A DNA stretch of 64,000 nucleotides, taken from Patescibacteria group bacterium (GTDB taxonomy: Bacteria > Patescibacteriota > Patescibacteriia > 2-01-FULL-39-33). Under the pieces are notes generated by a model. The model saw only the letters and a list, made by a program, of their open reading frames with translations, was not told the origin of the DNA and made no database searches. The stretch covers positions 23,944-87,943 of the forward strand of contig JBAZMW010000001.1 in the NCBI GenBank assembly GCA_041649575.1, in the 5' to 3' direction. The translations under genes and the position numbers were made by a program. This document shows, piece after piece, positions 1-64,000 of this stretch; positions within the stretch are counted from its first letter, which is position 1, and each line of letters begins with the position of its first letter.

Positions 1-277
1 AGATATAGGCAGAAAAGGTAAATTAATTTTTAAGTTAGTTAAGGATAGATTTTATTGCAGACAGTCTAATCTACCGCAAAAAGTTTTTTTTATTGATAAG
101 CTAAAAAAGTTAAAACCAGAAGGGAGGATAGCTTATAGAAAGTTTTGGCACAATGGTGATATTGAATATCGTTTGGGTTATTATGTAATCAGTCAGTATG
201 GTAAACGAAAAGGGCATTGGATGTTTGGTCAGTATAATCCGATTATGCCGCTAAGAGATTTGGAAAAAATTTTGTAA
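1..277 (+). CDS. 3' fragment of an unidentified protein-coding gene (runs in from upstream of window, stop TAA 275-277)
   Basis: Open frame from position 2 to TAA at 275-277 with no internal stops (…YRKFWHNGDIEYRLGYYVISQYGKRKGHWMFGQYNPIMPLRDLEKIL*). No recognisable domain. Confidence 0.3.
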   Translation, partial: DIGRKGKLIFKLVKDRFYCRQSNLPQKVFFIDKLKKLKPEGRIAYRKFWHNGDIEYRLGYYVISQYGKRKGHWMFGQYNPIMPLRDLEKIL

Positions 278-328
278 GAGGCAAAAAATAAAGGAATCAT
301 AGATAAAAATTTTAAAATTGTTTGAAAA

Positions 329-1516
329 TTGAAAATTTTTAAATTAAAAATTATGTCTAAAATACTCGAAGGCTCCCGCGCAATTGCGGAGACAATTAAA
401 AATATCAATGTGGGTGTAGTTTCGGCTTACCCGATTACGCCGCAGACGCATATCGTCGAAGAATTGGCCAAGCTGAAAGCCGATGGCCAAGCGGATTTTG
501 AATATGTCAAAGCCGAGAGCGAGTTCGCGGCCATTTCCATACTGGTTGGCGCTTCGGCTGCGGGAGTACGCACTTATACTGCCACTTCGGCTCAAGGATT
601 GTTGTTGATGACCGAGGTGCTCTATAATGTGGCCGGTATGCGACTGCCAATAGTGATGACCGATGCCAATCGGGCCGTCTCGGCGCCGATAAATATTTGG
701 AATGACCAGCAAGACGCCGTCACCATGCGCGATGCCGGCTGGATTATGATGTTTGGCGAGGACATTCAGGAAGTTTGCGATTTGCACGTCTTGGCTTATA
801 AAATAGCGGAAAAATGTCTGCTTCCGGTGATGGTAAATTTGGACGGTTTTGTGCTGACTCATGTGGTGGAGCCGGTGACAGTGCCGGAAATGGCAGAAAT
901 TAAGAAATATTTGCCGGATTTCAAGCTAGCAGAAAAATTGGATGTCAAAAATCCTTTGACTCTCGGCGCCTTCGCCACGCCAGCGCATTATATGGAAATC
1001 AGGCAGGAGTTGCACGACGATTTGGTCGCTTCAAAAAATATTATGGCCAAGGAAATGAAGGAGTTTAAAAAAGTTTTTGGCCGGTTGCTCACTCTGGTTG
1101 AATACTATGGCGATCAAAGTGCCGAGACAGTGATTATAGCTATGGGTTCGGTCTTGGGAACTATTAAGGAGACAGTCGATGAAATAAATAATTCTACAGG
1201 AGGGGCACACCATGGCGTGCCCGTACAAAAAGTCGGAGTTTTAAAGATTAGTTGTTTACGGCCGTTTCCAGTTGAGGAAATTTTAAAATTAATCGGCGAC
1301 AAGAAAAATATTGTGGTGATTGATAAATCTGTTTCTCTAGGCGAGGAAGGAACTTTGGCTGGTGAAATTCGTCGCGTTTTTTATGGCCGGTCCAAAGCCA
1401 ACATCACCAGCGTGATTATGGGTTTGGGCGGCAGAGATATTACCAAGGAGACGATTCTGCAGGCAATTAATCTGGCTAAAAACAGAAACGATAAAGCAGT
1501 TTTTATTGGAAAATAA
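329..1516 (+). CDS. porA: 2-oxoacid(pyruvate):ferredoxin oxidoreductase, alpha subunit (PorA/KorA-like)
   Basis: 395 aa. The N-terminus 'MSKILEGSRAIAETIKNINVGVVSAYPITPQTHIVEELAKL' is the typical POR/KOR alpha N-terminal domain. A TPP-binding beta subunit follows directly. An alternative ATG at 353 (MSKILEG) is possible. Confidence 0.8.
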   Translation: MKIFKLKIMSKILEGSRAIAETIKNINVGVVSAYPITPQTHIVEELAKLKADGQADFEYVKAESEFAAISILVGASAAGVRTYTATSAQGLLLMTEVLYNVAGMRLPIVMTDANRAVSAPINIWNDQQDAVTMRDAGWIMMFGEDIQEVCDLHVLAYKIAEKCLLPVMVNLDGFVLTHVVEPVTVPEMAEIKKYLPDFKLAEKLDVKNPLTLGAFATPAHYMEIRQELHDDLVASKNIMAKEMKEFKKVFGRLLTLVEYYGDQSAETVIIAMGSVLGTIKETVDEINNSTGGAHHGVPVQKVGVLKISCLRPFPVEEILKLIGDKKNIVVIDKSVSLGEEGTLAGEIRRVFYGRSKANITSVIMGLGGRDITKETILQAINLAKNRNDKAVFIGK

Positions 1517-1517
1517 T

Positions 1518-2420
1518 ATGGAAAAGAAATATAAAGCACCGTTATCACATTTACTTAACCCCGGCCACAGCGCTTGCGCTGGTTGCGGCATGATTATTGC
1601 TTATCGTTTGGTTTTGGACGCGGCTGGCCAAAACACCATTGTCACCAACGCCACCGGTTGTAGCGAAGTGACCACCACTCAATACCCGATGACGGCTTTT
1701 AAAGTGCCCTGGATTCATTCGTTGTTCGAAAATTCGTCTTCCCTGGCTTCGGGCATTTGGGCGGCTTTGAAATACCAGAAGAAAGATAAGGATATAAATA
1801 TTATCGCGGTGGGCGGTGACGGCGCCACCTTTGACATTGGCTTCGCGCACATTTCCGGCATGTGGGAAAGGGGCGATAATGTTTTGTATGTCTGTTTTGA
1901 CAATGAGGCTTACCAAAATACCGGTTATCAATATTCTAGCGCCACCCCACTGGACGCCAACACCTCCACCACGCCGCCGGGCAAGCGGTCACTGGGCAAC
2001 CAGAGCTACAAAAAAGACATGATCAAAATAGCTCTGGCCCACAACCTGCCTTATGTGGCCACCGCTACCACCGGCTATCCGCTGGACATCGGCGTCAAAG
2101 TTAAAAAGGCGCTGGCTATAAAAGGGCCGAAATATTTACAGCTCCACACTCCTTGTGTGCCTGGCTGGGGTATTGAGCCCAAAGACACCATAAACGTGGC
2201 CAAGCTGGCGGTGCAATCCGGATTTTATCCTATTGTCGAGTACACAAATGGCGAATTGACTGGCAAGATAAAGATTACCAAAAAAGTACCAGTGGAAGAA
2301 TTTTTAAAATTACAAAAAAGGTTTAAACATCTGTTTAGCTCGGAAGCAGGCAAGCTGGAGGTTGCTAAAATTCAAAAATTGGCGGACGAAAATATCAAAA
2401 AATTCGATTTAATTCAATAA
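1518..2420 (+). CDS. porB: 2-oxoacid:ferredoxin oxidoreductase, beta subunit (TPP-binding)
   Basis: It carries the 'GHSACAGCG' and 'GGDGATFDIGFAHISG' TPP-binding motifs. The ORF track starts at a TTG (1506) that overlaps porA. The first ATG (1518) lies 2 nt after the porA stop, so the two genes are translationally coupled. Confidence 0.8.
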   Translation: MEKKYKAPLSHLLNPGHSACAGCGMIIAYRLVLDAAGQNTIVTNATGCSEVTTTQYPMTAFKVPWIHSLFENSSSLASGIWAALKYQKKDKDINIIAVGGDGATFDIGFAHISGMWERGDNVLYVCFDNEAYQNTGYQYSSATPLDANTSTTPPGKRSLGNQSYKKDMIKIALAHNLPYVATATTGYPLDIGVKVKKALAIKGPKYLQLHTPCVPGWGIEPKDTINVAKLAVQSGFYPIVEYTNGELTGKIKITKKVPVEEFLKLQKRFKHLFSSEAGKLEVAKIQKLADENIKKFDLIQ

Positions 2421-2449
2421 TTAAACAAACTTTAGAGAGGAGGTGAAAA

Positions 2450-2881
2450 ATGTTATTAAGCTTAATGCAAATCCAGGCCAATATTAATATTGACCCGGAA
2501 AAGATGAAGCAACTGCAAGATCAGATAAATCAGCTATCGAACGCAGCCAACAGTCCGGCGGCCAAACAGGCGGTGAGCGGTTTGGCGATATTTGCCGGCT
2601 GGATGCTGGGTCTGGTGGTGGTACTGGGCATCATTATGTTAGTCATTACCATTATCAGCTTGATCGATATTTATCATTGGGGCATAACCGATAAAGCGCT
2701 TTTCGAGAAAGCCAAAGAAGAAAAAAAGAAATGGTTCATTAATTTGATTTTGATTCCCTTTATCGCCGGTGTAGTAATGATCATTCCTTTTGTCGGCTGG
2801 GTGATCGGCGGGGTGATGTATATTTATTGGTTGGTAATGGTTTTGGTATATTTTTTCGGGGTGCGCAAGAAACTGGTTTAA
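2450..2881 (+). CDS. small integral membrane protein (about 3 TM segments), function unknown
   Basis: 143 aa with a strong SD (GAGAGGAGGTG) 7 nt upstream. It has hydrophobic stretches and a K/E-rich loop. Confidence 0.5.
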   Translation: MLLSLMQIQANINIDPEKMKQLQDQINQLSNAANSPAAKQAVSGLAIFAGWMLGLVVVLGIIMLVITIISLIDIYHWGITDKALFEKAKEEKKKWFINLILIPFIAGVVMIIPFVGWVIGGVMYIYWLVMVLVYFFGVRKKLV

Positions 2882-2895
2882 TAAAAAAGTTTATT

Positions 2896-2925
2896 AAAAT
2901 TCCCCCGATTAATCGGGGGAATTTT
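2896..2925 (+). terminator. intrinsic terminator-like hairpin
   Basis: The sequence 'aaaattcccccgatt aatcgggggaatttt' forms a perfect 12-bp stem flanked by A/T runs, directly after the 143-aa gene. Confidence 0.55.
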
Positions 2926-2987
2926 AATATTGACAAAGGCAAATCTTTTTAGTAAAACCGACATCCCTAGTTTTTTCCTATAATCTT

Positions 2988-3016
2988 TTGACACCCTTGA
3001 CTTTTTCCTGTATAAT
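2988..3016 (+). promoter_or_regulatory. consensus sigma70-type promoter upstream of uvrA
   Basis: TTGACA (2988-2993), a 17-nt spacer, then TATAAT (3011-3016). uvrA's ATG is at 3063. Confidence 0.5.
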
Positions 3017-3062
3017 AAACGTTAATTTAAAAACTTAAAAATATTGTTTTAAGCGACAGGCC

Positions 3063-5936
3063 ATGAAAGATAAGATTTCTATCCACGGAGCGCGAGTCAA
3101 TAATTTGAAGAATATTGATATTGATTTGCCCAAAAATAAATTAGTGGTGATCACCGGGCTCTCCGGCTCGGGCAAATCGTCTTTGGCTTTTGATACCGTT
3201 TATGCCGAAGGGCAGAGGCGTTATGCCGAGAGTTTATCCGCTTACGCCAAGCAATTTCTGGATTTGATGGACAAGCCGGACGTCGACAGCATTGAAGGCA
3301 TGTCGCCAACCGTTGCCATTGATCAAAAATCGTCTTCCGCCAATCCGCGTTCCACGGTGGGGACAATCACGGAAATCTATGATTATTTGAGGTTGCTTTA
3401 TGCCAAAGTGGGAGTTGTCCATTGCCATTTGTGCGGCCAGGAGGTGAAAAAACAAACCCCCGATCAGATTTTGGAACAGCTTCTAAAATTACCGGCTGAT
3501 TCAAGGGTTCAGATTTTGGCGCCGGTGGTCTTTAATAAGAAAGGCACGCACACCAAACAAATCGAAGCCATCGCCAAAGCCAATTACGAATTGTTGCGTA
3601 TTGATGGTCATTTTTACAATATTGACGAGGCCAAGCAATTGAACTTGGACAAAAATTTCAGTCATACCATCGAAGTTTTGATCGACAGTTTAAGTTTGAC
3701 CAGCGGTATCAGCAGTCGCGACAAAGAAGACGTTGACTGGCAGCGTCTAAATAAAGCCATCATGCTGGCCCTGGATTATGGCAACGGTTTTATCAATGTT
3801 CATCTGCCGGAAAGCGACAAAGACTTGCCTTTCAATTTGTATTATGTTTGCCATCGTTGCGGCATTAGCATTGCCGAAGTGGAGCCGCGGAGTTTTTCTT
3901 TTAATTCGCCTTTTGGCGCCTGCCCGGCTTGCCGGGGGCTGGGTATAAAATTGGTGCCGGACAGGGATTTGATCATTCCCAACAAAAGACTGACTTTGGC
4001 CGAAGGCGCCATTAAGCCCTGGTCCAGAAATTTCGCCTCGCAAAATTCCAATTTTAAGTTGTTGGAAAAAGTAGCCCAGAAAAATAATTTCAGCCTGAAT
4101 TCTCCGGTAGCGGAATTACCCGACAGGGCGCTGGAGATTATTTTTAACGGCAGCGGTGACGAGGTCTATGAAGTCGACGGTCTGTCGAAGACCGAGGCGA
4201 GAAGAAAAATGGTTTTTGAAGGCGTGATAAAGTTTTTGGACAATAAATACAGTGAAACTAAATCGGAATATCTGCAAAAAACACTGGAAGACTACATGAG
4301 AATTTCCACTTGCCCGGTTTGTCATGGTACCAGATTAAAACCAGAAAGCCTGGCAGTCAAAGTGGTGGACAAAAACATCGCTCAAGTCAGCGGCTTGGAT
4401 GTTGATCGGTTGTTAGAATTTTTTAATGACCTGGAAAAGAAGTGGAAAGCGACTTCGCGCGAAGGAAAAATTTCCAAGCAGATTTTTAGGGAAATCACCA
4501 AAAAGTTGGGTTTTTTGAAAAACGTCGGACTAGACTATTTGACTTTAAGCCGCAGCGCTACCACCTTGGCCGGCGGCGAAGCCCAGCGCATAAAGCTGGC
4601 GACGCAAATCGGCTCGGGTTTGGAGGGAGTGGTTTATATTCTCGATGAGCCGTCAATTGGCCTGCACGCCAGGGACAATGGAAAATTAATCGACACTCTG
4701 AAGAAGTTGCGCGACAAAGGCAATTCGGTGATTGTGGTGGAACACGACGAGCAGATGATGCGGGCCGCGGATTATCTTATCGATATCGGACCGGGCGCGG
4801 GAATTTATGGCGGAGAGATTGTGGCCGAGGGTACTTTTGACCAAGTCAAAAAAAATAAAAAATCCATTACCGGCCAGTACTTGTCGGGAGTCAAAAGAGT
4901 GGAAATCAAAAAAGAATTGCATCAGGGCAATGGCAAAGCCATCAAAATTATCGGCGCCAGTGAGTTTAATCTGAAAAATATTGACGTCGAGATTCCGCTG
5001 GGCAAGCTGGTTTGCATCACCGGCGTCTCCGGCAGCGGCAAGTCGACTTTAATGACAGAAATTTTAGCCAAAGCTCTGGCTAATCGTTTTTACCGCACCA
5101 AGGATTTGCCGGGCAAACACAAGGAAATCAGAGGTTTGGATAATCTAGACAAGGTGATAGACATTGATCAGTCACCCATTGGCCGCACGCCACGCAGTAA
5201 TCCAGCCACGTACACGGGGGTGTTTACTTACGTCCGTGATTTGTACGCTAATTTACCGGAGAGCAAGGTGCGCGGCTTCAAGCAAGGCCATTTCAGTTTT
5301 AACGTTAAGGGCGGCGGTCGTTGCGAGACCTGTGCTGGTGACGGCTTGGTGAAAATCGAGATGCAATTTTTGCCAGATGTCTATGTGGAATGCGAGGAAT
5401 GTCATGGCAAGAGATATAACAAGCAGGCGCTGGAAATCCATTATCGGGGCCAGGACATCTCCGATGTTTTGCAAATGTCGGTGGCCGAAGCCAAAAAGTT
5501 TTTTACCCTTAATCAACAGATAGTCGACAAGCTGAATATCCTGGAAGAAGTTGGTTTGGGTTATTTAAAGCTGGGGCAAAGCGCCACCACACTCTCGGGC
5601 GGCGAAGCGCAAAGAGTGAAATTGGCTACCGAATTATCACGTCGTCCCACTGGCAGAACTTTATATATTCTCGACGAGCCGACCACCGGTTTGCATTTTG
5701 ATGATATAAAGAGATTATTGCAGGTGTTAAATTGCCTGGTGGAAAAAGGCAATTCGGTGTTGATCATAGAGCATAATTTAGATGTGATCAAATCCGCCGA
5801 CTGGATTATTGATTTGGGGCCGGAAGGCGGCAACCATGGCGGCGAAGTGGTGGCCGAGGGCACGCCCCAGGCGGTGGCCAAAATAAAAAATAGTTATACC
5901 GGCCAGTATTTGAAAAAAATTTTAAAACAAGCTTAA
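3063..5936 (+). CDS. uvrA: excinuclease ABC subunit A
   Basis: 957 aa with two ABC ATPase modules. Walker A '[14 protein letters not shown]' and '[10 protein letters not shown]' are present. The signature 'LSGGEAQR' occurs twice. Zinc-finger Cys clusters are present. Confidence 0.95.
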
Positions 5937-5940
5937 ATTA

Positions 5941-5967
5941 AAAAAATCCGCTCAACGCGGATTTTTT
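5941..5967. terminator. bidirectional terminator hairpin between uvrA (+) and the convergent minus-strand gene
   Basis: The sequence 'aaaaaatccgc tcaac gcggatttttt' has a stem flanked by an A-run and a T-run. Confidence 0.55.
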
Positions 5968-5981
5968 GAAAATCAATAGAT

Positions 5982-6989
5982 TTAGATTACACCGCAGGCG
6001 ATAACCGCTTCTCCCGGCAGGGCAACCGCCGAATCAGCATGGCCCAAAATCACGCAATCATTAGTGGCGAATAAAGTTTCCTTTAGTTCGCCAAAAACAT
6101 TATAAACCCTTGCCAAGACCTGCTTCTTTTTTACCACTTGCCCCGGCTTGACTATAAAACGGATAATGCCGGAAGTAGAGACAACCGGCTGGTGGGAGTA
6201 TTTTAAAATTTTATTTCTTAATTTTGGCGGTATGGAGAAGCCAAGGTTGTTGTCGGATTCCTTGCTCATACCCAATTCTTTTAGTAATTTGAAAATAGAC
6301 TTAACTCCCTCGGCGACGATTTTTTCGTCAATAGTGTAGGCGCCACCCAGCTCAATAGTCAGGGCCGGTATATTTTCTCTAATCAAGCTTCCAGAGAGAG
6401 TTTTTTTTAAAATTTTGTCTTCTTCCGGATCTTTGCCCTCATCAATAACCAAAAAACCAGTATGCAAGCTTAATTTTTTTGTTTTTTCGTAAGCTTCTCT
6501 ATACTTATTCCCCGGGTAGGGATCGATGATGGTGTAAGGGATCGACTGAAGCCAGTCGTTGTGCAGATCCAAAACCAAGTTGGGCTTGGTTTTTAAAATA
6601 GTGGTAAAAATTTTGTCGGTAATCCTTTCAACCAGAGAGCCATTTTTATCGCCGGGAAAAGAGCGGTTCAAGTCTTCTTGCACCACTCCCAGATTGCGAG
6701 AAACCATTTCAAAGCCCACCGGGTTCATTAAAGGAAAAGCAAAAAGAGATCCCCTGAGCAGCGGTCTGTTTTTTATTTTTTTGAAAACTTCCTGAATAAC
6801 AGCGATGCCGCCCACTTCGTCTCCATGAATGCAACCGGTAAGCCAGACAACCGGTCCGGGATTTTTGCTTTTGGCCGACATTAAAGCCAGGCGCCTGTAA
6901 GATAAATCGGAGCCAGTTAGTATTTTAATAAAAGAATGGTTTATTTTTTGCTTAGTTTTTTTCATAAGATTTGTCTTTAATAGTAGCAT
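5982..6989 (-). CDS. succinylglutamate desuccinylase / aspartoacylase (AstE/AspA, M14-like zinc hydrolase) family protein
   Basis: The sequence 'VWLTGCIHGDEVGGIAV' is the Zn-binding HxxE motif of the AstE_AspA family. Length is 335 aa. Confidence 0.6.
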   Translation of the reverse strand: MLLLKTNLMKKTKQKINHSFIKILTGSDLSYRRLALMSAKSKNPGPVVWLTGCIHGDEVGGIAVIQEVFKKIKNRPLLRGSLFAFPLMNPVGFEMVSRNLGVVQEDLNRSFPGDKNGSLVERITDKIFTTILKTKPNLVLDLHNDWLQSIPYTIIDPYPGNKYREAYEKTKKLSLHTGFLVIDEGKDPEEDKILKKTLSGSLIRENIPALTIELGGAYTIDEKIVAEGVKSIFKLLKELGMSKESDNNLGFSIPPKLRNKILKYSHQPVVSTSGIIRFIVKPGQVVKKKQVLARVYNVFGELKETLFATNDCVILGHADSAVALPGEAVIACGVI

Positions 6990-7077
6990 TTTTTGCTATT
7001 TTTGTCCAGAACTTCAGCTAAAGTTGAAAAAAACAAATTTTTATGGTAATTTTAAAAACATAACGGTTAATTTTACT

Positions 7078-10000
7078 ATGTCTACTTATAAAGAGTTTTT
7101 AGATGGTGACGGTGAAAAGAAGTGGCAAGACTATTGGGAGCAAAAAAAATTATTTGCGGCCAATGATTTTGACGACCGGCCCAAGTATTATGCCTTGATA
7201 GAATTTCCTTATCCTTCGGCCGAGGGTTTGCACGTAGGTCATCCGCGCAGTTATACCGCGCTTGATATTGTGGCTAGAAAAAGACGGATGCAGGGTTTTA
7301 ATGTGCTATACCCAATTGGTTTTGACGCTTTTGGACTACCGGCAGAAAATTTTGCTATCAAAACCGGGACCCATCCGAAAATTCAAACCGATAAGAATAT
7401 CGACAATTACCGTCGACAACTCAAATCGATCGGTTTTTCTTTTGATTGGGACAGGGAAGTCAATACGACCGATCCCAAGTATTACAAATGGACGCAGTGG
7501 ATTTTTTTACAGCTGTTCAAACACGGCTTGGCTTACAAAGCGGAAGTGCCGATTAATTTTTGTACCTCTTGCAAGGTAGGTTTAGCAAATGAGGAAGTGG
7601 TGGGTGGTAATTGCGAACGTTGTGGCGGTGAGGTGGTCAAAAAGATTAAAAGCCAGTGGATGCTAAAAATCACCGACTATGCCCAGCGGTTGGACAAAGA
7701 TTTAGACCAGGTAGATTTTTTGGAAAAAATAAAAATTCAGCAACGGAATTGGATTGGCAAGAGCGAAGGAGCGGAAGTTGATTTTGCAATTAGTGGTAGT
7801 GAGGAAAAAATAAAAGTCTATACTACTCGGCCGGACACTTTGTTTGGCGCGACCTACATGGTGCTTTCTCCAGAGCACGAGCTGGTACAAAAATTAAAGG
7901 ATAAAATTAGCAATTTTCAGGAGGTCGAAAATTATCTTAGTGAGGCGGCCAAGAAATCTGATTTGGAACGCACTGAACTCAACAAAGAAAAAACCGGCGT
8001 GGAGTTAAAAGGAATTAAGGCGATAAACCCAGTTAATAATGAAGAGATTCCGATTTGGATTTCCGACTATGTGTTGGCCGGTTATGGCACGGGAGCGATT
8101 ATGGCTGTGCCGGCACATGATGAGAGAGACTTTTTATTTGCTTTGAAATATAATTTGCCGATTATCCAAGTTGTTGAATCATCAGATAAACAAGATGTTA
8201 TTAATATTAATATTCATGATGATGATCGGAGCGACACGGTTGAAAAACTAAGATTGTTGGCAATAGATAGTGAGCCAGTGGCACCGACTATACGGCGGTA
8301 TCATTTTTCCACTGAAAAACTAAATTCTTTAATGGATATTTTAAAAGGTAATAAGGTGGGGAAAGAAGATGATTATAAGTTGATAAAAAAAGCAGTTAAT
8401 TTTACTTTATATACAATCGAAGATAAGACGGAGATCGTTTTTACAAAAATATTTACCGGTGATGGAGTACATATAAATTCTGATTTTTTAAACGGCTTGG
8501 GTCTGACAGATTCCCTGGCCGAGATTATAAATTGGTTGGAAAAAAATAAATGTGGTAAAGGCGCTACTATTTACAAACTGCGTGACTGGGTATTTTCTCG
8601 CCAGCGTTATTGGGGCGAACCGATTCCTTTGGTCTTTTGCGAAAACTGCAAGAACAAGAAACAGAAGGCGTTGCTAATTCACGGTTTTGAGGGCACGGGT
8701 GATGGCAATTGGTTTGCTTGGATTAAACAAGAATTAGAGAAAGCTGGTTTTGAGGTATTCAACCCGACGATGACCACCTCGGAGCATCCGGTGTTGGAGC
8801 AATGGTTTGAGGAATTAATGCCGTTTGTCGAGCAGATGGGCGAAGATGATATCATCGTCGGTCACAGCTTGGGCGCTAAGGCGGCTTTGCATTTGATAGA
8901 GAAAGCGGGCAAGAAGTTTAAGGCCTTGTATTTAGTGGCGCCGGTGCTAAATGCGGCTTCTGACAAGGAATATGATTTATTATCTGAAAAATGGCAGGGC
9001 TCGGACATTGATTTATTAAAAAAGTTTTCTTCGGAGCCGTATGATTTCAGAAAGATCAGTGATTTAGTAGAAAGTAAAAATGTTATTTTTTCCGATGATG
9101 ATCCGTATATAAGAGTTGAGTCAAAAAATATTTTGCCGGCTGGTTGGAATAGACAAGTGTGGAATGGTTTTGGGCATTTTCAGAATAAAGAGATTTCCGA
9201 GTTGTTAAATTTAATTTCCAAGAGCAAAAATACCGGCTGGGTGGCTTTGCCGGAAATAGAGTTGCCGTTGGTTTTGCCGGAAATAAAAGAATTTCAGGCT
9301 GGCGACGACGGCGAGTCGCCATTATCCAAAGAAACAAAATGGGTGGCAACCACTTGTCTGAAGTGTGGCGGATCGGCCAAGCGGGAGACCGACACTATGC
9401 CACAATGGGCGGGCAGCTCTTGGTATTTTTTGCGCTACATCGATCCGCAAAATAATGTGGCTTTTGCCGATGAGAAAAAGCTTAGTTATTGGACACCAAT
9501 AGATTGGTATAATGGCGGCATGGAGCATACGACCCTACATTTGTTGTATTCTAGATTTTGGCACAAATTCTTGTTCGACTTAGGATATGCGCCGACAGCT
9601 GAGCCTTATGCCAAGCGTACTAGTCACGGCATGGTTTTGGGCGAGGGTAGCGAGAAGATGAGTAAGAGCCGCGGCAATGTGGTCAATCCTGATCAGGTGA
9701 TCAAGGATTGTGGCGCCGATACTCTAAGAATGTATGAGATGTTCATGGGCCCATTTGATCAGGCGATTCCCTGGGACACTAAGGGCGTGCTGGGCGTGAG
9801 AAGGTTTTTAGAAAAAGTGTGGTTGTTTTTTGGCGATGAGAAAAATATTACTAAAGAGGCTGATGAGGAGCTAGAAAGAGTGTTAAATAAAACAATTAAA
9901 AAAGTAGGCGAGGATATTGAGACGATGCATTTTAATACCGCTGTTTCAGCGATGATGATTCTCGTCAATAAAATAACGGAGAAGAAGTCGGCGACTAAAG

Positions 10001-10326
10001 AAATTTTGGAAAAATTTCTGATAATATTGTCGCCATTTGCACCGCATTTGACGGAAGAACTGTGGGGCCGACTAGGACATCAGAATAGTATCGCTTTGGA
10101 AAAGTGGCCGGCTTATGACAAAGTGTTAATAAAAGATGAGCAAGTGGAAATAGTGGTGCAAGTCAATGGTAAGGTAAGAGCTAAAATTTTGGTGTCGGCC
10201 GATATTTCGGAGGGTGAAGTAGTGGAGTTGGCTGGGCAGAATGAGAATGTTAAAAAATATTTGGAAGGGCAGCAAATTAAGAAAACGGTCTTTGTGCCGG
10301 GCAAATTGATTAGTTTTGTGGTTTAA
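7078..10326 (+). CDS. leuS: leucyl-tRNA synthetase carrying an inserted alpha/beta serine-hydrolase domain
   Basis: Class I aaRS motifs are present: HVGHPRSYTALDIVARKRRMQGFNVLYPIGFDAFGLPAE, KMSKS ('KMSKSRGN') and a C-terminal anticodon-binding region. The ORF track starts at 7024 but MSTYKEF at 7078 is the likely start. At about 1082 aa it is ~230 aa longer than typical because of the insert. Confidence 0.9.
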   Translation: MSTYKEFLDGDGEKKWQDYWEQKKLFAANDFDDRPKYYALIEFPYPSAEGLHVGHPRSYTALDIVARKRRMQGFNVLYPIGFDAFGLPAENFAIKTGTHPKIQTDKNIDNYRRQLKSIGFSFDWDREVNTTDPKYYKWTQWIFLQLFKHGLAYKAEVPINFCTSCKVGLANEEVVGGNCERCGGEVVKKIKSQWMLKITDYAQRLDKDLDQVDFLEKIKIQQRNWIGKSEGAEVDFAISGSEEKIKVYTTRPDTLFGATYMVLSPEHELVQKLKDKISNFQEVENYLSEAAKKSDLERTELNKEKTGVELKGIKAINPVNNEEIPIWISDYVLAGYGTGAIMAVPAHDERDFLFALKYNLPIIQVVESSDKQDVININIHDDDRSDTVEKLRLLAIDSEPVAPTIRRYHFSTEKLNSLMDILKGNKVGKEDDYKLIKKAVNFTLYTIEDKTEIVFTKIFTGDGVHINSDFLNGLGLTDSLAEIINWLEKNKCGKGATIYKLRDWVFSRQRYWGEPIPLVFCENCKNKKQKALLIHGFEGTGDGNWFAWIKQELEKAGFEVFNPTMTTSEHPVLEQWFEELMPFVEQMGEDDIIVGHSLGAKAALHLIEKAGKKFKALYLVAPVLNAASDKEYDLLSEKWQGSDIDLLKKFSSEPYDFRKISDLVESKNVIFSDDDPYIRVESKNILPAGWNRQVWNGFGHFQNKEISELLNLISKSKNTGWVALPEIELPLVLPEIKEFQAGDDGESPLSKETKWVATTCLKCGGSAKRETDTMPQWAGSSWYFLRYIDPQNNVAFADEKKLSYWTPIDWYNGGMEHTTLHLLYSRFWHKFLFDLGYAPTAEPYAKRTSHGMVLGEGSEKMSKSRGNVVNPDQVIKDCGADTLRMYEMFMGPFDQAIPWDTKGVLGVRRFLEKVWLFFGDEKNITKEADEELERVLNKTIKKVGEDIETMHFNTAVSAMMILVNKITEKKSATKEILEKFLIILSPFAPHLTEELWGRLGHQNSIALEKWPAYDKVLIKDEQVEIVVQVNGKVRAKILVSADISEGEVVELAGQNENVKKYLEGQQIKKTVFVPGKLISFVV

Positions 10327-10345
10327 AATTAAATTTTTTAAAAAT

Positions 10346-10384
10346 AAAGCGCGTTTGCCATCCTCCGGTGGCAAACGCGCGTTT
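10346..10384. terminator. strong bidirectional terminator hairpin
   Basis: The sequence 'aaagcgcgtttgcca tcctccgg tggcaaacgcgcgttt' has a 12-bp GC-rich stem between convergent leuS and the minus-strand ORF 10417-11472. Confidence 0.6.
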
Positions 10385-10416
10385 AAGTTTATAGTACAGG
10401 TTGGGTAAAGAGCTGG

Positions 10417-11472
10417 TCAGAACCGAAGCAGGAACTGAAGCTGGCCTTGATCTGGCGTCTTCGGCTCCAGCGACCAGTAGTAGCCGGCCTTGACTGACAC
10501 GATGTCCCGATAGAGGAAGACCTCTGCGGTGGCCCCGATGCTGGTGTCGGTTTTGTCCGGGCTGTTTCTGGCTACCTCGGCAGAAGTCACCTGGCCGTTC
10601 TTGCCGACGGAGGTCACGATTTCCGTCCAGTACTTGGGCAGCTGTCGGTTATACATCGCGATTCCAGACAGTTTGGCTTGGCCGTCAAACAGCTCGCGGC
10701 CAAGCAGTAGGTAGCCGCCGACTTGATTGCTGATGTGGTCGTCGCTGTAGTTGGAGCCGTCCACCTCTACGCGGCAGAACCAGGGCTTGGGTCGCCACTC
10801 GAGGAAGCCGCCAAGTTTCAGGAAGTCGTCGCAGACCTGTCCGGTGATGCCCAAGCAGCCTTGATCCAGTTTGCGTTTGAGCATGAATGACGACTCCAGG
10901 CGATCAAACAGCTTGGAGCTGTCGAAGGCCTCACCTGATCGGCCGGTGACATCCCATAGCGCGGTCCAGACATCGCTTTCCCAGCGTAGTTGGACACCAG
11001 GAGCGTAGCTGCTGAAGGGGATCGAGGCGGGAAAGAAGGGCAAGTCCCACTTGAATGGTCCGATGATGGGGTTGCCGAAGCCGCAGGCTAGCGTAAAAAG
11101 TCCGCCGCGTAGTTTCAGCCGGCCATCAAAGCCGATTGGCGTTTCCAGCCAGGCTTCGCGCAACCAATTGCCGCTGGTGTCTTCCTGCAAGTCGGCTAGC
11201 TCCAGTACCAGGCCGAAGGCCATCTGGCGGCCTTGGAGCTTGGTGTTGATGCGGGTCATCTGCCAAACAGCGTCGGTGGCGTTGTCTTGTAGTTTGATGA
11301 CCCCGCTAGTCCAGCCCCAGGTGGTCCAGGTCCAGTCGTCGTCCAGTTGAACGGGCGGAATCAGCCGGAGCTGTTCGGGCAGGTTCTGGGTTGGCGCTTT
11401 GGCGGCTTCCTCGGCCCAGACCGGTAGGGTTATTGTAACTGCCAAGATCGAAATCATTCTCACGTACTTCAT
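10417..11472 (-). CDS. secreted aromatic-rich beta-barrel/OMP-like protein of foreign (GC-rich) composition
   Basis: It has a signal peptide (MKYVRMISILAVTITLPVWAEEA). It is W/Y/G-rich and ends in '…LQFLLRF', a terminal Phe typical of an OMP beta-signal. The gene's GC is visibly far above flanking DNA. Confidence 0.5.
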   Translation of the reverse strand: MKYVRMISILAVTITLPVWAEEAAKAPTQNLPEQLRLIPPVQLDDDWTWTTWGWTSGVIKLQDNATDAVWQMTRINTKLQGRQMAFGLVLELADLQEDTSGNWLREAWLETPIGFDGRLKLRGGLFTLACGFGNPIIGPFKWDLPFFPASIPFSSYAPGVQLRWESDVWTALWDVTGRSGEAFDSSKLFDRLESSFMLKRKLDQGCLGITGQVCDDFLKLGGFLEWRPKPWFCRVEVDGSNYSDDHISNQVGGYLLLGRELFDGQAKLSGIAMYNRQLPKYWTEIVTSVGKNGQVTSAEVARNSPDKTDTSIGATAEVFLYRDIVSVKAGYYWSLEPKTPDQGQLQFLLRF

Positions 11473-12035
11473 GGCGCTTCTCCTTCTTTGGTTAAGGCTC
11501 GAGCTATAACTCTAACAACCCTCTGAGCCAGCATATATTCTGAGCAGCTAACCCAGAGGCTATCGGCAACGATGATGTTACTGCCATTTCCGACCAGCTG
11601 GAAGCTTAGTTGTATTCCTCCGTGCTGATATTGCGAGGTGCCAGTTATCAGCTTGGCATTCACTGGCAAGGTTGTACGGTTTTCCCAGAGATCATTGGCC
11701 TCTTTGTCGTTGAGGTAGGAGACTTCGGCGTTGGCCTCTCTCAACTGATTGATGATTGCTGTCTCGACAGCTTTCGCCGTCTCATGTTGCGGGTCGCTCT
11801 CATTGCTGGCTCGGATTACCACCAAGAACTGCTGACCCTTTAGAGCGGCGAGTTGGCGTTCTTCTATTCTGGCCTGCTGGCAGTGGGCTTCATACAGGCA
11901 GTAGGCCAAATACCCGATACCCACCACAGCCGCGCTGGCTAGGATAGCGCCCAGTGTCGCAGCACTACCTAGCAGCATCCATTTGTATTTCTGGTTCATG
12001 ATTCTGTCTCTCCCTCGGGTTTTCAAGGTTCGCAC
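11469..12035 (-). CDS. N-terminally membrane-anchored hypothetical protein (GC-rich island, 4-nt overlap with downstream ORF)
   Basis: The likely start is MNQKYKWMLLGSAATLGAILASAAVVGIGYLAY (TM anchor). No known domain. It shares the atypical composition of the neighbouring ORF. Confidence 0.45.
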   Translation of the reverse strand: MRTLKTRGRDRIMNQKYKWMLLGSAATLGAILASAAVVGIGYLAYCLYEAHCQQARIEERQLAALKGQQFLVVIRASNESDPQHETAKAVETAIINQLREANAEVSYLNDKEANDLWENRTTLPVNAKLITGTSQYQHGGIQLSFQLVGNGSNIIVADSLWVSCSEYMLAQRVVRVIARALTKEGEAP

Positions 12036-12105
12036 CCTAGTTGTCTTTCCGAGACAAGTTTACCGCCATGGTAAACGGCTAATTCTAACAAGGCGATAAA
12101 AAACT

Positions 12106-12119
12106 GTCAATCTGTTGAC
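12106..12119. promoter_or_regulatory. perfect inverted repeat GTCAA-N4-TTGAC in the divergent intergenic region
   Basis: 'gtcaatctgttgac' sits between the minus-strand GC-rich operon and the TrmB-like regulator gene and overlaps a -35-like TTGACG. It is a candidate operator. Confidence 0.25.
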
Positions 12120-12170
12120 GAAAATCGACAACTATGATATATTGAGTATAGAAAATTTTAAATTAGATCT

Positions 12171-12974
12171 ATGTTGCAAGATATCCTAAAAAATTTAGAC
12201 ATTCCTGAAACCACTAGTCGGGTTTATCTTCGGCTTTTGGAAAACGGCGCCAGTTCCGCCCGGCAACTGGCGGAAAATCTTAATATTCCCAGGCCGTCAA
12301 TTTATGACAATTTAAGAGTTTTAATTAGCTTAGGACTGGTGACGGAAATTGACCAAGAAAATAAAAAGTTATTCAAAGTAGATGATATAAAAAACCTCTC
12401 ACATTTACTGATTGGCAAAATTTCTAATTTGCAAAAGCAGGAGAAGGAGCTTAAAGGAATTATTCCCAAACTAAGTGTTTCCAACGATTATTTTGAACCA
12501 AAAATTAAATTCTATAGCGGGCCGGACGGCGTACGGCGAGCGGTTAATGATATTTTGTGGTATGAAGATATTATAACTTTGTGCACCTGGCCTATCAGTG
12601 AAATGCTCGAGGTCTTGGGCGCGGATTGGCTGGCCGAGCATAATAAAAAAAGAATCCGCAAAAAAATTGCTCTGCGCACCATTTGGCCATCAGATAAAGC
12701 TGTTAAATTCAAGCAGTATCCTTTTTTGGGTGTCGGCAAGGAGTTCTTGCGCGAGATTCGACTGGCGCCCAAGGGCATGAGTTGGAATATGGGTTATTGG
12801 CTTTACGCCGACAAGGTTTCTTTTATTTCTTCGCGTAAAGAGAGTTTTGGTTTTACAGTCACCAGTCGCGATTTTACCGAGCTGATAAAATCGCAGTTTG
12901 AACTGGTCTGGCCGCTGTGCAAAAAAGTGGTGGTCGACCCCAAAGACACAGCCTCGTTTTTGAAATATATCTAA
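12171..12974 (+). CDS. TrmB-like winged-HTH transcriptional regulator
   Basis: N-terminal wHTH 'TSRVYLRLLENGASSARQLAENLNIPRPSIYDNLRVLISLGLV' is followed by a ~170-aa C-terminal domain. Length and architecture fit the TrmB family. Confidence 0.5.
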   Translation: MLQDILKNLDIPETTSRVYLRLLENGASSARQLAENLNIPRPSIYDNLRVLISLGLVTEIDQENKKLFKVDDIKNLSHLLIGKISNLQKQEKELKGIIPKLSVSNDYFEPKIKFYSGPDGVRRAVNDILWYEDIITLCTWPISEMLEVLGADWLAEHNKKRIRKKIALRTIWPSDKAVKFKQYPFLGVGKEFLREIRLAPKGMSWNMGYWLYADKVSFISSRKESFGFTVTSRDFTELIKSQFELVWPLCKKVVVDPKDTASFLKYI

Positions 12975-13037
12975 AACTTTATTTTTCAGACCGGTTTTGC
13001 TATAATTCATCTCAATATTAATAAATTAAAAAAATCT

Positions 13038-13613
13038 ATGAAAAAAGGGTTGATAATTTTGGTTGTCGTAATTGTCGTGTTGGTGGCGGTAGTCGGCTAT
13101 TTGTGGTCGGCTTACAATAAAATGGTTGTCGCCAACGAATCAATCGACGGCCAGTGGGCGCAAGTAGAGACACAATATCAAAGGCGTTTGGATTTGATTC
13201 CTAATTTAGTGGAATCGGTCAAGGGCATTATGACTCAAGAACAGCAAGTTTTCGGCGATTTGGCCGAGGCCAGGACCAAATATGCCGGCGCGGTGACTGT
13301 AGATCAAAAGGCGGCGGCGGCCACTCAAGTGGAAAGCGCTTTGGGACGACTGCTGGTGATAGTGGAAAATTACCCGCAGCTCAAATCGGCAGAAAATGTG
13401 CAAACACTGATGGTTCAGCTGGAGGGGACGGAAAATCGGGTGAGCGTGGAGCGTGGACGATTCAATGATTTGGTAAAAAATTACAACATCTTAATCAAAC
13501 GTATTCCAGAAAAATGGCTGGCCGGCATGTTCGGTTTTGGCGAGCGGCAATATTTTGAAGCAGCAGCCGGCGCCGAGAATGCGCCAAGCGTAAACTTAAA
13601 TATCAATCAATAA
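13038..13613 (+). CDS. lemA: LemA family protein
   Basis: N-terminal TM followed by 'QWAQVETQYQRRLDLIPNLVESVKG…ENYPQLKSAENVQTLMVQLEGTENRVSVERGRFND'. This is the classic LemA signature. Confidence 0.8.
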   Translation: MKKGLIILVVVIVVLVAVVGYLWSAYNKMVVANESIDGQWAQVETQYQRRLDLIPNLVESVKGIMTQEQQVFGDLAEARTKYAGAVTVDQKAAAATQVESALGRLLVIVENYPQLKSAENVQTLMVQLEGTENRVSVERGRFNDLVKNYNILIKRIPEKWLAGMFGFGERQYFEAAAGAENAPSVNLNINQ

Positions 13614-13625
13614 TAAAGAAGCTTT

Positions 13626-13650
13626 AAAGCCGTAGCCGCGCTACGGCTTT
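13626..13650 (+). terminator. hairpin after lemA
   Basis: 'aaagccgtagc cgcg ctacggcttt' forms a 10-bp stem. Confidence 0.35.
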
Positions 13651-13661
13651 AACTTTAGCTT

Positions 13662-14555
13662 ATGCAAAAAGTATTTCTAAGAATAGGTTTAGTAGCTGTG
13701 ATTTTGGCCTTTTTAACTTTGCCGGCCAAGGCCTATTATGATTTGGGCCGGCCGGCGGGATATGTTAATGATTACGCCGGAGTTTTAAGCGCGGCCGACA
13801 AAACGGCGCTGGAAAACAAATTGACGCAGTTCGAAGCGGATTCTTCCAATGAGATTGCCATAGCGACAATCAAGTCGCTCCAAGGCGATACGATAGAGAA
13901 TTTTGCGGTGAAGTTATTCGAGTCTTGGAAGATCGGCAAAGAAGACAAGGATAACGGCGTCTTAATTTTGGTGGCGGTAGAGGACAGAAAAATGCGGGTT
14001 GAAGTTGGCTATGGCCTGGAAGGAGCGCTGACCGACGCCCAAAGTTATTGGGTAATCAACAACGTCATGAAGCCGGCTTTCAGAGAAAGTAACTATTACG
14101 GAGGTCTTAATGGAGCCGTAGATAAAATAGTTGACGCCACCAAGGGCGAATATGTACCCAGCGAAACTCCAAAAAATTCTGAAGAGGGGGGTTTGTTAAA
14201 TATCGTTTTTGGCTTGATCTGGCCTTTCGCTTTTATTTTGATATTTTTAGCCAGTATTTTGTCGAGGAGCAAATCGTGGTGGGCCGGAGGAATAATTGGC
14301 TTAGTTATAGGGGTGGTGGTCGGATTGTTCGTCGGTTTCATTTGGGGTGTGGTTGGCGTTTTGATCCTGACGCCCCTGGGCCTGTTGTTTGATTTTTTTG
14401 TTTCCAAACAATATCAAAAGGGCAAAGCTTCGGGACATTATCCCTGGTGGATTGGGGGGCGCGGCGGATTTGGCGGCGGCGGTAGCGGCGGCGGCGGTTT
14501 TGGCGGATTTGGCGGCGGCAGTTCGGGTGGTGGCGGAGCGAGCGGTGGGTGGTAA
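13662..14555 (+). CDS. TPM-domain (YgcG-like) membrane protein with Gly-rich C-terminal tail
   Basis: Signal peptide, then the TPM domain 'YVNDYAGVLSAADKTALENKL…NEIAIATIKSLQGDTIENFAVKLFESWKIGKEDKDNGVLILVAVEDRKMRVEVGYGLEG', then TM segments and a GGxGG tail. LemA plus TPM is a common gene pair. Confidence 0.75.
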   Translation: MQKVFLRIGLVAVILAFLTLPAKAYYDLGRPAGYVNDYAGVLSAADKTALENKLTQFEADSSNEIAIATIKSLQGDTIENFAVKLFESWKIGKEDKDNGVLILVAVEDRKMRVEVGYGLEGALTDAQSYWVINNVMKPAFRESNYYGGLNGAVDKIVDATKGEYVPSETPKNSEEGGLLNIVFGLIWPFAFILIFLASILSRSKSWWAGGIIGLVIGVVVGLFVGFIWGVVGVLILTPLGLLFDFFVSKQYQKGKASGHYPWWIGGRGGFGGGGSGGGGFGGFGGGSSGGGGASGGW

Positions 14556-14956
14556 AAAATATGGAAAACAAATACAAAGGCGTAATAATAGAAGAAAGCC
14601 TAGAAGACAAAACTGTTTTAGGAAGTGTCAGTATTTTGGATACGAAAATAGAAGAAGTAACTAAAAAACATAGAACTCCATGGGTTACTAAGTGGACTTT
14701 GCACACTGTAGAAATACCCGAGGATAGAGTTGAGATTATTACAGGACAAATCAGTGAATCTTTAGATAAAAACCACGCCTGGTATGCCGATTTTAAAAAT
14801 AGAGAGCATCATTACATTGTTTTCCGTGGTAAGGTTTTCTTTGTTGACCGATACAGTAAAGAACAATATGACGAGGCAAAGAAATATGGAATTTCATTGG
14901 GTATTCCGGAATATCAGGTTGATTTTCATCCAGAGGTGAAAGAGTGGGAGAGATAG
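14549..14956 (+). CDS. hypothetical cytoplasmic protein
   Basis: 135 aa with no recognisable motif. It overlaps the TPM gene stop by 7 nt. Confidence 0.4.
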   Translation: MVKNMENKYKGVIIEESLEDKTVLGSVSILDTKIEEVTKKHRTPWVTKWTLHTVEIPEDRVEIITGQISESLDKNHAWYADFKNREHHYIVFRGKVFFVDRYSKEQYDEAKKYGISLGIPEYQVDFHPEVKEWER

Positions 14957-14987
14957 GGTTTACATAATTATTTAGATCAAATACTAC

Positions 14988-15018
14988 GGAGACGCGTGCA
15001 AGCGCGTCCCTGTATTTT
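14988..15018 (+). terminator. intrinsic terminator
   Basis: 'ggacgcg tgcaag cgcgtcc' stem followed by 'ctgtatttttt'. Confidence 0.55.
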
Positions 15019-15088
15019 TTGGCTGATTTTTGCTATAATTTATCCTGTTAGACAAAATTTTAAATTTTTTATTTGTCTTGCAATATGT

Positions 15089-15343
15089 ATGTATTATGTC
15101 TATATTTTGGAATCTATAAAAGATAAAAAATTCTATACTGGCTTTACTAAAAATTTAAAATTTAGATTTGAGCAACATCAAAAAGGATTGGTTGACTCTA
15201 CTAAGAATAGGAAACCGTTTAAATTAATTTACTATGAGGCTTGTCTTAACCAGCAGGATGCTACTAGGAGAGAAAAGTACCTAAAAACGATTTATGGCAA
15301 AAGATACCTCAAGAATCGGCTCGAATCTTATCTAACAGGATGA
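15089..15343 (+). CDS. GIY-YIG family nuclease (UPF0213/SLX1-like small endonuclease)
   Basis: 'MYYVYILESIKDKKFYTGFTKNLKFRFEQHQKG…' is the GIY…YIG motif with conserved R and H/Q. The ORF-track N-terminal extension (14996) runs through the upstream terminator, so the ATG at 15089 is preferred. Confidence 0.7.
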   Translation: MYYVYILESIKDKKFYTGFTKNLKFRFEQHQKGLVDSTKNRKPFKLIYYEACLNQQDATRREKYLKTIYGKRYLKNRLESYLTG

Positions 15344-15347
15344 ATTA

Positions 15348-16472
15348 ATGAAAGTAATTTTTGGAGAAAGCTTGGGTCAGGAAAAGTGGGACGAATTTAT
15401 CAAAAATAATTCGTCTGATTTTGGTTTATTGCAATCAGCTGGTTGGGCTAAGTTTCAGAGAAGCTTGGGCCGGCAAGTTTTTCAGTTAGCAGCGGCCGAT
15501 GAACAGCAAAATATTTTGGCCGTAGCATTAATAATTAAGCAGAAGCTACCACTAGGAAAAAGTTATTTTTATATTCCACGTGGGCCAGTTGTGGTTGTCA
15601 TTGCGAGCGAAGCGAAGCAATCCCAAGTAATAATGGATAACACGGGATCGCCACCTGTCTCGCATGCCTTTGGCAAAGCCTTCGGCGACGCCAGGCCGAG
15701 CCTAGGCGGACGGTCGCTATCGCTTCCTCGCGATGACATTTTGAGTAGTTTGTTTTCTGAAATTGAGAATTTGGCTAAAAAAGAAAAAGCGATTTTTTTA
15801 AGATTGGATCCGGCCTGGGAAAACAGCGAGGCCAGTCTGAATTATTTTAAAAAGCAAAAATTAAAATTTTCCGGACAGGTTCAGCCAAAACAAACACTAA
15901 TTTTAGACTTAACCAAATCAGAAGAAGAATTATTGGCGCAAATGAAACCAAAAACCCGCTATAATATCAAAGTGGCGCAAAAGCATTGTTTAAAAATTGA
16001 CGAAGGTGAGCATTATTTTGAAAATTTTTGGCAATTAATGAAAAAAACTGCCAAACGCGACAACTTTTCGACTCATAGCAGAGAGTATTACTATAAAATG
16101 GTCGAAAACCTAGCGTCGGATAAAGTTGTCAGACTAGTGGTGGCCAAAGACGGCGACAGAGTTATCGCCGCTAATCTAATGGTAGCTTTCGGCTACTGGT
16201 GCGTTTATTTGCACGGCGCTTCCGATTATGGCTCTCGGGAAAAAATGGCGCCCTATTTGTTGCAGTGGGAGGCGATTTTATCGGCCAAAGCCAAAAACAA
16301 AAAATATTATGATTTTTGGGGCGTGGACGAAGACAGCTGGCCGGGGGTGACGCGGTTTAAGACCGGTTTTGCTCTTAAACAGGGTTTCACCCAATATGTT
16401 GGCAGCTGGGATTTAGTGTATAATAAAAGGTGGTATGGTCTATACCGGGCTCTGAAAAAAATAAAAAGCTAG
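15348..16472 (+). CDS. FemAB-family peptidoglycan interpeptide-bridge aminoacyltransferase, interrupted in frame by a 141-bp GC-rich element
   Basis: Its length, 'GLLQSAGWAKFQ' and the C-terminal GNAT-like half with 'YYDFWGV' are typical of the FemX/FemAB (lipid II aminoacyl transferase) family. Confidence 0.7.
   Translation: MKVIFGESLGQEKWDEFIKNNSSDFGLLQSAGWAKFQRSLGRQVFQLAAADEQQNILAVALIIKQKLPLGKSYFYIPRGPVVVVIASEAKQSQVIMDNTGSPPVSHAFGKAFGDARPSLGGRSLSLPRDDILSSLFSEIENLAKKEKAIFLRLDPAWENSEASLNYFKKQKLKFSGQVQPKQTLILDLTKSEEELLAQMKPKTRYNIKVAQKHCLKIDEGEHYFENFWQLMKKTAKRDNFSTHSREYYYKMVENLASDKVVRLVVAKDGDRVIAANLMVAFGYWCVYLHGASDYGSREKMAPYLLQWEAILSAKAKNKKYYDFWGVDEDSWPGVTRFKTGFALKQGFTQYVGSWDLVYNKRWYGLYRALKKIKS
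15597..15737. mobile_element. miniature inverted-repeat element (MITE/RPE-like) inserted in frame in the FemAB-family gene
   Basis: The element is 141 bp, which is 47 codons. It is strongly GC-rich against an AT-rich gene. Its imperfect terminal inverted repeats are 'gtcattgcgagcgaagcgaagc' and 'gctatcgcttcctcgcgatgac'. Confidence 0.45.
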
Positions 16473-16478
16473 ACTTTT

Positions 16479-17669
16479 ATGGCCGATAAAATTAGAGATT
16501 TAATTTTATCTTGTTTCCCCCGCCAGCTTAACCGGCAGATCAAGGAGTTGTATCTTTCTTCGATAATTTTGGTCTTCGCCGAGTCGATGGTTATCATCTT
16601 CGAGCCGGTTTTTTTGTACACTATTTTTTTTAAGTCCCACGGATTTAAAGGCTCGTTGCAACTCTTGTTGTGTTTTTATCTGGTGATTTATCTGCTTTAT
16701 TTCGCCGTCTTGCCTTTGGGGGCTCGTTTTGCCAAGCGTTTTGGCTACGAATCTTCCATTGCTTTGGGAGTTTTTTTTACGGCGTTGCTTTACGGCAGCT
16801 TGTTTATGATCAGTAAATTTTTCTGGCCCTTTACAGTTCTGACCATAATTTTTTATGTTTTGGCTAAAATGTTTTATTGGCCGGCCTATCACGCCAATTT
16901 TGCCCGCTTTTCGGCTTCGGGCCAACGCGGTCGACAAATTAGCAATTTGGCCATTTTGGAAACCATAGTTTGCATCGTCGGTCCGCTACTGGGCGGCTTG
17001 ATTCTGAAATTTTTCGGCTTTGAGTTTTTGTTTATTATCGCCTGCGCCTTGATAATTATTTCCAACATTCCCCTACTTATCACCAGGGAACAATTCGAGC
17101 CGAAACCTTTCGAGTATTTTAAAGTCTATAAAGATTTATTTTCTCGGGAAAGAAGAAAAAAGTTTTTTTCCCTGTGGGGCTATGGCGAAGAATTCATCAC
17201 CATGGTCGTTTGGCCAGTGTTTATTTTCACAGTGGTTAAAGATTTCTTAGGCTTGGGCGCTTTGACGGCTTTTTCTTTGTTTTTAACCACCATTGTCTTT
17301 TTATTCATCGGCAGAATCACCGATCGACAAGAAGGCCGGCTAGTTATGCGCTACGGCACAATTTTCTATTCTTTTAGCTGGCTGTTGCGCCTGATCTCTC
17401 GGGGTGTTTTGGGAGTTTTTTTAATTGACAGCTATTCCCGATTGGCCAAGCAATCAATCTCAGTGCCCACGGTGGCCTTGACTTATTCCAAGGCGACACG
17501 AAAAGATTCGTCGGTGATGGGGACAATAGTTTTTTTTGAGATGTCTCTGGTGGTTGGCAAAATCGTTACCATGTTGGCGGCCTTAGTCTTGTTGCAAATC
17601 TTTACTCCAGGCTGGAACTCGATGTTTATTCTGGCCGGACTGATGACTTTACTTTATTTACTTTTTTAA
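16479..17669 (+). CDS. polytopic membrane protein, MFS-transporter-like
   Basis: 396 aa with about 10-12 hydrophobic helices. Paired-half organisation and Gly-rich helices (IVGPLLGGLILKFFG) resemble MFS permeases. Confidence 0.45.
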   Translation: MADKIRDLILSCFPRQLNRQIKELYLSSIILVFAESMVIIFEPVFLYTIFFKSHGFKGSLQLLLCFYLVIYLLYFAVLPLGARFAKRFGYESSIALGVFFTALLYGSLFMISKFFWPFTVLTIIFYVLAKMFYWPAYHANFARFSASGQRGRQISNLAILETIVCIVGPLLGGLILKFFGFEFLFIIACALIIISNIPLLITREQFEPKPFEYFKVYKDLFSRERRKKFFSLWGYGEEFITMVVWPVFIFTVVKDFLGLGALTAFSLFLTTIVFLFIGRITDRQEGRLVMRYGTIFYSFSWLLRLISRGVLGVFLIDSYSRLAKQSISVPTVALTYSKATRKDSSVMGTIVFFEMSLVVGKIVTMLAALVLLQIFTPGWNSMFILAGLMTLLYLLF

Positions 17670-17672
17670 TTT

Positions 17673-18725
17673 ATGAAAAGATTGGATTTTTTGGATTATT
17701 GGCGCGGTTGGGCGATAGTGCTGATGGTTTTCAATCATACGGCTCGCTGGTGGCTTGAATCAGCGACGCTGGGAGCCCTTCAGGAACGGGTGGTTTATTT
17801 TACAGTGACTCTGGCAGCGCCATTTTTTTTGTTTTTAGTCGGTTTTTCTTTGGCCTTATCTTTTTTTAGAGCCAGAGAGGCAAAACGGCTGCCGTCGGCA
17901 AAAATTGTGGTCAAATATTTAAAAAGAGGTTTATTTATCATTATTTTGGGCTATGTTTTTAATTTTTTAATTTTGACCAGCCAAAATTCGATTCTGCGTG
18001 GCCAGGTTTTGCAAGCGATAGGCTCGACCATTATTCTGGCCATACCTTTTTTATTTTTGAGCCAGAAAAAATTTTTTCAGTTTGTTTTTTTGGCGCTGGC
18101 CTTGGCCATTGTCTTTTTTGGGCCGATAGCCTTTAGTCTCTCGGTCTCGGCGCCACTACTGGAAAAAATAAATTGGTTTTTTACAGCCTTCCCCCTGATT
18201 CCTTGGTTTGGTTTTGCGCTGCTGGGCCTGGTTTTGGGCCGTATTTTTTTGGAGCTTCGAGATAATCAAAAAAAACTGGCCTGGTTTTTTGGTGTTCTGG
18301 GTTTTTTGGGAGTAATTGGTTTGGCCATAGCGTTTGTCGGTAAAGAATTATTTTTGGATGGTTACTTTTTCGCTTTCGGCCATGATTTTGTCGTCAACGC
18401 CTGGTGGGCACCAAAGGGATTGACGGTCTTTTGGGTTTTGGGAATGATTTTTATATTCTTGGTCGGGTGTTATTTTTTGGATCAATTCGGGAAATGGCGA
18501 ATAACTTGGCTGAAAAATTTAGGCCAGACGGCTTTAATGATTTATTTTGCGCATCATTTGATCGGTTTGGATTTATTAAGCTACGTTTTTAATTTTAAAC
18601 TGGCAACACCCGTTGGTTATTTTTGCGCCAGTCTGGTTTTTTTGGTGATACTGGTATTCTCAAGCGGGTGTTGGCTTGAACTAATTAATTATCTTAAAAA
18701 AAAGTTTGACTATCGCCGAAGCTAA
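17673..18725 (+). CDS. DUF1624/acyltransferase-3-like polytopic membrane protein
   Basis: N-terminus 'KRLDFLDYWRGWAIVLMVFNHTARWW' matches the R..D..RG…H motif of the heparan-N-acetyltransferase-like / acyltransferase-3 superfamily. It has about 10 TM segments. Confidence 0.5.
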   Translation: MKRLDFLDYWRGWAIVLMVFNHTARWWLESATLGALQERVVYFTVTLAAPFFLFLVGFSLALSFFRAREAKRLPSAKIVVKYLKRGLFIIILGYVFNFLILTSQNSILRGQVLQAIGSTIILAIPFLFLSQKKFFQFVFLALALAIVFFGPIAFSLSVSAPLLEKINWFFTAFPLIPWFGFALLGLVLGRIFLELRDNQKKLAWFFGVLGFLGVIGLAIAFVGKELFLDGYFFAFGHDFVVNAWWAPKGLTVFWVLGMIFIFLVGCYFLDQFGKWRITWLKNLGQTALMIYFAHHLIGLDLLSYVFNFKLATPVGYFCASLVFLVILVFSSGCWLELINYLKKKFDYRRS

Positions 18726-19542
18726 ATCAATCAGCGCCAGAATCGGCTTGTCTCCCAGCAGAGCCAAAGGCCAAAATTTTTTGGTCGACCAAAATATTAT
18801 CGACAGGATAATTAAGTCGGCCGATCTTGGCAAAGCCGAGACGGTTTTGGAGGTTGGGCCGGGTTTTGGCGTTTTGACCAGAGAGCTGGTCAAAGAGGCG
18901 GGCCAGGTGGTGGCGGTGGAACTGGACAAAAAACTTTTTGATTTTTTGCAGAAAGAATTGGGGCAAAATAAAAATTTAAAACTGCTTAACGCCGATATTT
19001 TGAAAAACGATCCAGGGGCAATGGGTTTGTCGGCGTTTGGCTATCGGGTGGTGGCCAACCTGCCTTACAATATCACTTCCTTTTTTTTGCGGCGATTTTT
19101 GGAAAGCCCGACCAAGCCCCGTGAAATGATGCTAATGGTGCAAAAAGAAGTGGCTCAAAGGCTTATGGCCAAACCAGGGAAAAACAATTTACTTTCTCTC
19201 TCGGTGCAATTCTATGGCGAGAGTCAAATTTTATTTGAAGTCAAAAAAGAATCTTTTTGGCCCGAGCCGCAAGTGGATTCGGCAGTGATTAAAATAAAAT
19301 TAAAAAAAGATTTGCCAGAAATTGACGCCAAATATTTTTTCAGGGTTTTGAGGGTCGGTTTTTCGGCCAAAAGGAAGCAGTTACAGAACAATTTAGCGGC
19401 CGGTTTTTGTCTAAAAAACTCTAAAATTAGAGAAATTTTGGCTGCTATTGGGTTGGAAGAAAAAATCAGGGCGCAGGAGCTCGCTTTAGACAAGTGGCTC
19501 AATTTGGCTAACCAATTAAAAGATCAGATTTTGCTGAAATAA
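18706..19542 (+). CDS. rsmA: 16S rRNA (adenine1518/1519-N6)-dimethyltransferase
   Basis: 'GQNFLVDQNIIDRII…VLEVGPGFGVLTREL…VANLPYNITS' are the KsgA/RsmA SAM-binding and catalytic motifs. Confidence 0.85.
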   Translation: MTIAEAKSISARIGLSPSRAKGQNFLVDQNIIDRIIKSADLGKAETVLEVGPGFGVLTRELVKEAGQVVAVELDKKLFDFLQKELGQNKNLKLLNADILKNDPGAMGLSAFGYRVVANLPYNITSFFLRRFLESPTKPREMMLMVQKEVAQRLMAKPGKNNLLSLSVQFYGESQILFEVKKESFWPEPQVDSAVIKIKLKKDLPEIDAKYFFRVLRVGFSAKRKQLQNNLAAGFCLKNSKIREILAAIGLEEKIRAQELALDKWLNLANQLKDQILLK

Positions 19543-19666
19543 AAAAGTAAAAAAAGTAAAAAGAGGTATTGGGTGTTTTTTAGTTTTTTATGTTATAATA
19601 TAAATAGTACCTTTCCTCTTTTTTGTGTTATACTATTAGTAATCGGATATATTTATTCACAACCAA

Positions 19667-20602
19667 ATGGAAGGCGACCGACAGGAGGAGTCAATTTTGA
19701 GCGATAACTCGGATTTAGAGTTAAAATCCCCATACAAAAGGGGTAATTTTTCTGTTGTTGGCCGCTCAAAACCAGAAAAAATTATTTCGGTAGCGGTGGT
19801 GGTGATGATTTTGGTGGCACTTTTTTTTGCCTATTACCAGCTGGCTAGCAGTTTTAAGAAGCCTTTTGTTAATTTTAGTCAGTTGGCGGCTAGTAGTAAT
19901 ACTTCCTGTTCTGACGGCAGTTGCTCTGGAGAGAATTCGGCCTCGGAAGAAGAACTAAAAAATACTGACACAGACGGAGACGGCCTTTCTGATTATGATG
20001 AGCTAAACGTTTATAAGACCAGCCCCTACCTAGAGGATACCGATAGCGACGGCACCAGCGATAAACAGGAAGTGCAGTTGGGGTACGACCCAAACTGTCC
20101 CGGTAAGAACCCTTGTTTTGGCTTCAATTTTGATGCTGTCAGCCAAGCCGCTTCGACCACGGCGCCGTCTTTTCAGATCATGCCTAGCACCCCAGTTCAG
20201 CAAATAACTCCTGATTTTTTGCGTCAGCAGCTGAAAGCCAGCGGCGCTACCGAAGAACAATTAGCCCAGTTTAGCGATGCCGAGCTTTTGGCCATGTATG
20301 AGGAATATGTGGCCGAAACGGGGAGCCAGAATACCCAAGCGGGACAGGCCGGCAGTCAGACAAATTCTGGCGGCACTGGCACCAATAATTCTTTGCAGCC
20401 TAGCGGCAATATCGATTTAAGCCAGCTTAATGTGCAGTCGGTAGACGATCTTAAAAAATTAACAGGGGCGCAAATCAGACAACTAATGATTCAGCAGGGC
20501 GCGCCGGCCGAGACCTTGTCCCAAGTCAGCGACGACAAGCTTAAGGAAATGTTCTTGGCGCAGCTGGAGAGTAAATTAAGCGAGACAAATACTAATAAAT
20601 AA
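19667..20602 (+). CDS. secreted/membrane-anchored protein with thrombospondin-type-3-like Ca-binding repeats
   Basis: TM anchor, Cys cluster, 'DTDGDGLSDYDELNVYKTSPYLEDTDSDGTSD', then a Q/S/T-rich tail. It lies directly upstream of the giant protein gene. Confidence 0.5.
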   Translation: MEGDRQEESILSDNSDLELKSPYKRGNFSVVGRSKPEKIISVAVVVMILVALFFAYYQLASSFKKPFVNFSQLAASSNTSCSDGSCSGENSASEEELKNTDTDGDGLSDYDELNVYKTSPYLEDTDSDGTSDKQEVQLGYDPNCPGKNPCFGFNFDAVSQAASTTAPSFQIMPSTPVQQITPDFLRQQLKASGATEEQLAQFSDAELLAMYEEYVAETGSQNTQAGQAGSQTNSGGTGTNNSLQPSGNIDLSQLNVQSVDDLKKLTGAQIRQLMIQQGAPAETLSQVSDDKLKEMFLAQLESKLSETNTNK

Positions 20603-20623
20603 TTTTTTGAAGATAAATTTGCC

Positions 20624-23600
20624 ATGAATCCAGGAGAAGGAACAAAAAAGATAACGAAAAATCTATTTAACAAGGTGATAGTGGTTGGTTTTTTGTTAAG
20701 TTTTTTTATTCCAGCTTTGGTTATAGCGCAGGAGGTTGTTCCAGGAATTAGCGGCGTTAATGTGGCGGATGTGCACGATGAAAATGCTTTTAGGGTGGCT
20801 ACGGAAGGAGGGGGAGATGCTGTGATTACTTGCAATAATTTTGTCGCTGGCGGTTTGGCAACATCCGGAGATATAGCCGCTTTAATTAAATGTATAGAAA
20901 GCGGGACTAAGGCGCAAAACAAAACGGTTGACAAGAATACCCTCAAGCAACTCAAGGCCTTGGAACAAAAGCAGCAGCGTGAAGAATTGTTCAGTAAAAT
21001 GAAGGATGAGCTGAAAAAGAGCATGGCCGGCGCTTTTAAGACCATGCTACGGCAATTTTCCAAACAATTGGCTTATGACACGGCCGTTTGGGTAGCTTCT
21101 GGCGGCAAGGGGCAACAGCCGCTGTTTATGACCGAGGGTATCGGCGCTTATTTGCGAAATCAGCTAGATAATGCCCTGGGTGTGTTTTTGGACGAACTGG
21201 GCCGCTATTATGGCGTGGATGTCTGTACGCCAAATTTCCAGATTAGAGCGCTCCTGCCCGGTTATTTGGGCAGACCACAGGTGAGTGTTCGCTGTTCTTT
21301 TACTAAAATGATCAGTAATTGGCAGAGTGCGGCCCAAAATGCCAGCTTTGCCGTGGAGTACAGAAGATTTTTGAGGCCAGGAGAAAATGATATTTCTTCG
21401 CTACTAATGATTAAAACCGGTTTGAGCAACAAACTAGACCAAGAATTAAGAGATAGCGTTTTAAATGTTTTATCGAAAGATGGCTGGAAGGATGTTAAAG
21501 ATTTTGCCGGCTGGGTTTTGACTCCGGGCACCATGGTGCGCAAGGCCACCGAAAACGCCATTGATCCCCAAAATACTTCGATAGCGGACTACACCTATAC
21601 CGATACACTCTGGGATTTTATCGAAACTTTTTTGAACACGCTGACGGGAAAACTCTTAGAAAATTTAATGACTGGCTTTTTCAGCTCCGGCGGCAATACC
21701 CAAAATTTCACTACCGGTAATTCAAGCTCCAGTTTATTTAATCCTTTGGCGCAACCGTTTAGCGAGGGCCAAGAAGGAGCACAGGAAAGATTTCTGAGTC
21801 TGGTGGAGGGAAGTTTGCAGGTGGGCGGTGTTTACGATATTTTGAACAAACTGACCCAATGCCTGGATTCCAGTAAAAGCAATTTAGGGCCGACAGACTG
21901 TGTTATTGATCAGGCCCTGGCTCAAGCCATAAGAGAAAAAAAATTAGTCAAAGATTTATCCGCGGATATTTTAAATCGTCAGTTCGCTCCCTCTATCTCG
22001 GCCAACATCAATCCGCAGACAGTTTTTACCTTAAGAAATATTGTTATCTTGAGAAAATATCGAATCGTGCCTGTTGGCTGGGAAGTCGCCGCCAAACTGG
22101 TCAATGAAAAAGCCAAACAAATTTATACTTTGCGTCAGTTGATGGAGTGTTATAACGGCTGTGATCGTTTTGGCAAAGAAGAGGATTTTTGCGGCAATCC
22201 GGCCGTGGAAGACACCAGTAGCTGGTGCCGAGGACTGGTTGATCCCAACTGGGTCTTAAAGGCGCCGGAACTATTCTGCCGGCGGGAAGGATACGGGATC
22301 GAAAGCGGCGCCATTGATTCCCAGAACAGTGTCAGTCGGGATAAATATTGCGCCGACGAACAGCAATGCATCAAAGAAGATGAAAAAGGCAATTGTTTGG
22401 CCTATGGTTATTGCACCAAAGAACGCCGGACTTGGGATTTTAATTCTTCCACCTGCGACCCGAAATTCAACACTTGCTTTAATTTTAAATCGCGAACGGG
22501 AGCTGCCAACGCTTATTTGGCCAACACCCTTGATTATAGGGATTGCGACGCTCAAGTGGCTGGTTGTCGTTGGCTGGCTACGGCTTTGAATCCGGTTAGT
22601 AATTATTGGTTGAATCTAACCTATAAAACGAACGAGCTGGGCAAACCCAAGGAAGTCTTAAAGACCTGCAATAATCCTCTGGGTTGCGAGGTGACGGGAG
22701 CCAGCGCAGCTGCCGCTGTGACTTATGGCCACAACATTAGCCCCGATGCCAAAACGATCCTTTCCCAGCCCTGCAATAAAAGCGCCGGCTGTTCTTACGA
22801 AACCAGTAAGTGCACCATTCCTAACGGTGGCGTCACTTGTTCGCCAATAAAAGCAGCTTGTGACGGCCAAAATAATATTTTGGCCGGTTATAATGGCAAT
22901 TTTGCCAAATGCGCCTCTTGGAATGCGGAAAAGTGGGAAGAGGGCTGGGGCGGCTCGGAGAATAATCACCACGCTTGCGTTACTGGTGTTGGCGTGACCG
23001 GCAGTGGCATCAAAGACGACAAGGCCCTGGCCAGCTATACCCTGGGCCAGCAGGTAAGCTCGGCCTTAAGAGACATCTCGGTTGAGCCAAATAAAAAATA
23101 CATTCTGACTTTTGAAGCCAAGAAAAGCGCTCTGGATGCTTATGGTGGAGTTACTAGGGGTTCGGTTGCTGTCAAAGTGGAGTTTACCGATACCAGCGGC
23201 AAGAAGACCGATCAAGGAGTTGTCTTGGCGGCCGATGATTTGAGCGATACTGGTTATCGGACTTTTACTATTGGCAATATCAATAACGGTAATAATGACA
23301 AGTTTACCATCAAAGTGACGACCAACGCCGGTTCTTATGGCAGTTTCTATTTTGATGAATTTATTTTGCGGGAGGTGACGGAGAACTGTTTTGAGACCAA
23401 CCTGGTTTTGACTAATGGCGTTCAAACGGAAGACGACAGCAACAAGGAAATTTATTTTGACCGCGACATTCAGTCTTGCGACGCCAAAGACGAGGGCTGT
23501 AGCCAATTTATTCGCACCAAGGCCGGGTTGGGCAGCAACTTAATACCCAACAGCGGTTTTGAGATTGATGCTGGTGGCGATAATAAACCGGATGGCTGGG

Positions 23601-26600
23601 TAGAGAGAGGGCTGACCAATATTAGTCTGGACACCAACGATAAATATAAAGCCAAGATAGTTTATAGCGCCGAAGGATATGATAAATATCCACTGATACC
23701 GGTAGAGGCCGGCGAATATTATGCCATTTCCTTTGATGCCGCTCAAGCTATTAGTGGCAACAATGACGAAGCTGATTTGGAAATGATTTTTTTGAACAAG
23801 GAAGCGGACGCGATTATTGGGGCAACCGGTATAAAAATCGACAAGACAAATTGCGCCCAGACCGGAGACAACACCATTACTTTGAGAAATTTGCCTGCAA
23901 ATATGAATATGCAGAGGCAGTCTTGCTACTTTTTGGTGCCGGCCGGGGCCAGAGTTATGGGTTATAAGCTGTTTTCGGCCACCGCCAGTGGAGTTAATTT
24001 TATTGACAACATAAAATTGGAAAAAATAAATTATTTCAGCTTGAACGCCTCGGTTTATACACCCTATACGCCTTCGGAACGACCAGTAAGCCAGTTGGCT
24101 TTTGTCAAAAAGGCTCCTGCTTATTACGGCTGTTATAAAACCGGCAGTCTTTGGCCGCAGAGCGAGACTGAATTGGAAAGAGTTTTGCTTGGCCGCAGTG
24201 CGGCCTGCGCTAATTTTGCCAGCGTTTGTATCAGAGATGAAGTTGGTTGCGAACGTTATAGTCCGCTAAATAAGGATCCGGCAGTGCCGGGCAAAATCAA
24301 CGCGCTTAATATCTGCCCGGCGGAGTGTGTCGGCTACCAGCTGTATCGCAAAGAGAAAACTTATTTCGAAAGCGTAAGCTACGAAAAATTCATTGCCGAC
24401 AAAAAACCGCAGTATTGCTCGGCCGCTTACGCCGGTTGTGATGAGTTTACCAATTTAGACGAAGTGGCCAAGGGCGGCGAGAGCAGGGAATACTATTCGC
24501 AACTGCGCGTTTGTCAGCAACCGGCCGCCGACGCCAGCGATGCCACTTATTACACCTGGGAGGGCAGCGACACCACCGGCTATCAGCTAAAAACTTATCA
24601 GTTGAAAAAAAGTCAGACGGACAGCTTTGATACTAATGCTCCCTGCACTGTTTTGGATTATCCGGCCAGTTTAAATGGCAAGAACCAGTGTAATGACCTG
24701 AAAGATGACGGAACCAACAGCGTTGGTTCGGTTTCATTGCCGGCCGGCTACAGTAGTCTAAAGGGTTATTTAACGGTTTTACAGGGTTATACCGATACCA
24801 GTAGCAGCGATCCGAATTTACCCACTATTGTTAACTCGGGAATTTTGGACGAGTTGCACGAGTTTGGCATCTGCGCCAAACAAGAGCTCAACGGCATCGT
24901 TTACAATCGAGGCACGATGGATGATGCCAGTGACGATATTTACATTTATGCCAATGCCGATTGCCGCGAGTTTTATGATGGCAGCGGCCAAGTCCATTAT
25001 CGGCTGCTTTCCAAGGCAATCTTTTCTTCCAGCGAGTGCCATCCTTATCGTCGCAGCCAGGTTCAGACCGATACGGCCGAAGCCCAAGCCGATTGCCGAA
25101 ATTCCCAAGGCTATTGGAATGCTAACGGAGAGTGTATTTATATGGCGATACCCGGCCAGGGAAAGACTTGCCCTGCCAGCGCCAAGGGTTGCCGTCAATA
25201 TGTCGGCAATCAAGGCAACAACGTCCGTTTGAAGTTTTTTGATAATTTTGAGAGTAATCTGGGCGCCTGGCAAGGCGGCGGTGTTCTGGCCATGGAAGCC
25301 ACTAATCCGGGAGGCAAATCATTAAAGAAGGCGGGCGGTGGCGAGATTAGCCGGCCGGTTGCCACAGTCAAAAATAAGGCTTATATCTTAAGTTTTTGGG
25401 CCAAGGCTTCGGCCGACGCCGTTGTGCTGGATGCAATTAAATTTAAAGGAGCGGAAAATAACTCCGACAATTATTTTGCCGAAAGCGACAGCGACGCCGA
25501 CAATATCCCGCAAGCAGTTTTAAATACCACTTGGCAGAAATATGACTTAGGTCCGGTTTTTGTCACTTGGGACGAAAGAGCCGACGAAGCGCTAGAAATC
25601 AAAGCGCCGGCCGGAGTCGATGTCTTTTTTGACAACATAATTCTAAAAGAAGTTCAGCAAAACGTTTACCTGATCGCCAATACTTGGTTTACGCCTTTTG
25701 CTTGCGATAACATACTGGAAACACCCTTTGGGTCAGCCGGTGATTCCAATAATCCGACTCGTGACAGCCAAGGAGAGATGCTCGGCTGTCAGGCTTACAA
25801 TGATCGATCCGATCAACCCTGGTATTTGAAATCATTTTCCAGATTATGCCGCGAAGACGCTGTGGGTTGCGAGGCCTTAATTAATACCTTTAACTCCGAT
25901 TCTCCTTGGGGCAAGGAATTTAATAACGAAGACTTGGAAACGCATGATGACGTGACGGTCCAGAGCGATCAGGCGGTCTATTTGGTCAATGACAATCAAT
26001 ATGCTTGTCAGGCCGAGGATAAGGGTTGCACGGCTTTCGGCTTGCCCAGCGTCACCAAGTATGACGAAACAATAGGTTACAGCACTGTGTATTTGGAAAA
26101 CGTTCCTGACCGTTATAGCTTTGATCTGTGCCGTTACCAAAATTTATGGTGCGAGGAATTCTCCAGTGCCGATGCCCGCGAACTGTCTTATTTTAAGGAT
26201 CCCAGAGACAAGCTGTGCGAGTACACCGCGATTTCCGGCAAGAATTACAGCAACTGGTATGCCAAAGGGACTAATAATCCCTGTCTGACCACCGCCACGC
26301 AAACGATTGGTCTGGGTTCGGCCGATGAGAAGCGGCAGCCAATCGGCTGGTATGACAATAAAACAGAGACGGAGGTGGCGGATTATAAGGGTTGGGCCGG
26401 CCTGTGTCCGGCCGAGCAGAGCTCTTGCACCGAATATATCGATCCGCTGACCGAGGTTTATGAGGGTCTCTTTAATAAGGAGGAAAACAGTTTCAAAAAC
26501 TGTGCCGGCGAAACTCCAGGAGCCGAGCAAAACAATTGCGGTTATTATGTGTTAGAACTGGAGGACGAAAATCTTTATACCATCTCGATCAAGAGAACCA

Positions 26601-29600
26601 GCTCCGGCAATGTCGCCACCCAGCTAGTTTGCGATAATGAAATTTGGTCGCCGGATAAGAGTTTGGATGTGTCTGGCTCTAGTAAATTAATTTTAAACAG
26701 AGACAACGTCGGCGGCGATAAGCAGGTTAGCGGTAGATTTTATCTGGAAAGTACCGGCGCCGGCCAGGCCAGAGTCAATTGTCGCATTTACGATCCTGGT
26801 TTTGACGGCGAAGAGATCGAAGTGGTTAAGGCCGGGGTTTATTATCAATTGGCCAAAGCGGTCAATCGCGCCGCCTGCAACGGTTTGGTGGATATAGATA
26901 GCGGTTGCGTTTTGTTCAATGAGAGAGGAGAGATGAATTACTCCAAGCAGGGCGTGGAGAGAGTCCGCGATTATCTTGACTTTGACGCCGATGAAACTTT
27001 CAATTTGCAAATCAAAGCTGCCAGTAAAAATCCACAGCCGCCATTTTCAGCGATTTTGCCAGGCCAAAAAAATTCTAATTCGATCATTAAAGTGTCGCCA
27101 GACAGGGAATGCAGCGGCTGGCTGTTTTGCACCACTTACGAAAAAGCCAATCCCGAAGATACGGATTTGGCCTTTGGCAGTCAGGATAAGTGTTTGGAAA
27201 TAGGCCTCTGCAGTCGCTTTGATAGCAAGGGAAATTGTTTGAAATATTCGCTGGGCAAAAAAGAAGCCCTGTCTACCAGCACCCCCGATTTTCAAAACTT
27301 AACGGGATACTCCATCAGCGGTTATTACCCGACAGATCTGATGGAACAAATCGGCAATGCGGCCAACTTGCCCAATGGTAATTTTGAATCAACTTACTCG
27401 GGAACCAAAGAACCTCTTGGCTGGTATATCGGCGGCAGTCATTATGATTCGGACAACATCAAACAGCCAGGACAAGTCAGCGGCTGGGGCGATTATCGTT
27501 TTAGCATCGAACGGGATTCTGCCAATCGTAGGGAAGGCTCTGGTTATTTAAAATTAAACGGAGCCTATGAGGCCGAATCGGAACTGGTAGATGTTTTCCC
27601 CAATGTTGATTACACTATTTCGGCCTGGGTAAACACGCTTAACCTGCAGCCCACTTCGACGCAAGCGGAAATTCTGGTCAGGGAGCTAAACGCCAGTGGC
27701 AATACTATAAAAAATTCCAACTGCTCGGCCGTGGCCGGCTGTTATGAAGTCAAAATCAATGGCATCTCCTGGTCTTTGTATGGCGGACTGAAATTAAAAG
27801 CCGGCCAGCCCTGGCTTAGAGTCAACCAGCGGATAAAAACTATGCCGGAAACTTCAAGATTGCAAATTAAACTGTTAAATTTTCTTAGTAGCCAGGATTA
27901 TGTAAATTGTCGCGACCAGAACGCAGCCACCTATTGCAAAACGGGGGGCTACACTTTCTTTGACGATTTACAGATAAACGCCGCCCTGAAAGTTAATGAC
28001 AAAGAGAACATAAAAAGAGACTGTCGCGCTTATCCCGAGCAGGATTCATTGGCCTGTCGGTATTTCAAAGATAATCAGTTTTTTTATGGCTGGTCCGGCT
28101 ACTGCCTGACTTATGATCCGCTAAACTCTCGTTCCTGTCTGCAGTGGTGGCCGGTCGACAATATAAAAGGGGAAGTGGAGGACGAGGTTTCCGGTTATGA
28201 CAACAGAGTTCCTTTGTATTATTGTCTGTTAACCGAATTTGAAAGAGAATTGAAAGAAGTAAGTACCGATGTGATACAGGTTCAGGAAGCGGTCGGCGGC
28301 GCTATGCCGGTTGCCTCTCAGGCCCAAGGAGTGGCGGGAACAATTTTGGATTTTTTAGAATTCATTCTTAATATTGTGGGCGATGTCTTTCTGGGCGGAA
28401 CTAATAGCGGAACAATCATAACCGACCTGATAGCCGGCGGCTTGCAGACTTTTGCCGGCATTGATGTCGGGTCGAGCGGCTCTTCGTCTTCAAAATCGAA
28501 TATGCCTCAATGCGAAAGACTAAGCTTTGAGGATTTGAAATTCGATCCGACCACAAAAAGCTTGAATTCCTGGGTTGCCAGTATCACCGGGAATAATTCC
28601 AGAAACGTCGATGCCAAGTATCTGAAGCCGATAAGTTTGTATAATGTAGTCTATATCACCCTGGATACCGGCTATGGCGGCGGCGGCGGCGTGGAATGCG
28701 AAGATCAGGGCGGGCATAATTTACAAAAAGTAAAATACACGGAAAATTTTATTCTTAGAGGTCTGTATAAATTGGTTGTCGGCGGTACTAGCAGTATAAC
28801 TACCGAAGATTATGGTTATGTTTCTCCTGGCGATGGTACGGCCGGCCTGGATTATAGCGACAAGACTTATTGCGCGGGTTTTGTGACCTTTTTTGACAAA
28901 GACGAGAACGGTCATCGCAAAGGAGAAATAAAAAACATGATAGCCTGCGCTCAGGATACAGGGGAGTACACCCATCAGGACACCTTTAACTTTAAGTTTA
29001 AGATAGGCTACATGACAGACAAGCAGGGCCCGGCTTGCCAAATATTGGCTCAAGTGGTGACTCCGATGGGCAATAACAAGGCTTGGAGCAGAAGGGTGGC
29101 CAAGGGCAGTATTTTCACTATGCCTGGTCTTGGCACTTCGTATAATTCCGATTATCCTCCTTATGGCGCGGTGGTGCCGCCGGAGCCGGCGCATTATCCC
29201 GAGGTTTGGGATACCGACTTAACTCAAAAAGATAAGCAAAAATTATATCATTCCGCGCCGGAACTGGAAAGCCAAAAGCCCTATCAGGCCAGGGCGGGAG
29301 AAGTGTTTAGTTGCGTCAATTATGTCAATGATTTGCCAGGTTATGATGGAACAATGGGAGCGTTAAGAAGTATTTTTGGAGTCGCTTCCAGCTGGGCTTA
29401 TAAGGTGCCTTGTTTTGAGGGCTGCCTGAAAGGCATCAGAACCGACAATGCCTGGCAGGGACTAACTTCCATAACCCAGTCGGTGCTGTGTGTTTGGAGA
29501 CATTGCACCAACGCCTGCAATTTCATCGGCCGTTGCAGTCAGTCGGGCAGTGTTTGTGTCAACTACAACGGCTTTGGCGATGATATTTTGGGTATTGATT

Positions 29601-32221
29601 CGCTCGACGAACAGTCCATGCCTTGCCCGATTTCCGGAGAAAAATGCGTTAGCATCTCTTTGTGGAAAATGTTGAACCAAAACGGAGTACCGACCTGGAT
29701 CGACCAGGCAGCCATTAGAAACAGTTCCAGTTTCATAAAACGACTTTTCGCCAAAAGTTATGGAGTCTGGACCTGGGCCGGCGATGGGGTCGGCTACAAG
29801 AAGACCGACCAATATAATTGGGATGTTCCGGTCAGGCAGTGCGAATTTCACGGCGTGCCAAATGTTCGTCCTGATCCTCAAAATAGCAGTATCAACGAGA
29901 TAATTACCGGCTGGTTTGATCTGAATTTTGAAAAAAACCCAGCCACCGTGGCGGATTGTGATTGGGGCAGCGCCTGCTTGGAGCCGGCCGGCTGTGATTG
30001 TCATGGACTGTGCACGGTGCCCAACGGACAACGAACCTGTGAGTATCCCAAAAATCCGGATTATTGCGGGGTGGCTCCGGTTATCAATAATATCAGAGTG
30101 AACAAGAAGGTGGAGGTGGATGTAAACGGAGTGAATTTGTCAAATACGCCGGTTAAAGTCAGCAACAACAGTAACGTGGAGCTGGAGTTCAACGCGACCT
30201 TGGATCCCGAACAGTTGCCGCTCTCGGCTTACCAGGTTGATTGGGGAGATTACAAGCTCTCTTATTCCGGCATCGAGCTAAGAGACCGCTCCAATATCAA
30301 AAATAAATTCAAACTCTATCATTATTATAGTTACGAGAAGTTGTCCAAACAAAACACCGGTCTTGATGAGATTTATTGCGACGGAGACGCTCTGCCGCAG
30401 GATCCAGCGGTAAGTCCGCCGGTTCTGACCGTTGCTTCCGGAGAATGCTGGCTAAAAATAAAAATTCAGGTGCGCGATAATTGGGGCTGGTGCAACGGCA
30501 GTGATAGCGCCAAAGGTTTTCATGTCAGCAGCGGCAAATGCGGTTCAGACGAGGCCTGGAGGAATTTTGGCCGCTGGGTGGTGGTAATAAAGAATTTCGA
30601 AGACCTCGATGTGGAAGAAGATAAAGAGCTAAATAATGACAGTGATCTGGATTTAGCTTTCACGCCCTATAATGGTATTTGTGAGCCGGGAGAGGATATT
30701 AATACCGAGCCGGCCTGCCCCCTGACTTCGGGCGCCAGTTTTTCTTTGAGGCACAATACTATGAAAAGAACTATCAGCACCAATCCGCAACTTGATGAAT
30801 ATTGGTATTTTTCCACCGGTCAGGGTGAGGATATAACTAAAATCAGGAATTTAAGAATCAGGGCGATCGGAGTTTTAAATTCCAAGCAATGGGAAATAGA
30901 TGATCAGGTTGTGAAGAACGGCGCGAGATTTAATTTGGTTAAAGTCCCCTACGAGGTGCAGAAGAATTGCGAGGTCAAACGGCTCAGCGCCGTAGAGGAG
31001 CCGACACTAGGGGACGGCGATTGTGTTTACATCGAAAGCGAGAGACTAGCCGCCGGCGCCTCCGAAAGCGGCCAGATTTGGGACACCGCTCTTTATAGCC
31101 CGCAGTTGTTCACTTACCCGTCAATATTAGAATATGACTACCAGTTTAAAAGAGAAGGCCAGATAGAAAATCCGCCAACTGTTTTTAAGCTTCATGGAGA
31201 GAGGACTTTCTATCGTGGCACGGTGATTACTTTAGAGGAGAGAGACGACGACGGCACCATTAAGAGCGGCGCCAAATATATAGATGTTGACACCGAAGCC
31301 TGTGATTCCGTATTCTGTGATTTAAAGCAAGGTTCGGCTAATGGTTTTCATGTTTGTGACAATCAGGGAGATTGTTCTGTCAACGCTTGCGATGGTCGGT
31401 GGGACGATAAGGATTTGATTTACAAAACCGTCTGCGAGCTCTTTGGCACGGATAGCCACTGCCGGCCAGAGTGTTCTTGCGAACAGGGTTTTCAGGCCAA
31501 AACATCCGCCGATGGCACTTGCGTAGATTGTTCCAGTGGCCAAAGTTGCGGCTGTCCCAGTTTCCAGTGCTGGAATTCTTCAAGCAAAACGTGCGAACCA
31601 TGTGGCCTGAAGCTGATGGGCAGATTCGCTCTGGAAGAAGCCGTTAACACGGCCGTTGTCGGGGCGACCGCGCCCAATACCGACGGCCGGCGAAATTTGA
31701 CAGTCAAAGACAAAGACTCCAATTTTATCCAAGAAGGCGATCCAGACGCTCTACTTTGCTTCCAGCTGGTGAAGATAAAAAACAGCTCCGGAGCAGAGCA
31801 AAGCAGTTTTACCAGAGATTTGCAAAATGGCGATATTGTCACTCTGTTTACTCCTTGGGGCTGCGTGCAAGAGGCCGGTAATGATTACGTGGTGGGCGCT
31901 GGGAGCGGTTGTCGCGAATTCAAAGTTGAAGGCAGCCCGGTTTTTTCCAAGGGCTCGACTATGACTCTAAAAGATGGCAGCAGTTATTGGGATGCCGATA
32001 TAGCCGGAAGTGGCAAGATAAGTAAAGGCAGCTTAAATACCTTCAAAGTCGGTGATTGCAGCGACGGCAGCTTTGCCTTGGCCAGTTCTGAGTGGCGTTT
32101 GGCCAGCGGCCGCGTGGCGGGAGCGAGCGAGAGCGGAGCCGGATCGAGGCTGGGCCGGCTGGAAGGAGCTTTGGCTGATTTGTGGAACAATTTTTCAAAA
32201 TTAGTGGCCAGAGTATTTTAG
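20624..32221 (+). CDS. giant (3865 aa) cysteine-rich cell-surface protein with multiple CBM4/9-like beta-sandwich modules (putative adhesin)
   Basis: It is an uninterrupted 11.6 kb ORF with an N-terminal signal/TM anchor (KVIVVGFLLSFFIPALVIAQE). There are hundreds of Cys. Recurrent modules read 'N(L/G)xPNxxFE…GW…' (e.g. NLIPNSGFEIDAGGDNKPDGWVERG; FFDNFESNLGAWQGGG; LPNGNFESTYSGTKEPLGWYIGG), typical of carbohydrate-binding CBM_4_9-like domains. The C-terminus is an EGF-like Cys-rich region. Confidence 0.75.
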   Translation: MNPGEGTKKITKNLFNKVIVVGFLLSFFIPALVIAQEVVPGISGVNVADVHDENAFRVATEGGGDAVITCNNFVAGGLATSGDIAALIKCIESGTKAQNKTVDKNTLKQLKALEQKQQREELFSKMKDELKKSMAGAFKTMLRQFSKQLAYDTAVWVASGGKGQQPLFMTEGIGAYLRNQLDNALGVFLDELGRYYGVDVCTPNFQIRALLPGYLGRPQVSVRCSFTKMISNWQSAAQNASFAVEYRRFLRPGENDISSLLMIKTGLSNKLDQELRDSVLNVLSKDGWKDVKDFAGWVLTPGTMVRKATENAIDPQNTSIADYTYTDTLWDFIETFLNTLTGKLLENLMTGFFSSGGNTQNFTTGNSSSSLFNPLAQPFSEGQEGAQERFLSLVEGSLQVGGVYDILNKLTQCLDSSKSNLGPTDCVIDQALAQAIREKKLVKDLSADILNRQFAPSISANINPQTVFTLRNIVILRKYRIVPVGWEVAAKLVNEKAKQIYTLRQLMECYNGCDRFGKEEDFCGNPAVEDTSSWCRGLVDPNWVLKAPELFCRREGYGIESGAIDSQNSVSRDKYCADEQQCIKEDEKGNCLAYGYCTKERRTWDFNSSTCDPKFNTCFNFKSRTGAANAYLANTLDYRDCDAQVAGCRWLATALNPVSNYWLNLTYKTNELGKPKEVLKTCNNPLGCEVTGASAAAAVTYGHNISPDAKTILSQPCNKSAGCSYETSKCTIPNGGVTCSPIKAACDGQNNILAGYNGNFAKCASWNAEKWEEGWGGSENNHHACVTGVGVTGSGIKDDKALASYTLGQQVSSALRDISVEPNKKYILTFEAKKSALDAYGGVTRGSVAVKVEFTDTSGKKTDQGVVLAADDLSDTGYRTFTIGNINNGNNDKFTIKVTTNAGSYGSFYFDEFILREVTENCFETNLVLTNGVQTEDDSNKEIYFDRDIQSCDAKDEGCSQFIRTKAGLGSNLIPNSGFEIDAGGDNKPDGWVERGLTNISLDTNDKYKAKIVYSAEGYDKYPLIPVEAGEYYAISFDAAQAISGNNDEADLEMIFLNKEADAIIGATGIKIDKTNCAQTGDNTITLRNLPANMNMQRQSCYFLVPAGARVMGYKLFSATASGVNFIDNIKLEKINYFSLNASVYTPYTPSERPVSQLAFVKKAPAYYGCYKTGSLWPQSETELERVLLGRSAACANFASVCIRDEVGCERYSPLNKDPAVPGKINALNICPAECVGYQLYRKEKTYFESVSYEKFIADKKPQYCSAAYAGCDEFTNLDEVAKGGESREYYSQLRVCQQPAADASDATYYTWEGSDTTGYQLKTYQLKKSQTDSFDTNAPCTVLDYPASLNGKNQCNDLKDDGTNSVGSVSLPAGYSSLKGYLTVLQGYTDTSSSDPNLPTIVNSGILDELHEFGICAKQELNGIVYNRGTMDDASDDIYIYANADCREFYDGSGQVHYRLLSKAIFSSSECHPYRRSQVQTDTAEAQADCRNSQGYWNANGECIYMAIPGQGKTCPASAKGCRQYVGNQGNNVRLKFFDNFESNLGAWQGGGVLAMEATNPGGKSLKKAGGGEISRPVATVKNKAYILSFWAKASADAVVLDAIKFKGAENNSDNYFAESDSDADNIPQAVLNTTWQKYDLGPVFVTWDERADEALEIKAPAGVDVFFDNIILKEVQQNVYLIANTWFTPFACDNILETPFGSAGDSNNPTRDSQGEMLGCQAYNDRSDQPWYLKSFSRLCREDAVGCEALINTFNSDSPWGKEFNNEDLETHDDVTVQSDQAVYLVNDNQYACQAEDKGCTAFGLPSVTKYDETIGYSTVYLENVPDRYSFDLCRYQNLWCEEFSSADARELSYFKDPRDKLCEYTAISGKNYSNWYAKGTNNPCLTTATQTIGLGSADEKRQPIGWYDNKTETEVADYKGWAGLCPAEQSSCTEYIDPLTEVYEGLFNKEENSFKNCAGETPGAEQNNCGYYVLELEDENLYTISIKRTSSGNVATQLVCDNEIWSPDKSLDVSGSSKLILNRDNVGGDKQVSGRFYLESTGAGQARVNCRIYDPGFDGEEIEVVKAGVYYQLAKAVNRAACNGLVDIDSGCVLFNERGEMNYSKQGVERVRDYLDFDADETFNLQIKAASKNPQPPFSAILPGQKNSNSIIKVSPDRECSGWLFCTTYEKANPEDTDLAFGSQDKCLEIGLCSRFDSKGNCLKYSLGKKEALSTSTPDFQNLTGYSISGYYPTDLMEQIGNAANLPNGNFESTYSGTKEPLGWYIGGSHYDSDNIKQPGQVSGWGDYRFSIERDSANRREGSGYLKLNGAYEAESELVDVFPNVDYTISAWVNTLNLQPTSTQAEILVRELNASGNTIKNSNCSAVAGCYEVKINGISWSLYGGLKLKAGQPWLRVNQRIKTMPETSRLQIKLLNFLSSQDYVNCRDQNAATYCKTGGYTFFDDLQINAALKVNDKENIKRDCRAYPEQDSLACRYFKDNQFFYGWSGYCLTYDPLNSRSCLQWWPVDNIKGEVEDEVSGYDNRVPLYYCLLTEFERELKEVSTDVIQVQEAVGGAMPVASQAQGVAGTILDFLEFILNIVGDVFLGGTNSGTIITDLIAGGLQTFAGIDVGSSGSSSSKSNMPQCERLSFEDLKFDPTTKSLNSWVASITGNNSRNVDAKYLKPISLYNVVYITLDTGYGGGGGVECEDQGGHNLQKVKYTENFILRGLYKLVVGGTSSITTEDYGYVSPGDGTAGLDYSDKTYCAGFVTFFDKDENGHRKGEIKNMIACAQDTGEYTHQDTFNFKFKIGYMTDKQGPACQILAQVVTPMGNNKAWSRRVAKGSIFTMPGLGTSYNSDYPPYGAVVPPEPAHYPEVWDTDLTQKDKQKLYHSAPELESQKPYQARAGEVFSCVNYVNDLPGYDGTMGALRSIFGVASSWAYKVPCFEGCLKGIRTDNAWQGLTSITQSVLCVWRHCTNACNFIGRCSQSGSVCVNYNGFGDDILGIDSLDEQSMPCPISGEKCVSISLWKMLNQNGVPTWIDQAAIRNSSSFIKRLFAKSYGVWTWAGDGVGYKKTDQYNWDVPVRQCEFHGVPNVRPDPQNSSINEIITGWFDLNFEKNPATVADCDWGSACLEPAGCDCHGLCTVPNGQRTCEYPKNPDYCGVAPVINNIRVNKKVEVDVNGVNLSNTPVKVSNNSNVELEFNATLDPEQLPLSAYQVDWGDYKLSYSGIELRDRSNIKNKFKLYHYYSYEKLSKQNTGLDEIYCDGDALPQDPAVSPPVLTVASGECWLKIKIQVRDNWGWCNGSDSAKGFHVSSGKCGSDEAWRNFGRWVVVIKNFEDLDVEEDKELNNDSDLDLAFTPYNGICEPGEDINTEPACPLTSGASFSLRHNTMKRTISTNPQLDEYWYFSTGQGEDITKIRNLRIRAIGVLNSKQWEIDDQVVKNGARFNLVKVPYEVQKNCEVKRLSAVEEPTLGDGDCVYIESERLAAGASESGQIWDTALYSPQLFTYPSILEYDYQFKREGQIENPPTVFKLHGERTFYRGTVITLEERDDDGTIKSGAKYIDVDTEACDSVFCDLKQGSANGFHVCDNQGDCSVNACDGRWDDKDLIYKTVCELFGTDSHCRPECSCEQGFQAKTSADGTCVDCSSGQSCGCPSFQCWNSSSKTCEPCGLKLMGRFALEEAVNTAVVGATAPNTDGRRNLTVKDKDSNFIQEGDPDALLCFQLVKIKNSSGAEQSSFTRDLQNGDIVTLFTPWGCVQEAGNDYVVGAGSGCREFKVEGSPVFSKGSTMTLKDGSSYWDADIAGSGKISKGSLNTFKVGDCSDGSFALASSEWRLASGRVAGASESGAGSRLGRLEGALADLWNNFSKLVARVF

Positions 32222-32257
32222 GTTTTATTTTTTTAAATAAGCGAGGTTTTTAAAAAA

Positions 32258-35200
32258 ATGACAGTCAGAAGAAAAAAATTGATTTTAATTATAACAGTCG
32301 TCTTGTTTTTGGCTGGAATTTTTTTGTTGAGCAGTAATATTTCTTTTGCCCAGGAAACCAACTCCGACTCCAATATTAATGGCAATATCAGTTCGGATTC
32401 CGATGTCGAAGCCGACACCAACATTAATGCGGATTACAACCCCAAGCCAGCCGAGAATGCCGGCGCACCAGCCAATGACGGCAAGATTGCCGGGTTCATT
32501 AATTGGATTTTGTATTACGTGGCTTCGTTTTTTGGCTGGCTGGTGGGGCTGATAGTCAATGTTTTGGTTAATAAGGTGGTGGTTTTTAATGATTTTTTGA
32601 ATGTCCGGCTGGTCAAGGAGGGCTGGCGCATTGTGCGCGACATCTGTAATAATTTTTTTATCGTCATCTTGCTGGTGATCGCCGTGGGCACTATTTTGCG
32701 GGTACCCAACTATCAATACAAACAATTGTTGCCAAAACTTTTGATAATGGCGGTGCTGATTAATTTTTCCAAGATGATTACCGGCGTCCTCATAGATTTT
32801 TTTCAGATTATTATGGTGTTTTTCGGCGGAGCCCTGGTAAAAGAAAATGCCGCCGGAGTGATTTTGGCCAGTGTGGGGTTGTATAAGCTATATTTATTGG
32901 GACAAAACCCAGGGGGACAAATTCTTGGGAACGAGAATTTGCAGGATTGGGATATTACTATCGCTCTGTTTTTTGCCATTGTAATCTCCATTGTCGCCTG
33001 CGTGGCGATAGGAGTGACTATGATCATTCTGGTCTATCGTATTGTAATGTTGTGGATTCTGGTGATTTTGTCGCCGGCCGCTTATTTTCTTTCTTCCTTT
33101 CCCAAAGGCCAGCAGTATGCCGGCATGTGGTGGAGCCAATTCGCCAGCAACCTGGTAGTCGGGCCGGTGCTGCTGTTTTTTCTGTATTTGTCCTTTTTCA
33201 GCGGTTACCGCGATGTCGGCGGCGTAGAAAACACTCGGGGAGGGACGGTTACTATCCCTAGTTCTGCTACTACCCCAGAAGAGCTTAAAAAAAGCGCTAA
33301 AGAAGCTAGGACTGATACTGGCCAAAAAGGTTATATAACCGGTTCTACAAATTCACTCATGGCCACGGATCAAGGATTTTTTGATTATTTAATTATTATT
33401 GCCCTGATGATTGCCGGTCTGGCCGTAGCGCAAAAAGCCGGCGCCGCCGGCGGACAATGGGCGGGCAAGGGCGTGGCCAGTTTGCAAAAATGGGGGAAGA
33501 GAGCAGCCAAGCTGCCTTTAGGTGCAGCCAAGTATACAGCCAAGGAGACTGGCCGAAAAGTCGCTGGAATTCTAAGTTATGAGACAAAAAGTGGCAAACG
33601 ACTCCCTTTTATTGGTCAATGGGCTGGTGATATAAAAACTAAGATGGAAGATGATATTGTAAAACGGCGTACTGCTATAATGAAAAAAATAGGCATGGGG
33701 GACAAGACAAAAGAATGGATAGCCGGCAAGAAGGAGGATTTCAAAAAGGCAAGATACCAAGTTTCTGGTAGGCTTGTTCAAGCGCCAGTTGGGGCCGCTG
33801 TGCATGGCGCCGGTGGAGCTGCTTTGGGAGCTACTATTGGAGGAGTTGCCGGAGGAGTTATTGGTATAATGACAGCCAATCCTCTATTAGCCTTGGGTGG
33901 GGCCAAGGCTGGTGCTTGGATAGGCGGTGCTATGGGAGGATTTGGCGGTATATTAGGAGGCTTAGGAAAAAAACCTTTACAATTTACGGTTAAGGCTGCT
34001 GAATTAGACACGAAGACGGTAAAAAATGCAAAGAGAAAGGCCGATGCCTTGAATGATACCACCGTGCCAGTTGGTGGCACGGATGAAAGTGGTCTAATTG
34101 AGGCCAGAAGTTCATGGAAAAATACCGGGGCGTATATTGGAGCTGGCGGTATTTTATCTAAGGAAAATAAAAAGATGCTTGATAATATAAATGACGACGG
34201 TCTAGCGCATTTATCGCAAGCCATAGATGCTGAAATAGACCCAACTAAGAAAAGTGATTTAAAGGAAGCTTTTACCAAAATGTTGGCTGCTTATAAAAAA
34301 GGCGGCGGATCTAATCTTAGTACCATACAGTCATTTCTCGGTGGCGGAAGGAATGTTTTGGGTATAAGCGAAACAGCTCATATGGATCCTTTAATAGCAG
34401 CTAATAAGGTAGACGTTGCTTCCCGTCGTACCGGTACCGAGAAGTTCAGAGAACAACGCGGTGACTTAAAGGTAGCTCGGTTTAGTCATCTTAAAGATAA
34501 CACAGAGGCTGGTGTTGATTTCAGGGATTTGTTTGAAGGCAATTCAGAGCTTCTAAGTCAAATCAAGGCGCAACAACCGGATTTTGACATCAGTCAAAGC
34601 GGTATTCATATCGAAGGCAAGGAAATGACGCAAAAAGTCTCACAAGCCATGGCTGTCTTGATAGACAAAGAATTGGCCAGTCTTTCTCATAACAGCGCTA
34701 TTGCTTCGACCGGTCAGAAGGAGCAAATAGGCAGAAGAATGGGAACGCTAAGAACGGCCAGAGAGCAACTAACGTCTGGCAGATTGCAGCAGTTGCAATT
34801 ATGGAATAGCGGCCTGGAGAATGAGACCGGCGAAGCGGCAACTACCATTTTCCATGAAAGGATTCATAAAGCAGGTGTTAAGAGCGAAGTTAAGGCCGAG
34901 GAAGGGGCGCGGTTTATTAGGGAAAGGCATTTAGCGGGTTTGCACGAAGAGATCGCCAGGGAAATGGTAGCCATGGAAGGCGAAAGGGGTGGAGATGATT
35001 ACACTATGGACGAGGTGATGGCCAGAGTCAAAGAAAAGCATGGCACCAAGGATAAAGTGAAAAGATTAATTGCCAGAGAACAAGAAGCGGGAGTCGCTCC
35101 GGGCAAGACTGGCGCTAAAGAGCCCAAGCCAACCAAAACTATTACCGAAGCCCCCGAGCTGGAAAGAGCAATACAAGAGCTGACCGAGGCTTTAACCAAA

Positions 35201-35449
35201 ACTAGCAGAAGCGAGGCAGGCGGTGTCGGGCCGGGCGGCGCTTTGCAGCCTGATTTGCAAAGAGAAGCGGCTGCCAACGCCAATTTTTTCAGGTTGCTGC
35301 AAAGCTTGAGAGAAATCGAAAAAGGCGTAGCTGGCTTGGGGGACAAAGAAGCAAAAGATGCTGTCGGCGTGGTGGTCGGGCTGGGGTCAGATCCAGTGCC
35401 TTTGGACGCCCAAGTGACGGCCGAGACTGTTAAAAATTCTTTAAGTTAA
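32258..35449 (+). CDS. VirB6/TrbL-like polytopic membrane protein with long Gly-zipper and coiled-coil C-terminal region
   Basis: Signal peptide, then 7 or more TM helices in the first ~370 aa. The 'GWRIVRDICNNFFIVILLV' region resembles the TrbL/VirB6 core. This is followed by Gly-zipper segments (GAAVHGAGGAALGATIGGVAGGVIGI…) and a charged C-terminal domain. Confidence 0.5.
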   Translation: MTVRRKKLILIITVVLFLAGIFLLSSNISFAQETNSDSNINGNISSDSDVEADTNINADYNPKPAENAGAPANDGKIAGFINWILYYVASFFGWLVGLIVNVLVNKVVVFNDFLNVRLVKEGWRIVRDICNNFFIVILLVIAVGTILRVPNYQYKQLLPKLLIMAVLINFSKMITGVLIDFFQIIMVFFGGALVKENAAGVILASVGLYKLYLLGQNPGGQILGNENLQDWDITIALFFAIVISIVACVAIGVTMIILVYRIVMLWILVILSPAAYFLSSFPKGQQYAGMWWSQFASNLVVGPVLLFFLYLSFFSGYRDVGGVENTRGGTVTIPSSATTPEELKKSAKEARTDTGQKGYITGSTNSLMATDQGFFDYLIIIALMIAGLAVAQKAGAAGGQWAGKGVASLQKWGKRAAKLPLGAAKYTAKETGRKVAGILSYETKSGKRLPFIGQWAGDIKTKMEDDIVKRRTAIMKKIGMGDKTKEWIAGKKEDFKKARYQVSGRLVQAPVGAAVHGAGGAALGATIGGVAGGVIGIMTANPLLALGGAKAGAWIGGAMGGFGGILGGLGKKPLQFTVKAAELDTKTVKNAKRKADALNDTTVPVGGTDESGLIEARSSWKNTGAYIGAGGILSKENKKMLDNINDDGLAHLSQAIDAEIDPTKKSDLKEAFTKMLAAYKKGGGSNLSTIQSFLGGGRNVLGISETAHMDPLIAANKVDVASRRTGTEKFREQRGDLKVARFSHLKDNTEAGVDFRDLFEGNSELLSQIKAQQPDFDISQSGIHIEGKEMTQKVSQAMAVLIDKELASLSHNSAIASTGQKEQIGRRMGTLRTAREQLTSGRLQQLQLWNSGLENETGEAATTIFHERIHKAGVKSEVKAEEGARFIRERHLAGLHEEIAREMVAMEGERGGDDYTMDEVMARVKEKHGTKDKVKRLIAREQEAGVAPGKTGAKEPKPTKTITEAPELERAIQELTEALTKTSRSEAGGVGPGGALQPDLQREAAANANFFRLLQSLREIEKGVAGLGDKEAKDAVGVVVGLGSDPVPLDAQVTAETVKNSLS

Positions 35450-35452
35450 ATT

Positions 35453-36388
35453 ATGGCTAATAATTACATTGCCGAATGTTTGACAAAATTTAGAGCCCTG
35501 CCTCGAGAAATCCAGGAGGCGGTGGGCGGTTTTGAGGCCTTGAAAACCATTCAGGGCCTGGAAGAGACCCATAGAATCAAGCTGGGGCTGATGGTCATTT
35601 TAGTGGCGATTGGCGAATTAAAAATGGAGGAAATAGAGGATTATCTGATGGAAAAGTATAATTTTGGAAAATGGGAAGCGCAGGAGATCAATGAGATTTT
35701 ACAGCAAAGCATTTTTGAACCGGCTCTTGAAGTTGCTTTGGCAACAATGCCTTTAGCCGGCCAGTCTGGACGAGATTTAAGTTTGCCCGAGCAGAAGAAA
35801 ATTTTGACTGATTTATTCAGAGAAAGACTAAAAGAGGTCTTAACCGGCGATGGTGAGCTGGTTCAAGAAGTAAACGATATGATTTTTGATATTTTGGGTC
35901 GGGAAATGGGCGACGAGAATAAAATGTTTGAAAAAGATTTGGAAAAAATTCTCTATCTCAACCAAGAAAAATTGACCAGTCAGAGCATTAATATCGACGG
36001 CCGGCCTCTCGAGCCCACGGTGGCTAATTGGCTTAGGGATTTTATTAATAGAAACGGCACTGCATTTTTTTCCAACCTGGTTTTGTCGCAATATCTGGCC
36101 AACTCGGAAAACGGCAACCGTTTGAATCAAGGAGAAAAGATGCTTCTGGGCAAATTGTTGGTTTTGTATCGCAATTTAAAATTTTTTCCAGACAACCTGA
36201 CTAATTTGCCCCGAAACCAATGGGAGATCATTCCCATTAGCCGCCATAAGTCCGAGCCAATAGCTTCGGCTGGCGCTGCCGCTGGCGGCAGCAGAGCTGT
36301 GCCCCAAGAAGAGCCCTCTCCGGCTTGGCAGGGGCTGTCGGCGATAGAAAAGAAAGCTTTAATGGAAGAGGAAAGTTCCAGAAAATAG
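35453..36388 (+). CDS. hypothetical protein, paralog A (shares N-terminal ~80-aa domain with next gene)
   Basis: N-terminus 'F.ALP.EIQEAV.GFEALKTIQGLEETHRIKLGLMVILVAIGELK' aligns with the N-terminus of ORF 36417. There are no TM segments. Confidence 0.45.
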   Translation: MANNYIAECLTKFRALPREIQEAVGGFEALKTIQGLEETHRIKLGLMVILVAIGELKMEEIEDYLMEKYNFGKWEAQEINEILQQSIFEPALEVALATMPLAGQSGRDLSLPEQKKILTDLFRERLKEVLTGDGELVQEVNDMIFDILGREMGDENKMFEKDLEKILYLNQEKLTSQSINIDGRPLEPTVANWLRDFINRNGTAFFSNLVLSQYLANSENGNRLNQGEKMLLGKLLVLYRNLKFFPDNLTNLPRNQWEIIPISRHKSEPIASAGAAAGGSRAVPQEEPSPAWQGLSAIEKKALMEEESSRK

Positions 36389-36416
36389 CCAAAAGAATCG
36401 GAGAAATAAAAATTTT

Positions 36417-37886
36417 ATGGATTCTAGTTTACAAAAATTCAATCAGTTGCCGGTTTTCGTCAAAGAAAAATTGTCAGCGCTAGCCGTTTTGAAGGCGGTG
36501 GAAGAATTGGAAAAAAAATACCGGATAAAACTGGCTTTATCGCTTATAAAAATGGCGGTGGGCGATTTGACCATAGCCGATTTTAGCAGTTATTTGACTA
36601 ATGTTTCAAAACTAGAGGCCGGTTCGGTCAGAGAAATTAGCCAAAAATTCAAAGAATTTTTGGCTGAAGCGGGGTTAAGAGTCAGCGAAGTTGAAAGGGA
36701 AGCCGCTCTTGGCCGGCCAGCCAGGGAAGCAGTGTTTGCTTTTTCCACTGAGGACGAACATGAGGTTGATAATTTCAGACAATTGGCCGATAGCGGAGAA
36801 AAAATTCACGATCATGATTATTTGGCCGGCGTAGTTATATCGCGGTTTGGCTTTTTGGAAACCGATGAAGTCATAAAAAAAAGATTGCATAATATCGTGA
36901 CAGCCCGGTTAAGAGATATAAGAGACGATTTGGAAACCCTGGAGAGTCTGCAAAAAAGTCGTAAAATCGGAGGTTTGGGTTTTACCGAGGAACAGAGCCG
37001 TCGCCTGCTGGGCTTGATAAAAAATGGCATAAGTGGCCAATGGCCGAAAAATTCGCCAAACGTCAAAGAGCCGGAGACTTCGGGGCGTGAACCCAGTGCT
37101 TCAGTGGCGGCTTCGTCAAAAGCGGAATTAGAAAAAAAAGTTTTGACTTTGCAAGAAAAGAAAAAGCAGGAAGAGACTTCGGTCGGTGCCGGAGACTATC
37201 CGAAGGTCAGAGATTCTTTGGCCGCCAAAGCGCTGGATTTATTGACGGATAAACGGCCAATCTCTCAAAGAGGGGGCAGGCCGCGAATTGAAGAAGAAGA
37301 CGGATTGCCGGTGGTAGTTTTGCCGGAGGAAGAGGAATTAATGATTAAGCCGCTAGTGATTGATTTACAAAAAAAACCTCGAGGCAAGGTAGAAATTAAA
37401 GAGCCGCAGTTACCGCCAAAAGCGTCGGAAAATATCAAAGCTTTCAGACCGCTGGGGCCTCAACCCAGCCCCTTTGCCAGTCCGCGGCCGGTGGTTAAAA
37501 AGGTTTTTAAAACCAGTCTTAGCAGTCGGCCGAATTTGGACGATGTAAAATTTGCTCCCAAGTTGATGGGGCCGGTAGAAGAGCTGGAGAGCATGACTCT
37601 CATTGATTTTCGTCGTTTAGGCCAGGAGCCGAAAGAAATCGCTCGCAAAATCAAAGAAAAAATCGATTTGCTAGAAAACGAATCTTATAGCAAAAAACTT
37701 GAAGGAGTCGAGGCCTGGCAGAAAAACGAGGTCAACAGGTTTTATCGTCTTTTGGGTCAGGCCAGTCTGGCGGCGGGGCAGGGCATTGAAGAGATAATCA
37801 GCGAGCGGCTGGCCAGCGGCAAGCCGACTCTGACTGTCGAGGAATTCGAATCGGTGATGGAGCTTAACAAAGATTTGCGTTTCTAA
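36417..37886 (+). CDS. hypothetical protein, paralog B
   Basis: N-terminus 'FNQLPVFVKEKLSALAVLKAVEELEKKYRIKLALSLIKMAVGDL' is paralogous to ORF 35453. The rest is charged, P-rich and disordered. Confidence 0.45.
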   Translation: MDSSLQKFNQLPVFVKEKLSALAVLKAVEELEKKYRIKLALSLIKMAVGDLTIADFSSYLTNVSKLEAGSVREISQKFKEFLAEAGLRVSEVEREAALGRPAREAVFAFSTEDEHEVDNFRQLADSGEKIHDHDYLAGVVISRFGFLETDEVIKKRLHNIVTARLRDIRDDLETLESLQKSRKIGGLGFTEEQSRRLLGLIKNGISGQWPKNSPNVKEPETSGREPSASVAASSKAELEKKVLTLQEKKKQEETSVGAGDYPKVRDSLAAKALDLLTDKRPISQRGGRPRIEEEDGLPVVVLPEEEELMIKPLVIDLQKKPRGKVEIKEPQLPPKASENIKAFRPLGPQPSPFASPRPVVKKVFKTSLSSRPNLDDVKFAPKLMGPVEELESMTLIDFRRLGQEPKEIARKIKEKIDLLENESYSKKLEGVEAWQKNEVNRFYRLLGQASLAAGQGIEEIISERLASGKPTLTVEEFESVMELNKDLRF

Positions 37887-37919
37887 TAATTAATTTTTTT
37901 GTTAAGATAAGTATAAGCC

Positions 37920-38366
37920 ATGGAACAAATAGTAGTACCACAATTTTTAGACGTCGAAGACAAGATTATCGGTCCGATAACCGTGCGTCAGTTTATCGAA
38001 ATGATGATTGGCGGTTTGCTTTGCTTCATCTTTTATAAACTGTTTGATTTTTCACTTTTTGCTGTGGCTTCGCTCTTGGTGATTCTGGTCACTCTGGTCA
38101 TCGCTTTTGTCAAAATAAACGGCCAACCCTTTCATTATTTTTTGTTGAATTTTTTTGGCACCGTCAAAAATCCCAAATTGAAAGTTTGGCGCAAAGACGT
38201 GACGCTGGCCGATATCAGGGCGCTAGAGGCCAAACAGCCGGTGACCAAGCCGCCAACGGTGGCGGGAACAAGGCAGATACTCACCACTTCCAAAATATCG
38301 GAGCTGTCTTTGATTGTTGATACCGGCGGTGTCTATCGCGGCGAGGAAAAGCTAGCTATTAAATAA
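37920..38366 (+). CDS. PrgI-family (VirB3-like) small membrane protein
   Basis: 'VPQFLDVEDKIIGPITVRQFIEMMIGGLLCFIFY' matches the PrgI-family N-terminal motif (VP.d..vkdkiffGLT.RQf). It is followed by two TM helices. It sits immediately upstream of the VirB4-family ATPase, as in Gram-positive T4SS operons. Confidence 0.55.
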   Translation: MEQIVVPQFLDVEDKIIGPITVRQFIEMMIGGLLCFIFYKLFDFSLFAVASLLVILVTLVIAFVKINGQPFHYFLLNFFGTVKNPKLKVWRKDVTLADIRALEAKQPVTKPPTVAGTRQILTTSKISELSLIVDTGGVYRGEEKLAIK

Positions 38367-38379
38367 TTTATTTAGTTTT

Positions 38380-39063
38380 ATGGCTTCAAGAGTAGCTAAT
38401 AAAAAAACCCCAGCCACCCAAAGGCATCTACATATTGTAGAAGTCAGAGACGATTGCGTGGTAATGAAAGACGGCAGCTTAAGAGCCGTACTGCTGGTGT
38501 CGAGTATAAATTTTGCCCTGAAGTCAGAGGACGAGCAAAATGCCATCGTGGCCGGTTATATGTCGTTTTTGAACTCTTTGGATTTTCCAATTCAGATGGT
38601 GGTGCAGTCCCGGCAACTTGATTTGGATGAATATCTGGCGGAAATAAAAAATGCCGAAGACAACCAGACCAATGAGCTGCTAAAGTTGCAAACAGCGGAA
38701 TATCGCCAATATATCACGGAACTGGTTTCGCTGGGCGATATTATGACCAAAAGATTTTTTGTGATCATACCTTATGACCCTCTGTCCAACAAAAAACGGA
38801 CTTTTTGGCAGAGAACGACCGACGTTTTGTCGCCAACCAGCATTATTAATTTGAAAGAGAAGCAATTTATCAAACGAAGAGAGGATTTGTTGTTGAGGAT
38901 CGACAAGGTGATTTCCGGATTGTCCAGTATGGGACTAAGAGCGTCGCTATTAAATACCCAGTCACTAATAGAGTTGTACTACAGCACCTACAATCCGACG
39001 ATTTCCAGAAGCGAGAAAATGGTTGATACTAATAAATTAAGAATCGAAGAAAATTTTTTATAA
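38380..39063 (+). CDS. VirB4-family N-terminal region (separated from the ATPase ORF by a single in-frame TAA)
   Basis: 'DGSLRAVLLVSSINFALKSEDEQNAIVAGYMSFLNSLDFPIQMVVQS' resembles the extreme N-terminal segment of Gram-positive VirB4/TraE/PrgJ homologues. It is in the same reading frame as ORF 39067; the stop at 39061-63 is followed by the ATG at 39067. Confidence 0.5.
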   Translation: MASRVANKKTPATQRHLHIVEVRDDCVVMKDGSLRAVLLVSSINFALKSEDEQNAIVAGYMSFLNSLDFPIQMVVQSRQLDLDEYLAEIKNAEDNQTNELLKLQTAEYRQYITELVSLGDIMTKRFFVIIPYDPLSNKKRTFWQRTTDVLSPTSIINLKEKQFIKRREDLLLRIDKVISGLSSMGLRASLLNTQSLIELYYSTYNPTISRSEKMVDTNKLRIEENFL

Positions 39064-39066
39064 AAT

Positions 39067-40971
39067 ATGTTTGACCCGAAAGACTTAGACAAAAAAAACG
39101 ATTTAATTACTCCAACTGTCGAACCGGAGATAAAATTAAGTGCGGAGCAGTTAAACCGGCAAGAAGCGCAGGAGCTGGGAAAAACCAAAGAAAGCCTGGA
39201 AGAAGAGATTGTCTATCGCCGCGGGGCGATGACCATTCGTGACTTGGTGGCGCCGGCGGCTTTGGAGGTGGAAAGCTCTTTTGTCAGATTGGGCGAATAC
39301 TATGTCACGACGATTTTTGTCGTGCAGCTGCCGCGCTATATTAATGTTGGCTGGTTTGCGCCGGTGATAAACCTGGATATTACCGCCGATATGGCGCTGT
39401 ATTTTTACCCGGTTAAATCAGCGGTTATTTTGAAGCAATTAAAAAAGAAAGTCGGTAATGTCGAGGCGGGACTGATCGCCGACGCGGAAAAAGGCGCTCC
39501 GCGCGATCCTTTAAGGGAGACGGCTTTAAGGGATATGGAAAGACTGCGCGACGAACTGACCCAAGGCACGGAACATTTCTTTCAGACCGGCACTTATATA
39601 ACAATTTACGCCAAGAGTTTGGAAGAGCTCGACAAAATCACGGAACGGGTGGAAAACATTTTTGGCTCAACCCTGGTTTTTTCCAAACGGGTTTTTTATC
39701 AAGCCGAACAGGGGTTCAACTCAACCATGCCTTTTGCTTTCGATGAATTGCAGGTTTTGGTAAATATCAACACTTCGCCGGCCGCCAGCTCTTTTCCTTT
39801 TGTTTCTTCGGATTTGACTTCCGATCGCGGCGTGCTTTTTGGCATTAATCGCCACAACAATAGCTTGATTTTATTCGATCGGTTTTCTTTGCAGAATGCC
39901 AACATGGTGGTGTTTGCCACCTCTGGCGCTGGCAAATCCTACGCCATCAAGCTGGAGGTTTTGCGCAGTTTGATGTTTGGCACCGACATTATTATTATCG
40001 ACCCGGAAAGAGAATACAGTCACTTATGCGATGCGGTGGGCGGGACTTATATTGACATTTCTTTGAACTCGGAAAGCAAGATTAATCCTTTCGATTTGCC
40101 TCGGGCGATTGGCGAGGACGCGAGGCCAGCCGATATTATCAGGAGCGCAGTGATTACGGTAAAAGGATTAATTAGATTAATGATCGGCGACATTGACACC
40201 GAGGAAGACTCCATCATTGACCGAGCGCTGCTGGAAACTTATGCCAAGAAAGACATCACTCCCGATGTTGATTTGACACAAATTGAGCCGCCGATTTTGT
40301 CGGACTTACAGGAAGTTTTGGAAGGCATGGAGGGAGCGGAAAAAATCTCGATCCGGTTAAAGAAATATACGGAAGGCACTTTCGCCGGCTTGTTGAACAA
40401 TCCAACCAACGTGGAAACCAATAATCAACTGGTGGTTTTCAGCGTCCGTGATTTGGAAGACGAATTAAAGCCCATGGCTATCTATACGATTATCAATTAT
40501 ATTTGGAATATCGTCAGAAGCCAGATGAAGAAAAGGATTATGATTGTCGACGAGGCCTGGTGGCTGATGCAGCGCGAGGATAGCGCCAAGTTTATTTTTG
40601 CTCTGGTAAAACGGTGCCGTAAATATTACCTGGGCGTGACCACCATTACCCAAGATGTTAACGATTTTTTGACTTCTCCTTACGGTCAGGCAATTGTCAA
40701 TAATTGTTCGCTGCAGCTGTTAATGAAGCAGACGCCGGCAGCCATTAATTTGGTGCAAAAAACCTTCATGTTGACCGAAGGAGAAAAATATTTGCTTTTG
40801 GAGTGTGGCGTGGGCGAGGGTATATTTTTTGCCGGCGCCAAGCACGCTGCCATAAAAACGGTCGCTTCCTATTCCGAAGATCAATTAATAACCTCTGATC
40901 CGCGCCAGCTGCTAGAAATCGAACAAGCCAAAAAGGAATTTGAGGAATCACTTGCTGCCGGGCAAGTCTAG
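39067..40971 (+). CDS. VirB4/TraC/PrgJ-family type IV secretion ATPase
   Basis: Walker A is 'VVFATSGAGKSYAIK', the Walker B-like motif is 'IMIVDEAWWLMQ', and there is the typical 'YYVTTIFVVQLPRYINVGWFAPVINLDITADMALYFYPV' N-domain. Confidence 0.75.
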   Translation: MFDPKDLDKKNDLITPTVEPEIKLSAEQLNRQEAQELGKTKESLEEEIVYRRGAMTIRDLVAPAALEVESSFVRLGEYYVTTIFVVQLPRYINVGWFAPVINLDITADMALYFYPVKSAVILKQLKKKVGNVEAGLIADAEKGAPRDPLRETALRDMERLRDELTQGTEHFFQTGTYITIYAKSLEELDKITERVENIFGSTLVFSKRVFYQAEQGFNSTMPFAFDELQVLVNINTSPAASSFPFVSSDLTSDRGVLFGINRHNNSLILFDRFSLQNANMVVFATSGAGKSYAIKLEVLRSLMFGTDIIIIDPEREYSHLCDAVGGTYIDISLNSESKINPFDLPRAIGEDARPADIIRSAVITVKGLIRLMIGDIDTEEDSIIDRALLETYAKKDITPDVDLTQIEPPILSDLQEVLEGMEGAEKISIRLKKYTEGTFAGLLNNPTNVETNNQLVVFSVRDLEDELKPMAIYTIINYIWNIVRSQMKKRIMIVDEAWWLMQREDSAKFIFALVKRCRKYYLGVTTITQDVNDFLTSPYGQAIVNNCSLQLLMKQTPAAINLVQKTFMLTEGEKYLLLECGVGEGIFFAGAKHAAIKTVASYSEDQLITSDPRQLLEIEQAKKEFEESLAAGQV

Positions 40972-40998
40972 CTTTTAACTTTTTAAATTAATAATTTT

Positions 40999-41568
40999 AT
41001 GGACAACAAAAGAAGAATAGTCATAGTCGTTTTGGCAATAGTAGTGTTGATAATTCTAGTGATAATCTGTTGGTGGATTTTGAAAAATAATTTTGGTCGC
41101 CAGGGCACAGTCAACTTGAATACCAATGTTAACAGGCCGTTGACCGAGAGAATCCAACAATTGCCGCCGCCGACCGCCGAAGAAATAGCCGAGGAAAAAA
41201 AATACCCCCTAGGCATGAAGCAACTGGCCTATTCTTTTGCCGAAAGATTTGGTAGCTATTCCAACTTGACAGTCAACAAAAATCTAAACGACTTGAGAGG
41301 TCTGATGACCGTTAAGATGCAAGCAGAAACCGATAAAGTGATTGACCAGACCTTTACGGCGCCAGCCAGTTATGATGGTTATGATACCAGGGCCTTAGAG
41401 AGCGAACTTTTGTATCTAAAAGACAATGAAGCCAGTATTTTAATTAAAACGCAAAGATCTCACTATTTAGAAAAGGAAAGTCAGCCAGAAGTTTATTATC
41501 AAAATTTACAGCTTAAAATGGTAAAAGTGGGCGAAGAATGGAAGATTGACGAGGCCAAGTGGCAGTAG
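40999..41568 (+). CDS. bitopic membrane protein, possibly VirB8-like (N-terminal TM plus ~140-aa periplasmic/extracellular domain)
   Basis: The single TM is 'IVIVVLAIVVLIILVIICWWIL' and the soluble domain is of NTF2-like size. The position directly after VirB4 matches PrgL/VirB8 placement. The call rests on topology only. Confidence 0.3.
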   Translation: MDNKRRIVIVVLAIVVLIILVIICWWILKNNFGRQGTVNLNTNVNRPLTERIQQLPPPTAEEIAEEKKYPLGMKQLAYSFAERFGSYSNLTVNKNLNDLRGLMTVKMQAETDKVIDQTFTAPASYDGYDTRALESELLYLKDNEASILIKTQRSHYLEKESQPEVYYQNLQLKMVKVGEEWKIDEAKWQ

Positions 41569-41598
41569 GGAGCTCTTTTAAATTTAAGAAGAAATTTA

Positions 41599-42273
41599 AT
41601 GTTTGAAGATATTGGGCAGATAAAGGGTTGGCTGGAGGATTTGTTGTTTCCCAAGAGTTGTGTTAATTGCCGACAGGAGAAGAGCTGGCTTTGCGGTGAA
41701 TGTACAAAATTATTAAAGGCCGTTGCGATGAATTTGGGCTCTCATGTTTTTGACAGCGGTAATCATTTAGAAAAATTATGGGCTTTGACCGATTATAACG
41801 ATCTGCTGGCGCAAAAAGTGATTCAGGCCATTAAATATAATTTTATTAAAGAGTTGGTTTGTAGCTTCGACAGTCTGATTGTGGAAATGGAAAAGATAAT
41901 ACCCGCCTGGTCTAGGGAATTCGTTTTATTGCCGGTTCCTCTGCACCAGAAACGTCTCTCCTATCGAGGATTTAATCAAGCGGAATTAATCAGCGAGAGA
42001 ATAAGCCGGCTACTAGGCAACCCTTTAGGCGACAAAATTTTAAAGAGAAAAATTTATACCAGGCCACAGGTTGGTCTAAGCCAAGCGAAGCGCCGGGAAA
42101 ATATCAAAGGAAGTTTTTTATTGGATAATAAAGTCGAGTGGCGCTTCCCTAGAAATAATGTGGTTTTGATTGACGATGTCTACACGACCGGAGCGACAAT
42201 GGGGGAGTGTGCCGAAGTTTTACAAAAGGCAGGATTTACAAACATCAAAGGACTGGTAATAGCTCATGGTTGA
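41599..42273 (+). CDS. comFC: ComF family protein (ComFC-type phosphoribosyltransferase-domain competence protein)
   Basis: N-terminal Zn-finger 'CVNCRQEKSWLCGECTKLL' and C-terminal PRTase motif 'VVLIDDVYTTGATMGECAEVL'. Confidence 0.7.
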   Translation: MFEDIGQIKGWLEDLLFPKSCVNCRQEKSWLCGECTKLLKAVAMNLGSHVFDSGNHLEKLWALTDYNDLLAQKVIQAIKYNFIKELVCSFDSLIVEMEKIIPAWSREFVLLPVPLHQKRLSYRGFNQAELISERISRLLGNPLGDKILKRKIYTRPQVGLSQAKRRENIKGSFLLDNKVEWRFPRNNVVLIDDVYTTGATMGECAEVLQKAGFTNIKGLVIAHG

Positions 42274-42447
42274 AGAGTTTGATATTTTTTGGGTAAATCA
42301 AAAAATTATTGTAAAGTTTATGAAATAAGACGTGGCAGTTGATTGGGTTTACAAATTTTCGTTTTTGTGTTAAAGTTTGGGGTAAAAGATAAGAAAAAGT
42401 AAAAAAAAGAGATGGCTGATTTTAAAATCGTCTGTTAGGACGAGTCT

Positions 42448-42539
42448 GGAGAGATGGCTGAGTGGCTGAAAGCGGCGGTTTGCTAAACCGTTATACGTCC
42501 TTTTCGGGCGTATCGAGGGTTCGAATCCCTCTCTCTCCG
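42448..42539 (+). tRNA. tRNA-Ser (anticodon GCU)
   Basis: Acceptor GGAGAGA/TCTCTCC, anticodon loop TTGCTAA, long variable arm, T-loop GTTCGAATC. It folds as a canonical cloverleaf. Confidence 0.85.
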
Positions 42540-42540
42540 T

Positions 42541-42578
42541 ATCAGGAATTTAGCCATAATTATGGCTAAATTCCTGAT
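42541..42578. other. perfect 17-bp-stem hairpin immediately 3' of tRNA-Ser
   Basis: 'caggaatttagccataa tta ttatggctaaattcctg' is a perfect palindrome. It is a terminator or processing element. Confidence 0.5.
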
Positions 42579-42776
42579 AAAGAAAGTGAAGGGATGAGAA
42601 GGGCAGTAATGAGCCAAGTCCCGACTTTAGTCGGGGCGCAGGCGAGATGCCGACAATTCCGAGCTGGTGCAGGAATTGTCGCTGCCCAGGCCGCGAATCC
42701 CTCTCTCTCCGCCTTCGCCCGGCCAAAGCGGGCTTCGGCGGACAAGTCCGCAAAAAGCACCTAATTTAAATCATAG

Positions 42777-42863
42777 GGAGAGGTGGCAGAGTGGTCTAAT
42801 GCACCGGTCTTGAAAACCGGAGTCCCTTTACGGGGACCGTGGGTTCGAATCCCACCTTCTCCG
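42777..42863 (+). tRNA. tRNA-Ser (anticodon UGA)
   Basis: Acceptor GGAGAGG…CTTCTCC, anticodon loop CTTGAAA, long variable arm, T-loop GTTCGAATC. Confidence 0.85.
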
Positions 42864-42893
42864 TTTGGCAATAAATTTATAAAATTAGAAAAT

Positions 42894-43406
42894 ATGCCAG
42901 AAACATCAGAAAAACAATTAAGCGAGGTGGTTTTTTCCTGGCGGCATCCGGAATATATTAGGTATCGGAAAAATATTTGGTGGTATGTGATCTCTCTGAT
43001 CGTTCTAATATTATTATCCATTTGGGCCATCGCCCAAGGCAATTGGTTTGGCGATCAGAACTATTTATTTGTAGTTTTTTTGGTTCTTTTTTATCTGGTG
43101 GTTTTAATTTACGAATTCCGTCAGCCGGAAGAAGTCGATTTTATTATCACTCCGGATGGCGTCAAATCTGGCCGGCGTTTTTATTATTATAAAGACATTG
43201 ACAATTTTTTTGTTATTTATCAGGAACAGGGCATAAAAAATTTATATTTAGATTTTGTCAATCCGCTCCGCGGCAGATTAGTAGTGCCGCTAGACGGCCA
43301 AGACGCAGTGGCAATCAGAGAATTTTTACTGGGTTTTTTAAAAGAGGATTTAGACAGAGAAGTCGAGCCCTTGTCGGAAAGATTTCGTCGCTGGTTGAAG
43401 TTGTAA
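42894..43406 (+). CDS. hypothetical membrane protein
   Basis: The ORF track starts at 42783 inside the tRNA, which I reject. The ATG at 42894 (MPETSEKQLSEVVF…) gives a 170-aa protein with two TM helices. Confidence 0.45.
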   Translation: MPETSEKQLSEVVFSWRHPEYIRYRKNIWWYVISLIVLILLSIWAIAQGNWFGDQNYLFVVFLVLFYLVVLIYEFRQPEEVDFIITPDGVKSGRRFYYYKDIDNFFVIYQEQGIKNLYLDFVNPLRGRLVVPLDGQDAVAIREFLLGFLKEDLDREVEPLSERFRRWLKL

Positions 43407-43426
43407 TAATTTAGAAGTTAAAGTAT

Positions 43427-43500
43427 GTGCCCGTAGCTTAGCTGGATAAAGCGTCGGCTTGCGGAGCCGGAGATCAGAGGTTCAAATCCTCTCGGGCACG
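43427..43500 (+). tRNA. tRNA-Arg (anticodon read as GCG)
   Basis: Acceptor GTGCCCG/CGGGCAC, D-arm GCTT/AAGC, anticodon stem TCGGC/GCCGG with loop TTGCGGA, T-loop GTTCAAATC. It is 74 nt. Confidence 0.75.
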
Positions 43501-43514
43501 AAAGAGCATTAAGA

Positions 43515-45569
43515 ATGACTGGTTTAGAAACAAAAGTTAACCAACTCTCGGGCATTGGCAAGACCATTAGCCTAAGATTGAAAAGATTAGGAATTGAGAC
43601 CATTGGCGATCTCATTTTTTATTATCCCTTTCGTTATGATGACTTCAGCCAGCTGACAACCATTGACCAGCTAAAAAGCGGTTCGGTGACAACGGTTAAG
43701 GTAAGAATGGAGTTGCTTGCCAATCGTCGGACATTTAGAAAAAAGAAAATAATTACCGAAGGCGTAGCCAGCGACAGCACCGGTTCGATAAAAGTTATTT
43801 GGTTCAATCAACCCTGGATAGCCAAAAATATCAAAGTGGGCGAAGAGATTTATCTCTCCGGCAAAGTGGCCGGCAACCTGTTTGATATTTATCTCAATTC
43901 GCCACTTTATGAAAGAGCTGCTGCGGCCAACCTTAATACCGCCAGATTGGTGCCAATTTATTCGATCACCGAAGGAGTTTCGCAAAAGCAGTTGAGGGCT
44001 TTGGTAAAAATAGCTTTGAATTTTGTGGGGAATGTTTCAGATTTTTTGCCCGAAAAAATAGTCAAACAAGAAAGGCTATTAAGCCTGCCGCTGGCTTTGA
44101 AACAAATTCATTTCCCGGAAAACCACAAAAAACTAGCGGCGGCCAGAACCAGACTAGCCTTTGAGGAGTTATTCTTATTGCAGCTTTGGTCGCAACTGAT
44201 AAAGAAAGAGCTGGATCAGAAGACTTCCTGGCCGGTGGTTTTTCAGCGGGAAAAAATAAAGGAATTTATTGACGGTCTGGATTTTAAACTGACGACAGAC
44301 CAAAAAAAAGCTGCTTGGGAAATCATCCAGGACTTGGAGAAGAAGCGGCCGATGAATCGTCTGTTAGAAGGCGATGTCGGTTCGGGCAAGACGCTGGTAG
44401 CGGCTCTGGCCATCTTTAACACTGCTTTAAACGGCTATCAGAGCGTCTTATTGGCGCCGACAGAGATTCTGGCCCGGCAGCATTTTCAGACTTTTGATAA
44501 ATTATTTAAAAATAAAGATTTGAAAATCGGTTTATTAACCAGGAGTAATAAACTAATAAACCAAGAAGAAGTCGGTAAAAAGGAATTTTTGGCTCGTTGC
44601 CGGGCAGGAAAAATACAGATTATTATTGGGACGCACGCGGTTATCCAAAAAGAAGTGGCTTTTGCGAAGCTGGCTTTGGCAGTGATTGACGAGCAGCACC
44701 GCTTTGGTGTTGATCAGCGTCAGATTTTGAAAAAGCAGTCGGAGAAAACTCCGCATTTTTTGTCGCTGTCGGCCACCCCTATTCCGCGTTCCTTGGCTTT
44801 GATAATTTATGGCAGTCTGGATTTATCAATCATTAAACAGCTGCCGCCAGGCCGCCGGCCGGTAATTACCAAGGTAGTGGCTCCAGAAAACAGACAGTTG
44901 GCCTATGAATTTATCAGCAAAAAAATAACAGAGGGCCGGCAGGTGATGGTGATTTGTCCGTTGATTGATCCTTCAGATAAACTAGGAGTGCGTTCGGTGA
45001 CGGAAGAATTTAAAAAGCTGGACCAGGAGGTTTTTCCTCATTTACCAGTAGGGTTGTTGCACGGCAGACTGAAAGCCAGCAATAAAGAAAAGGTGATGGC
45101 CGAATTCGTGGCCGATAAAATAAAAATTCTAGTAGCCACCTCGGTAGTGGAGGTGGGAGTGGACGTGCCCAATGCCACAGTGATAATGATTGAGGGGGCA
45201 GAACGTTTTGGTCTGGCCCAGTTACATCAGTTTCGGGGACGAGTGGGGCGTGGCCGAGAACAGTCCTATTGTTTTCTTTTCAGTGCTAGCCCGGACCAAG
45301 AAACGGCCAAAAGGTTGTCGGCAGTGACGGCAACCAGTGACGGTTTTATACTGGCACAAAAAGATTTGCAACTAAGAGGCGCCGGTCAGATCTATGGCTA
45401 TCGGCAGTCTGGTTTTGACGAGCTTAAAATCGCCAATCTTGATGATTTGCCTTTAATAAAAAAAGCCCGTTTCTGGGCAGAAAAGATAATCAACGATGAC
45501 TGTTTAGATAAATACCCTTTGCTGCTTGAAAAAATCGAAGCCTTGGGGCTCACCAGTCATTTAGAATAA
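43515..45569 (+). CDS. recG: ATP-dependent DNA helicase RecG
   Basis: Wedge/OB N-domain and the helicase motifs 'GDVGSGKT', 'VIDEQHRFGV', 'SATPIPRS' and 'QLHQFRGRVGRG'. Length is 684 aa. Confidence 0.9.
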   Translation: MTGLETKVNQLSGIGKTISLRLKRLGIETIGDLIFYYPFRYDDFSQLTTIDQLKSGSVTTVKVRMELLANRRTFRKKKIITEGVASDSTGSIKVIWFNQPWIAKNIKVGEEIYLSGKVAGNLFDIYLNSPLYERAAAANLNTARLVPIYSITEGVSQKQLRALVKIALNFVGNVSDFLPEKIVKQERLLSLPLALKQIHFPENHKKLAAARTRLAFEELFLLQLWSQLIKKELDQKTSWPVVFQREKIKEFIDGLDFKLTTDQKKAAWEIIQDLEKKRPMNRLLEGDVGSGKTLVAALAIFNTALNGYQSVLLAPTEILARQHFQTFDKLFKNKDLKIGLLTRSNKLINQEEVGKKEFLARCRAGKIQIIIGTHAVIQKEVAFAKLALAVIDEQHRFGVDQRQILKKQSEKTPHFLSLSATPIPRSLALIIYGSLDLSIIKQLPPGRRPVITKVVAPENRQLAYEFISKKITEGRQVMVICPLIDPSDKLGVRSVTEEFKKLDQEVFPHLPVGLLHGRLKASNKEKVMAEFVADKIKILVATSVVEVGVDVPNATVIMIEGAERFGLAQLHQFRGRVGRGREQSYCFLFSASPDQETAKRLSAVTATSDGFILAQKDLQLRGAGQIYGYRQSGFDELKIANLDDLPLIKKARFWAEKIINDDCLDKYPLLLEKIEALGLTSHLE

Positions 45570-45584
45570 AAAAATAATCAATTA

Positions 45585-45614
45585 TTGACAAAAAATAAAC
45601 AGGGGAGTTATAAT
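45585..45614 (+). promoter_or_regulatory. consensus sigma70 promoter (TTGACA-17-TATAAT)
   Basis: TTGACA at 45585-90, a 17-nt spacer, TATAAT at 45609-14, located 16 nt after the recG stop. Confidence 0.5.
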
Positions 45615-45725
45615 AAAATCACTCGTTCTTTCGATGATTGCCTGGCGAAAGGAGGTCAACCGGCTTTAAAGGCGATTTGTGAAAGAATAACGGTAGGGTT
45701 CATACAACAGGAGGAGAATGGTGGC

Positions 45726-45938
45726 ATGGAGACACGGGTGGTAAAAGCGGTGGAGCTGGCAACAGCAACGGCGGTGGTTTGCTCTGTTCGGGGCTGCGAG
45801 AATCGGCTCAACAGAGACAGGGCTGAACTCCTGCAGAGGCATGGGCTGAATTTGACCTGTGTACACTGCCAGGAGAAGATAGAGGCCGGCGCCTCGCACT
45901 TCTTCCAGGGCGGCGAGATCGTCCTCGCGCGGACATAG
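45726..45938 (+). CDS. small GC-rich ORF encoding a putative zinc-ribbon protein (70 aa)
   Basis: 'METRVVKAVELATATAVVCSVRGCENRLNRDRAELLQRHGLNLTCVHCQEKIEAG…' carries a CxxxxC…CxxC arrangement. It is preceded by AGGAGG and has GC-rich codon usage unlike host genes. Confidence 0.3.
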   Translation: METRVVKAVELATATAVVCSVRGCENRLNRDRAELLQRHGLNLTCVHCQEKIEAGASHFFQGGEIVLART

Positions 45939-45962
45939 AGGATGGTCGAAAAGCATGCTCGT

Positions 45963-46004
45963 GACGGCTGTCGGACCGGCAAGGTTCGCGGCCGTCGTTT
46001 TTTT
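45963..46004 (+). terminator. intrinsic terminator
   Basis: 'gacggc…gccgtc' stem followed by 'gtttttttgtttt'. Confidence 0.5.
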
Positions 46005-46014
46005 GTTTTATCTC

Positions 46015-46042
46015 TTGACAGCAATCAGAAAATTGTTATAAT
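46015..46042 (+). promoter_or_regulatory. near-consensus sigma70 promoter (TTGACA-16-TATAAT)
   Basis: TTGACA at 46015-20 and TATAAT at 46037-42. Confidence 0.45.
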
Positions 46043-46130
46043 TCATCTTAAGTAGACAGTTGTTCCTTGGTCTGGTTCCTTTGGGGGAGCCAGTTGGCTG
46101 CGAGTTCAAATAGGATAGGAGTACATTGAG

Positions 46131-46292
46131 ATGAAGATGAGGCTGACACCGCCAGATAAGGAAATTATGGAGATACTGGCGGCCCACAAGGGCGGCCATA
46201 TCACGGTGACGGAGGCAAGCCAGATGCTGAAGACGAAAGTAGGCTTGCCGGCGTCCTCACGAGAGAAGGAGCACCAGGCTCTGTGCAACTAG
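46131..46292 (+). CDS. small GC-rich ORF (53 aa) with putative helix-turn-helix
   Basis: The protein is 'MKMRLTPPDKEIMEILAAHKGGHITVTEASQMLKTKVGLPASSREKEHQALCN'. The 'ILAAHKGGHITVTEASQML' stretch resembles an HTH. AGGAG lies 8 nt upstream. It is below the ORF-track size cutoff. Confidence 0.3.
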   Translation: MKMRLTPPDKEIMEILAAHKGGHITVTEASQMLKTKVGLPASSREKEHQALCN

Positions 46293-46352
46293 AGCCCTAC
46301 TAGCGAGCCAGCGAGCGTCCCCAGGTTAGGAACGAGGTCTTCTGATGCGATG

Positions 46353-47705
46353 TTATTGCGTTGGAAGCCTCTTTTTTTTGCCGATAATTTTAACAAGCTC
46401 TCTGATATCACTAATAGAAACAACCCTTGTTTTATTAGTAGCAGCACCCTTGTTTGGCGGGGAGACGATTTTCTCGAAGTTAAGCTTGAGGGCTTCAGAG
46501 ATAATTTTTTCCATTTGCGGTACCGATCGAATTTCGCCGGCCAGGCCCAGCTCGCCAAAAATCAAGAGCCCAGGGCTAACAGGCAGTTCTAAAAAGGCAG
46601 AAATTATAGCGGTAGCAACCGCTAAATCCACACCAGGGTCTTTTATTTTCAAACCGCCGGCAATATTTAGGTAAATATCCTGGTTATTAAGGTTGAGTTT
46701 GGCTATTTTGGAAATCACGGCAATAATTAACTGCAGACGATTAAGATCAAAGCCGGCAGCTTTTCTTTGGGGATAGCCAAAAACAGTTTTGGTGACCAGC
46801 GCCTGCACCTCTAGAAAAAACGGCCGTTGACCTTCTATCACTGCGGTGACAACCGCACCAGTGGCCGGATAATTTTCTTTTTCCAAAAATACTTGTGAGG
46901 GATTGCTGACTTCTTTCAGGCCAAGGTCGGTCATTTCAAAAACGCCTATTTCTCCAGTGGAGCCAAAGCGATTTTTACTGCTGCACAAAATTTTATAAAA
47001 ATTTTGGTTGTCATTTTCCAAATACAGGACGGTATCGACCAGGTGTTCCAAGCTCTTAGGTCCGGCGACCAGCCCTTCTTTGGTGACGTGGCCGATAATG
47101 ATGATAGGGATGCCAGATTTTTTGGCCACTTCCAGCAGCTGACTGGTAATGGAGATAATTTGCGCGGCCGAGCCCAGATTAGAGGCGGGATCATGAAAAC
47201 GCATAGTCTGGATAGAATCAACAATAGCCAGTTCCGGCTTGACTTCTTCGATGGTGGCGATGATTTTACCGATGTCGGTCTGGGCCAAAAAACGCAGATT
47301 ATTAAGATCCAGGTTGATTCTTTGGGCTCGAATCTTTACTTGATTGCCGGACTCCTCGCCGGAGACATAAAGAACATTTTTTAATTTATCGGAGATTTGC
47401 AGGCAGAGGGTCGATTTGCCAACGCCCGGATCGCCGCCGATCAAGATCAGAGACCCCTTGACTATGCCGCCTCCTAAAACCCGGTCCAACTCTTGAATTT
47501 TAGTAGAGAGTCTGGCCTGACTGATGTCGGGCAATTGCTTCAGATCTATTGGTTGGTCAGGCGCGGTTTTGGGCGTTTTTTTATCGTTGTTTTCAACGGC
47601 TTGCTCCTGAATGGTTCCCCAAGAGCCGCATTCCAAACAGCGCCCTTGCCACTTGGGATATTGGGCGCCGCATTTGAGGCAGGAATAAATTAAGCTATGG
47701 GCCAT
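46353..47705 (-). CDS. radA: DNA repair protein RadA/Sms
   Basis: N-terminal C4 zinc finger 'CLKCGAQYPKWQGRCLECGSW', RecA-like Walker A 'GGDPGVGKSTL', 'KNRFG' and a Lon-protease-like C-terminal domain. Confidence 0.9.
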   Translation of the reverse strand: MAHSLIYSCLKCGAQYPKWQGRCLECGSWGTIQEQAVENNDKKTPKTAPDQPIDLKQLPDISQARLSTKIQELDRVLGGGIVKGSLILIGGDPGVGKSTLCLQISDKLKNVLYVSGEESGNQVKIRAQRINLDLNNLRFLAQTDIGKIIATIEEVKPELAIVDSIQTMRFHDPASNLGSAAQIISITSQLLEVAKKSGIPIIIIGHVTKEGLVAGPKSLEHLVDTVLYLENDNQNFYKILCSSKNRFGSTGEIGVFEMTDLGLKEVSNPSQVFLEKENYPATGAVVTAVIEGQRPFFLEVQALVTKTVFGYPQRKAAGFDLNRLQLIIAVISKIAKLNLNNQDIYLNIAGGLKIKDPGVDLAVATAIISAFLELPVSPGLLIFGELGLAGEIRSVPQMEKIISEALKLNFEKIVSPPNKGAATNKTRVVSISDIRELVKIIGKKKRLPTQ

Positions 47706-47706
47706 A

Positions 47707-48492
47707 TTATTTTAGGTAACATTGGCAGGAGTAAGTATTAATGGTGTCTCCATTTTTTGGGGCGTGGGTGTAGACCAGGTTAGCGTATCTTTCAGAGCAC
47801 CAAGAGAAGCAGAGTTGATCGGCGGCCTCCTGACTGTTAGCTTTAATGTCGGTGGGGCCATTACGATAATTCAGAGTAGTCGCTTTGTCACGGCAAAAAC
47901 AGGACCATAAATTAGGACTACTGCCTTGCTCTACACGTTCAAACTCCTGGTTGTTGTTAGAACATTGGTTTTGGCATTGTTTTTCGGCTTCTTCTTTACT
48001 ACCGGTAGAAGCTAAGCCGACTGGCTGGGTGCTGGCAGTGGGGGTTGTAACACTGTCTAAATGCGGCATCGTTATCACTGTCAGCTTGGGATTGATCAAA
48101 TACAAAATAGTGAAAGACAAAAAAGCCAAGACCAGACCAATCAAGGCGGAGATAATAATCTCTTTGGCCTGTCCGATCTCGGAACTATTGCCTCGAGAAG
48201 CCAGCCACTTGAATCCGCCCCACATCACCATCACCGCCGCCAAGACTCCCACGGCGCCGATGATTAGACGATACCAAATATTAAAGTAAGTGCCCAAGAT
48301 GTTAGCATCGGTGACATTAAATTCTTTGGCCATATTGCCGAGAGGCACATTAAGGCAAACTTTTCCTGCTGGGCAAGAGCCGGCGGCTCCGGAGGCGGCT
48401 GCCGGAGTTTCTCCGGGGGTAGCTCCCAAAGCCAGAAGAGGAGCAGTAAAAAACAAGACAACCAAAAATAAGATTATTATATTTTTTTTCAT
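47707..48492 (-). CDS. secreted protein with TrbC/VirB2-pilin-like membrane module and Cys-rich C-terminal domain
   Basis: Signal peptide, then the module 'LIIGAVGVLAAVMVMWGGFKWLASRGNSSEIGQAKEIIISALIGLVLAFLSFTIL' (hydrophobic-WGG-basic-hydrophobic, pilin-like), then a C-terminal 8-Cys domain. Confidence 0.45.
   Translation of the reverse strand: MKKNIIILFLVVLFFTAPLLALGATPGETPAAASGAAGSCPAGKVCLNVPLGNMAKEFNVTDANILGTYFNIWYRLIIGAVGVLAAVMVMWGGFKWLASRGNSSEIGQAKEIIISALIGLVLAFLSFTILYLINPKLTVITMPHLDSVTTPTASTQPVGLASTGSKEEAEKQCQNQCSNNNQEFERVEQGSSPNLWSCFCRDKATTLNYRNGPTDIKANSQEAADQLCFSWCSERYANLVYTHAPKNGDTINTYSCQCYLK
48058..48269. repeat. 212-bp direct repeat copy A (~99 % identical to 49110-49321)
   Basis: Aligned by eye, there are 3 mismatches over 212 bp. 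It encodes the shared pilin-like TM module of the two adjacent paralogs. Confidence 0.8.
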
Positions 48493-48506
48493 TTTATTGG
48501 CGGTTT

Positions 48507-49688
48507 TTAGAGACAGGACGTTTGCGCCCGATTAATGAACTGTTGTTCGCCATCGGCGCTTTCTAAAATATTGGCGTTACTGTTGATTCGGCTGGATACC
48601 CCCATACCCGGATCGGTTTTGAAAAAATTAAGGTAGTTGGTCCTCATATATTGGGCGGCTCCCGCTCGATCGCCAGCCCGGATTCTAGAAGCGGTTTCAC
48701 TTAAAAATACTGAATTAGGACCAAATTGATAAGCGGTGTCTGCTAAAACCGCTTTAGCCTGGGGATCAAGTCTCTCCCAGCCGTCGCCATAAGCGTTGGC
48801 CGCTCCCGGCCAATAGGTATTATTGTAATTATTCCAAAACCAATTTTTTTCCGTTTCATAATCGACAGAATTCGGCCTTTGGTCGCTATTATGCCCAAAG
48901 CCATAAGTATAGCCGTGCAGGTCGGCATAAGGAGTGCTGTTGTATCCCTCATAAGAAGCGGTAAAGGCATGATAATAATCAACGCCACCGGCGGTTTCTG
49001 AGCAAGGAACTTTGGCTTGGGAGTAATATGGCCCTGGCAGACCGTTTGGGTCGACAGATAAAGAGATGCCTCTGGGAACAAGGTTGGTATGAACAACCTG
49101 CACACTATCCAAATGCGGCATCGTTATCACTGTCAGCTTGGGATTGATCAAATACAAAATAGTGAAAGACAAAAAAGCCAAGACTAGACCAATCAAGGCG
49201 GAGATAATAATTTCTTTAGCCTGTCCGATCTCGGAACTATTGCCTCGAGAAGCCAGCCACTTGAATCCGCCCCACATCACCATCACCGCCGCCAAGACTC
49301 CCACGGCGCCGATGATTAGACTAAACCAAACAGCAAGGTAGTCTTCCAGGCCAGAGGCGGTAGTTTTGGAGCCAAGAGGCACATTAAGCTTAATACTGAT
49401 TGATCCTTTTGATTCTTCGGAATTAATTCCGACAGGGCCGCTGAATTGATCGAGAGTTTCTCCGGCGGCCAAGAAGGAGCGACAGCCTTGCTGGCAGGTT
49501 ATCAAGAGAGAATCGTTGGCCGCCCTGGCCAGGCCCTGATTTTCCCTGTTTCCATAATCCGTGTAACATTGGTTGACGCAGTCGGTGTATTTTGTTTTGT
49601 CGGCCAAAACATTTTTTGGCAACAAGCTGATGGCCAAGAGGATAATCGCAGGCAAAATTATTCTTAACAGTTGTCGTTTGGTGATCAT
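48507..49688 (-). CDS. secreted pilin-like-module protein fused to a GH24 (T4-lysozyme-like) peptidoglycan hydrolase domain
   Basis: It carries the same TM module as ORF 47707. The C-terminal domain 'YEGYNSTPYADLHGYTYGFGHNS…LDPQAKAVLADTAYQFGPNSVFLSETASRIRAGDRAGAAQYM' matches the phage-lysozyme pattern E-G-x…Y-x-D…T-x-G-x-GH and the A..D.AYN.G/…I..GDW..AA helix. Confidence 0.55.
   Translation of the reverse strand: MITKRQLLRIILPAIILLAISLLPKNVLADKTKYTDCVNQCYTDYGNRENQGLARAANDSLLITCQQGCRSFLAAGETLDQFSGPVGINSEESKGSISIKLNVPLGSKTTASGLEDYLAVWFSLIIGAVGVLAAVMVMWGGFKWLASRGNSSEIGQAKEIIISALIGLVLAFLSFTILYLINPKLTVITMPHLDSVQVVHTNLVPRGISLSVDPNGLPGPYYSQAKVPCSETAGGVDYYHAFTASYEGYNSTPYADLHGYTYGFGHNSDQRPNSVDYETEKNWFWNNYNNTYWPGAANAYGDGWERLDPQAKAVLADTAYQFGPNSVFLSETASRIRAGDRAGAAQYMRTNYLNFFKTDPGMGVSSRINSNANILESADGEQQFINRAQTSCL
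49110..49321. repeat. 212-bp direct repeat copy B
   Basis: See copy A. The spacing between copies is 1052 bp. Confidence 0.8.
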
Positions 49689-50407
49689 CGGTTTAGTTCT
49701 ATTTTGATAATGTTTTCGAAATCGGCCAAAGAAGCTTGTCCGGAGAGCTCCTGGCTGTTGATATAAAAATGAGGCGTACCAGTAAGCAGGAGCTCATCGG
49801 CTTCCTGGACATCTTGCTCAATTAGCTTTTCAATATTTTTGTCTGTTAAACAATCAGAAAAAAGTTTTTCATTTAAATTCAGTTTTTGGGCTAGCGCCAG
49901 AAGATTTTTTGCAGAAAAATTTTTTTGGTTTTGCCACAACAGATCGCTGTAGGCCCAAAATTTATTTTGTTGCCCAGCGCAGCGGGCGGCTTGATGGGCC
50001 AGATAAGAATCTTCTACTCCCGAAAAAGGCAGGTCTTTCCAAACTAGCCTGACCTGATCCGGATATTTTTCAATAATTTTTTTCAACACATTTTGGGTGG
50101 CAGCGCCGTATTCGCAGGAGAAACTGGAAAATTCGAAAATGGTTATTGGCGCATTAGGATTGCCCAAAATTGGCGCTTGGGCTTTCATTTTTGGCTCTAG
50201 GAGTTTTTGTTCGGGCACATAACTGACCAAGCCATTGTCGATCACTGCTTTTTGTCCGGTAAGGGCTGCCGGGGCCGTGTTTTTTAATGCCGTCTGGGTT
50301 TTTTGCCGGGAGACGGAGGCCAAAGACAGCAAAAAGAAAGACACAATTATTATCGCCAAAATAACGAGAATACCTTTGAGATAGTCGGGAGTTTTATTTC
50401 TTGGCAT
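49685..50407 (-). CDS. membrane-anchored DsbA-family thioredoxin-fold protein (active site reads SCEYG rather than CxxC)
   Basis: TM anchor, 'ITIFEFSSFSCEYGAA' in the position of F-x-D-F-x-CPxC, and the downstream 'AARCAGQQNKFWAYSDLLW' DsbA-family helix. Confidence 0.55.
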   Translation of the reverse strand: MPRNKTPDYLKGILVILAIIIVSFFLLSLASVSRQKTQTALKNTAPAALTGQKAVIDNGLVSYVPEQKLLEPKMKAQAPILGNPNAPITIFEFSSFSCEYGAATQNVLKKIIEKYPDQVRLVWKDLPFSGVEDSYLAHQAARCAGQQNKFWAYSDLLWQNQKNFSAKNLLALAQKLNLNEKLFSDCLTDKNIEKLIEQDVQEADELLLTGTPHFYINSQELSGQASLADFENIIKIELNR

Positions 50408-50412
50408 CAGTT

Positions 50413-51651
50413 TTAGATCTTAACTTTGTAAATTTTTTTGGTATTATTGTCGGTGAAGAAAAGCGAATGAGTATCGGTGCTGATGATTAGCTGACCAATG
50501 GAATGATAGCCGTCGGGATTGGCAATAATTTTTTTCGATCCGGTACGCAGATCGATTTCATAAATTTGGTCGTTGACCTCATTGGCTACCTCCGGATCCA
50601 GGCCGACTCCGGCCGGAGGGTTAATGGGAACAGCGCAGAACAGGCGGTCATTGCCGCTAAAGGCGCATTTATTAGCCCAGGTAGTCAGGTCTAATTTGAG
50701 CCGGTTTTCGCCAATCGCTCCGGGCGTGGCTTCGGAAATCCAAAGTTCCGGCTTATAATCGTTGTCGGAACTGTAGACGCTGTAGAGTATTCTTTGGCCG
50801 TCGGGCGACCATTTCCCTTGAAAGCCGCGGCCCTCCACAATCATCAGTTTGAAATTTTCATTATTTAGGCCAATAAAATAGACTTCGGAACGATTAGCGT
50901 CTTTGCCTTGAGTAAAGGTGGCCACCATCTGGTTGTTGGGCGACCAGTTGGAGTCGAATTTATCTTCCACGCCGCCGATTCTTTCCAGGGTTTTGCTTTG
51001 CGAACCGTCATAGTTGGCAACTGCCAAAAAACGATTTTCTGGATCCAGGGCCAAGCTTTTGAAAACCAGCTTTTCGTCATTGGGGGAGAAAGAAAAATCT
51101 TCCCAATGGTTGGGCAGAGTCAGTTGCTTCTTGTTTTTGAAATCATAAACAATATTGGAGCCGTCCGGATATTCTAAAACGGCCTTTTCCAAGTTGTTAG
51201 ACCAGCTGACATTCTTGACGTTATAGAAAATTTTGTCGCTGAATTCGCTGATTTTGCCGTCGAGAGAAAGGCGATAGAATTTGCCGGTTTTAGGATCATA
51301 ATAGACCAGCTCGCCGTTTTGGGAACTGGAAACAAAATAAGCGTTATCCTTGCTTACCAATTCGGTTTCATTGGTTGGGGCAGTGGTTGGTTCGAGAGTG
51401 GTTGCCGGGGTTTTGCCGTTGACGTTCTCGGTTGTCGGTAATTGGCCGTTAGCATCAACAGTATAAATTTTGCCGTTAATATTCACAGTTAGCGGCAAGC
51501 GGCCATTAGCATTGGCATTAGTATTAATATTGGCGTTGGTTGGCGGCACAAAAAAACTGCGGAAAAAAAAGTAATAAAGAAAAAAGCCAAACAAGGCAAT
51601 CGCGACAATAAAAAGAAGGATGATCCCTATTTTTTTCCAATCCAGTTCCAT
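50413..51651 (-). CDS. membrane-anchored TolB-like / PD40 beta-propeller repeat protein
   Basis: N-terminal TM, then repeated 'SPDG/SPN…' blades (KWSPDGQRILYSVYS; NWSPNNQMVATF; FSFSPNDEKLVFKS). Confidence 0.5.
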   Translation of the reverse strand: MELDWKKIGIILLFIVAIALFGFFLYYFFFRSFFVPPTNANINTNANANGRLPLTVNINGKIYTVDANGQLPTTENVNGKTPATTLEPTTAPTNETELVSKDNAYFVSSSQNGELVYYDPKTGKFYRLSLDGKISEFSDKIFYNVKNVSWSNNLEKAVLEYPDGSNIVYDFKNKKQLTLPNHWEDFSFSPNDEKLVFKSLALDPENRFLAVANYDGSQSKTLERIGGVEDKFDSNWSPNNQMVATFTQGKDANRSEVYFIGLNNENFKLMIVEGRGFQGKWSPDGQRILYSVYSSDNDYKPELWISEATPGAIGENRLKLDLTTWANKCAFSGNDRLFCAVPINPPAGVGLDPEVANEVNDQIYEIDLRTGSKKIIANPDGYHSIGQLIISTDTHSLFFTDNNTKKIYKVKI

Positions 51652-51669
51652 GGTTGTTTAAATTATTTT

Positions 51670-53031
51670 TTATTGACCGCCAATTCTTTGAGCCGCCTCT
51701 TGCACGGCAGTGTTGCCTCCGGGCAAAGCTCCGGCCAGCCAAATCATGGCGCCGCCCCAAAGGCCAATATTATAGATCCGGTAGCCGACGTAAAGTATCA
51801 AAGCGATAATGCTAAACAAAATTCCGTTAATAATGGCCAGAATAATTATTTCGGTCCATTTAGCCAGCTCTTTTGGCAGCCACCGGCCGATCAAGTAGTC
51901 TTCGCCAAAGTCGGCTATTTTATCGGTAAAGAGGGTGGTTGCCAGATAGAGATTCAGTCCCCAAAGAGTGAGAGTAGTCCAATCAAGCCAGACCGCTCCC
52001 CACATTGAAGTAAGAATGGCGGCACTCTCTTGCTTGACGGCCAAATTAACCGTAGCTTTGGCATCGGAAATTTTTAAAGAAGCGGCTAGGCTGGCGGCTT
52101 GTTTAAAGTTGTTTCTCGATTTCTCCCTGGCGCTTTGAATTCTTTGTTCTGTCGTTTGCCTTAGTTTGTCAGCTTCTTTTTCTTTGCTTTTATTTTTTTC
52201 TGATTCTTTTTTGTTTTCTTCTTCGACTTCTGGGGTTGGTGCTTGCGATTTTAGATCGCCGTTTTTTTCGTCTTTTTTGCCAGTGGCGTCTTCTTTTGGT
52301 TTTTTATCTTTTTTATCATCCTCCCCCTTTTTCTCACCTTCCGCCTTTTCCGATTTTTTGTCTTTCTTGTCTTTTTTTTCGCCTTCCTTTTCCTTTGCCC
52401 CTGTTTCTCCAGCCGGTTTTTCTTCCTCATCTGTTGCCTCGGCCGGCTCTCCAGCGATATTTTTTTTATGTTCTTCACCGGCCTCGGTTTGTGGTTCTGT
52501 CTCCGTTTCTTCTTCCGAGTCAGAAAAGAGATTGGCATTAGTGTCTTCACCGGCGCCTCCCCAATCTTCACTCTGGTCGTAGATGTCTTCTAGATCATAG
52601 GGATTTTCTTTGTCCCGCGGCAGATAGCCTTCCGCCTCCCTCCTTTTTTCTAACCGGGCTTCCTCCTGTTTTCTTCGTAAAGCGGCAGCCTGGCTGGAGC
52701 TGTCTTTTAGGCCGCCACTGCCAATAATGGAAGCGTTGGCAGCCCGTCTAGCAACACCCAAGGTATCGCCAAAATTTTTTGCTCCGGCTTTGGCTCGGCC
52801 AATCGCTCCTTGCTGGGCCAGAGGAAAACCGCTGGCTCGAGAGCTGATTTTTTGGGCTATTTTGTCTAGTGTTAGGCCGGCAACTCTGGTCATTCTGCCC
52901 GCGCGGCTGTTGGGACTAATGGCGCCAGCGGCTTTGGTTGCCCCGGCCAGGCCTCTTAAGCCAAGAGTGTCCAAAGACCTACCCGCCGGGCGAGAGGTTC
53001 TGTTTAATTGGTGGGCGAGATTATCGGACAT
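51670..53031 (-). CDS. protein with long K/E/D-rich disordered region and C-terminal multi-TM domain
   Basis: 453 aa. The central ~200 aa are low-complexity (EKKDKKDKKSEKAEGEKKGEDDKKDKK…). The C-terminus has 3-4 TM helices. Confidence 0.45.
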   Translation of the reverse strand: MSDNLAHQLNRTSRPAGRSLDTLGLRGLAGATKAAGAISPNSRAGRMTRVAGLTLDKIAQKISSRASGFPLAQQGAIGRAKAGAKNFGDTLGVARRAANASIIGSGGLKDSSSQAAALRRKQEEARLEKRREAEGYLPRDKENPYDLEDIYDQSEDWGGAGEDTNANLFSDSEEETETEPQTEAGEEHKKNIAGEPAEATDEEEKPAGETGAKEKEGEKKDKKDKKSEKAEGEKKGEDDKKDKKPKEDATGKKDEKNGDLKSQAPTPEVEEENKKESEKNKSKEKEADKLRQTTEQRIQSAREKSRNNFKQAASLAASLKISDAKATVNLAVKQESAAILTSMWGAVWLDWTTLTLWGLNLYLATTLFTDKIADFGEDYLIGRWLPKELAKWTEIIILAIINGILFSIIALILYVGYRIYNIGLWGGAMIWLAGALPGGNTAVQEAAQRIGGQ

Positions 53032-53066
53032 CTAAATAAAGTTTAGCCGCGCCAATACTGATCAAA

Positions 53067-55547
53067 TTAGGCGTTGACGCTTAACTTTATTATACCATTT
53101 TTTTCGCTAAGCTGCACAGTATTGCCGGCAGAGGCCCTATCTTCAAGAATTTTTTGGGACAGCGGCATTTCTATCAGCTCTTGAATTGTCCGGCTGATGG
53201 CGCGGGCGCCGGGAGAATCTTTTTGGCTTTCTTTGGCGAGAAAAACGATTAGCTTGCGGCTGAATTTCAAAGCAATTTTTTGTTTTTTCAGTTTTTCTTC
53301 CAATTTTTTCAGTTCCAGCTTGACGATGTCTTCCAAATCGTGACTGGAAAGCGGGTTAAAGTAGATTATTTTATCAACCCGATTCAAAAATTCCGTTCTA
53401 AAATGATTTTTAACTTCATTGATAATTATTTTTTCCAGAGGTGAAGAAAACTTTTCTTGACTTTGAGAAAAACCGATGGTTTTCTGTCGCTGAAAACGGT
53501 GGGAACCAAGATTGGAAGTCATGATAATGACAGTGTTTCTAAAGTTAATTTTAACTCCGGTGGCATCGGTCAGGTAGCCATTATCGAGCACTTGAAGCAG
53601 TAAATTGAAAACTTCCGGATGCGCTTTTTCGATTTCATCGAATAAAATTAAAGAGTAGGGACGATGTTTGACTTTTTCGGTCAGTTGCCCGCTCTCTTTG
53701 TAGCCGACATAGCCTGCCGGGGCTCCAATCAACTTGGAAATATTGAATTTTTCGCTGTATTCCGACATGTCAATGCGAATCAGCGCTTCAGGGCTGTTAA
53801 AAATCGATTGAGCCAGAATTTTGGCGGTATAGGTTTTGCCGACGCCGCTTGGTCCGACAAAAATAAAGGAAGCAAGAGGCTTGGTCTCATCGGTTAGTCC
53901 GGCCTTGGCTCTTTTGACAAAGCCGGCAATGGTTTTCAAGGCCCCGTCCTGTCCGATAATCATTTCTTTTATCTGCTGGTCCAAATTAAGCAGTTGGCGT
54001 TTTTCCGAAGAGAGCAGGTTGTCCAGAGGAATGCCGGTGATTTTAGTGAGAATTTGGGCGACATCTTTATCGGTTATTTCACCGATGTTCAAGTGAGATT
54101 TTTTTTGATTTTTTTTCTTTAAGGCGCCTAGCTCTTCGTTTAATAGTTCAACTTGTTTTTTAAACGCCAGCGCTTCGGCAAAGTTTTCACTAAAGATCGC
54201 CGTTTCCTTGTTTTTATTCAAACTGCTTATTTCCTCGGTCAGTTTGTAGATTTTTTTGTCTAGAGCGGATGTTTTTTTGTTAATTCTAATGGCGGCGCAG
54301 GCTTCATCAATGAGGTCGATCGCCTTATCGGGCAAAAATCGTTCCGGCAGGTATCTTTGGCTAAGCGTGATGGCGGCGCTGATGGCCGTTTCATTAATTC
54401 TAACGTGATGAAAATTTTCTAGATTTTCTTTGATGCCCAGTAGGATTTTTCGGCCTTGTTCGCCGGTTGGCTCATCAATTTTTACCGGTTGAAAGCGGCG
54501 GTTTAAGGCCGGGTCGTTTTCGATAGTTTTGCGATAATCCTCAAAAGTGGTGGCGCCGAGGCAATGAATCTCGCCTCTGGCTAGAGCCGGTTTCAAAATA
54601 TTGGCCGTGTCCAGCGACCCGGAGGCCGAGCCGGCGCCGACGATATTGTGGATTTCATCAATGAAAATGATGACTTCGGGACGGTTTTTGACCTCCTCGA
54701 TTATCTGTTTGATGCGGTTCTCAAATTCGCCACGGTACATGGTGCCGGCAATGGTGGCAGTAAGATCTAGCGAATAAATTTTTTTGTCTCGCAATATTTC
54801 TGGCACATCGCCGGACAGGATTTTTTTGGCTAAACCCTCGACGATGGCGGTTTTGCCCACGCCGGGCTGGCCCAAAATAATGGGATTATTTTTGGTGCGG
54901 CGGGACAAAATCTGGATAACCCGACTGATTTCCTCCTCGCGCCCGATGACGGGGTCGATTTTTTTCTGTACTTTGGGCGAAGTCAAATTGACGCCAAAAA
55001 CATCCAGGACTCCGGTTTGGCCGTAGGGGACTTCCGGGTCGAGATATTCCTCCGATCGTTTGCCGATAACCTGAAATATTTCGGTCAGGTCGGGGAGCTT
55101 GGAAGCGCTTTTTAAGACGGCCGCGGCTCTTTGTACCAAATCATTTTCCGAAAGTTTGAAATTGTTGAATATTTTTTTAACCTCCTGGTCTCCGACTTCC
55201 AAGATGGCGGTCAAAAGATGTTCAGTGCCGATGTATTTATGGCGATTAAGATAAGAAATCTGAACTGATTTTTGAATAATTTTTTTGGCGTCGGGAGAAA
55301 ATTGAGGCAGAACTTTTGTCACGGCTTGGTTTTTTGACAAATGACTTTGGGCAATGCTGTTTTTGACTTCGGCCGGCTTAAGCTCTAAAGAATTAAAAAG
55401 CTCGGCGCCGACGCTACCGCGCTGGAGGATCAAACCGTAAAGGAGATGAATCGGATCAATCCAAAAATGGGCCAACTCCTGAGCCAGTTCGGCGGCGGTT
55501 TTAAGAGATTTTTTATAATTATTGGAGAATTTATCCAAAGTGTCCAT
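53067..55547 (-). CDS. clpC: ATP-dependent Clp protease ATP-binding subunit ClpC (class I Clp/Hsp100, two AAA+ modules)
   Basis: Clp_N repeats, Walker A 'GQPGVGKT' and 'GPSGVGKT', a short M-domain and the sensor-2 '[10 protein letters not shown]'. Confidence 0.9.
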
Positions 55548-55573
55548 AAAATTTAATTAGATTTAAAATAAAA

Positions 55574-56455
55574 TTAGGCCATGGTTCGCAATTTTTTTAT
55601 ACGGTCATCAAGAGGGGGATGAGTGGAAAAAGCGTTAGTAAAAATTTTTTTGCTTTTGGCAAAAGGATTGGCAATATACAAATGGGCGGTAGCGCCACTG
55701 GCCCTGATTAAAACAGCTGGGTCGTTTTTGATTTTTTCCAAAGCTCGAGCCAAGCCTTCTGGATAACGGGTTAAGAGTGAGCCGGCAGCGTCGGCCAGAT
55801 ATTCACGGTTGCGAGAAATTGCTAACTTTATCAGTTGAGCGATTAAAGGCGAGACAATAATTAAGATAAGGCCTAAAATCATTAAAACCGAACCGCCGTT
55901 TTCGTTATTGTTTCTCCGGCCACGGAAAAAGCTACCACGCCAAAACCAGTCGGCCAAAAGAACAATCACACTGACCAGAACTATGACAACAGTCATTAAC
56001 CGGATGTCATAGTTTTTGATATGAGAGAGCTCATGGGCAATGACGCCTTCCAGCTCCTCATTCTCTAATTTAGCGACAGCGCCGGTGGTGATGGCCAGAG
56101 AGGAGTGCCGGGGATCGCGGCCGGCGGCAAAAGCATTGATGGCCGGGTCATTGATCAGATAAATTTTCGGCAGCGGCAAGCCGGCAGTGAGACAGAGGTT
56201 TTCCACCAGCCGATAGACATAGGCGTTTTCGTTTTTGGTGATAGCTTTGGCGCCGGCAGCCGCCAGGGCCAGCTTATCGCCGGAAAAATAACCAAGCAGA
56301 CTCAGGGCGATCGAGATAGCCGCAGCGATTAGCAAAACGCCATTGCCATATTCGGTGAGATAACCGAGGAGGTAGCCCAGAAGAGAAATCAGAGCGATAA
56401 AAATAATAATTAAAATCCAGGTTTTACGTTTGTTGGAATCAATTTGGGAATACAT
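55574..56455 (-). CDS. htpX: zinc metalloprotease HtpX (M48 family)
   Basis: 'HELSHIKNYD' is the HExxH motif. There are four TM segments. Length is 293 aa. Confidence 0.85.
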   Translation of the reverse strand: MYSQIDSNKRKTWILIIIFIALISLLGYLLGYLTEYGNGVLLIAAAISIALSLLGYFSGDKLALAAAGAKAITKNENAYVYRLVENLCLTAGLPLPKIYLINDPAINAFAAGRDPRHSSLAITTGAVAKLENEELEGVIAHELSHIKNYDIRLMTVVIVLVSVIVLLADWFWRGSFFRGRRNNNENGGSVLMILGLILIIVSPLIAQLIKLAISRNREYLADAAGSLLTRYPEGLARALEKIKNDPAVLIRASGATAHLYIANPFAKSKKIFTNAFSTHPPLDDRIKKLRTMA

Positions 56456-56598
56456 AAAACTAATAATTCAAAATTATTTTTTGTTTCTGCCGGATTGATC
56501 AAATTGAAGCCGGTTCCAGAGGATAATTTTCAAACAAATTGATGATAATCCAATTTTTTTAAATTAAAAAATCACTCGCCTGGTTTGAAAATTAGAAT

Positions 56599-57156
56599 TT
56601 AAAATTTTACCGTCACGTTTTCTTTCTCGCCAGCTTCAGTTTCAAAAAAAGCGAATTCTTTAAAACCCAAGGCGTTGCCTATTAAGTTATTGGGGAAGAT
56701 TTGAATCTTAATGTTAAAGTCACGCACGTTACCGTTGTAGAAGCGTCTAGCTGCTTGGATTTTATTTTCGGTGTCGGCGAGCTCATCTTGTAGCTGCAAA
56801 AAATTTTGGTTGGCTTTGAGGTCGGGGTAGCTTTCGGCCAAGGCAAAGATGGATTTTAAAGTAGCGGAAAGAGCGTTTTCCGCTTTGGCTTTTTCTTCCA
56901 AATTGGCGCCCGGCTTCATGGCGGCGTTTCTGGCTTCGATAACTTTTTGCAAAGTTTCCTGTTCGTGTTTGGCATAACCTTTGACCGTTTCCACTAAGTT
57001 AGGAATCAAATCGTGGCGTCTTTTTAACTGGACGTCAATATCGGACATAGCTTCGTCAGTCCTGGTTTTTAGCTTAATTAAGCTATTATAAACCGCTATC
57101 AGCCAAACAATTATGATGGCTATGGCGGCCAAAACAACCCAAAGAATATCAGTCAT
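56599..57156 (-). CDS. lemA: LemA family protein (second copy)
   Basis: 'DIDVQLKRRHDLIPNLVETVKGYAKHEQETL…ESYPDLKANQNFLQLQDELADTENKIQAARRFYNG'. Confidence 0.8.
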   Translation of the reverse strand: MTDILWVVLAAIAIIIVWLIAVYNSLIKLKTRTDEAMSDIDVQLKRRHDLIPNLVETVKGYAKHEQETLQKVIEARNAAMKPGANLEEKAKAENALSATLKSIFALAESYPDLKANQNFLQLQDELADTENKIQAARRFYNGNVRDFNIKIQIFPNNLIGNALGFKEFAFFETEAGEKENVTVKF

Positions 57157-57309
57157 ATTTTTTAAATTATTTATTAGCTTTGATTTAGAGCTTTATTTTG
57201 TGTTATAATTTAAATAAATAGTTTTAATTTTTACTGTTTTATTGTATAATAAATTGTATAACATGACTGTTGATAAGTCAATTTATTTAAACTCTGGAAG
57301 GTGACAACT

Positions 57310-58635
57310 ATGAGATGGCCAAGAGCCAAAGGATCTAAATTGTTAATCGTCAATTTCTTGACGTTTTTGGTTATTTTGGCGTGTTTGACGTTGGCTGGCA
57401 AAAACATTGCAGCCCAAACCGCGATTTGGCATGAGCCAGAAGGGACGCCGCCCAACAACAATGTGCCCGCACCTTTAAATATTAATACCAAGTTTGTAGG
57501 CGATAATTTATCGCTTGAGGGTGGCTGGGACTATGGTTTAGGAGCCATGAAACTCACTTTGTCCGGCTGCAACAATGCCAACGAGGTTCTTAAGTGGGAC
57601 AATGACCAAGAAAAATGGGTTTGCGGTGAAGCCCAGGCCAATAATTTGTTAAGCGTCTTGCAAAAAAGTTCTGACGCCAGCGAATTTACTGGCAATGTTT
57701 TGATTGGCAGTGAAACCAACGGGGCTAATTTGTATTTAGGCGGTGAATTTACAAGTAAATGGCTTCATGCCACTGCCCAAGGCGACAACAGTATTCTGGG
57801 TAATTTGGGTTTGGGCACTATTACTCCACGAGCCAAACTTCATATCTTCGATTTGAGCAAAAACGCTGAAATCGACTTACAAAGCGTTGATGGCGAGGGC
57901 AATCACTGGGCTATTTATCATGACGCCTCTAGTAATTCTTTGCGTTTTTGGAACAATAAAGCGCCAGGTGACAAAAATGTTATTTCCTTGGGAGACGGAG
58001 GAAAATTGGGACTGGGCACCGTTAATCCCAATAGTAATTTGCATATTTACGACAGTTCTAAGAATGCAGAAATAGATATTCAAAGCGGCGGTGGCAGCAA
58101 TGAGCATTGGGCTATTTACCATGATGCCAGTAGCGGTGATTTAAGGTTTTGGAAGGACGATAACGATGGCAATTCTAATAACGACAACCAGGTTAAAATC
58201 AATAAACAGGGAATAATTACTGCCGAAGATTTTTGTTCGGAATCCGGGAAATGTTTAAGCGGCGGCTTAGGTTTTATGGGTCAGACCAGCCAGGAATTCA
58301 CGGGCGCGTCCGGGGGATATAAGGGAGCCAACGCCAAATGTTCGGCACAGTATCAGAATAGCCACGTTTGCAGTACGGACGAAATCCTGGCTTTGATTAA
58401 TAAAGGATTATCGCCGAATTCTGGTTGGGGCTGGATCTCTAACGGGCCGCCAGGATTTCCGGCGATCATCCCCAACTATAAATCGCGAGTCAATGATTGT
58501 AATGGTTGGACTAACGGTACCGGCGATATCAATGGAGAAAAAACTTATGGTAATTGGTGGCAGTTTGATAGTAATGGCGGTCGAGGATATTTGGTAAATT
58601 GTAATGTCGATATGCCGTTTTTGTGCTGTCATTAG
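57310..58635 (+). CDS. secreted repeat protein (3x ~40-aa 'KLHIFD..KNAEID.QS…HWAIYHDASS..LRFW' repeats) with Cys-rich C-terminal domain
   Basis: AGGTGA lies 6 nt before the ATG at 57310; the ORF-track GTG at 57301 is less likely. It has a signal peptide and internal repeats related to those of ORF 58672. Confidence 0.5.
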   Translation: MRWPRAKGSKLLIVNFLTFLVILACLTLAGKNIAAQTAIWHEPEGTPPNNNVPAPLNINTKFVGDNLSLEGGWDYGLGAMKLTLSGCNNANEVLKWDNDQEKWVCGEAQANNLLSVLQKSSDASEFTGNVLIGSETNGANLYLGGEFTSKWLHATAQGDNSILGNLGLGTITPRAKLHIFDLSKNAEIDLQSVDGEGNHWAIYHDASSNSLRFWNNKAPGDKNVISLGDGGKLGLGTVNPNSNLHIYDSSKNAEIDIQSGGGSNEHWAIYHDASSGDLRFWKDDNDGNSNNDNQVKINKQGIITAEDFCSESGKCLSGGLGFMGQTSQEFTGASGGYKGANAKCSAQYQNSHVCSTDEILALINKGLSPNSGWGWISNGPPGFPAIIPNYKSRVNDCNGWTNGTGDINGEKTYGNWWQFDSNGGRGYLVNCNVDMPFLCCH

Positions 58636-58671
58636 GCGTTTTAAAAGCTTAAATAAAATTAATTAAAAAAT

Positions 58672-61600
58672 ATGAACAGTAAAATCGTTTTTAAGACATT
58701 AATGCCAATAGCGGTAATGGCATTACTTTTTACGTCTTTAGCTCTGGTGGCCCAAGCGGCGCCCAATACCACGTGTCCAGGCTCTGGCGGCGGTATTGAG
58801 TGTCCCAGCTCCAAACCTTTTTTGTGTGGCGGGGTCTGTGTGGGCTCTTTACCAGTGCAGCCGCAGGATCCGGATCCTAATAATTACACTCTTGATTGTG
58901 ACACTTGCCAATGGGTGTGTTATGGAGGAGCGGTCAGCTGTAATGGTTTGTGTAGAGCATCACAAGCCGGCCAAACTTGTGATTGGTCAGATGCCGCCGA
59001 TACCGATGACGGCAAAAAGGACGCCTGTGGCAGCTGCGCCTCCTGTAATACTCCCACTTATTTGGATTGTCGTGATGTCAGCCGAGGCTGTGCCCGACCG
59101 GACGAATTTACCACTTGCGTCGGCGCTAACTGCAACACAACTACAGGAGAATGCAATTCCGGTTTTGCCAAAGATTCCTGCGGTCGTTGCGTCTCTAATG
59201 TTTATACCCCGGTTTATCTTAATTATTATGAGCCACAAACTGGAAATGTAGCTATTTCTGGCAACTTAAGAACCTCCAATGGTGATTTATATTTAAGCAG
59301 CACCAAAGCCATCAGAGTCGATGGCCTTGGTCAGACAGCTCTAAATATTGGCAACTGGGACGCTAATGGAGAGGGAGTGCAATTGGGTGTTTGGGGGAGC
59401 TTGAGGGTTGGTGATCTTAAAAATTATTGGCAAACAGGAACTGCGGAAGTCAGTATCAATGGTTCGCCGGCAAAAATCGCTGTTTTAAGCGCTGTTTCTG
59501 CCGACGGCCAGTTCCCGATAGGCGCTATCGCCAACGGAGTGGCAATTCTTTCGACAGAAAATTCCGGCAGTGATCCGTTTATCGATTTGGTTGACGGAAA
59601 TGACAGTAGTGAGTCTCTTAACCTGAGATACAATCGCGCTTCCCGAACAACCAGTTTGACCGGATCAGGTAAATATTTTATCGATGGGCCGATTTATTTG
59701 TGGGGCGGAGAATATATTTCAGCCGGCAAAGAAGAGGGTAATTGGGGATTAAATCTGGGGGTTAATGGTGTTGATAGAATGACAATTGCCAGTGGCGGCA
59801 ACGTTGGGATTGATACTGGCACCGTCGCTCCGGCTTCCAGGCTGACGGTTTTTGGCAACGCGCAATTTGGCGATGAAAAAAATTATTGGAAATTTGAGAA
59901 TACGCCCTTAACAGTTAATGGCCAAACAATCACCGTGGCCTTAGCCAGAGGCAATTCCGGCGATGGCCAGTGGCCGCTTGGCGCCATTGCTAACGGCGTG
60001 GCAGTTTTGGCAGAGGGCGCTGGCAGCAGTCCCTTTCTCATTTTCGTTAATAAGAATAACATGGAAAATGCCTTTACCTTGGGCTATAACCCTACTTCCA
60101 AAAACGCCTTGTTTACCGGCGCCGATAGTTATTCTTTCGATAATAAAATTAGCCTTGGCGGCGGTGGTGAATATATTTATTCTCCCAGAGACGGGAATGA
60201 TCCGGACAGGTGGTCCTTAAAATTTTTTACTGGTTTTAATAACGCCATGACTATCGCCAATAGCGGTAATGTCGGCATTGGCACCAGCCAGCCACAGCAA
60301 AAGTTAGATGTTAATGGAGCTATTCGGCTTGCCGGTCAAGCCCAAGAAACAGATCAGGCGCTTTATAATATTAATGGCGAGCTTTATTGGAACGGCAGCA
60401 AATTAGGTTCTGGACAAGGCGGTTCTGATTGGGTCAAGGTGGGCAATAATCTTGTTTATACCGGCGGCAATGTCGGTATTGGCACCACCAACCCGACCAG
60501 CGGGCTTGAAGTCAGTGGCCAAATAGCAGTTAAAGCGGTTAATGGCACTGGTGACGGCTGGGATTATTCTAGTTTTGTTTTGGATTCGACCGACAACAGT
60601 AAATGGGGATTAGTCCATCGGCAAGCCGAAAGCAGCCCCCAATTGCAGCACAGTCTTAATATCGAATATAATTCACCAGGCGGGTTTAGTTATAACAGAA
60701 TGCTGACTATTATGCCACCAACTAAAGACTTGAGCGGCTTAAGTCCTTTGACCATCATGGGTAATGGCGATGTTTTAATGCCAAACAGAGTTGCGATAGC
60801 TAGATTGAATCTTGGTAGTAATAGCAGTGATGCAGCCCCCTCTATTACCGGTAATGTTGGAGCATTATCGTTTTTGACCAATAACCAACAAAGAATGATG
60901 GTTGATCTTGGTGGAAATGTGGGCATTGGTCTGGATAATCCCGGGCAAAAGTTAGATGTCAGTGGCGTGATTAGAGCGCAGGAGAACGGCGCGGCCAGAA
61001 TTATTGCCGAAGGAAAGGGCAATGGTTGGGATTATGCCAATATTCTTCTTAAAGGTGATACTGGCTCCGGCCCCAATGGTGGCAATACTTGGTCTTTGTC
61101 GCATCGTCAGGCTAGCGATTCAGGCAGTGAGTACAAAGACGCCTTGATTGTGGAGTATAATGACAGCAGTAATAATAGCCATGATATGATCTGGGTTCAG
61201 GCGCCAATAATCGGTATGGAATCGGGACTTAGACCCTTTATGATAAAAAGCAACGGTGATATTCATATGAGTATGAATTTGTCGGTTGGCGGCAAGGTCG
61301 ATAGCAGCAACATCAGTATTACTGGTAAGAGTGGCGGTGATAATCCAGAGTTGAGGATGAACATGTCTGGTGATAATTATTGGGCGTTATATGGTGACAA
61401 AAACGGCCAAGGAGATTTTAGGATTTGGAATCAAACCATCCCGGGAGATAAGAATGCTCTGGTTGTAAAACAAAATACTGGCAATGTTGGTATTGGAGTG
61501 ACTAGTCCGACCCAAAAATTAGATATAGCCGGCAACCTGAAGGTACAGGTAAATACTGCCTCTGCCGCTCCTGCTGCTTGCAGTGCCGCCGAAGAGGGAA

Positions 61601-61692
61601 CAATAAAATATGTGCGAGTAGGCAACGCCGGCCACTATTACGGTTGTGCCAGAACCAGCGCCACGGCTTTGAGCTGGAGGAGACTGGAATAG
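58672..61692 (+). CDS. large secreted tail-fibre-like repeat protein (Cys-rich N-domain plus repeated 'GNVGIGT..P..KLDV.G' motifs)
   Basis: Signal peptide and a 20-Cys N-terminal module. There are 5 or more repeats: 'GNVGIGTSQPQQKLDVNGAIRL', 'GNVGIGTTNPTSGLEVSGQIAV', 'GNVGIGLDNPGQKLDVSGVIRA' and 'GNVGIGVTSPTQKLDIAGNLKV'. Confidence 0.55.
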   Translation: MNSKIVFKTLMPIAVMALLFTSLALVAQAAPNTTCPGSGGGIECPSSKPFLCGGVCVGSLPVQPQDPDPNNYTLDCDTCQWVCYGGAVSCNGLCRASQAGQTCDWSDAADTDDGKKDACGSCASCNTPTYLDCRDVSRGCARPDEFTTCVGANCNTTTGECNSGFAKDSCGRCVSNVYTPVYLNYYEPQTGNVAISGNLRTSNGDLYLSSTKAIRVDGLGQTALNIGNWDANGEGVQLGVWGSLRVGDLKNYWQTGTAEVSINGSPAKIAVLSAVSADGQFPIGAIANGVAILSTENSGSDPFIDLVDGNDSSESLNLRYNRASRTTSLTGSGKYFIDGPIYLWGGEYISAGKEEGNWGLNLGVNGVDRMTIASGGNVGIDTGTVAPASRLTVFGNAQFGDEKNYWKFENTPLTVNGQTITVALARGNSGDGQWPLGAIANGVAVLAEGAGSSPFLIFVNKNNMENAFTLGYNPTSKNALFTGADSYSFDNKISLGGGGEYIYSPRDGNDPDRWSLKFFTGFNNAMTIANSGNVGIGTSQPQQKLDVNGAIRLAGQAQETDQALYNINGELYWNGSKLGSGQGGSDWVKVGNNLVYTGGNVGIGTTNPTSGLEVSGQIAVKAVNGTGDGWDYSSFVLDSTDNSKWGLVHRQAESSPQLQHSLNIEYNSPGGFSYNRMLTIMPPTKDLSGLSPLTIMGNGDVLMPNRVAIARLNLGSNSSDAAPSITGNVGALSFLTNNQQRMMVDLGGNVGIGLDNPGQKLDVSGVIRAQENGAARIIAEGKGNGWDYANILLKGDTGSGPNGGNTWSLSHRQASDSGSEYKDALIVEYNDSSNNSHDMIWVQAPIIGMESGLRPFMIKSNGDIHMSMNLSVGGKVDSSNISITGKSGGDNPELRMNMSGDNYWALYGDKNGQGDFRIWNQTIPGDKNALVVKQNTGNVGIGVTSPTQKLDIAGNLKVQVNTASAAPAACSAAEEGTIKYVRVGNAGHYYGCARTSATALSWRRLE

Positions 61693-61705
61693 TCTAAAAT
61701 GGTAA

Positions 61706-63517
61706 ATGCTAAAGAAAAAATTTAAATATTTTTTAGGAATTGTTTTGGTGGGTATAATTGCCGCGACTGGTTTGTTGTTTTACAATTTTAAGACATTGCA
61801 AGCGCAGAACTCCGATTATGATTTGGCCGGTTGGCTTTGGAGTGATAATTATGGCTGGATTTCTCTGAGTTCGGATAATTGCAAACTGCCCGATTGCATT
61901 CCCGGCCCTAATGATTATGGCGTTAGATTAAATTCAAACAATACGGTTAGTGGCTATGCCTGGTCGAATAATGTTGGCTGGATCTGTTTTGGCGAAACTT
62001 GTTCGGGAGTCGCGCCCGATGGCGGAGGCCCGAGGATCGTTTTGGATGATAACAGCGGTCGATTGAGCGGCTGGGCCAAGGTGGTTTCCCTGGCAGATCA
62101 GGGCTGGATAAGTTTGGGTAGTGGAGAGGTTTTGGGCGAGATTAAAGGCGAAATATGCTATGACTGCAAACCGGTTTGCGAGGATTGGACGGCTTACAGG
62201 AGGTGTGACGGCAAGGGCTGCCAAGAATCAAACACCAAGTGCCAGGCAGGCGAGATCGGCTGCACCAATGTCGAGCCTTGCGTGGTTTATTCGGAAGAAA
62301 AATATGAACGTTGCAACACTTGTTTTTCAGAAACTTTTTTTTGCAACAATGAGAATGATTGCCGTCAGCCGCCCGATTCCGATCCGGTGGTTGGAGGCAG
62401 CGGGAAGATTTGTTCAGATTGCCAATTAAATTGTCATAAAGAATTTGATCCTTTAAAAAAGAATAATCGGATCGTCTGCGATAAATGTTTCAGGTGCAGA
62501 AATTATGGGGTTAGCTCCGAGGTTTTGGCTGATTTTAGCAACGGTGAAATTCTGGGTTGGGGCTGGAACGGCATAAAAGAAGGAAGCAACTGGGTGGGTG
62601 GAGCCGGTTGGGTGCATTTTAATACCGGTCGGGGAGCCTTTATTGTTTATCCTTGGCTGGAAACATTGTATGGCGCGATCTATAGCTCTAATGAGGTCAG
62701 GCAAAGAGCCGGATTAATTGATAATAATGCAACTTATTGTATTTTTGCCAAAGACGTGATTAGGGTTAGTTCAGCGCGCTGTGAGGAAAGAGTAATTAGT
62801 GATGTCAATATTAATTTTCCGAGCTTGGAAGCGGAGACAAATTATCGCAATGCTTTAGGCAAAATAGATTACACTGGACTGGTGACGCCGGTGGTTGTTG
62901 AAGGCAAAACTAACAAATACGGCAACGAAATAATCAAAATAGGCGATGGCTGGCTTGGTCCTCAAGGAAATGTTTTAGACGACAAAGTCTATTATCGCGA
63001 AGGCGATCTGACGATTGGCAGCTCGGGGTTGGTTTTCAATAATGCTCCGGAAGATTCGCAACAGAAGGGCAACGGGATAATTGTGATTGATGGAGATTTG
63101 AGGGTTAATGGCGACGTGTCCTATAATGGCCAATTAACCGATGATTTAAGACAGCTGTCTTCGGTAGCCTGGCTGGTCAGGGGCGATGTAATAATTAATG
63201 GCGACGTCAAGAGATTGGCTGGAGCATTTATAATTATGGGCAAAGGCAATGATTGCGAAGAGCTGGCTGGTTCACAGCCGGATTACCCGCATTACCGACA
63301 AAACAGTTGTGGCGTATTTTTTTCTGGAGAATCGGACAAGTCGCTGACTTCCCTGGGTTTAATTATTTCCAGAGCGTTTGATTTCCGTCGCACGTTTGCT
63401 AGTCGTAAACAAGGGGCAGAGAGAATAATTTACGATGGCCGTTTGATCGCCAACCCGCCGCCAGGCCTGGAAGGGTTTGTGGAAAAGCTGCCAGTTATCA
63501 GAGATTTTTCATTTTAA
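61706..63517 (+). CDS. secreted Cys-rich protein with repeated 'GW(I/V)' aromatic motifs
   Basis: N-terminal TM/signal, 'GWLWSDNYGWISLSS' and 'SNNVGWICFGETC' repeats, and many Cys in the central region. Confidence 0.45.
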   Translation: MLKKKFKYFLGIVLVGIIAATGLLFYNFKTLQAQNSDYDLAGWLWSDNYGWISLSSDNCKLPDCIPGPNDYGVRLNSNNTVSGYAWSNNVGWICFGETCSGVAPDGGGPRIVLDDNSGRLSGWAKVVSLADQGWISLGSGEVLGEIKGEICYDCKPVCEDWTAYRRCDGKGCQESNTKCQAGEIGCTNVEPCVVYSEEKYERCNTCFSETFFCNNENDCRQPPDSDPVVGGSGKICSDCQLNCHKEFDPLKKNNRIVCDKCFRCRNYGVSSEVLADFSNGEILGWGWNGIKEGSNWVGGAGWVHFNTGRGAFIVYPWLETLYGAIYSSNEVRQRAGLIDNNATYCIFAKDVIRVSSARCEERVISDVNINFPSLEAETNYRNALGKIDYTGLVTPVVVEGKTNKYGNEIIKIGDGWLGPQGNVLDDKVYYREGDLTIGSSGLVFNNAPEDSQQKGNGIIVIDGDLRVNGDVSYNGQLTDDLRQLSSVAWLVRGDVIINGDVKRLAGAFIIMGKGNDCEELAGSQPDYPHYRQNSCGVFFSGESDKSLTSLGLIISRAFDFRRTFASRKQGAERIIYDGRLIANPPPGLEGFVEKLPVIRDFSF

Positions 63518-63544
63518 TTTAAGAGATAAAAAGTTTAAATTCCT

Positions 63545-64000
63545 ATGGGATTATTATCGAAGCAAATAAGTTATGTGGGGGTGGATTTGGGGTCGGCTTC
63601 AATCAAGATTGTGGAGCTGGCCAATATTAACCATCGTCCCAAATTAATCACTTACGGTTTTACCGAAAAAAAATTAGCCGGTTGGGCCGGTGAAGATGCC
63701 CTGGAACGAACGGAAGAGACGGCGCAGGTAATCAAAGATGTTTATAGTAAGGCCAGAATCGGCTCGTCTAAAGCGATTGCCGCCTTGCCGAATTTTTCGG
63801 TTTTTACTTCCATTCTAAATTTGCCGGAGATGCCCAAAAAAGAATTAGCCTCGGCAATCGGCTGGGAAGCCAAGAAAATTATTCCGATGCCTTTGGAAGA
63901 TATTATTTTGGATTGGAAAGTAATCAAAGAAACGGCCGAAGACGGTAAGGTTTTAAAAAATAATGGCATTAACCCTGGCGCAGAAATCAATCTCCAGGAG
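63545..64000 (+). CDS. pilM: type IV pilus assembly protein PilM (5' portion; continues beyond window)
   Basis: 'VGVDLGSASIKIVEL' is the actin-like ATPase phosphate-1 motif typical of PilM/FtsA. It is open to the window end. Confidence 0.6.
   Translation, partial: MGLLSKQISYVGVDLGSASIKIVELANINHRPKLITYGFTEKKLAGWAGEDALERTEETAQVIKDVYSKARIGSSKAIAALPNFSVFTSILNLPEMPKKELASAIGWEAKKIIPMPLEDIILDWKVIKETAEDGKVLKNNGINPGAEINLQE

Follow-up and report, generated by a model that had tools for sequence, protein, structure and literature searches.

A leucyl-tRNA synthetase (LeuRS) of a Patescibacteria group bacterium contains a second enzyme nested within it: a complete serine hydrolase of the RBBP9/YdeN family, with an intact catalytic triad, is inserted in frame into the ZN-2 zinc module of the synthetase. 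The leuS gene lies in the window, that is, the whole 64,000-nucleotide stretch of contig JBAZMW010000001.1 (assembly GCA_041649575.1) that was analysed, and its relevant features, in window positions, are as follows.

7078..10326, plus strand: leuS, bacterial-type leucyl-tRNA synthetase, 1082 aa from ATG 7078
7231..7242, plus strand: HIGH signature HVGH, aa 52-55
7744..8205, plus strand: CP1 editing domain PF13603 (Pfam E=8e-64)
8188..8460, plus strand: second lineage-specific insert of ~90 aa (aa 371-461), after CP1
8638..8649, plus strand: first Cys pair of ZN-2, CENC (C521/C524), directly upstream of the insert
8650..9234, plus strand: RBBP9/YdeN-family (PF06821) alpha/beta serine hydrolase, 195 aa, aa 525-719
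8680-8685, plus strand: oxyanion-loop HG (H535-G536) within the nested hydrolase
8866-8868, plus strand: nucleophile Ser597 of the nested hydrolase triad
9100-9102, plus strand: Asp675 of the same triad
9175-9177, plus strand: His700 of the same triad
9355..9366, plus strand: second Cys pair of ZN-2, CLKC (C760/C763), downstream of the insert
9655..9669, plus strand: KMSKS signature, aa 860-864
9862..10209, plus strand: anticodon-binding domain PF08264 (Pfam E=3.3e-24)

The mechanical open reading frame of leuS opens at TTG 7024 and specifies 1100 aa, the public gene call being 1082 aa, and all the peptide strings quoted in the first-pass annotation are present in this single frame (7024/7078..10326, plus strand). 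The whole protein scores 999.7 bits (E=1.1e-300) against TIGR00396 (leuS_bact), for which the curated equivalog cut-off is 548.4 bits, and its full-length AF2 model, in which the LeuRS scaffold is well modelled, superposes on the LeuRS structures 2bte, 4aq7 and 5omw with TM values of 0.77-0.83 (normalised to the target). The protein contains the cysteines of ZN-1 and ZN-2, the HIGH and KMSKS signatures and, in CP1, the motifs TTRPDT and AHD. His52 and Gly54 of the HIGH signature are invariant in alignment A1; in CP1, where the T-rich TTRPDT corresponds to aa 249-254 and the catalytic Asp348 lies within AHDERD, no variation is seen at T250, R251, P252, D253, T254, H347 or D348 across 49 aligned sequences. 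Judging from these motifs, the host looks like a complete, working bacterial-type LeuRS that is predicted to be editing-competent. The leucine-specific domain that precedes KMSKS in the enzymes of Thermus thermophilus and Escherichia coli is not universal among LeuRS. In the alignment with T. thermophilus LeuRS, no counterpart of residues ~581-636 of the latter is found, the query residues 874-878 being contiguous, and ..GMVLGEGSE runs straight into KMSKS, with the leucine-specific domain absent between them; compact LeuS relatives of 800-805 aa likewise lack this domain.

The same alignment defines the site of the insertion: 195 extra residues fall exactly between residues 442 and 443 of T. 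thermophilus LeuRS and part the bacterial ZN-2 knuckle between CENC and GW..PE. The insert first noted at 8665-9235 is real, whereas its boundaries are corrected by this comparison to 8650-9234, and its initial placement at a leucyl-specific segment was wrong, the split module being the ZN-2 Cys4 (CENC / CLKC) in a protein that lacks the leucine-specific domain. Of the four cysteines, C521 and C524 (counterpart in T. thermophilus, ..HCEAC442) and C760 are invariant in alignment A1, and C763 is at least 90% conserved; both pairs are retained in 70 of the 74 hosts that carry the hydrolase at the ZN-2 site. The ZN-2 Cys4 module is specific to bacterial and mitochondrial LeuRS. Cys-to-Ala mutants of ZN-2 in a bacterial-type LeuRS have lost aminoacylation (PMC4005665).

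The identity of the inserted domain is supported by concordant sequence, structure and motif comparisons. Pfam assigns it to PF06821 (Ser_hydrolase; E=6.4e-17, 62.4 bits compared to a gathering cut-off of 22), the match covering 153 of the 172 model positions and spanning aa 550-718 of the 1100-aa frame, that is, aa 532-700 of the 1082-aa protein. In a phmmer search of PDB sequences, the only strong matches are YdeN of Bacillus subtilis (1uxo, E=1.3e-10) and human RBBP9 (2qs9/9fcr, E ~7e-8). The AF2 model of the hydrolase domain alone (pLDDT 91.4) yields RBBP9 (9fcr, 2qs9, 7oex; E ~1e-13) and YdeN (1uxo; TM 0.87, rmsd 2.0 Å) as the top seven Foldseek hits; all of its structural neighbours are alpha/beta hydrolases, the remaining ones with E values of 2e-9 or weaker, four orders of magnitude behind RBBP9/YdeN. 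The GHSLG, DDDP and GHF motifs of the insert align with GHSSG (Ser75), DDP (Asp138) and GHF (His165) of RBBP9, and the triad together with the HG oxyanion motif is invariant in alignments A2 and A4. The proposal of the first-pass annotation that a complete YdeN/RBBP9-like Ser-Asp-His hydrolase is nested in LeuRS is thus borne out by PF06821, phmmer, Foldseek and the aligned triad, and the hydrolase is apparently still active. No homology of the insert to CP1, YbaK/INS, AlaX/ThrRS-N2 or DTD was detected, and Pfam reports alpha/beta-hydrolase families only.

The nested hydrolase is far from confined to this genome. A single-sequence word-indexed search with the insert returned two free-standing hydrolases and no LeuS, which reflects a sensitivity limit: searches with full-length LeuS and an exhaustive HMMER search recovered many LeuS-nested copies. 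Species genomes in GTDB that encode a LeuS with a nested hydrolase number at least 65, the majority being titled Patescibacteria (Candidate Phyla Radiation, CPR), so that the survey of CPR LeuS suggested at the outset did find the same insert. Among the best 150 of 1698 relatives in a search of 1.84 billion representatives, 45 domain copies reside within proteins that show LeuRS motifs. The long matches that were read by sequence included no host recognisable as another aminoacyl-tRNA synthetase (aaRS), be it IleRS, ValRS or any other. In the few cases where database names are given, these are 'leucine--tRNA ligase' or 'hypothetical protein'. The catalytic residues are conserved among the orthologues, as the initial proposal demanded: all 67 LeuS-nested copies from the GTDB species genomes, which are 28-58% identical to the query, retain Ser, Asp and His, and in the cluster representatives Ser is kept in 45/45, Asp in ~43/45 and His in 44/45 copies. 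At the sequence level, this conservation argues for selection for catalysis.

The module is also lineage-specific. The LeuS proteins P0009 and P0011 cleanly lack the insert, and their cores (83-85% and 81-83% identity to the query, respectively) are closer to the query than that of any hydrolase-bearing LeuS; all solved LeuRS structures are without a nested hydrolase as well. Because the nearest relatives lack it, the hydrolase is best regarded as an accessory module.

Direct reading of the sequences reveals three insertion sites for the serine hydrolase in LeuRS: ahead of CP1 (P0040, P0161 and P0135, the latter with two tandem copies), behind CP1 (P0138, P0140, P0141, P0153, P0159 and P0176) and in ZN-2 (the query and 58 GTDB loci). 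P0004 carries a second copy (aa 370-552) that is degenerate, with GTSAG and a missing HG motif. The loops of related LeuS proteins also nest NUDIX (PF00293) and Ham1p_like (PF01725) domains and an NTase-like segment (PF10706). A neighbour-joining tree of the domains hints at independent captures, although it has long branches and no support values and is indicative only. The second insert of the query (aa 371-461) falls in a gap relative to residues 364-376 of T. thermophilus LeuRS, is modelled with pLDDT <50 and occupies the site where relatives hold the NUDIX domain; neither Pfam nor a BLASTP comparison with the NUDIX domain inserted in P0009 gives a match that would identify it as a decayed NUDIX domain.

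An origin of this arrangement as an artefact or selfish element, whether an assembly chimera, read-through into an adjacent gene, an intein or a selfish insertion, is effectively refuted. The one compositional hint, the higher GC content of the 5' half of the insert (0.46-0.48) compared to the segment just upstream (0.31-0.41), is offset by equally high GC elsewhere in leuS. The exact 1082-aa protein is recorded on two public contigs (one of them ENA ERZ27247363, 116 kb), so an artefact of the window is unlikely and an assembly chimera was rejected, and the in-frame layout recurs at the same residue boundary in at least 65 species. The insert, which is free of stop codons, opens with KNKKQK (Lys first) and closes with SKNT (Thr last), with Gly next, and Pfam detects no Hint, LAGLIDADG, HNH or other endonuclease match in the LeuS protein. 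An intein was rejected in the absence of terminal intein residues and a Hint domain, as the first-pass annotation had correctly argued. The borders at 8650/9234 were searched for terminal repeats and target-site duplications, with short chance repeats as the only result, and a mobile element was likewise dismissed, flanking repeats and homing-endonuclease matches being absent.

With regard to function, the explanation that we favour, tentatively and with less than even confidence, is by analogy with RBBP9 that of a tethered hydrolase that would act on hydrophobic aminoacyl substrates with a free alpha-amino group, contributing to leucine supply or to the clearance of small aminoacyl compounds. 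RBBP9 is an aminopeptidase that prefers aromatic N-terminal residues, requires a free alpha-amine and forms acyl-enzymes with Leu/Ile, Phe, Tyr and Trp, and ester cleavage has been considered possible (PMC8866121). The nested domain, which was probably derived from a free-standing RBBP9/YdeN gene of CPR or DPANN, would most likely cleave, as RBBP9 does, the acyl bond of a hydrophobic amino acid with a free alpha-amine, the candidate substrates being the N-termini of peptides, aminoacyl esters and comparable small aminoacyl compounds. Although tethered to LeuRS, it would act on substrates that reach it by diffusion and would not rely on exact docking of the 3' end of a tRNA: relatives carry the hydrolase at three places in LeuRS and, accordingly, a fixed geometry with respect to the synthetic site and CP1 cannot be a requirement. 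In one version of this scenario, leucine would be released from peptides beside the synthetase of an amino-acid auxotroph; in the other, stray aminoacyl esters or adenylates would be cleared. Some observations count against the tethered aminoacyl hydrolase. Tyr99 and Glu108, which hold the alpha-amine in RBBP9, show no obvious conservation in the nested domain, the lid region being variable, and the neighbourhoods of free-standing homologues are inconsistent, three of these sharing no gene partner (TGT/QueA/SHMT, LeuA/DHO_dh and TopA/efflux, respectively).

Nearly as likely as the tethered aminoacyl hydrolase, albeit still improbable when taken alone, is a passenger enzyme, that is, the product of a housekeeping RBBP9/YdeN gene that has ended up in a tolerant surface loop of an essential protein with constitutive expression and that functions independently of LeuRS, uncoupled from leucine and tRNALeu. 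Given that NUDIX, Ham1-like and NTase-like domains share the LeuS loops, LeuRS may be no more than a tolerant carrier, with the hydrolase as an unrelated guest; the occurrence of the same hydrolase at three sites suggests loop permissiveness, and its presence among close LeuS relatives is patchy. Potential donors are abundant: CPR bacteria and DPANN archaea commonly encode RBBP9/YdeN hydrolases as free-standing proteins, and the top 120 matches of a broad-profile search are all free-standing proteins of ~185 aa, a result that says nothing more on host specificity. However, all nested copies with a classifiable host (45 representatives, 65 GTDB loci) reside in LeuRS-motif proteins and no IleRS or ValRS host was recognised despite the similar CP1 linkers of these paralogues, and repeated capture by a single host at differing sites is what would be expected under selection for association.

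The same association with LeuRS could be invoked in support of an additional editing or deacylase function, in which the domain would hydrolyse mischarged aminoacyl-tRNALeu or a non-cognate aminoacyl-adenylate in cis and would be the first alpha/beta hydrolase to serve as a proofreading site. The chemistry of RBBP9, with its free alpha-amine, hydrophobic side chain and possible ester cleavage, would suit an aminoacyl ester, the triad is conserved, and, with the exception of ZN-2, the insertion sites are CP1 linkers that adjoin the editing domain. Nevertheless, this possibility, which the first-pass annotation raised as a novel editing add-on, appears unlikely. The query and 77 of 80 hydrolase-bearing hosts have intact CP1 motifs, so nothing needs to be replaced by the hydrolase; three insertion points entail three geometries that are hard to reconcile with docking of the CCA end; the additional hydrolase sites and the nested NUDIX, Ham1-like and NTase-like domains argue against a precisely positioned cis-editing site; the closest LeuS relatives manage without the module; and no hydrolase-fold domain appears among the aaRS superfamilies that AARS Online tabulates. 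Loss of catalysis, with the domain serving as a structural, tRNA-binding or protein-interaction platform, is very improbable. Human RBBP9 was originally described as a binding protein and the second copy in P0004 has degenerated, but Ser, Asp, His and HG are kept in essentially all nested copies in spite of their divergence.

The most far-reaching reading would be a new aminoacyl-ester/adenylate hydrolase that works together with LeuRS and has been recruited repeatedly in ultra-small CPR genomes, as the first Ser-His-Asp alpha/beta-hydrolase module in quality control or channelling; together with the NUDIX and Ham1 domains, it would turn LeuRS into a self-cleaning multi-enzyme platform. We consider this reading unlikely. 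The hydrolase, with its conserved triad, sits in a zinc module whose cysteines were essential for aminoacylation in another bacterial-type LeuRS, and it is kept across dozens of CPR species. If coupled to LeuRS, it would represent new proofreading chemistry or a substrate-channelling device in amino-acid auxotrophs and would open a way to the function of the RBBP9/YdeN family, which is poorly understood. As a simple passenger, it would still mark the surface loops of CPR LeuRS as a hot spot for the nesting of whole enzymes, which could be of use in protein engineering and in the annotation of CPR genomes.

Few enzymes have been catalogued as thoroughly as the aaRS, and their accessory domains have time and again brought new biology to light, such as editing, signalling and complex formation. 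In the literature on LeuRS and other aaRS, CPR, and PF06821/YdeN, no account of a hydrolase-nested LeuRS was found, and the domain table of AARS Online, the one aaRS compendium checked, lists no such hydrolase domain. Compared to RBBP9 and YdeN (PF06821; 2qs9/7oex/9fcr and 1uxo), the nested domain has the same compact alpha/beta-hydrolase fold of ~185-195 aa, with HG, the G-H-S-x-G elbow, the Asp of DDP and the His of GHF in the same order; unlike the known members, which are free-standing, it is nested in another enzyme, and the alpha-amine-binding pair of RBBP9 is not clearly conserved in it. The host shares with the bacterial LeuRS of T. thermophilus (1h3n/2bte/2byt) and E. coli (4aq7/4arc) the HIGH and KMSKS signatures, the ZN-1 and ZN-2 cysteines, the insertion of CP1 after ZN-1, the anticodon-binding and C-terminal domains and a superposable fold, and differs from them in the splitting of ZN-2 by the 195-aa hydrolase, the ~90 aa after CP1 and the missing leucine-specific domain.

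Proofreading modules of aaRS comprise CP1 (LeuRS, IleRS and ValRS), INS/YbaK (ProRS), the editing domain of AlaRS/ThrRS, AlaX and DTD; none of them is known to use a Ser-His-Asp alpha/beta-hydrolase fold. The arrangement described here resembles them in the physical joining of a hydrolase to a synthetase and in aminoacyl esters as a possible substrate class, whereas the nested hydrolase is not homologous to any of these modules and its position in LeuRS varies. Going by its title, the NCBIfam model NF040702 ('isoleucine--tRNA ligase, N-acetyltransferase domain-containing') presents a comparable case of a small unrelated enzyme on a class Ia aaRS, with the differences that the guest is a GNAT and the host is IleRS. 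The closest parallels are the CPR LeuS proteins P0009, P0011, P0012, P0020, P0140 and P0213, which belong to the same host clade and use the same pre-CP1, post-CP1 and ZN-2 loops; their NUDIX, Ham1-like and NTase-like guests often co-occur with the serine hydrolase but are nucleotide pyrophosphatases or transferases.

Judged from its sequence, the host of the nested hydrolase is unambiguously a bacterial-type leucyl-tRNA synthetase (LeuRS). The leuS product, for which the public gene call places an ATG start at 7078 (1082 aa), scores 999.7 bits against TIGR00396 (cut-off 548.4) and matches the Pfam domains tRNA-synt_1, LeuRS editing domain (PF13603) and Anticodon_1. The cysteines of the zinc module ZN-1 are retained, and the gene is laid out as follows:

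7024..10326, + strand: leuS, a single long ORF containing the insert
aa 52-55: HIGH signature (HVGH), present
aa 249-254: T-rich motif TTRPDT of the CP1 editing domain, present
Asp348: CP1 editing aspartate, present
8188-8460 (aa 371-461, about 90 aa): second lineage-specific insert, directly after CP1
C521/C524: first Cys pair (CENC) of the zinc module ZN-2, flanking the insert
8650-9234, + strand: nested serine hydrolase domain, 195 aa, delimited by a gap in the alignment with Thermus thermophilus (Tth) LeuRS and matching PF06821
C760/C763: second ZN-2 Cys pair (CLKC), downstream of the insert
aa 860-864: KMSKS signature, present

The AlphaFold2 model of the full-length LeuRS (mean pLDDT 82.6, pTM 0.77), within which the hydrolase region folds confidently, superposes on the LeuRS-tRNA complexes 2bte, 4aq7 and 5omw with target-normalised TM scores of 0.77-0.83.

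In the phmmer comparison with Tth LeuRS, the alignment breaks between residues Tth 442 (...HCEAC) and 443 (GVVPVPEEELP...), and all 195 extra residues lie at this point. The site is the ZN-2 knuckle, the cysteines of which are invariant or nearly so in an alignment of 49 sequences. The ZN-2 module is confined to bacterial and mitochondrial LeuRS, and mutation of either Cys pair in one bacterial-type enzyme abolished aminoacylation (PMC4005665). Accordingly, the hydrolase is accommodated in a loop of a module that matters for function, the ligands of which are spared. All peptides quoted in the first-pass annotation are found in the leuS ORF, and its coordinates for the insert (8665-9235) are essentially correct; the "leucyl-specific segment" after which it placed the insert is a mislabel of the knuckle. 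The true leucine-specific domain, located ahead of KMSKS in Tth and E. coli LeuRS (Tth residues about 581-636), has no counterpart here: it is missing at 9640-9670 (LeuS aa about 870-880), as it is in compact relatives of 800-805 aa.

The insert matches the Pfam family PF06821 ("Ser_hydrolase"; E=6.4e-17, 62.4 bits against a cut-off of 22), generic alpha/beta-hydrolase families giving weaker matches. A search of PDB sequences with the insert alone yielded Bacillus subtilis YdeN (1uxo, E=1.3e-10) and human RBBP9 (2qs9/9fcr, E about 7e-8) and no other significant match. The catalytic residues Ser75, Asp138 and His165 of RBBP9 align with the GHSLG nucleophile elbow, the DDDP aspartate and the GHF histidine of the insert, respectively. 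In the structural comparison, the seven PDB entries closest to the insert-only model (pLDDT 91.4, pTM 0.89) are all RBBP9 and YdeN structures (E about 1e-13; YdeN 1uxo, TM 0.87, rmsd 2.0 A), whereas other alpha/beta hydrolases match at 2e-9 or weaker.

A search with the full-length LeuS retrieved many LeuS relatives, those with named sources being Patescibacteria (CPR; Falkow-, Magasanik- and Buchananbacteria), with PF06821 included in their precomputed Pfam lists. An exhaustive phmmer search of 1.84 billion cluster representatives with the insert gave 1698 matches; the top eleven all lie within long LeuS proteins at comparable positions, and next in rank come free-standing proteins (about 190 aa, about 40% identity). 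A scan of GTDB (one genome per species) based on two peptide patterns, so that its counts are lower bounds, found at least 80 loci, with the domain inside an ORF with LeuRS motifs in at least 65 (58 at ZN-2 and at least 4 after CP1). Informative record titles are usually those of Patescibacteria, including Magasanik-, Uhr-, Buchanan-, Morani-, Falkow- and Paceibacteria, and two are archaeal; about half of the records carry the title "uncultured Gammaproteobacteria", a suspected placeholder. The two loci with archaeal titles, L039 (Woesearchaeota) and L049 (Methanosarcinales archaeon), encode LeuS with a bacterial-type RQRYWG motif and the same hydrolase at ZN-2, which points either to mis-binning or to transfer of the composite gene as a whole between the domains of life.

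Nested copies are only 28-58% identical overall to the query domain. Nevertheless, Ser, Asp and His are each kept in 67/67 complete nested copies from GTDB genomes and in 45/45, about 43/45 and 44/45 cluster representatives, respectively. Of 80 full-length hosts with the hydrolase, all have KMSKS and 77 have the CP1 motifs, and 70 of the 74 hosts with the domain at ZN-2 retain both Cys pairs. As the insert is lineage-specific rather than a part of typical LeuS proteins and the triad is conserved among orthologs, the original observation stands, and it is solidly established that a complete LeuRS carries within ZN-2 a hydrolase whose catalytic triad is conserved, an arrangement that recurs in CPR.

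The LeuS proteins closest to the query core, P0009 and P0011 (83-85% in the N-terminal catalytic part, 81-83% past the insert), cleanly lack the hydrolase, whereas hydrolase-bearing ones are further removed (54-76%); thus, the module is accessory. The domain also occurs at other sites, directly ahead of TTRPDT (P0040, P0135, P0161) or directly behind CP1 (P0138, P0140, P0141, P0153, P0159, P0176). The site ahead of CP1 in P0135 holds a tandem pair (aa 23-411), and in P0004 the copy after CP1 (aa 370-552) looks degenerate (GTSAG, no HG motif), whereas that in ZN-2 (aa 629-812) is intact. The domain tree was built by neighbour-joining, without support values. Loops that house the hydrolase also accept other enzymes (P0009, P0011, P0012, P0018, P0020, P0046, P0050, P0090, P0092, P0123-P0125, P0128, P0140, P0213): NUDIX (PF00293) after CP1 in P0009, P0011, P0020 and others, a Ham1-like NTP pyrophosphatase (PF01725) before CP1 in P0140 and an aminoglycoside-nucleotidyltransferase-like segment (PF10706) in P0020. 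Several CPR LeuS proteins combine two or three guests (P0012 reaches 1536 aa). Among the best 150 of the 1698 relatives and the GTDB loci, every classifiable host of a nested copy has LeuRS motifs, and no other synthetase was recognised as host among the long matches read. Two hydrolase-bearing LeuS, P0022 and P0028, have a C-terminal extension of ~159 aa past the normal ...VNIV end.

The second insert of the query occupies the site of the NUDIX domain in relatives; it is predicted to be helical (pLDDT below 50 in the full-length model) and has neither a Pfam match nor detectable similarity to the NUDIX insert of P0009. Three further features lie downstream of leuS:

10417-12035, - strand: two adjacent ORFs, 351 aa and 188 aa, 55-60% GC (surroundings about 40%)
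20624-32221, + strand: giant single ORF, 3865 aa
32258-35449: ORF of 1063 aa, following the 3865-aa ORF

The 351-aa and 188-aa ORFs, the first of which begins with a signal-peptide-like sequence, have no Pfam matches; they also follow leuS on an independent public contig (L081) and hence are not an artefact of the window. The pair possibly forms an island gained by horizontal transfer.

RBBP9, the sole close homologue to have been characterised, is a serine aminopeptidase that requires a free alpha-amine. Its acyl-enzymes with Leu/Ile, Phe, Tyr and Trp have been trapped, and according to the authors it may act on residues of this kind in amide, ester or thioester linkage (PMC8866121). With regard to mechanism, we infer, tentatively, that the tethered hydrolase acts on diffusible aminoacyl substrates independently of geometry, and could either release leucine from peptides beside the synthetase of an auxotroph or clear small aminoacyl compounds. 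Editing in cis, akin to the editing or deacylase add-on of the first-pass annotation, would be chemically attractive by analogy, as RBBP9 chemistry could attack the bond of an aminoacyl ester whose amine is free. However, the CP1 site is intact, the insertion geometries are three and the module is dispensable in the nearest relatives, so the tethered, geometry-independent activity is preferred over cis editing, and true editing of tRNA, in cis or in trans, is a minority possibility.

A passenger enzyme uncoupled from the synthetase, although itself doubtful, is nearly as likely as the tethered activity. CPR bacteria and DPANN archaea have an abundance of RBBP9/YdeN hydrolases as free-standing proteins, and the gene neighbourhoods of three of these proteins show no consistent pattern. 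One (L082, 4825-5388) directly follows the tRNA-modification genes tgt and queA, and another (L084, 5001-5558) has a leuA-like (HMGL/LeuA_dimer) gene ~1.3 kb upstream; such neighbours may be coincidental. A pseudo-enzyme is effectively excluded and, still more firmly, so is an artefact or intein.

Full-text literature searches turned up no account of a LeuRS into which an alpha/beta hydrolase, NUDIX or Ham1 domain is inserted, and AARS Online, which catalogues the domain superfamilies of aaRS, has no hydrolase-fold domain. Both the LeuRS and the hydrolase families are well known, and the composite proteins are already public with automatic Pfam labels.

Follow-up and report, generated by a model that had tools for sequence, protein, structure and literature searches.

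The window, by which we mean the whole 64-kb stretch of Patescibacteria DNA that was analysed, contains at 15348..16472 on the + strand a gene for a FemAB-family peptidoglycan bridge-forming transferase (374 aa; Pfam FemAB, 6.9e-48). It is preceded on the + strand, at 15089..15343, by a gene for a small GIY-YIG nuclease of the UPF0213-like subtype (84 aa; G+C 0.20-0.27; Pfam GIY-YIG, 5e-16). Inside the FemAB-family gene, 254 bp beyond the end of the nuclease gene, a palindromic element of 141 bp occupies positions 15597-15737; its coordinates and letters were checked against the sequence. The G+C content of the element is 0.589, compared with 0.397 in the rest of the gene and 0.45 in the window, in agreement with the preliminary description, in which it had been noticed as a GC-rich block within an AT-rich gene.

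Position and anatomy of the insert

The element adds 47 codons to the FemAB-family gene and leaves the reading frame unbroken, as had been proposed, giving residues 84-130 (VIASEAKQSQ...SLSLPRDD) with no stop codon; two of the six frames across the element are open. The host gene is otherwise intact and its product retains every invariant alignment column. The insert maps between residues 80 and 84 of FemX from S. aureus (PDB 6snr), that is, to a 3-residue loop, and among FemAB homologues this loop, which follows the motif PRGPV, varies in both length and sequence. Alignment with orthologues, which had been suggested as a check, confirmed that the insertion is extra: the closest orthologues, P0001 and P0002 (331-333 aa), lack the element, and the locus of P0001 (L003) has the same FemAB-MFS gene order and is syntenic with the window. 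A homologue from another clade has an insert with identical termini at the identical codon position and with an unrelated interior. The identical 374-aa product is encoded on two contigs from public assemblies and is listed in three index blocks. As the frame is open and the gene intact, ribosomes most likely read through the element, which would give the protein a loop of 47 residues that serves no function of its own.

On the basis of its sequence, composition, folds and absence from P0001 and P0002, the element (15597..15737) is read as a head-to-head doublet of two hairpin units. Unit 1 (15597..15624, + strand) consists of a GTC head, a 5-bp stem ATTGC...GCAAT closed by a 12-nt loop (GAGCGAAGCGAA) and a CCC tail, and with the T in front of it the head becomes a TGTC tag. 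An AT-rich spacer, AAGTAATAATGGATAACAC (15625..15643), separates it from unit 2 (15644..15737, - strand), which has a GTC head, an ATCGC...GCGAT stem, a structured loop of 79 nt and a CCC tail. The stems of the two units differ by a paired change, T>C on one side and A>G on the other. Both units read GTC-AT...AT-C, with GTC directly before the palindrome and C directly after it, and they are inverted with respect to each other so that the GTC heads face outward and the TGTC tag occurs at both, at 15596-15599 (+) and at 15738-15735 (-). As the palindrome can be widened by one base per side (T...A) to 15596-15738, the edges of the element are uncertain by 1 base. The spacer had no match in the other loci compared, and a comparison with 1.5 Mb of related loci revealed no homologue of the interior of unit 2.

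The ends of the element had been described as imperfect inverted repeats of about 22 bp. These are real, forming a stem of about 22 bp when two single-base bulges are allowed, but they are less regular than that wording suggests: in an ungapped alignment, Watson-Crick pairs occupy 14/22 positions, or 17/22 when G:T pairs are counted. The perfect core of the stem is TGTCAT.GCGAG / CTCGC.ATGACA (12-nt arms, 92%), and for the left-arm 20-mer the chance expectation in the window is 0.00. Folding of the RNA, another of the proposed checks, gave -67.7 kcal/mol (z = -4.4), with none of 200 shuffles equally good, and as single-stranded DNA the two strands folded at -36.3 and -37.9 kcal/mol (z = -4.1 and -4.75). 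Unit 1 alone is a weak hairpin, with its 5-bp stem giving -2.7 kcal/mol as ssDNA (z = -0.3). According to these models the element as a whole can form a long hairpin, either as DNA or in the mRNA. A search of Rfam with positions 14500-17000 at E values up to 1 matched no family.

A repeat family in many phyla

The pattern GTCATTGCGAG...CTCGCRATGAC, with N100-130 between the two ends, recurs among GTDB genomes of many phyla, in at least 120 stretches, and the matches listed include Proteobacteria, Chloroflexota, Bacteroidota, Cyanobacteria, Elusimicrobia, Clostridia, a Rickettsia MAG and five Patescibacteria lineages. The same pattern occurred in 29 viral contigs. All pattern matches share the head-to-head layout, and among roughly 37 viral-contig copies with flanks inspected there was no target-site duplication. 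Over 27-29 nt, unit 1 is 100% identical to units of many unrelated loci from several phyla, for example in Methylocystis (L107), a deltaproteobacterium (L075), a member of the Anaerolineales (L071) and an alphaproteobacterium (L116). The suggestion that the element belongs to this lineage is contradicted by this spread, with units identical to unit 1 in Alpha- and Deltaproteobacteria, Chloroflexota and others. The part of the source genome that was scanned gave no sign of its supposed dispersal, as it is present in a single copy in 73.5 kb, that is, the 64-kb window and a further 9.5 kb of the same contig. Searches of the window by exact and mismatch patterns, blastn, an inverted-repeat scan, peptide signatures and relaxed motifs revealed no second copy, and the further 9.5 kb contained none; a near-match at 5317 was rejected as native coding sequence without the structure of the element.

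Within the 535 family units collected, the base preceding GTC is T in 278, C in 233, G in 17 and A in 7. Covariation is seen in the stem ATYGC/GCRAT, where the variable pair is T-A in 485 units, C-G in 31, T-G in 16 and C-A in 3, and the tails include CTC (230), CCA (100) and CCC (59). A generic unit finder that demands a 6-nt perfect stem misses even the units of the window. Judged by sequence, then, the element pairs two units of a 'GCGAG' variant, (Y)GTC-ATTGC-GAG...GCAAT-C, head to head, and these follow the scheme (Y)GTC-ATYGC...GCRAT-CYN.

Rickettsia palindromic elements (RPEs) were reportedly described by Ogata et al. in 2000 and 2002, and Rickettsia genomes carry tens to hundreds of RPE copies. 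Like an RPE, the window element is a palindrome of about 100-150 bp that lies in frame in a protein-coding gene of a reduced genome and adds a loop; it differs in its host, a member of the Patescibacteria, in its unrelated interior and in its single copy in 73.5 kb as opposed to tens to hundreds. Two loci of the Rickettsia sp. MAG (L130 and L136) contain elements with the same GTCATTGCGAG...CTCGCAATGAC ends, exact over the 11-nt termini, and with the same unit layout and an interior unlike that of the window element. CGTC-tagged repetitive extragenic palindromes (REPs) form a superfamily to which RPE-4 and RPE-6 of R. conorii and the dRS3/NTS repeats of Neisseria belong, and are characterised by a terminal CGTC tag (also TGTC or CCTC), by stems that open with A-T pairs, by a short CCA-like tail, by an arrangement mainly as head-to-head dimers and by intragenic copies (Di Nocera, De Gregorio, Rocco 2013, BMC Genomics 14:522; PMC3733652). 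The window element shares with them the TGTC tag, the A-T stem start, a short C-rich tail (CCC), the head-to-head dimer and the in-frame intragenic location. The likeness to RPEs raised in the preliminary description thus goes beyond analogy, and it rests on the marks of the CGTC superfamily, which includes RPE-4 and RPE-6, and on the termini in the Rickettsia MAG.

There are also differences from the published superfamily. CGTC REPs, NTS included, have stems of 8-9 bp and CGTC loops of 4-5 nt, whereas the units of the window have a 5-bp stem (ATYGC/GCRAT) and loops of 12 and 79 nt. Peptides of the GCGAG type (LAMT, ARND, VIAR) do not figure in the table of intragenic copies, and the five phyla from which CGTC REPs were reported do not include Patescibacteria (PMC3733652). 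Literature searches with sequence strings and peptide motifs returned chance primer matches only, and searches on palindromic elements of CPR bacteria and on COG2827/UPF0213 returned nothing relevant. The element is a new example of a known, pan-bacterial family that is known from Rickettsia and Neisseria and is linked to small GIY-YIG nucleases. In-frame palindromic repeats were formerly a Rickettsia curiosity, and the same superfamily is now found in a cell-wall gene of Patescibacteria.

Linkage to small GIY-YIG nuclease genes

In the loci selected by hairpin, all five GIY-YIG genes (5/5) have elements on both sides, at distances of 0-220 bp. Among 80 loci picked by GIY-YIG homology, the motif reached 3.2 per kb within 250 bp of the GIY-YIG gene, and farther out than 750 bp its density did not exceed 0.54 per kb. 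The GCGAG motif lay within 300 bp of 50/67 copies of Ssn-like genes. The flanked Ssn-like proteins are single-domain GIY-YIG proteins of 95-102 aa, and their matches to GIY-YIG proteins from loci selected by NTS range from 6e-18 to 2e-27; one of the latter loci, L294, has an NTS-gene-NTS layout. A solved Ssn structure was not found by sequence. Ssn nucleases bind such hairpins as ssDNA, cleavage requiring GTC upstream of the stem and binding requiring a C after it (PMC11893778). The repeat family resembles the published Ssn targets, NTS and the Ssn-related motif SRM, in the upstream GTC, in the C after the palindrome and in the bracketing of the NTS-ssn-NTS type, whereas the window has no match to the SRM sequence and no Ssn-type gene (Chenal et al. 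2025, Nat Commun 16:2388; PMC11893778). That paper makes no mention of intragenic copies or of Patescibacteria. The absence of an Ssn-type gene extends to the further 9.5 kb of the contig. The SRM expression, HGTCWYN(0-2)YYVSBRHN(0-5)WNVSBRGN(0-2)RNCYNB, fits a canonical NTS and fails on unit 1, has no match on either strand of the window, and was found near 1/67 Ssn-like gene copies as against 50/67 for the GCGAG motif. As the GCGAG variant is strongly tied to Ssn-like genes and yet escapes the published search motif, Ssn targets are undercounted in surveys.

A comparable arrangement is known from REPIN/RAYT systems, in which a non-autonomous doublet of inverted REP hairpins around a spacer is likewise paired with a repeat-flanked single-copy gene of nuclease type; there the head is GTAG and the enzyme an HUH tyrosine transposase, whereas in the family described here the head is (Y)GTC (TGTC in the window) and the gene encodes a GIY-YIG nuclease (Bertels and Rainey 2011; PMC3116915).

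The UPF0213-like gene next to the element might itself be the responsible nuclease, having arrived together with the element as one mobile unit, or the element might mark a site at which this nuclease cleaved and repair followed. Its position speaks for such a role: the single copy in the window is 254 bp away, for which the chance by position is estimated at roughly 1.4%. The gene, together with a 135-aa ORF, is extra when compared with the syntenic locus L234; moreover, related GIY-YIG genes of the Ssn type are tightly linked to the hairpin family. Against it, a hairpin motif occurs within 300 bp of 2/20 gene copies of the UPF0213-like subtype compared with 50/67 of the Ssn-like genes, the 11 closest relatives of the neighbouring gene lie beside tRNA genes and are without both hairpin motifs, and the gene is not bracketed by units. 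Its product gives matches no better than 1e-4 to 1e-7 to Ssn proteins flanked by NTS, and among solved structures it comes closest to 1zg2, a UPF0213 protein (1.2e-6). The assignment of this gene as an Ssn was therefore rejected as unsupported. Insert-bearing FemAB homologues mostly lack an upstream nuclease gene, and a regular association of the FemAB insert with a small upstream nuclease gene was rejected, since L234, L235, L236 and L237 have inserts without one. A relation between the neighbouring gene and the element is possible but unproven, and a role of this gene as the responsible nuclease is in our judgement distinctly unlikely. Upstream of the FemAB gene, L001 has a DUF559 gene and the window has the GIY-YIG gene.

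Origin of the copy and competing explanations

The best explanation, and one that we regard as probable, is that the element is a non-autonomous palindromic repeat, a CGTC/TGTC-tagged GCGAG doublet tied to Ssn-type nucleases, which entered the FemAB-family gene by repair or recombination. The units would be the sites that small single-domain GIY-YIG nucleases of the Ssn type recognise and cut in ssDNA; the genes of these nucleases have units on both sides. A copy would have entered the FemAB-family gene through break-and-repair or recombination templated by another copy. In one close pair of homologues such an event would have overwritten a native coding stretch of the same length. The copy in the window would have survived because its length is a multiple of three, because its reading frame is free of stops and because it came to lie in a short surface loop tolerant of extra residues.

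The element had been labelled a miniature inverted-repeat element, and it might accordingly be a MITE specific to this lineage: an insertion sequence shortened by deletion, mobilised by a transposase through recognition of the terminal inverted repeats, and spread through the source genome. Terminal inverted repeats, small size, foreign composition and absence from orthologues are all as expected for a MITE, but the element shows no target-site duplication, with flanks GTGGTT and ATTTTG that contain no direct repeat, it occurs once in 73.5 kb, and its termini are common to many phyla. When a gene was sought beside the family, the one found was that of a GIY-YIG nuclease, and the survey of CGTC repeats reported no association with a transposase (PMC3733652). 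Also, the covariation within the unit stems fits a hairpin substrate and not a repeat read by a protein in double-stranded DNA, and the doublet of the FemAB homologue P0047 replaces 63 bp instead of duplicating a target. The MITE label is thus loose for what is a head-to-head REP doublet, and we consider a transposase-driven origin very unlikely. A role at the level of RNA, in which the segment acts as an intervening sequence or a regulatory hairpin in the femAB mRNA, its stem of about 22 bp being cut by RNase III with lowered expression or the segment being removed, could draw on the very stable RNA fold and on the influence of REP-type hairpins on mRNA stability (PMC3733652). However, the length of the element is a multiple of three and its frame is open, the two DNA strands fold with equal strength, and Rfam yielded no match. 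We know of no bacterial mechanism for religating an mRNA, and altogether such a role seems highly improbable. Finally, the segment could be a native, fast-evolving loop that never was mobile and is by chance rich in G+C and partly complementary to itself, and the variability of the loop after PRGPV is in line with this. This reading is already refuted by the identity of 27 nt (100%) to repeat units of unrelated phyla, by the spread of the family and by the homologue from another clade that has the same termini at the same codon position around an unrelated interior; the jump in G+C from 0.40 to 0.59 also speaks against it, and we give it almost no credence.

Tolerance of in-frame copies was seen in other genes as well. 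Peptides coded by repeats are present in 11/120 FemAB homologues of Patescibacteria, 9 of them in the same loop as the insert in the window, and they derive from three repeat families translated in differing frames, so that one FemAB-family loop has been struck repeatedly. Some are VETGHAPSL peptides coded by GTAG-type repeats, a type with no copy in the window. Outside the FemAB family, a 138-bp copy lies in frame in a linker of MiaB from Elusimicrobia (L095), and among the candidates for in-frame copies this is the only convincing one; L034, L079, L085, L096, L124 and L059 were rejected as upstream or intergenic, or as lying in G+C-rich frames that look spurious. Lengths divisible by three were found for 6/7 copies in long open frames compared with 44/119 overall, which fits selection for read-through. 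The repeats are translated by gene callers, so that peptides such as VIASEAKQS, DCFASLAMT and LPRND turn up as contaminants of protein families and alignments.

A wider generalisation would be that in Patescibacteria, and occasionally elsewhere, REP/SRM doublets act as cassettes that overwrite short pieces of coding DNA through microhomology-guided repair triggered by a nuclease (Ssn-type or a related GIY-YIG enzyme, possibly that of the neighbouring gene), that they have repeatedly remodelled one surface loop of FemAB-family enzymes and in this way furnish new protein segments, and that GCGAG represents a major uncatalogued class of Ssn targets; taken as a whole we hold this to be rather unlikely. 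The pair of close FemAB homologues P0047 and P0039, which share 88% nucleotide identity, bears on how copies are gained: P0047 has a 66-bp doublet at the place where the native gene has 63 bp of coding DNA, and this clean filled-versus-native site offers a starting point for studying how the repeats spread.

Anatomy of the block and its place in the FemAB-family gene

The FemAB-family gene at 15348-16472 on the plus strand (374 aa; Pfam FemAB, 6.9e-48) carries a 141-bp block at 15597-15737 that agrees in position, size and sequence with the preliminary description, as does the contrast in composition, the G+C content being 58.9% in the block, 39.7% in the remaining gene and 45% in the window. 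The block encodes residues 84-130, in frame and without a stop, so the claimed addition of 47 codons holds; two of the six reading frames are open across it. Alignment of FemAB orthologs indicates that the segment is extra: the nearest homologues, proteins P0001 and P0002 (331-333 aa, about 63% identity over core columns), lack the 47 residues, and the locus of P0001 (L003) preserves the FemAB-MFS gene order. The window protein keeps every invariant column of the family alignment. In an alignment with S. aureus FemX (PDB 6snr), residues 9-80 of the chain pair with query residues 12-84, and residues 84-232 pair with query residues 130-267; therefore the insert stands in for a 3-residue link between strand and helix. 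The 374-aa product is annotated in that form on two contigs read from public assemblies, and three index blocks list it; the window corresponds to positions 23,959-87,958 of ENA ERZ27247363 contig k141_2981410.

Imperfect inverted repeats of about 22 bp had been proposed for the block ends. With two single-base bulges the ends do pair as a stem of about 22 bp, whereas without gaps just 14 of 22 nt are complementary (17 counting G:T); the palindrome reaches one base beyond each edge (T...A). The RNA fold of the block (-67.7 kcal/mol, z = -4.4) is far better than that of shuffled sequence, single-stranded DNA of the two strands folds with z = -4.1 and -4.75 relative to shuffled sequence, and an Rfam search returned no family matching the block. 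Its architecture is that of two hairpin units in inverted orientation, separated by an AT-rich spacer of 19 nt. GTC-ATTGC-GAGCGAAGCGAA-GCAAT-CCC is the sequence of unit 1 (15597-15624, plus strand). The minus-strand sequence of unit 2 (15644-15737) is GTC-ATCGC-GAG...-GCGAT-CCC, with a structured 79-nt loop; relative to unit 1, its short stem shows a paired change of T to C with A to G. Unit 1 is the sole part of the element that is matched elsewhere, at 100% identity over 27-29 nt in unrelated phyla, and the interior had no match elsewhere.

Other palindromes, unrelated to the element, occur at 2892-2929 and 42527-42592: a perfect one of 19+19 nt (TATTAAAATTCCCCCGATT/AATCGGGGGAATTTTAATA) and an imperfect one of 37 nt. 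The strongest G+C peak near the element (14433-14552, 0.72-0.75) is the glycine-rich C-terminal tail of a TPM-like protein and not a repeat; composition peaks by themselves do not mark insertions in the window.

Membership in a pan-bacterial hairpin superfamily

The element had been read as probably a selfish miniature element dispersed in this lineage. The window holds one copy, and a search of 9.5 kb more of the contig found no second one, so this genome gives no evidence of dispersal. In turn, 29 viral-collection contigs matched the pattern GTCATTGCGAG-N(100-130)-CTCGCRATGAC, and in GTDB species-representative genomes it was present in at least 120 stretches. Among the GTDB matches listed are Alpha-, Delta- and Gammaproteobacteria, Chloroflexota, Bacteroidota, Cyanobacteria, Elusimicrobia, Omnitrophota, Clostridia, Helicobacter, a Rickettsia sp. 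MAG and five Patescibacteria lineages (L052, L078, L087, L137, L141); Patescibacteria as host of the superfamily is a new, if modest, observation. A lineage-specific MITE is rejected in favour of membership in a superfamily of hairpin repeats that occurs across bacteria and is linked to Ssn-type GIY-YIG nucleases.

This superfamily is that of the CGTC-tagged REPs (Di Nocera et al., 2013, PMC3733652), in which the tag is CGTC or frequently TGTC and CCA-like tails follow stems that open with A-T pairs; head-to-head dimers are the main arrangement of the units, no transposase is associated and intragenic copies are known in several species. The likeness to Rickettsia palindromic elements (RPEs) suggested earlier is real at the sequence level, as R. 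conorii RPE-4 and RPE-6, together with Neisseria dRS3, belong to the same superfamily (PMC3733652). Among 535 units in the listed loci, the base preceding GTC is T in 278, C in 233, G in 17 and A in 7, tails are CTC, CCA or CCC, and the short stem covaries (ATTGC/GCAAT in 485, ATCGC/GCGAT in 31, T-G in 16 and C-A in 3). Copies among the matches listed are mainly intergenic, and their lengths show no bias towards multiples of three (44, 42 and 33 with remainders of 0, 1 and 2). Six of the seven copies inside long open frames are divisible by three, several of these frames appearing spurious; the single convincing case is that of an Elusimicrobia MiaB, whose linker holds a copy of 138 bp.

In the Rickettsia sp. 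MAG, nested elements (L130, 1750-1888; L136, 4235-4372) have outer units of the window element's type, the GCGAG variant, around dRS3/NTS-like inner hairpins (GTCATTCCCGCGTAGGCGGGAATC), and therefore the two variants coexist and combine within one element. Three loci (L092, L129, L031) contain half-units (...GCCTCGCAATGAC) in tandem with a period of 22-25 bp, as if one hairpin end had been partly duplicated several times; the arrays of L092 and L129 adjoin Ssn-like genes, and no gene of GIY-YIG type was found in L031.

Association with Ssn-type nucleases

Chenal et al. (2025, PMC11893778) showed that hairpins of this kind, named NTS (CGTCATTCCCGCGMAVGCGGGAATCYRG) or more generally SRM, are the targets of Ssn, a site-specific nuclease for single-stranded DNA that has 94 aa and a single GIY-YIG domain. 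The Ssn gene has these repeats on its flanks; cleavage requires GTC 5' of the stem, and binding requires the C that follows the palindrome (PMC11893778). Both units of the window element retain the GTC and the post-palindrome C; the stem of the GCGAG variant is much shorter than those described. In hairpin-selected loci, all five GIY-YIG genes detected lie within 0-220 bp of elements and have unit clusters to either side. In 80 metagenome loci picked by GIY-YIG homology, the terminal motif has a density of 3.2 per kb up to 250 bp from the gene, and of no more than 0.54 per kb at distances above 750 bp. The GCGAG-flanked proteins (95-102 aa, the GIY-YIG domain alone) match GIY-YIG proteins of NTS-selected loci, one of which (L294) has an NTS-gene-NTS layout, at 6e-18 to 2e-27. 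A GCGAG motif was present within 300 bp of 50 of 67 Ssn-like gene copies, as against 2 of 20 copies of the subtype found in the window, and only one of these Ssn-like copies also matches the published SRM sequence, which does not match the GCGAG variant and had no hits in the window. By its flanking position and the protein matches, the GCGAG variant thus represents a class of Ssn-associated repeats that escapes the published motif, a modest novelty.

The window has its own GIY-YIG gene (15089-15343, plus strand; 84 aa, very AT-rich with a G+C of 0.20-0.27), 254 bp upstream of the element, and the chance of such proximity by position is estimated at about 1.4%. Evidence against a specific link is that the protein is UPF0213-like (PDB 1zg2, 1.2e-6) and matches NTS-flanked Ssn proteins only at 1e-4 to 1e-7, that no units bracket the gene, and that its 11 closest relatives have adjoining putative tRNA genes and no hairpins. 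The link is accordingly treated as unproven. The mode of entry of the element into the FemAB gene, its translation and the agent acting on it in this organism are inferred.

At four loci (L158, L159, L162, L164), UPF0213-like genes directly adjoin sequences folding like tRNA genes rather than hairpin repeats, and these tRNA-like neighbours hint at a different insertion preference of the subtype. The stretch from the TPM-like gene to FemAB holds the GIY-YIG gene and an ORF of 135 aa (14549-14956, plus strand) that has no Pfam or NCBIfam match; the syntenic locus L234 lacks the two, so this slot gained extra small genes. Another small extra gene of this conserved neighbourhood, in the syntenic locus L235 (2843-3223), is a 23S_rRNA_IVP-family gene (126 aa) inserted between MFS and RrnaAD.

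Repeat-coded peptides in the FemAB loop

Repeat-coded peptides are present in 11 of the 120 best FemAB homologues, and nine of these lie in one loop after PRGP, a recurrent hot spot that is again new in a modest way. Three repeat families contribute, in differing reading frames: the GCGAG CGTC type (SLRGA...DCFASLAMT in P0003 and P0007, VIAS...LPRND in P0026), a CCYGC CGTC type (VIPAKAGI or IPVFTGMT) and a putative GTAG type (VETGHAPSL in P0017, P0026, P0027 and P0032). The intragenic table of Di Nocera et al. contains WMPAFAGMT-type peptides (PMC3733652); these represent the GTCATTCC(C/T)GC variant, which is in frame in P0013.

P0026 (L001) has a 159-bp GCGAG doublet at a codon position identical to that in the window, with an unrelated interior. 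In a neighbor-joining tree of 325 core columns, calculated without support values, the window protein clusters with the insert-free P0002, P0001, P0004 and P0006, and P0026 and P0050 fall in a separate clade whose nearest members have no GCGAG-type insert at that site. This topology suggests that the two inserts may be independent hits at one spot.

The best filled-versus-native comparison is that of P0047 (L237, 1501-2517) and P0039 (L238, 1234-2247), which share 88% nucleotide identity. P0047 has a 66-bp REP doublet where P0039 has 63 bp of native coding sequence, and the repeat-coded DCFAMLAMT replaces part of a helix (LEFLFNE); at least some events are therefore replacements and not simple insertions. 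The right junction of the doublet shows CAATGA microhomology, and no target duplication was found in this comparison.

Read at the peptide level, the in-frame VETGHAPSL-type peptides back-translate to GTAGAGACGGGGCATGCCCCGTCTCTAC, a putative GTAG-tagged REP; if this is true, both REP superfamilies invade coding DNA of these Patescibacteria genes. Inserts of another kind occur in leucyl-tRNA synthetase (7078-10326, plus strand; 1082 aa), where residues 532-700 form an inserted Ser_hydrolase/alpha-beta-hydrolase domain (PF06821, 6.2e-17). The enzyme of related Patescibacteria loci has a hydrolase insert in L001, a NUDIX insert in L003 and no insert in L234, L237 and L239 (818-850 aa).

Follow-up and report, generated by a model that had tools for sequence, protein, structure and literature searches.

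Chromosomally encoded type IV secretion systems (T4SSs) without a relaxase have already been published for ultrasmall Patescibacteria of the class ABY1 (PMC12102498), and the locus described here, which belongs to a Patescibacteria MAG, is a Gram-positive-type, MPF_FATA-related T4SS core that is not of a new kind. According to that 2025 survey, VirB8 homologues occur among Patescibacteria mostly in ABY1, and most t4cp homologues lie far from virB4 (PMC12102498). The published ABY1 systems resemble ours in their MPF_FATA-like VirB4, adjacent TrsD, PrgI/VirB3, VirB6 and VirB8-like protein, in the presence of VirB2-like pilins nearby, in the lack of a relaxase or coupling protein (T4CP) beside virB4, and in a chromosomal position near ksgA, with comF, recG and radA. 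We assign the locus to this known class because its layout, with ksgA upstream and comF, recG and radA downstream, agrees with that reported by Quinonero-Coronel et al. 2025. The features of the Patescibacteria clade that are present include the CD1110 VirB4, the adjacent TrsD and PrgI, the pilins and the ABY1 context. To this picture our analysis adds support for VirB8 from its fold and for VirB6 at the level of its family, one relative in which TrsD and VirB4 are fused, and the linkage of a giant surface protein to the secretion genes.

Within the window, that is, the whole 64-kb stretch of DNA analysed, ten ORFs follow one another on the plus strand from 19667 to 42273 (Table 1), with successive gaps of 21, 36, 3, 28, 33, 13, 3, 27 and 30 nt. 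A first-pass annotation, made from the same DNA, gave ORFs, coordinates and strand that were all borne out by the ORF calls, and its close spacing also held, with measured gaps of 3-36 nt instead of 4-40 nt; it had however counted nine genes, overlooking the 227-aa TrsD-like ORF at 38380-39063. The chromosomal flanks encode LeuRS, UvrA, KsgA, RecG, RadA and ClpB, and the gene order recurs at the same position in ~80 species-level genomes, the related loci coming from Buchanan-, Falkow- and Komeilibacteria MAGs. NCBI lists a protein identical to one encoded in the window under the name 'Patescibacteria group bacterium'. GC content is just slightly higher in the cluster than in its flanks.

Table 1. 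Features of the T4SS locus and of the pilin genes downstream, in window coordinates.
Feature	Position	Strand	Evidence
TSP3-repeat protein (bacterial type, Ca-binding), 311 aa, membrane-anchored	19667..20602	+	PF18884 TSP3_bac, E 2.7e-8
3865-aa Cys-rich surface protein with CBM_4_9 (giant protein)	20624..32221	+	CBM_4_9, E 2.8e-8
1063-aa 'extended' VirB6/TrbL-like polytopic membrane protein	32258..35449	+	homologue family
X311, 311-aa soluble protein	35453..36388	+	conserved cluster member
X489, 489-aa soluble protein	36417..37886	+	N-domain in common with X311, then a linker rich in Pro; last ~100 aa conserved
PrgI/VirB3-like small membrane protein, 2 TM	37920..38366	+	PF12666, E 1.3e-8, 35.7 bits (cutoff 27)
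TrsD-like protein, 227 aa, detached VirB4 N-terminal domain	38380..39063	+	NF041427 TrsD, 2.3e-8
VirB4-family ATPase, CD1110/MPF_FATA type, without N-domain	39067..40971	+	NF045971, 8e-101, 338.5 bits (cutoff 325)
VirB8-like bitopic protein: N-terminal TM helix, predicted extracytoplasmic NTF2-like domain	40999..41568	+	AF2 and Foldseek
ComF(C)-family protein, zinc ribbon and PRTase domain	41599..42273	+	TIGR00201, 5.6e-32
VirB2-like T4SS pilin with Cys-rich C-terminal extension	47707..48492	-	PF18895, E 7.4e-9, 36 bits (cutoff 26.6)
VirB2-like T4SS pilin fused to lysozyme-like domain	48507..49688	-	PF18895, 1.4e-9, 38 bits (cutoff 26.6)
DsbA-like thioredoxin	49685..50407	-	Thioredoxin_4, 4e-28; DSBA, 6e-18

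The PrgI/VirB3 and VirB4 assignments already proposed in the first-pass annotation were matched directly by the profiles listed in Table 1, and the ATPase also matched P-loop_TraG (E 3.6e-29). The genes encoding PrgI/VirB3, TrsD and VirB4 are contiguous. The TrsD-like protein matched VirB4_plasma (3.5e-11, covering profile positions 104-233) as well as PF26593 TraC-like, and in one relative TrsD and VirB4 are fused in a single 881-aa ORF (L022:15501-18143). The VirB6/TrbL-like call stood at the level of the family but not for the copy in the window, which itself did not match Pfam TrbL/VirB6 (PF04610), a profile matched by 15 of 30 of its homologues (best E 1e-8). This protein, for which 325 homologues were found, has about 7-8 TM helices between aa 90 and 390; a glycine-zipper region follows at aa ~500-570, and the C-terminal ~500 aa form a variable domain. 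Within this domain is a conserved module with the motif HExxH (here HERIH, at aa 866 and nt 34853-34867). Among 120 homologues, 32 keep its H, E and H without exception, together with a G at +4/5 and an E at +9; the module gave no profile match, and the motif is all that was observed of a putative zincin. When the VirB6-like profile was compared with 18 pCF10 proteins by hhalign, PrgH was the best long match (P 0.025, 144 columns).

The putative VirB8-like protein, with 694 homologues, matched no Pfam or NCBIfam profile, and its VirB8 identity is supported by the predicted fold. The AF2 model (pLDDT 89) comprises a helix at aa 3-32 followed by three helices and a four-stranded sheet, and Foldseek matched it to eight different VirB8-family structures, including CagV (2e-4, TMt 0.68), PrgL (3.5e-4), R388 TrwG, VirB8, TraH, TcpC and IcmL, with overall E values from 2e-4 to 5e-3; other NTF2 proteins, e.g. 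ARC6/PARC6, are resembled too. PrgL also ranked first when hhalign was run against the 18 proteins of pCF10 (P 8e-4), the pairwise comparisons with PrgL/VirB8 giving P 8e-4 to 4.5e-3 with a probability of 8-24 %, and it appeared at E 2.1 when the profile was run against PDB sequences. Between the VirB6-like and PrgI/VirB3 genes lie X311 and X489, previously taken for paralogues, which share their N-terminal ~77 aa (36 % identity, E 2e-11) but not the remainder. X311 has no TM and no Pfam, NCBIfam, PHROG or PDB match. Over the 83 related loci, on which all our related-locus gene counts are based, X311 follows the VirB6-like gene in 56, and X489 immediately precedes prgI in 64.

Upstream of the channel genes, the run opens with the TSP3 protein, which has one TM (aa 39-57), and the giant protein. 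The latter contains 134 Cys (3.5 %), recurring C-x5-6-GC-x2-[FY] motifs and a single TM, the N-terminal signal/anchor at aa 18-36; neither LPxTG nor any other recognised wall anchor was found in its sequence, and no PDB match by sequence or by fold. Homologue coverage along the protein delimits a conserved N-domain (aa ~100-655), while a C-terminal extension (aa ~3300-3865) is specific to this genome. The family comprises at least 1239 cluster representatives (E<=1e-3), and CBM_4_9 exceeded the Pfam cutoff in the giant protein and three relatives. The pairing of the giant protein with the T4SS core suggested by the first-pass annotation proved real and conserved, since in 47 of the 57 species genomes with enough flank the VirB6-like gene has a giant homologue no more than 10 kb upstream. 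In 23 of these 57 the two genes adjoin (<=1 kb), in 24 MetRS and other housekeeping genes stand between them, and in the other 10 no giant homologue occurs within 10 kb, with ATP synthase, GroEL or MacB genes upstream instead. A TSP3 homologue precedes the giant gene in at least 21 of the 83 loci, a count limited by the 10-kb flank. TSP3, giant and VirB6-like genes remain together where the VirB4 module is absent within 10 kb (L003, L048, L073, L076) or placed ~8 kb further downstream (L042, L071), and an X311-like gene follows this trio in L003, L048 and L071. Because of the interruptions and absences, the linkage could reflect inherited synteny rather than function. No description of it was found in the searchable literature, and the linkage of a giant Cys-rich carbohydrate-binding protein to a T4SS in dozens of species is a new observation.

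It is likely that the locus represents a vertically inherited chromosomal ABY1 T4SS of MPF_FATA descent, with the giant protein as its contact or adhesion module. By homology, we infer a membrane translocon in which the extended VirB6-like protein and PrgI/VirB3 would be joined by the VirB8-fold protein and by a VirB4 split into TrsD N-domain and ATPase. The same gene run would add a lineage-specific accessory module formed by the Ca-binding TSP3 membrane protein and the Sec-exported, disulfide-rich CBM protein, the genes presumably being co-transcribed. The giant protein may be the missing adhesin of the T4SS: its membrane-proximal N-domain would stand beside the channel, in physical association with it, while the distal CBM part might bind cell-wall glycans of the host, keeping the epibiont attached while the T4SS moves macromolecules over the interface. 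The N-domain model is of low confidence (pLDDT 60) and its structural search returned no match, so it provides no physical tie to T4SS parts.

The two pilin genes lie 5.4-7.4 kb downstream of the cluster and 6.7-8.7 kb from virB4, and could supply the translocon with VirB2-like subunits. The lysozyme fusion formerly described as VirB1-like does contain a lysozyme-like domain (PHROG 2083, 'internal virion lysozyme motif', 4e-12, aa 242-349; endolysin phrog_7, 1.4e-5; weak in Pfam, E 0.0076), its partner being a VirB2-like pilin with the second pilin adjoining; this domain could cut the wall, making the fusion a candidate for the VirB1 function. The dsbA-like gene shares 4 nt with the adjoining pilin-lysozyme gene, and its product may oxidise Cys-rich exported proteins. 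Its presence nearby fits a surface location of the giant protein, as do the signal/anchor, the Cys content and CBM_4_9. With two VirB2-like pilins nearby, of divergent C-terminal domains and one of them lysozyme-like, the T4SS might instead build pili and/or deliver proteins to the host bacterium, the giant protein being unrelated cargo or an independent adhesin. We regard this reading as possible though doubtful. For S. epibionticum the pilin arrays are essential (PMC12102498, PMC10633639), and the authors working on Saccharibacteria, given the absence of relaxase and coupling proteins, lean towards export of proteins or some other role; however, no effector candidates were found here, and both the giant protein and the pilins bear Sec-type N-termini, so they need not go through the T4SS. 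Export is in any case mostly compatible with a T4SS carrying its own contact module, and not exclusive of it.

None of the 43 ORFs searched in the window matched a T4CP or relaxase in Pfam, in agreement with the absence of VirD4 and relaxase noted before. These comprised every non-nested ORF of at least 135 aa bar two, plus two shorter ones; the two outside the search (2450-2881, 143 aa; and the frame 42783-43406, whose called product of 170 aa overlaps a tRNA gene) are irrelevant because they are too short for a T4CP or relaxase. Given that t4cp usually lies far from virB4, the absence of VirD4 is valid for the 64-kb window and not for the whole genome. An ordinary or decaying integrative conjugative element would account for a VirB4 of the CD1110 conjugative family, for PrgI and TrsD, typical of Gram-positive conjugative elements, and for the three tRNA genes just downstream, as possible integration sites. 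The window nevertheless contains no integrase, relaxase or T4CP, the GC content of the cluster is barely above that of its flanks, and position and neighbours are kept in about 80 species, which argues for vertical inheritance and makes such an element highly improbable.

The missing relaxase and T4CP matches would also fit a machine that imports host or environmental DNA, as in ComB or Ced, with ComF, RadA and RecG processing the incoming single strand. The ComFC assignment agrees with the zinc ribbon and PRTase architecture (DZR_2, aa 14-41; Pribosyltran, aa 184-219), with a score of 111 bits against TIGR00201 that lies below its 233-bit trusted cutoff (GntX, 1e-24). Its gene starts 30 nt after the VirB8-like gene, recG and radA lie within 6 kb, and PMC12102498 notes the same association for ABY1 T4SSs; T4SS-mediated acquisition of nucleotides or DNA has moreover been proposed for Saccharibacteria (PMC11665869). 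Yet this evidence is that of the neighbourhood alone, the gene next after the cluster being comF in just 17 and radA in 31 of the 83 loci, and comF, recG and radA are housekeeping recombination genes in a small, strongly syntenic genome. In Southlakia epibionticum, the one genetically tested Patescibacterium, both comEC and type IV pili are needed for competence; the T4SS is essential, whereas a comEC deletion is viable (PMC12857230, PMC10633639), so that what makes the T4SS indispensable in this species is not ComEC-dependent uptake. DNA import is speculative and, in our view, unlikely; the first-pass interpretation is supported in part, its reading of the locus as a Gram-positive-type T4SS core being right.

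Compared with the H. pylori ComB and archaeal Ced systems, the locus is alike in being T4SS-derived, in its lack of relaxase and T4CP matches in the window and perhaps in a link to DNA uptake. ComB is however a diderm system with VirB7/9/10, and no VirB9 or VirB10 match was obtained here, while Ced components were not detected (for CedB there was a marginal P-loop match, whose 42 bits fall short of the cutoff of 700, and for CedD one of 17 bits). Some likeness may exist to the F-type TraN/TraG loci, where an 'extended VirB6' is encoded alongside a surface protein rich in Cys and thiol-disulfide oxidoreductases; these mating-pair stabilisation proteins are diderm outer-membrane proteins. As far as the available text of the published Patescibacteria T4SS studies goes (PMC12102498, PMC10633639), no adhesin is reported, and the TSP3 and giant CBM module, X311/X489, the VirB6 HExxH module and the pilin-lysozyme fusion are unmentioned. 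The MPF_FATA prototype, the prgQ operon of pCF10 from Enterococcus faecalis, differs in having the T4CP PcfC and the relaxase PcfG, LPXTG-anchored adhesins (PrgB/PrgC) apparently unrelated to the giant protein, an undivided VirB4, the hydrolase PrgK between VirB4 and PrgL, and no pilins. In our locus VirB4 is divided between two ORFs, the VirB6-like protein has four times the length, pilin genes lie nearby and two soluble proteins are encoded between VirB6 and VirB3. The X311, X489, VirB8-like and VirB6-like profiles gave no hhalign match to PrgA/B/C. Nevertheless, the VirB4 proteins of both systems fall into CD1110 of NCBIfam, the VirB8-like and VirB6-like profiles have their top hhalign matches in PrgL and PrgH, and the order is the same: adhesins, VirB6-like PrgH, PrgI, the VirB4 PrgJ and the VirB8-like PrgL. 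On pCF10 the adhesin genes prgA/B/C directly precede the channel genes prgD-L, as the giant gene does here, and the giant protein may be a functional counterpart of PrgB/PrgC.

The T4SS locus occupies 19667-42273, where ten co-directional ORFs lie on the plus strand and are separated, from 5' to 3', by gaps of 21, 36, 3, 28, 33, 13, 3, 27 and 30 nt. The parts list of the first-pass annotation was correct; its count of nine genes has to be raised to ten, the TrsD-like ORF having been overlooked. No convincing intergenic terminator was found in a promoter and terminator scan of 30-43.6 kb, a kind of scan that is uninformative for this type of organism.

Genes of the T4SS locus and of its accessory module
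Feature	Position	Strand	Description
TSP3 protein	19667-20602	+	311 aa; TSP3_bac Ca-binding repeats, E 2.7e-8; one TM
Giant protein	20624-32221	+	3865 aa; 134 Cys; one N-terminal hydrophobic segment; CBM_4_9, E 2.8e-8, above cutoff
VirB6-like protein (VirB6L)	32258-35449	+	1063 aa; ~8 hydrophobic segments; no direct profile match
X311	35453-36388	+	311 aa; soluble; no profile match
X489	36417-37886	+	489 aa; soluble; no profile match
PrgI	37920-38366	+	148 aa; PrgI profile, E 1.3e-8
TrsD / VirB4 N-terminal-like	38380-39063	+	227 aa; profile search
VirB4, CD1110 family	39067-40971	+	634 aa; 8e-101, above curated cutoff
VirB8-like protein (VirB8L)	40999-41568	+	189 aa; one N-terminal TM; no profile match
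ComF family	41599-42273	+	224 aa; zinc ribbon + PRTase

The linkage was scanned in one genome per species with the VirB6L profile, which gave 540 confirmed matches, and the window proteins were mapped onto the 80 loci retained from these. The recurring order is [KsgA]-TSP3-giant-VirB6L-X311-X489-PrgI-TrsD-VirB4-VirB8L-(ComF or RadA). Upstream sequence of 9 kb or more is available for 57 genomes. In 47 of them a giant-protein homologue, 2000-3300 aa long and with 2.5-5.5 % Cys, lies within 10 kb upstream of the VirB6L gene, and in 23 within 1 kb; 10 have none within 10 kb, and housekeeping genes separate the two in 24 of the 57. Downstream sequence reaches at least 9 kb in 60 genomes, and 52 of these have VirB4. 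In several genomes the TSP3, giant and VirB6L genes stay together, whether the flanking 10 kb lack the VirB4 module (loci L003, L048, L073 and L076) or it is displaced by ~8 kb (L042 and L071), and these groups often retain an X311-like gene. A coupling protein (T4CP) between the giant and VirB6L genes of Falkowbacteria-type loci was considered and rejected, the actual genes there being those for MetRS, a Por_Secre_tail protein, ATP synthase, GroEL and HlyD-/MacB-like proteins. The Por_Secre_tail protein of one Falkowbacteria locus (L020:5156-6391) has 412 aa and carries a T9SS-type C-terminal sorting domain, unexpected for a monoderm Patescibacterium.

A phmmer search with aa 1-1200 of the giant protein against 1.84 billion cluster representatives found matches at E <= 1e-3 in 1239 proteins, almost all of which have 2000-3900 aa. 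Conservation peaks at aa 100-655 and aa 1400-2500, and CBM_4_9 is also found in relatives. The last ~560 aa (aa ~3300-3865, 30524-32221) are without counterpart in 131 full-length family representatives, and this genome-specific part contains the densest Cys stretch, with 11 Cys in aa 3601-3700. In one relative, P0261, a metal-binding motif of the MopE type lies close to the C-terminus. The giant protein lacks an LPxTG motif, and phmmer with its whole length found no match among PDB sequences. An AF2 model of aa 1-700, built from a 40-sequence alignment, was poor (pLDDT 60, pTM 0.37), and Foldseek found no match to it at E <= 1.

All named members of the VirB6L family, which comprises 325 homologues, are from Patescibacteria. 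Their ~400-aa N-terminal membrane domain is conserved and the C-terminal half varies. The Pfam TrbL/VirB6 profile matches 15 of 30 aligned homologues (best 1e-8), the window copy not being one of them, and PrgH is the longest and best match of the family profile among the 18 transfer-region proteins of the Enterococcus faecalis conjugative plasmid pCF10 (P 0.025). The ORF is accepted as VirB6-like at the family level. The profile's only matches to PDB sequences, TIM44 and apolipoproteins, were noise caused by coiled coils or low complexity in the C-terminal domain. Since K/R-rich sequence follows the last TM, this domain is suggested to be cytoplasmic. Inside it, 32 of 120 homologues share a module with an invariant HExxH, G at +4/5 and E at +9 (34853-34867, aa 866-870 in the window copy), which has no profile match and may be a zincin-like metal site.

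Structure prediction supports the VirB8-like identity proposed earlier for ORF 40999-41568. The AF2 model is confident (pLDDT 89) and comprises a TM helix and an NTF2-like domain, for which Foldseek matches in the PDB include CagV, PrgL, R388 TrwG, A. tumefaciens VirB8, TraE, TraH, TcpC, IcmL and TraM, as well as non-T4SS NTF2 proteins such as ARC6/PARC6. PrgL is also the sole specific hhalign match among pCF10 proteins (P 8e-4), and the family has 694 homologues. The predicted fold, the topology and the position directly after virB4 together support a VirB8-like protein, a reading that the sequence by itself does not decide. TrsD and VirB4 form a split pair here, as in 58 further loci; in one relative (L022:15501-18143) the two reading frames make up a single 881-aa ORF, and this fusion supports the reading of TrsD as a putative detached N-terminal domain of VirB4. 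X311 and X489 had been called paralogous unknown proteins, a description that holds for a common N-terminal segment of ~77 aa, to which their similarity is confined. Searched against Pfam, PHROGs, PDB sequences and the full set of 18 pCF10 transfer proteins, their family profiles matched nothing.

Upstream of the run, on the same strand, lie genes for a TrmB-like regulator, LemA, a TPM-domain protein, FemAB, an MFS transporter, an acyltransferase and KsgA, and farther upstream those for LeuRS, UvrA and PFOR. Downstream there are three tRNA genes followed by RecG, and on the minus strand RadA, two VirB2-like T4SS_pilin genes, a DsbA-like thioredoxin, a beta-propeller protein, an unknown protein, ClpB and an M48 peptidase. 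Profiles for T4CPs, relaxases and integrases gave no match in the 43 window ORFs searched, a set that comprises all but two short non-nested frames of at least 135 aa (143 and 170 aa); for the window, the absence of VirD4 and relaxase noted from the sequence is thereby upheld. The reading as an integrative conjugative element was rejected, given the lack of integrase, relaxase and T4CP matches in these ORFs and the conserved chromosomal synteny. Proteins identical to those encoded here are on record from a MAG named 'Patescibacteria group bacterium'.

Several neighbouring features deserve mention in their own right. In the LeuRS (7024-10326, +; 1100 aa) an alpha/beta-hydrolase domain (Ser_hydrolase PF06821, E 6e-17) is inserted at aa 550-718, between the region that matches the catalytic and editing-domain profiles, which extends to aa ~394, and the domain for anticodon binding at aa 947-1062. 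Two overlapping ORFs of 351 and 188 aa without Pfam match follow at 10417-12035 (-), where GC is 0.53 against ~0.43 around, ~10 points higher over a 2-kb stretch. A mechanically called ORF (42783-43406) begins within tRNA-Ser(TGA) (42777-42863); in the gene call of the source contig the start is later, at the equivalent of ~42894, and the product has 170 aa. The window has two LemA genes (in 13038-14555, +, and 55574-57156, -), one followed by the TPM-domain protein and the other beside the M48 peptidase. After the latter pair, consecutive large ORFs of 444, 1006 and 603 aa without Pfam match (57301-63517, +) may constitute another uncharacterised envelope module.

One of the two pilins (47707-48492 and 48507-49688, both -) bears a lysozyme-like domain, weak in Pfam and matching PHROG 2083 at 4e-12. 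Their genes share a 239-nt core of 95 % identity (48050-48288 and 49102-49340), encoding an identical ~73-aa segment (LIIGAVGV...MPHLDSV). Their N- and C-terminal parts show no relation to each other: one pilin has a Cys-rich tail, the other the lysozyme-like domain. A near-identical core with unrelated ends suggests recent duplication or gene conversion of that core, with 'payload' domains probably swapped.

We read the locus as a host-contact T4SS. VirB6L, PrgI, TrsD with VirB4 and VirB8L would form the membrane channel, and the pilins and the pilin-tethered lysozyme would work outside the membrane. The giant protein, Sec-exported and disulfide-rich, would be a glycan-binding adhesin with TSP3 as partner and possibly the nearby DsbA-like enzyme. 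The component identities and the conserved linkage are established by the analysis; we infer that the giant protein is physically associated with the channel and acts in adhesion, and that its gene is co-transcribed with the T4SS genes. A possible function is DNA import, given that comF, radA and recG adjoin the locus; however, comF follows the cluster in only 17 of 83 loci, the three genes serve ordinary recombination and the genome is highly syntenic, and Saccharibacterial data set T4SS essentiality apart from ComEC-dependent competence (PMC12857230). DNA or nucleotide uptake by T4SS has already been published as speculation (PMC11665869). We consider it improbable that TSP3, the giant protein, the extended VirB6 with its cytoplasmic HExxH module and X311/X489 form an ABY1-specific 'contact and recruitment' module making a conjugation-derived T4SS an importer of host DNA or other macromolecules into the epibiont, with ComF, RadA and RecG processing downstream. 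If true, monoderm bacteria would here have their first T4SS-based uptake system, and the missing route by which Patescibacteria acquire nutrients would be found.

For the host-contact T4SS, the giant protein offers a concrete candidate for the host-contact element: it is conserved and tied to the VirB6L gene across dozens of ABY1 species, its family numbers at least 1239 sequence clusters, and its conserved N-domain is defined. X311 and X489 sit where substrate-recruitment factors might be placed; they, the split VirB4, the VirB8-fold protein, the HExxH on the extended VirB6 and the pilin-lysozyme fusion are further targets for structural and genetic work.

Quinonero-Coronel et al. (2025) described a Patescibacteria-specific VirB4 clade related to MPF_FATA, with adjacent TrsD, PrgI/VirB3, VirB6 and VirB2-like pilins, VirB8 homologues that are rare and mostly from class ABY1, and almost no relaxases or nearby T4CPs; the ABY1 neighbourhood includes comF, recG and radA, with KsgA a frequent neighbour (PMC12102498). 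The window agrees with these ABY1 systems point by point. Wang et al. (2023) showed that Saccharibacteria need their T4SS for epibiotic growth, and in the one species amenable to genetics the Patescibacteria T4SS is essential (PMC10633639). Given this match and the published Saccharibacterial work, the T4SS core is of a kind already known, and the accessory parts leave the classification of the locus unchanged. The observation itself is confirmed, and the initial interpretation is supported in part: its parts list stands, its proposed function is unproven and its novelty was rated too high. The TSP3-giant accessory module is widely conserved and apparently not previously described: adhesins such as PrgB were not detected in the 2025 survey (PMC12102498), and none of the papers covered by our literature search mentions a giant Cys-rich or CBM protein beside the T4SS. 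The giant proteins of Patescibacterium danicum, annotated with fibronectin type III / FhaB domains and longer than 5000 aa (PMC11809585), appear from that annotation to be a different family. On pCF10, the adhesin genes PrgA/B/C lie directly upstream of the channel genes, and the giant and TSP3 genes are placed alike in the window, where the giant protein would be the adhesin counterpart to PrgA/B/C.
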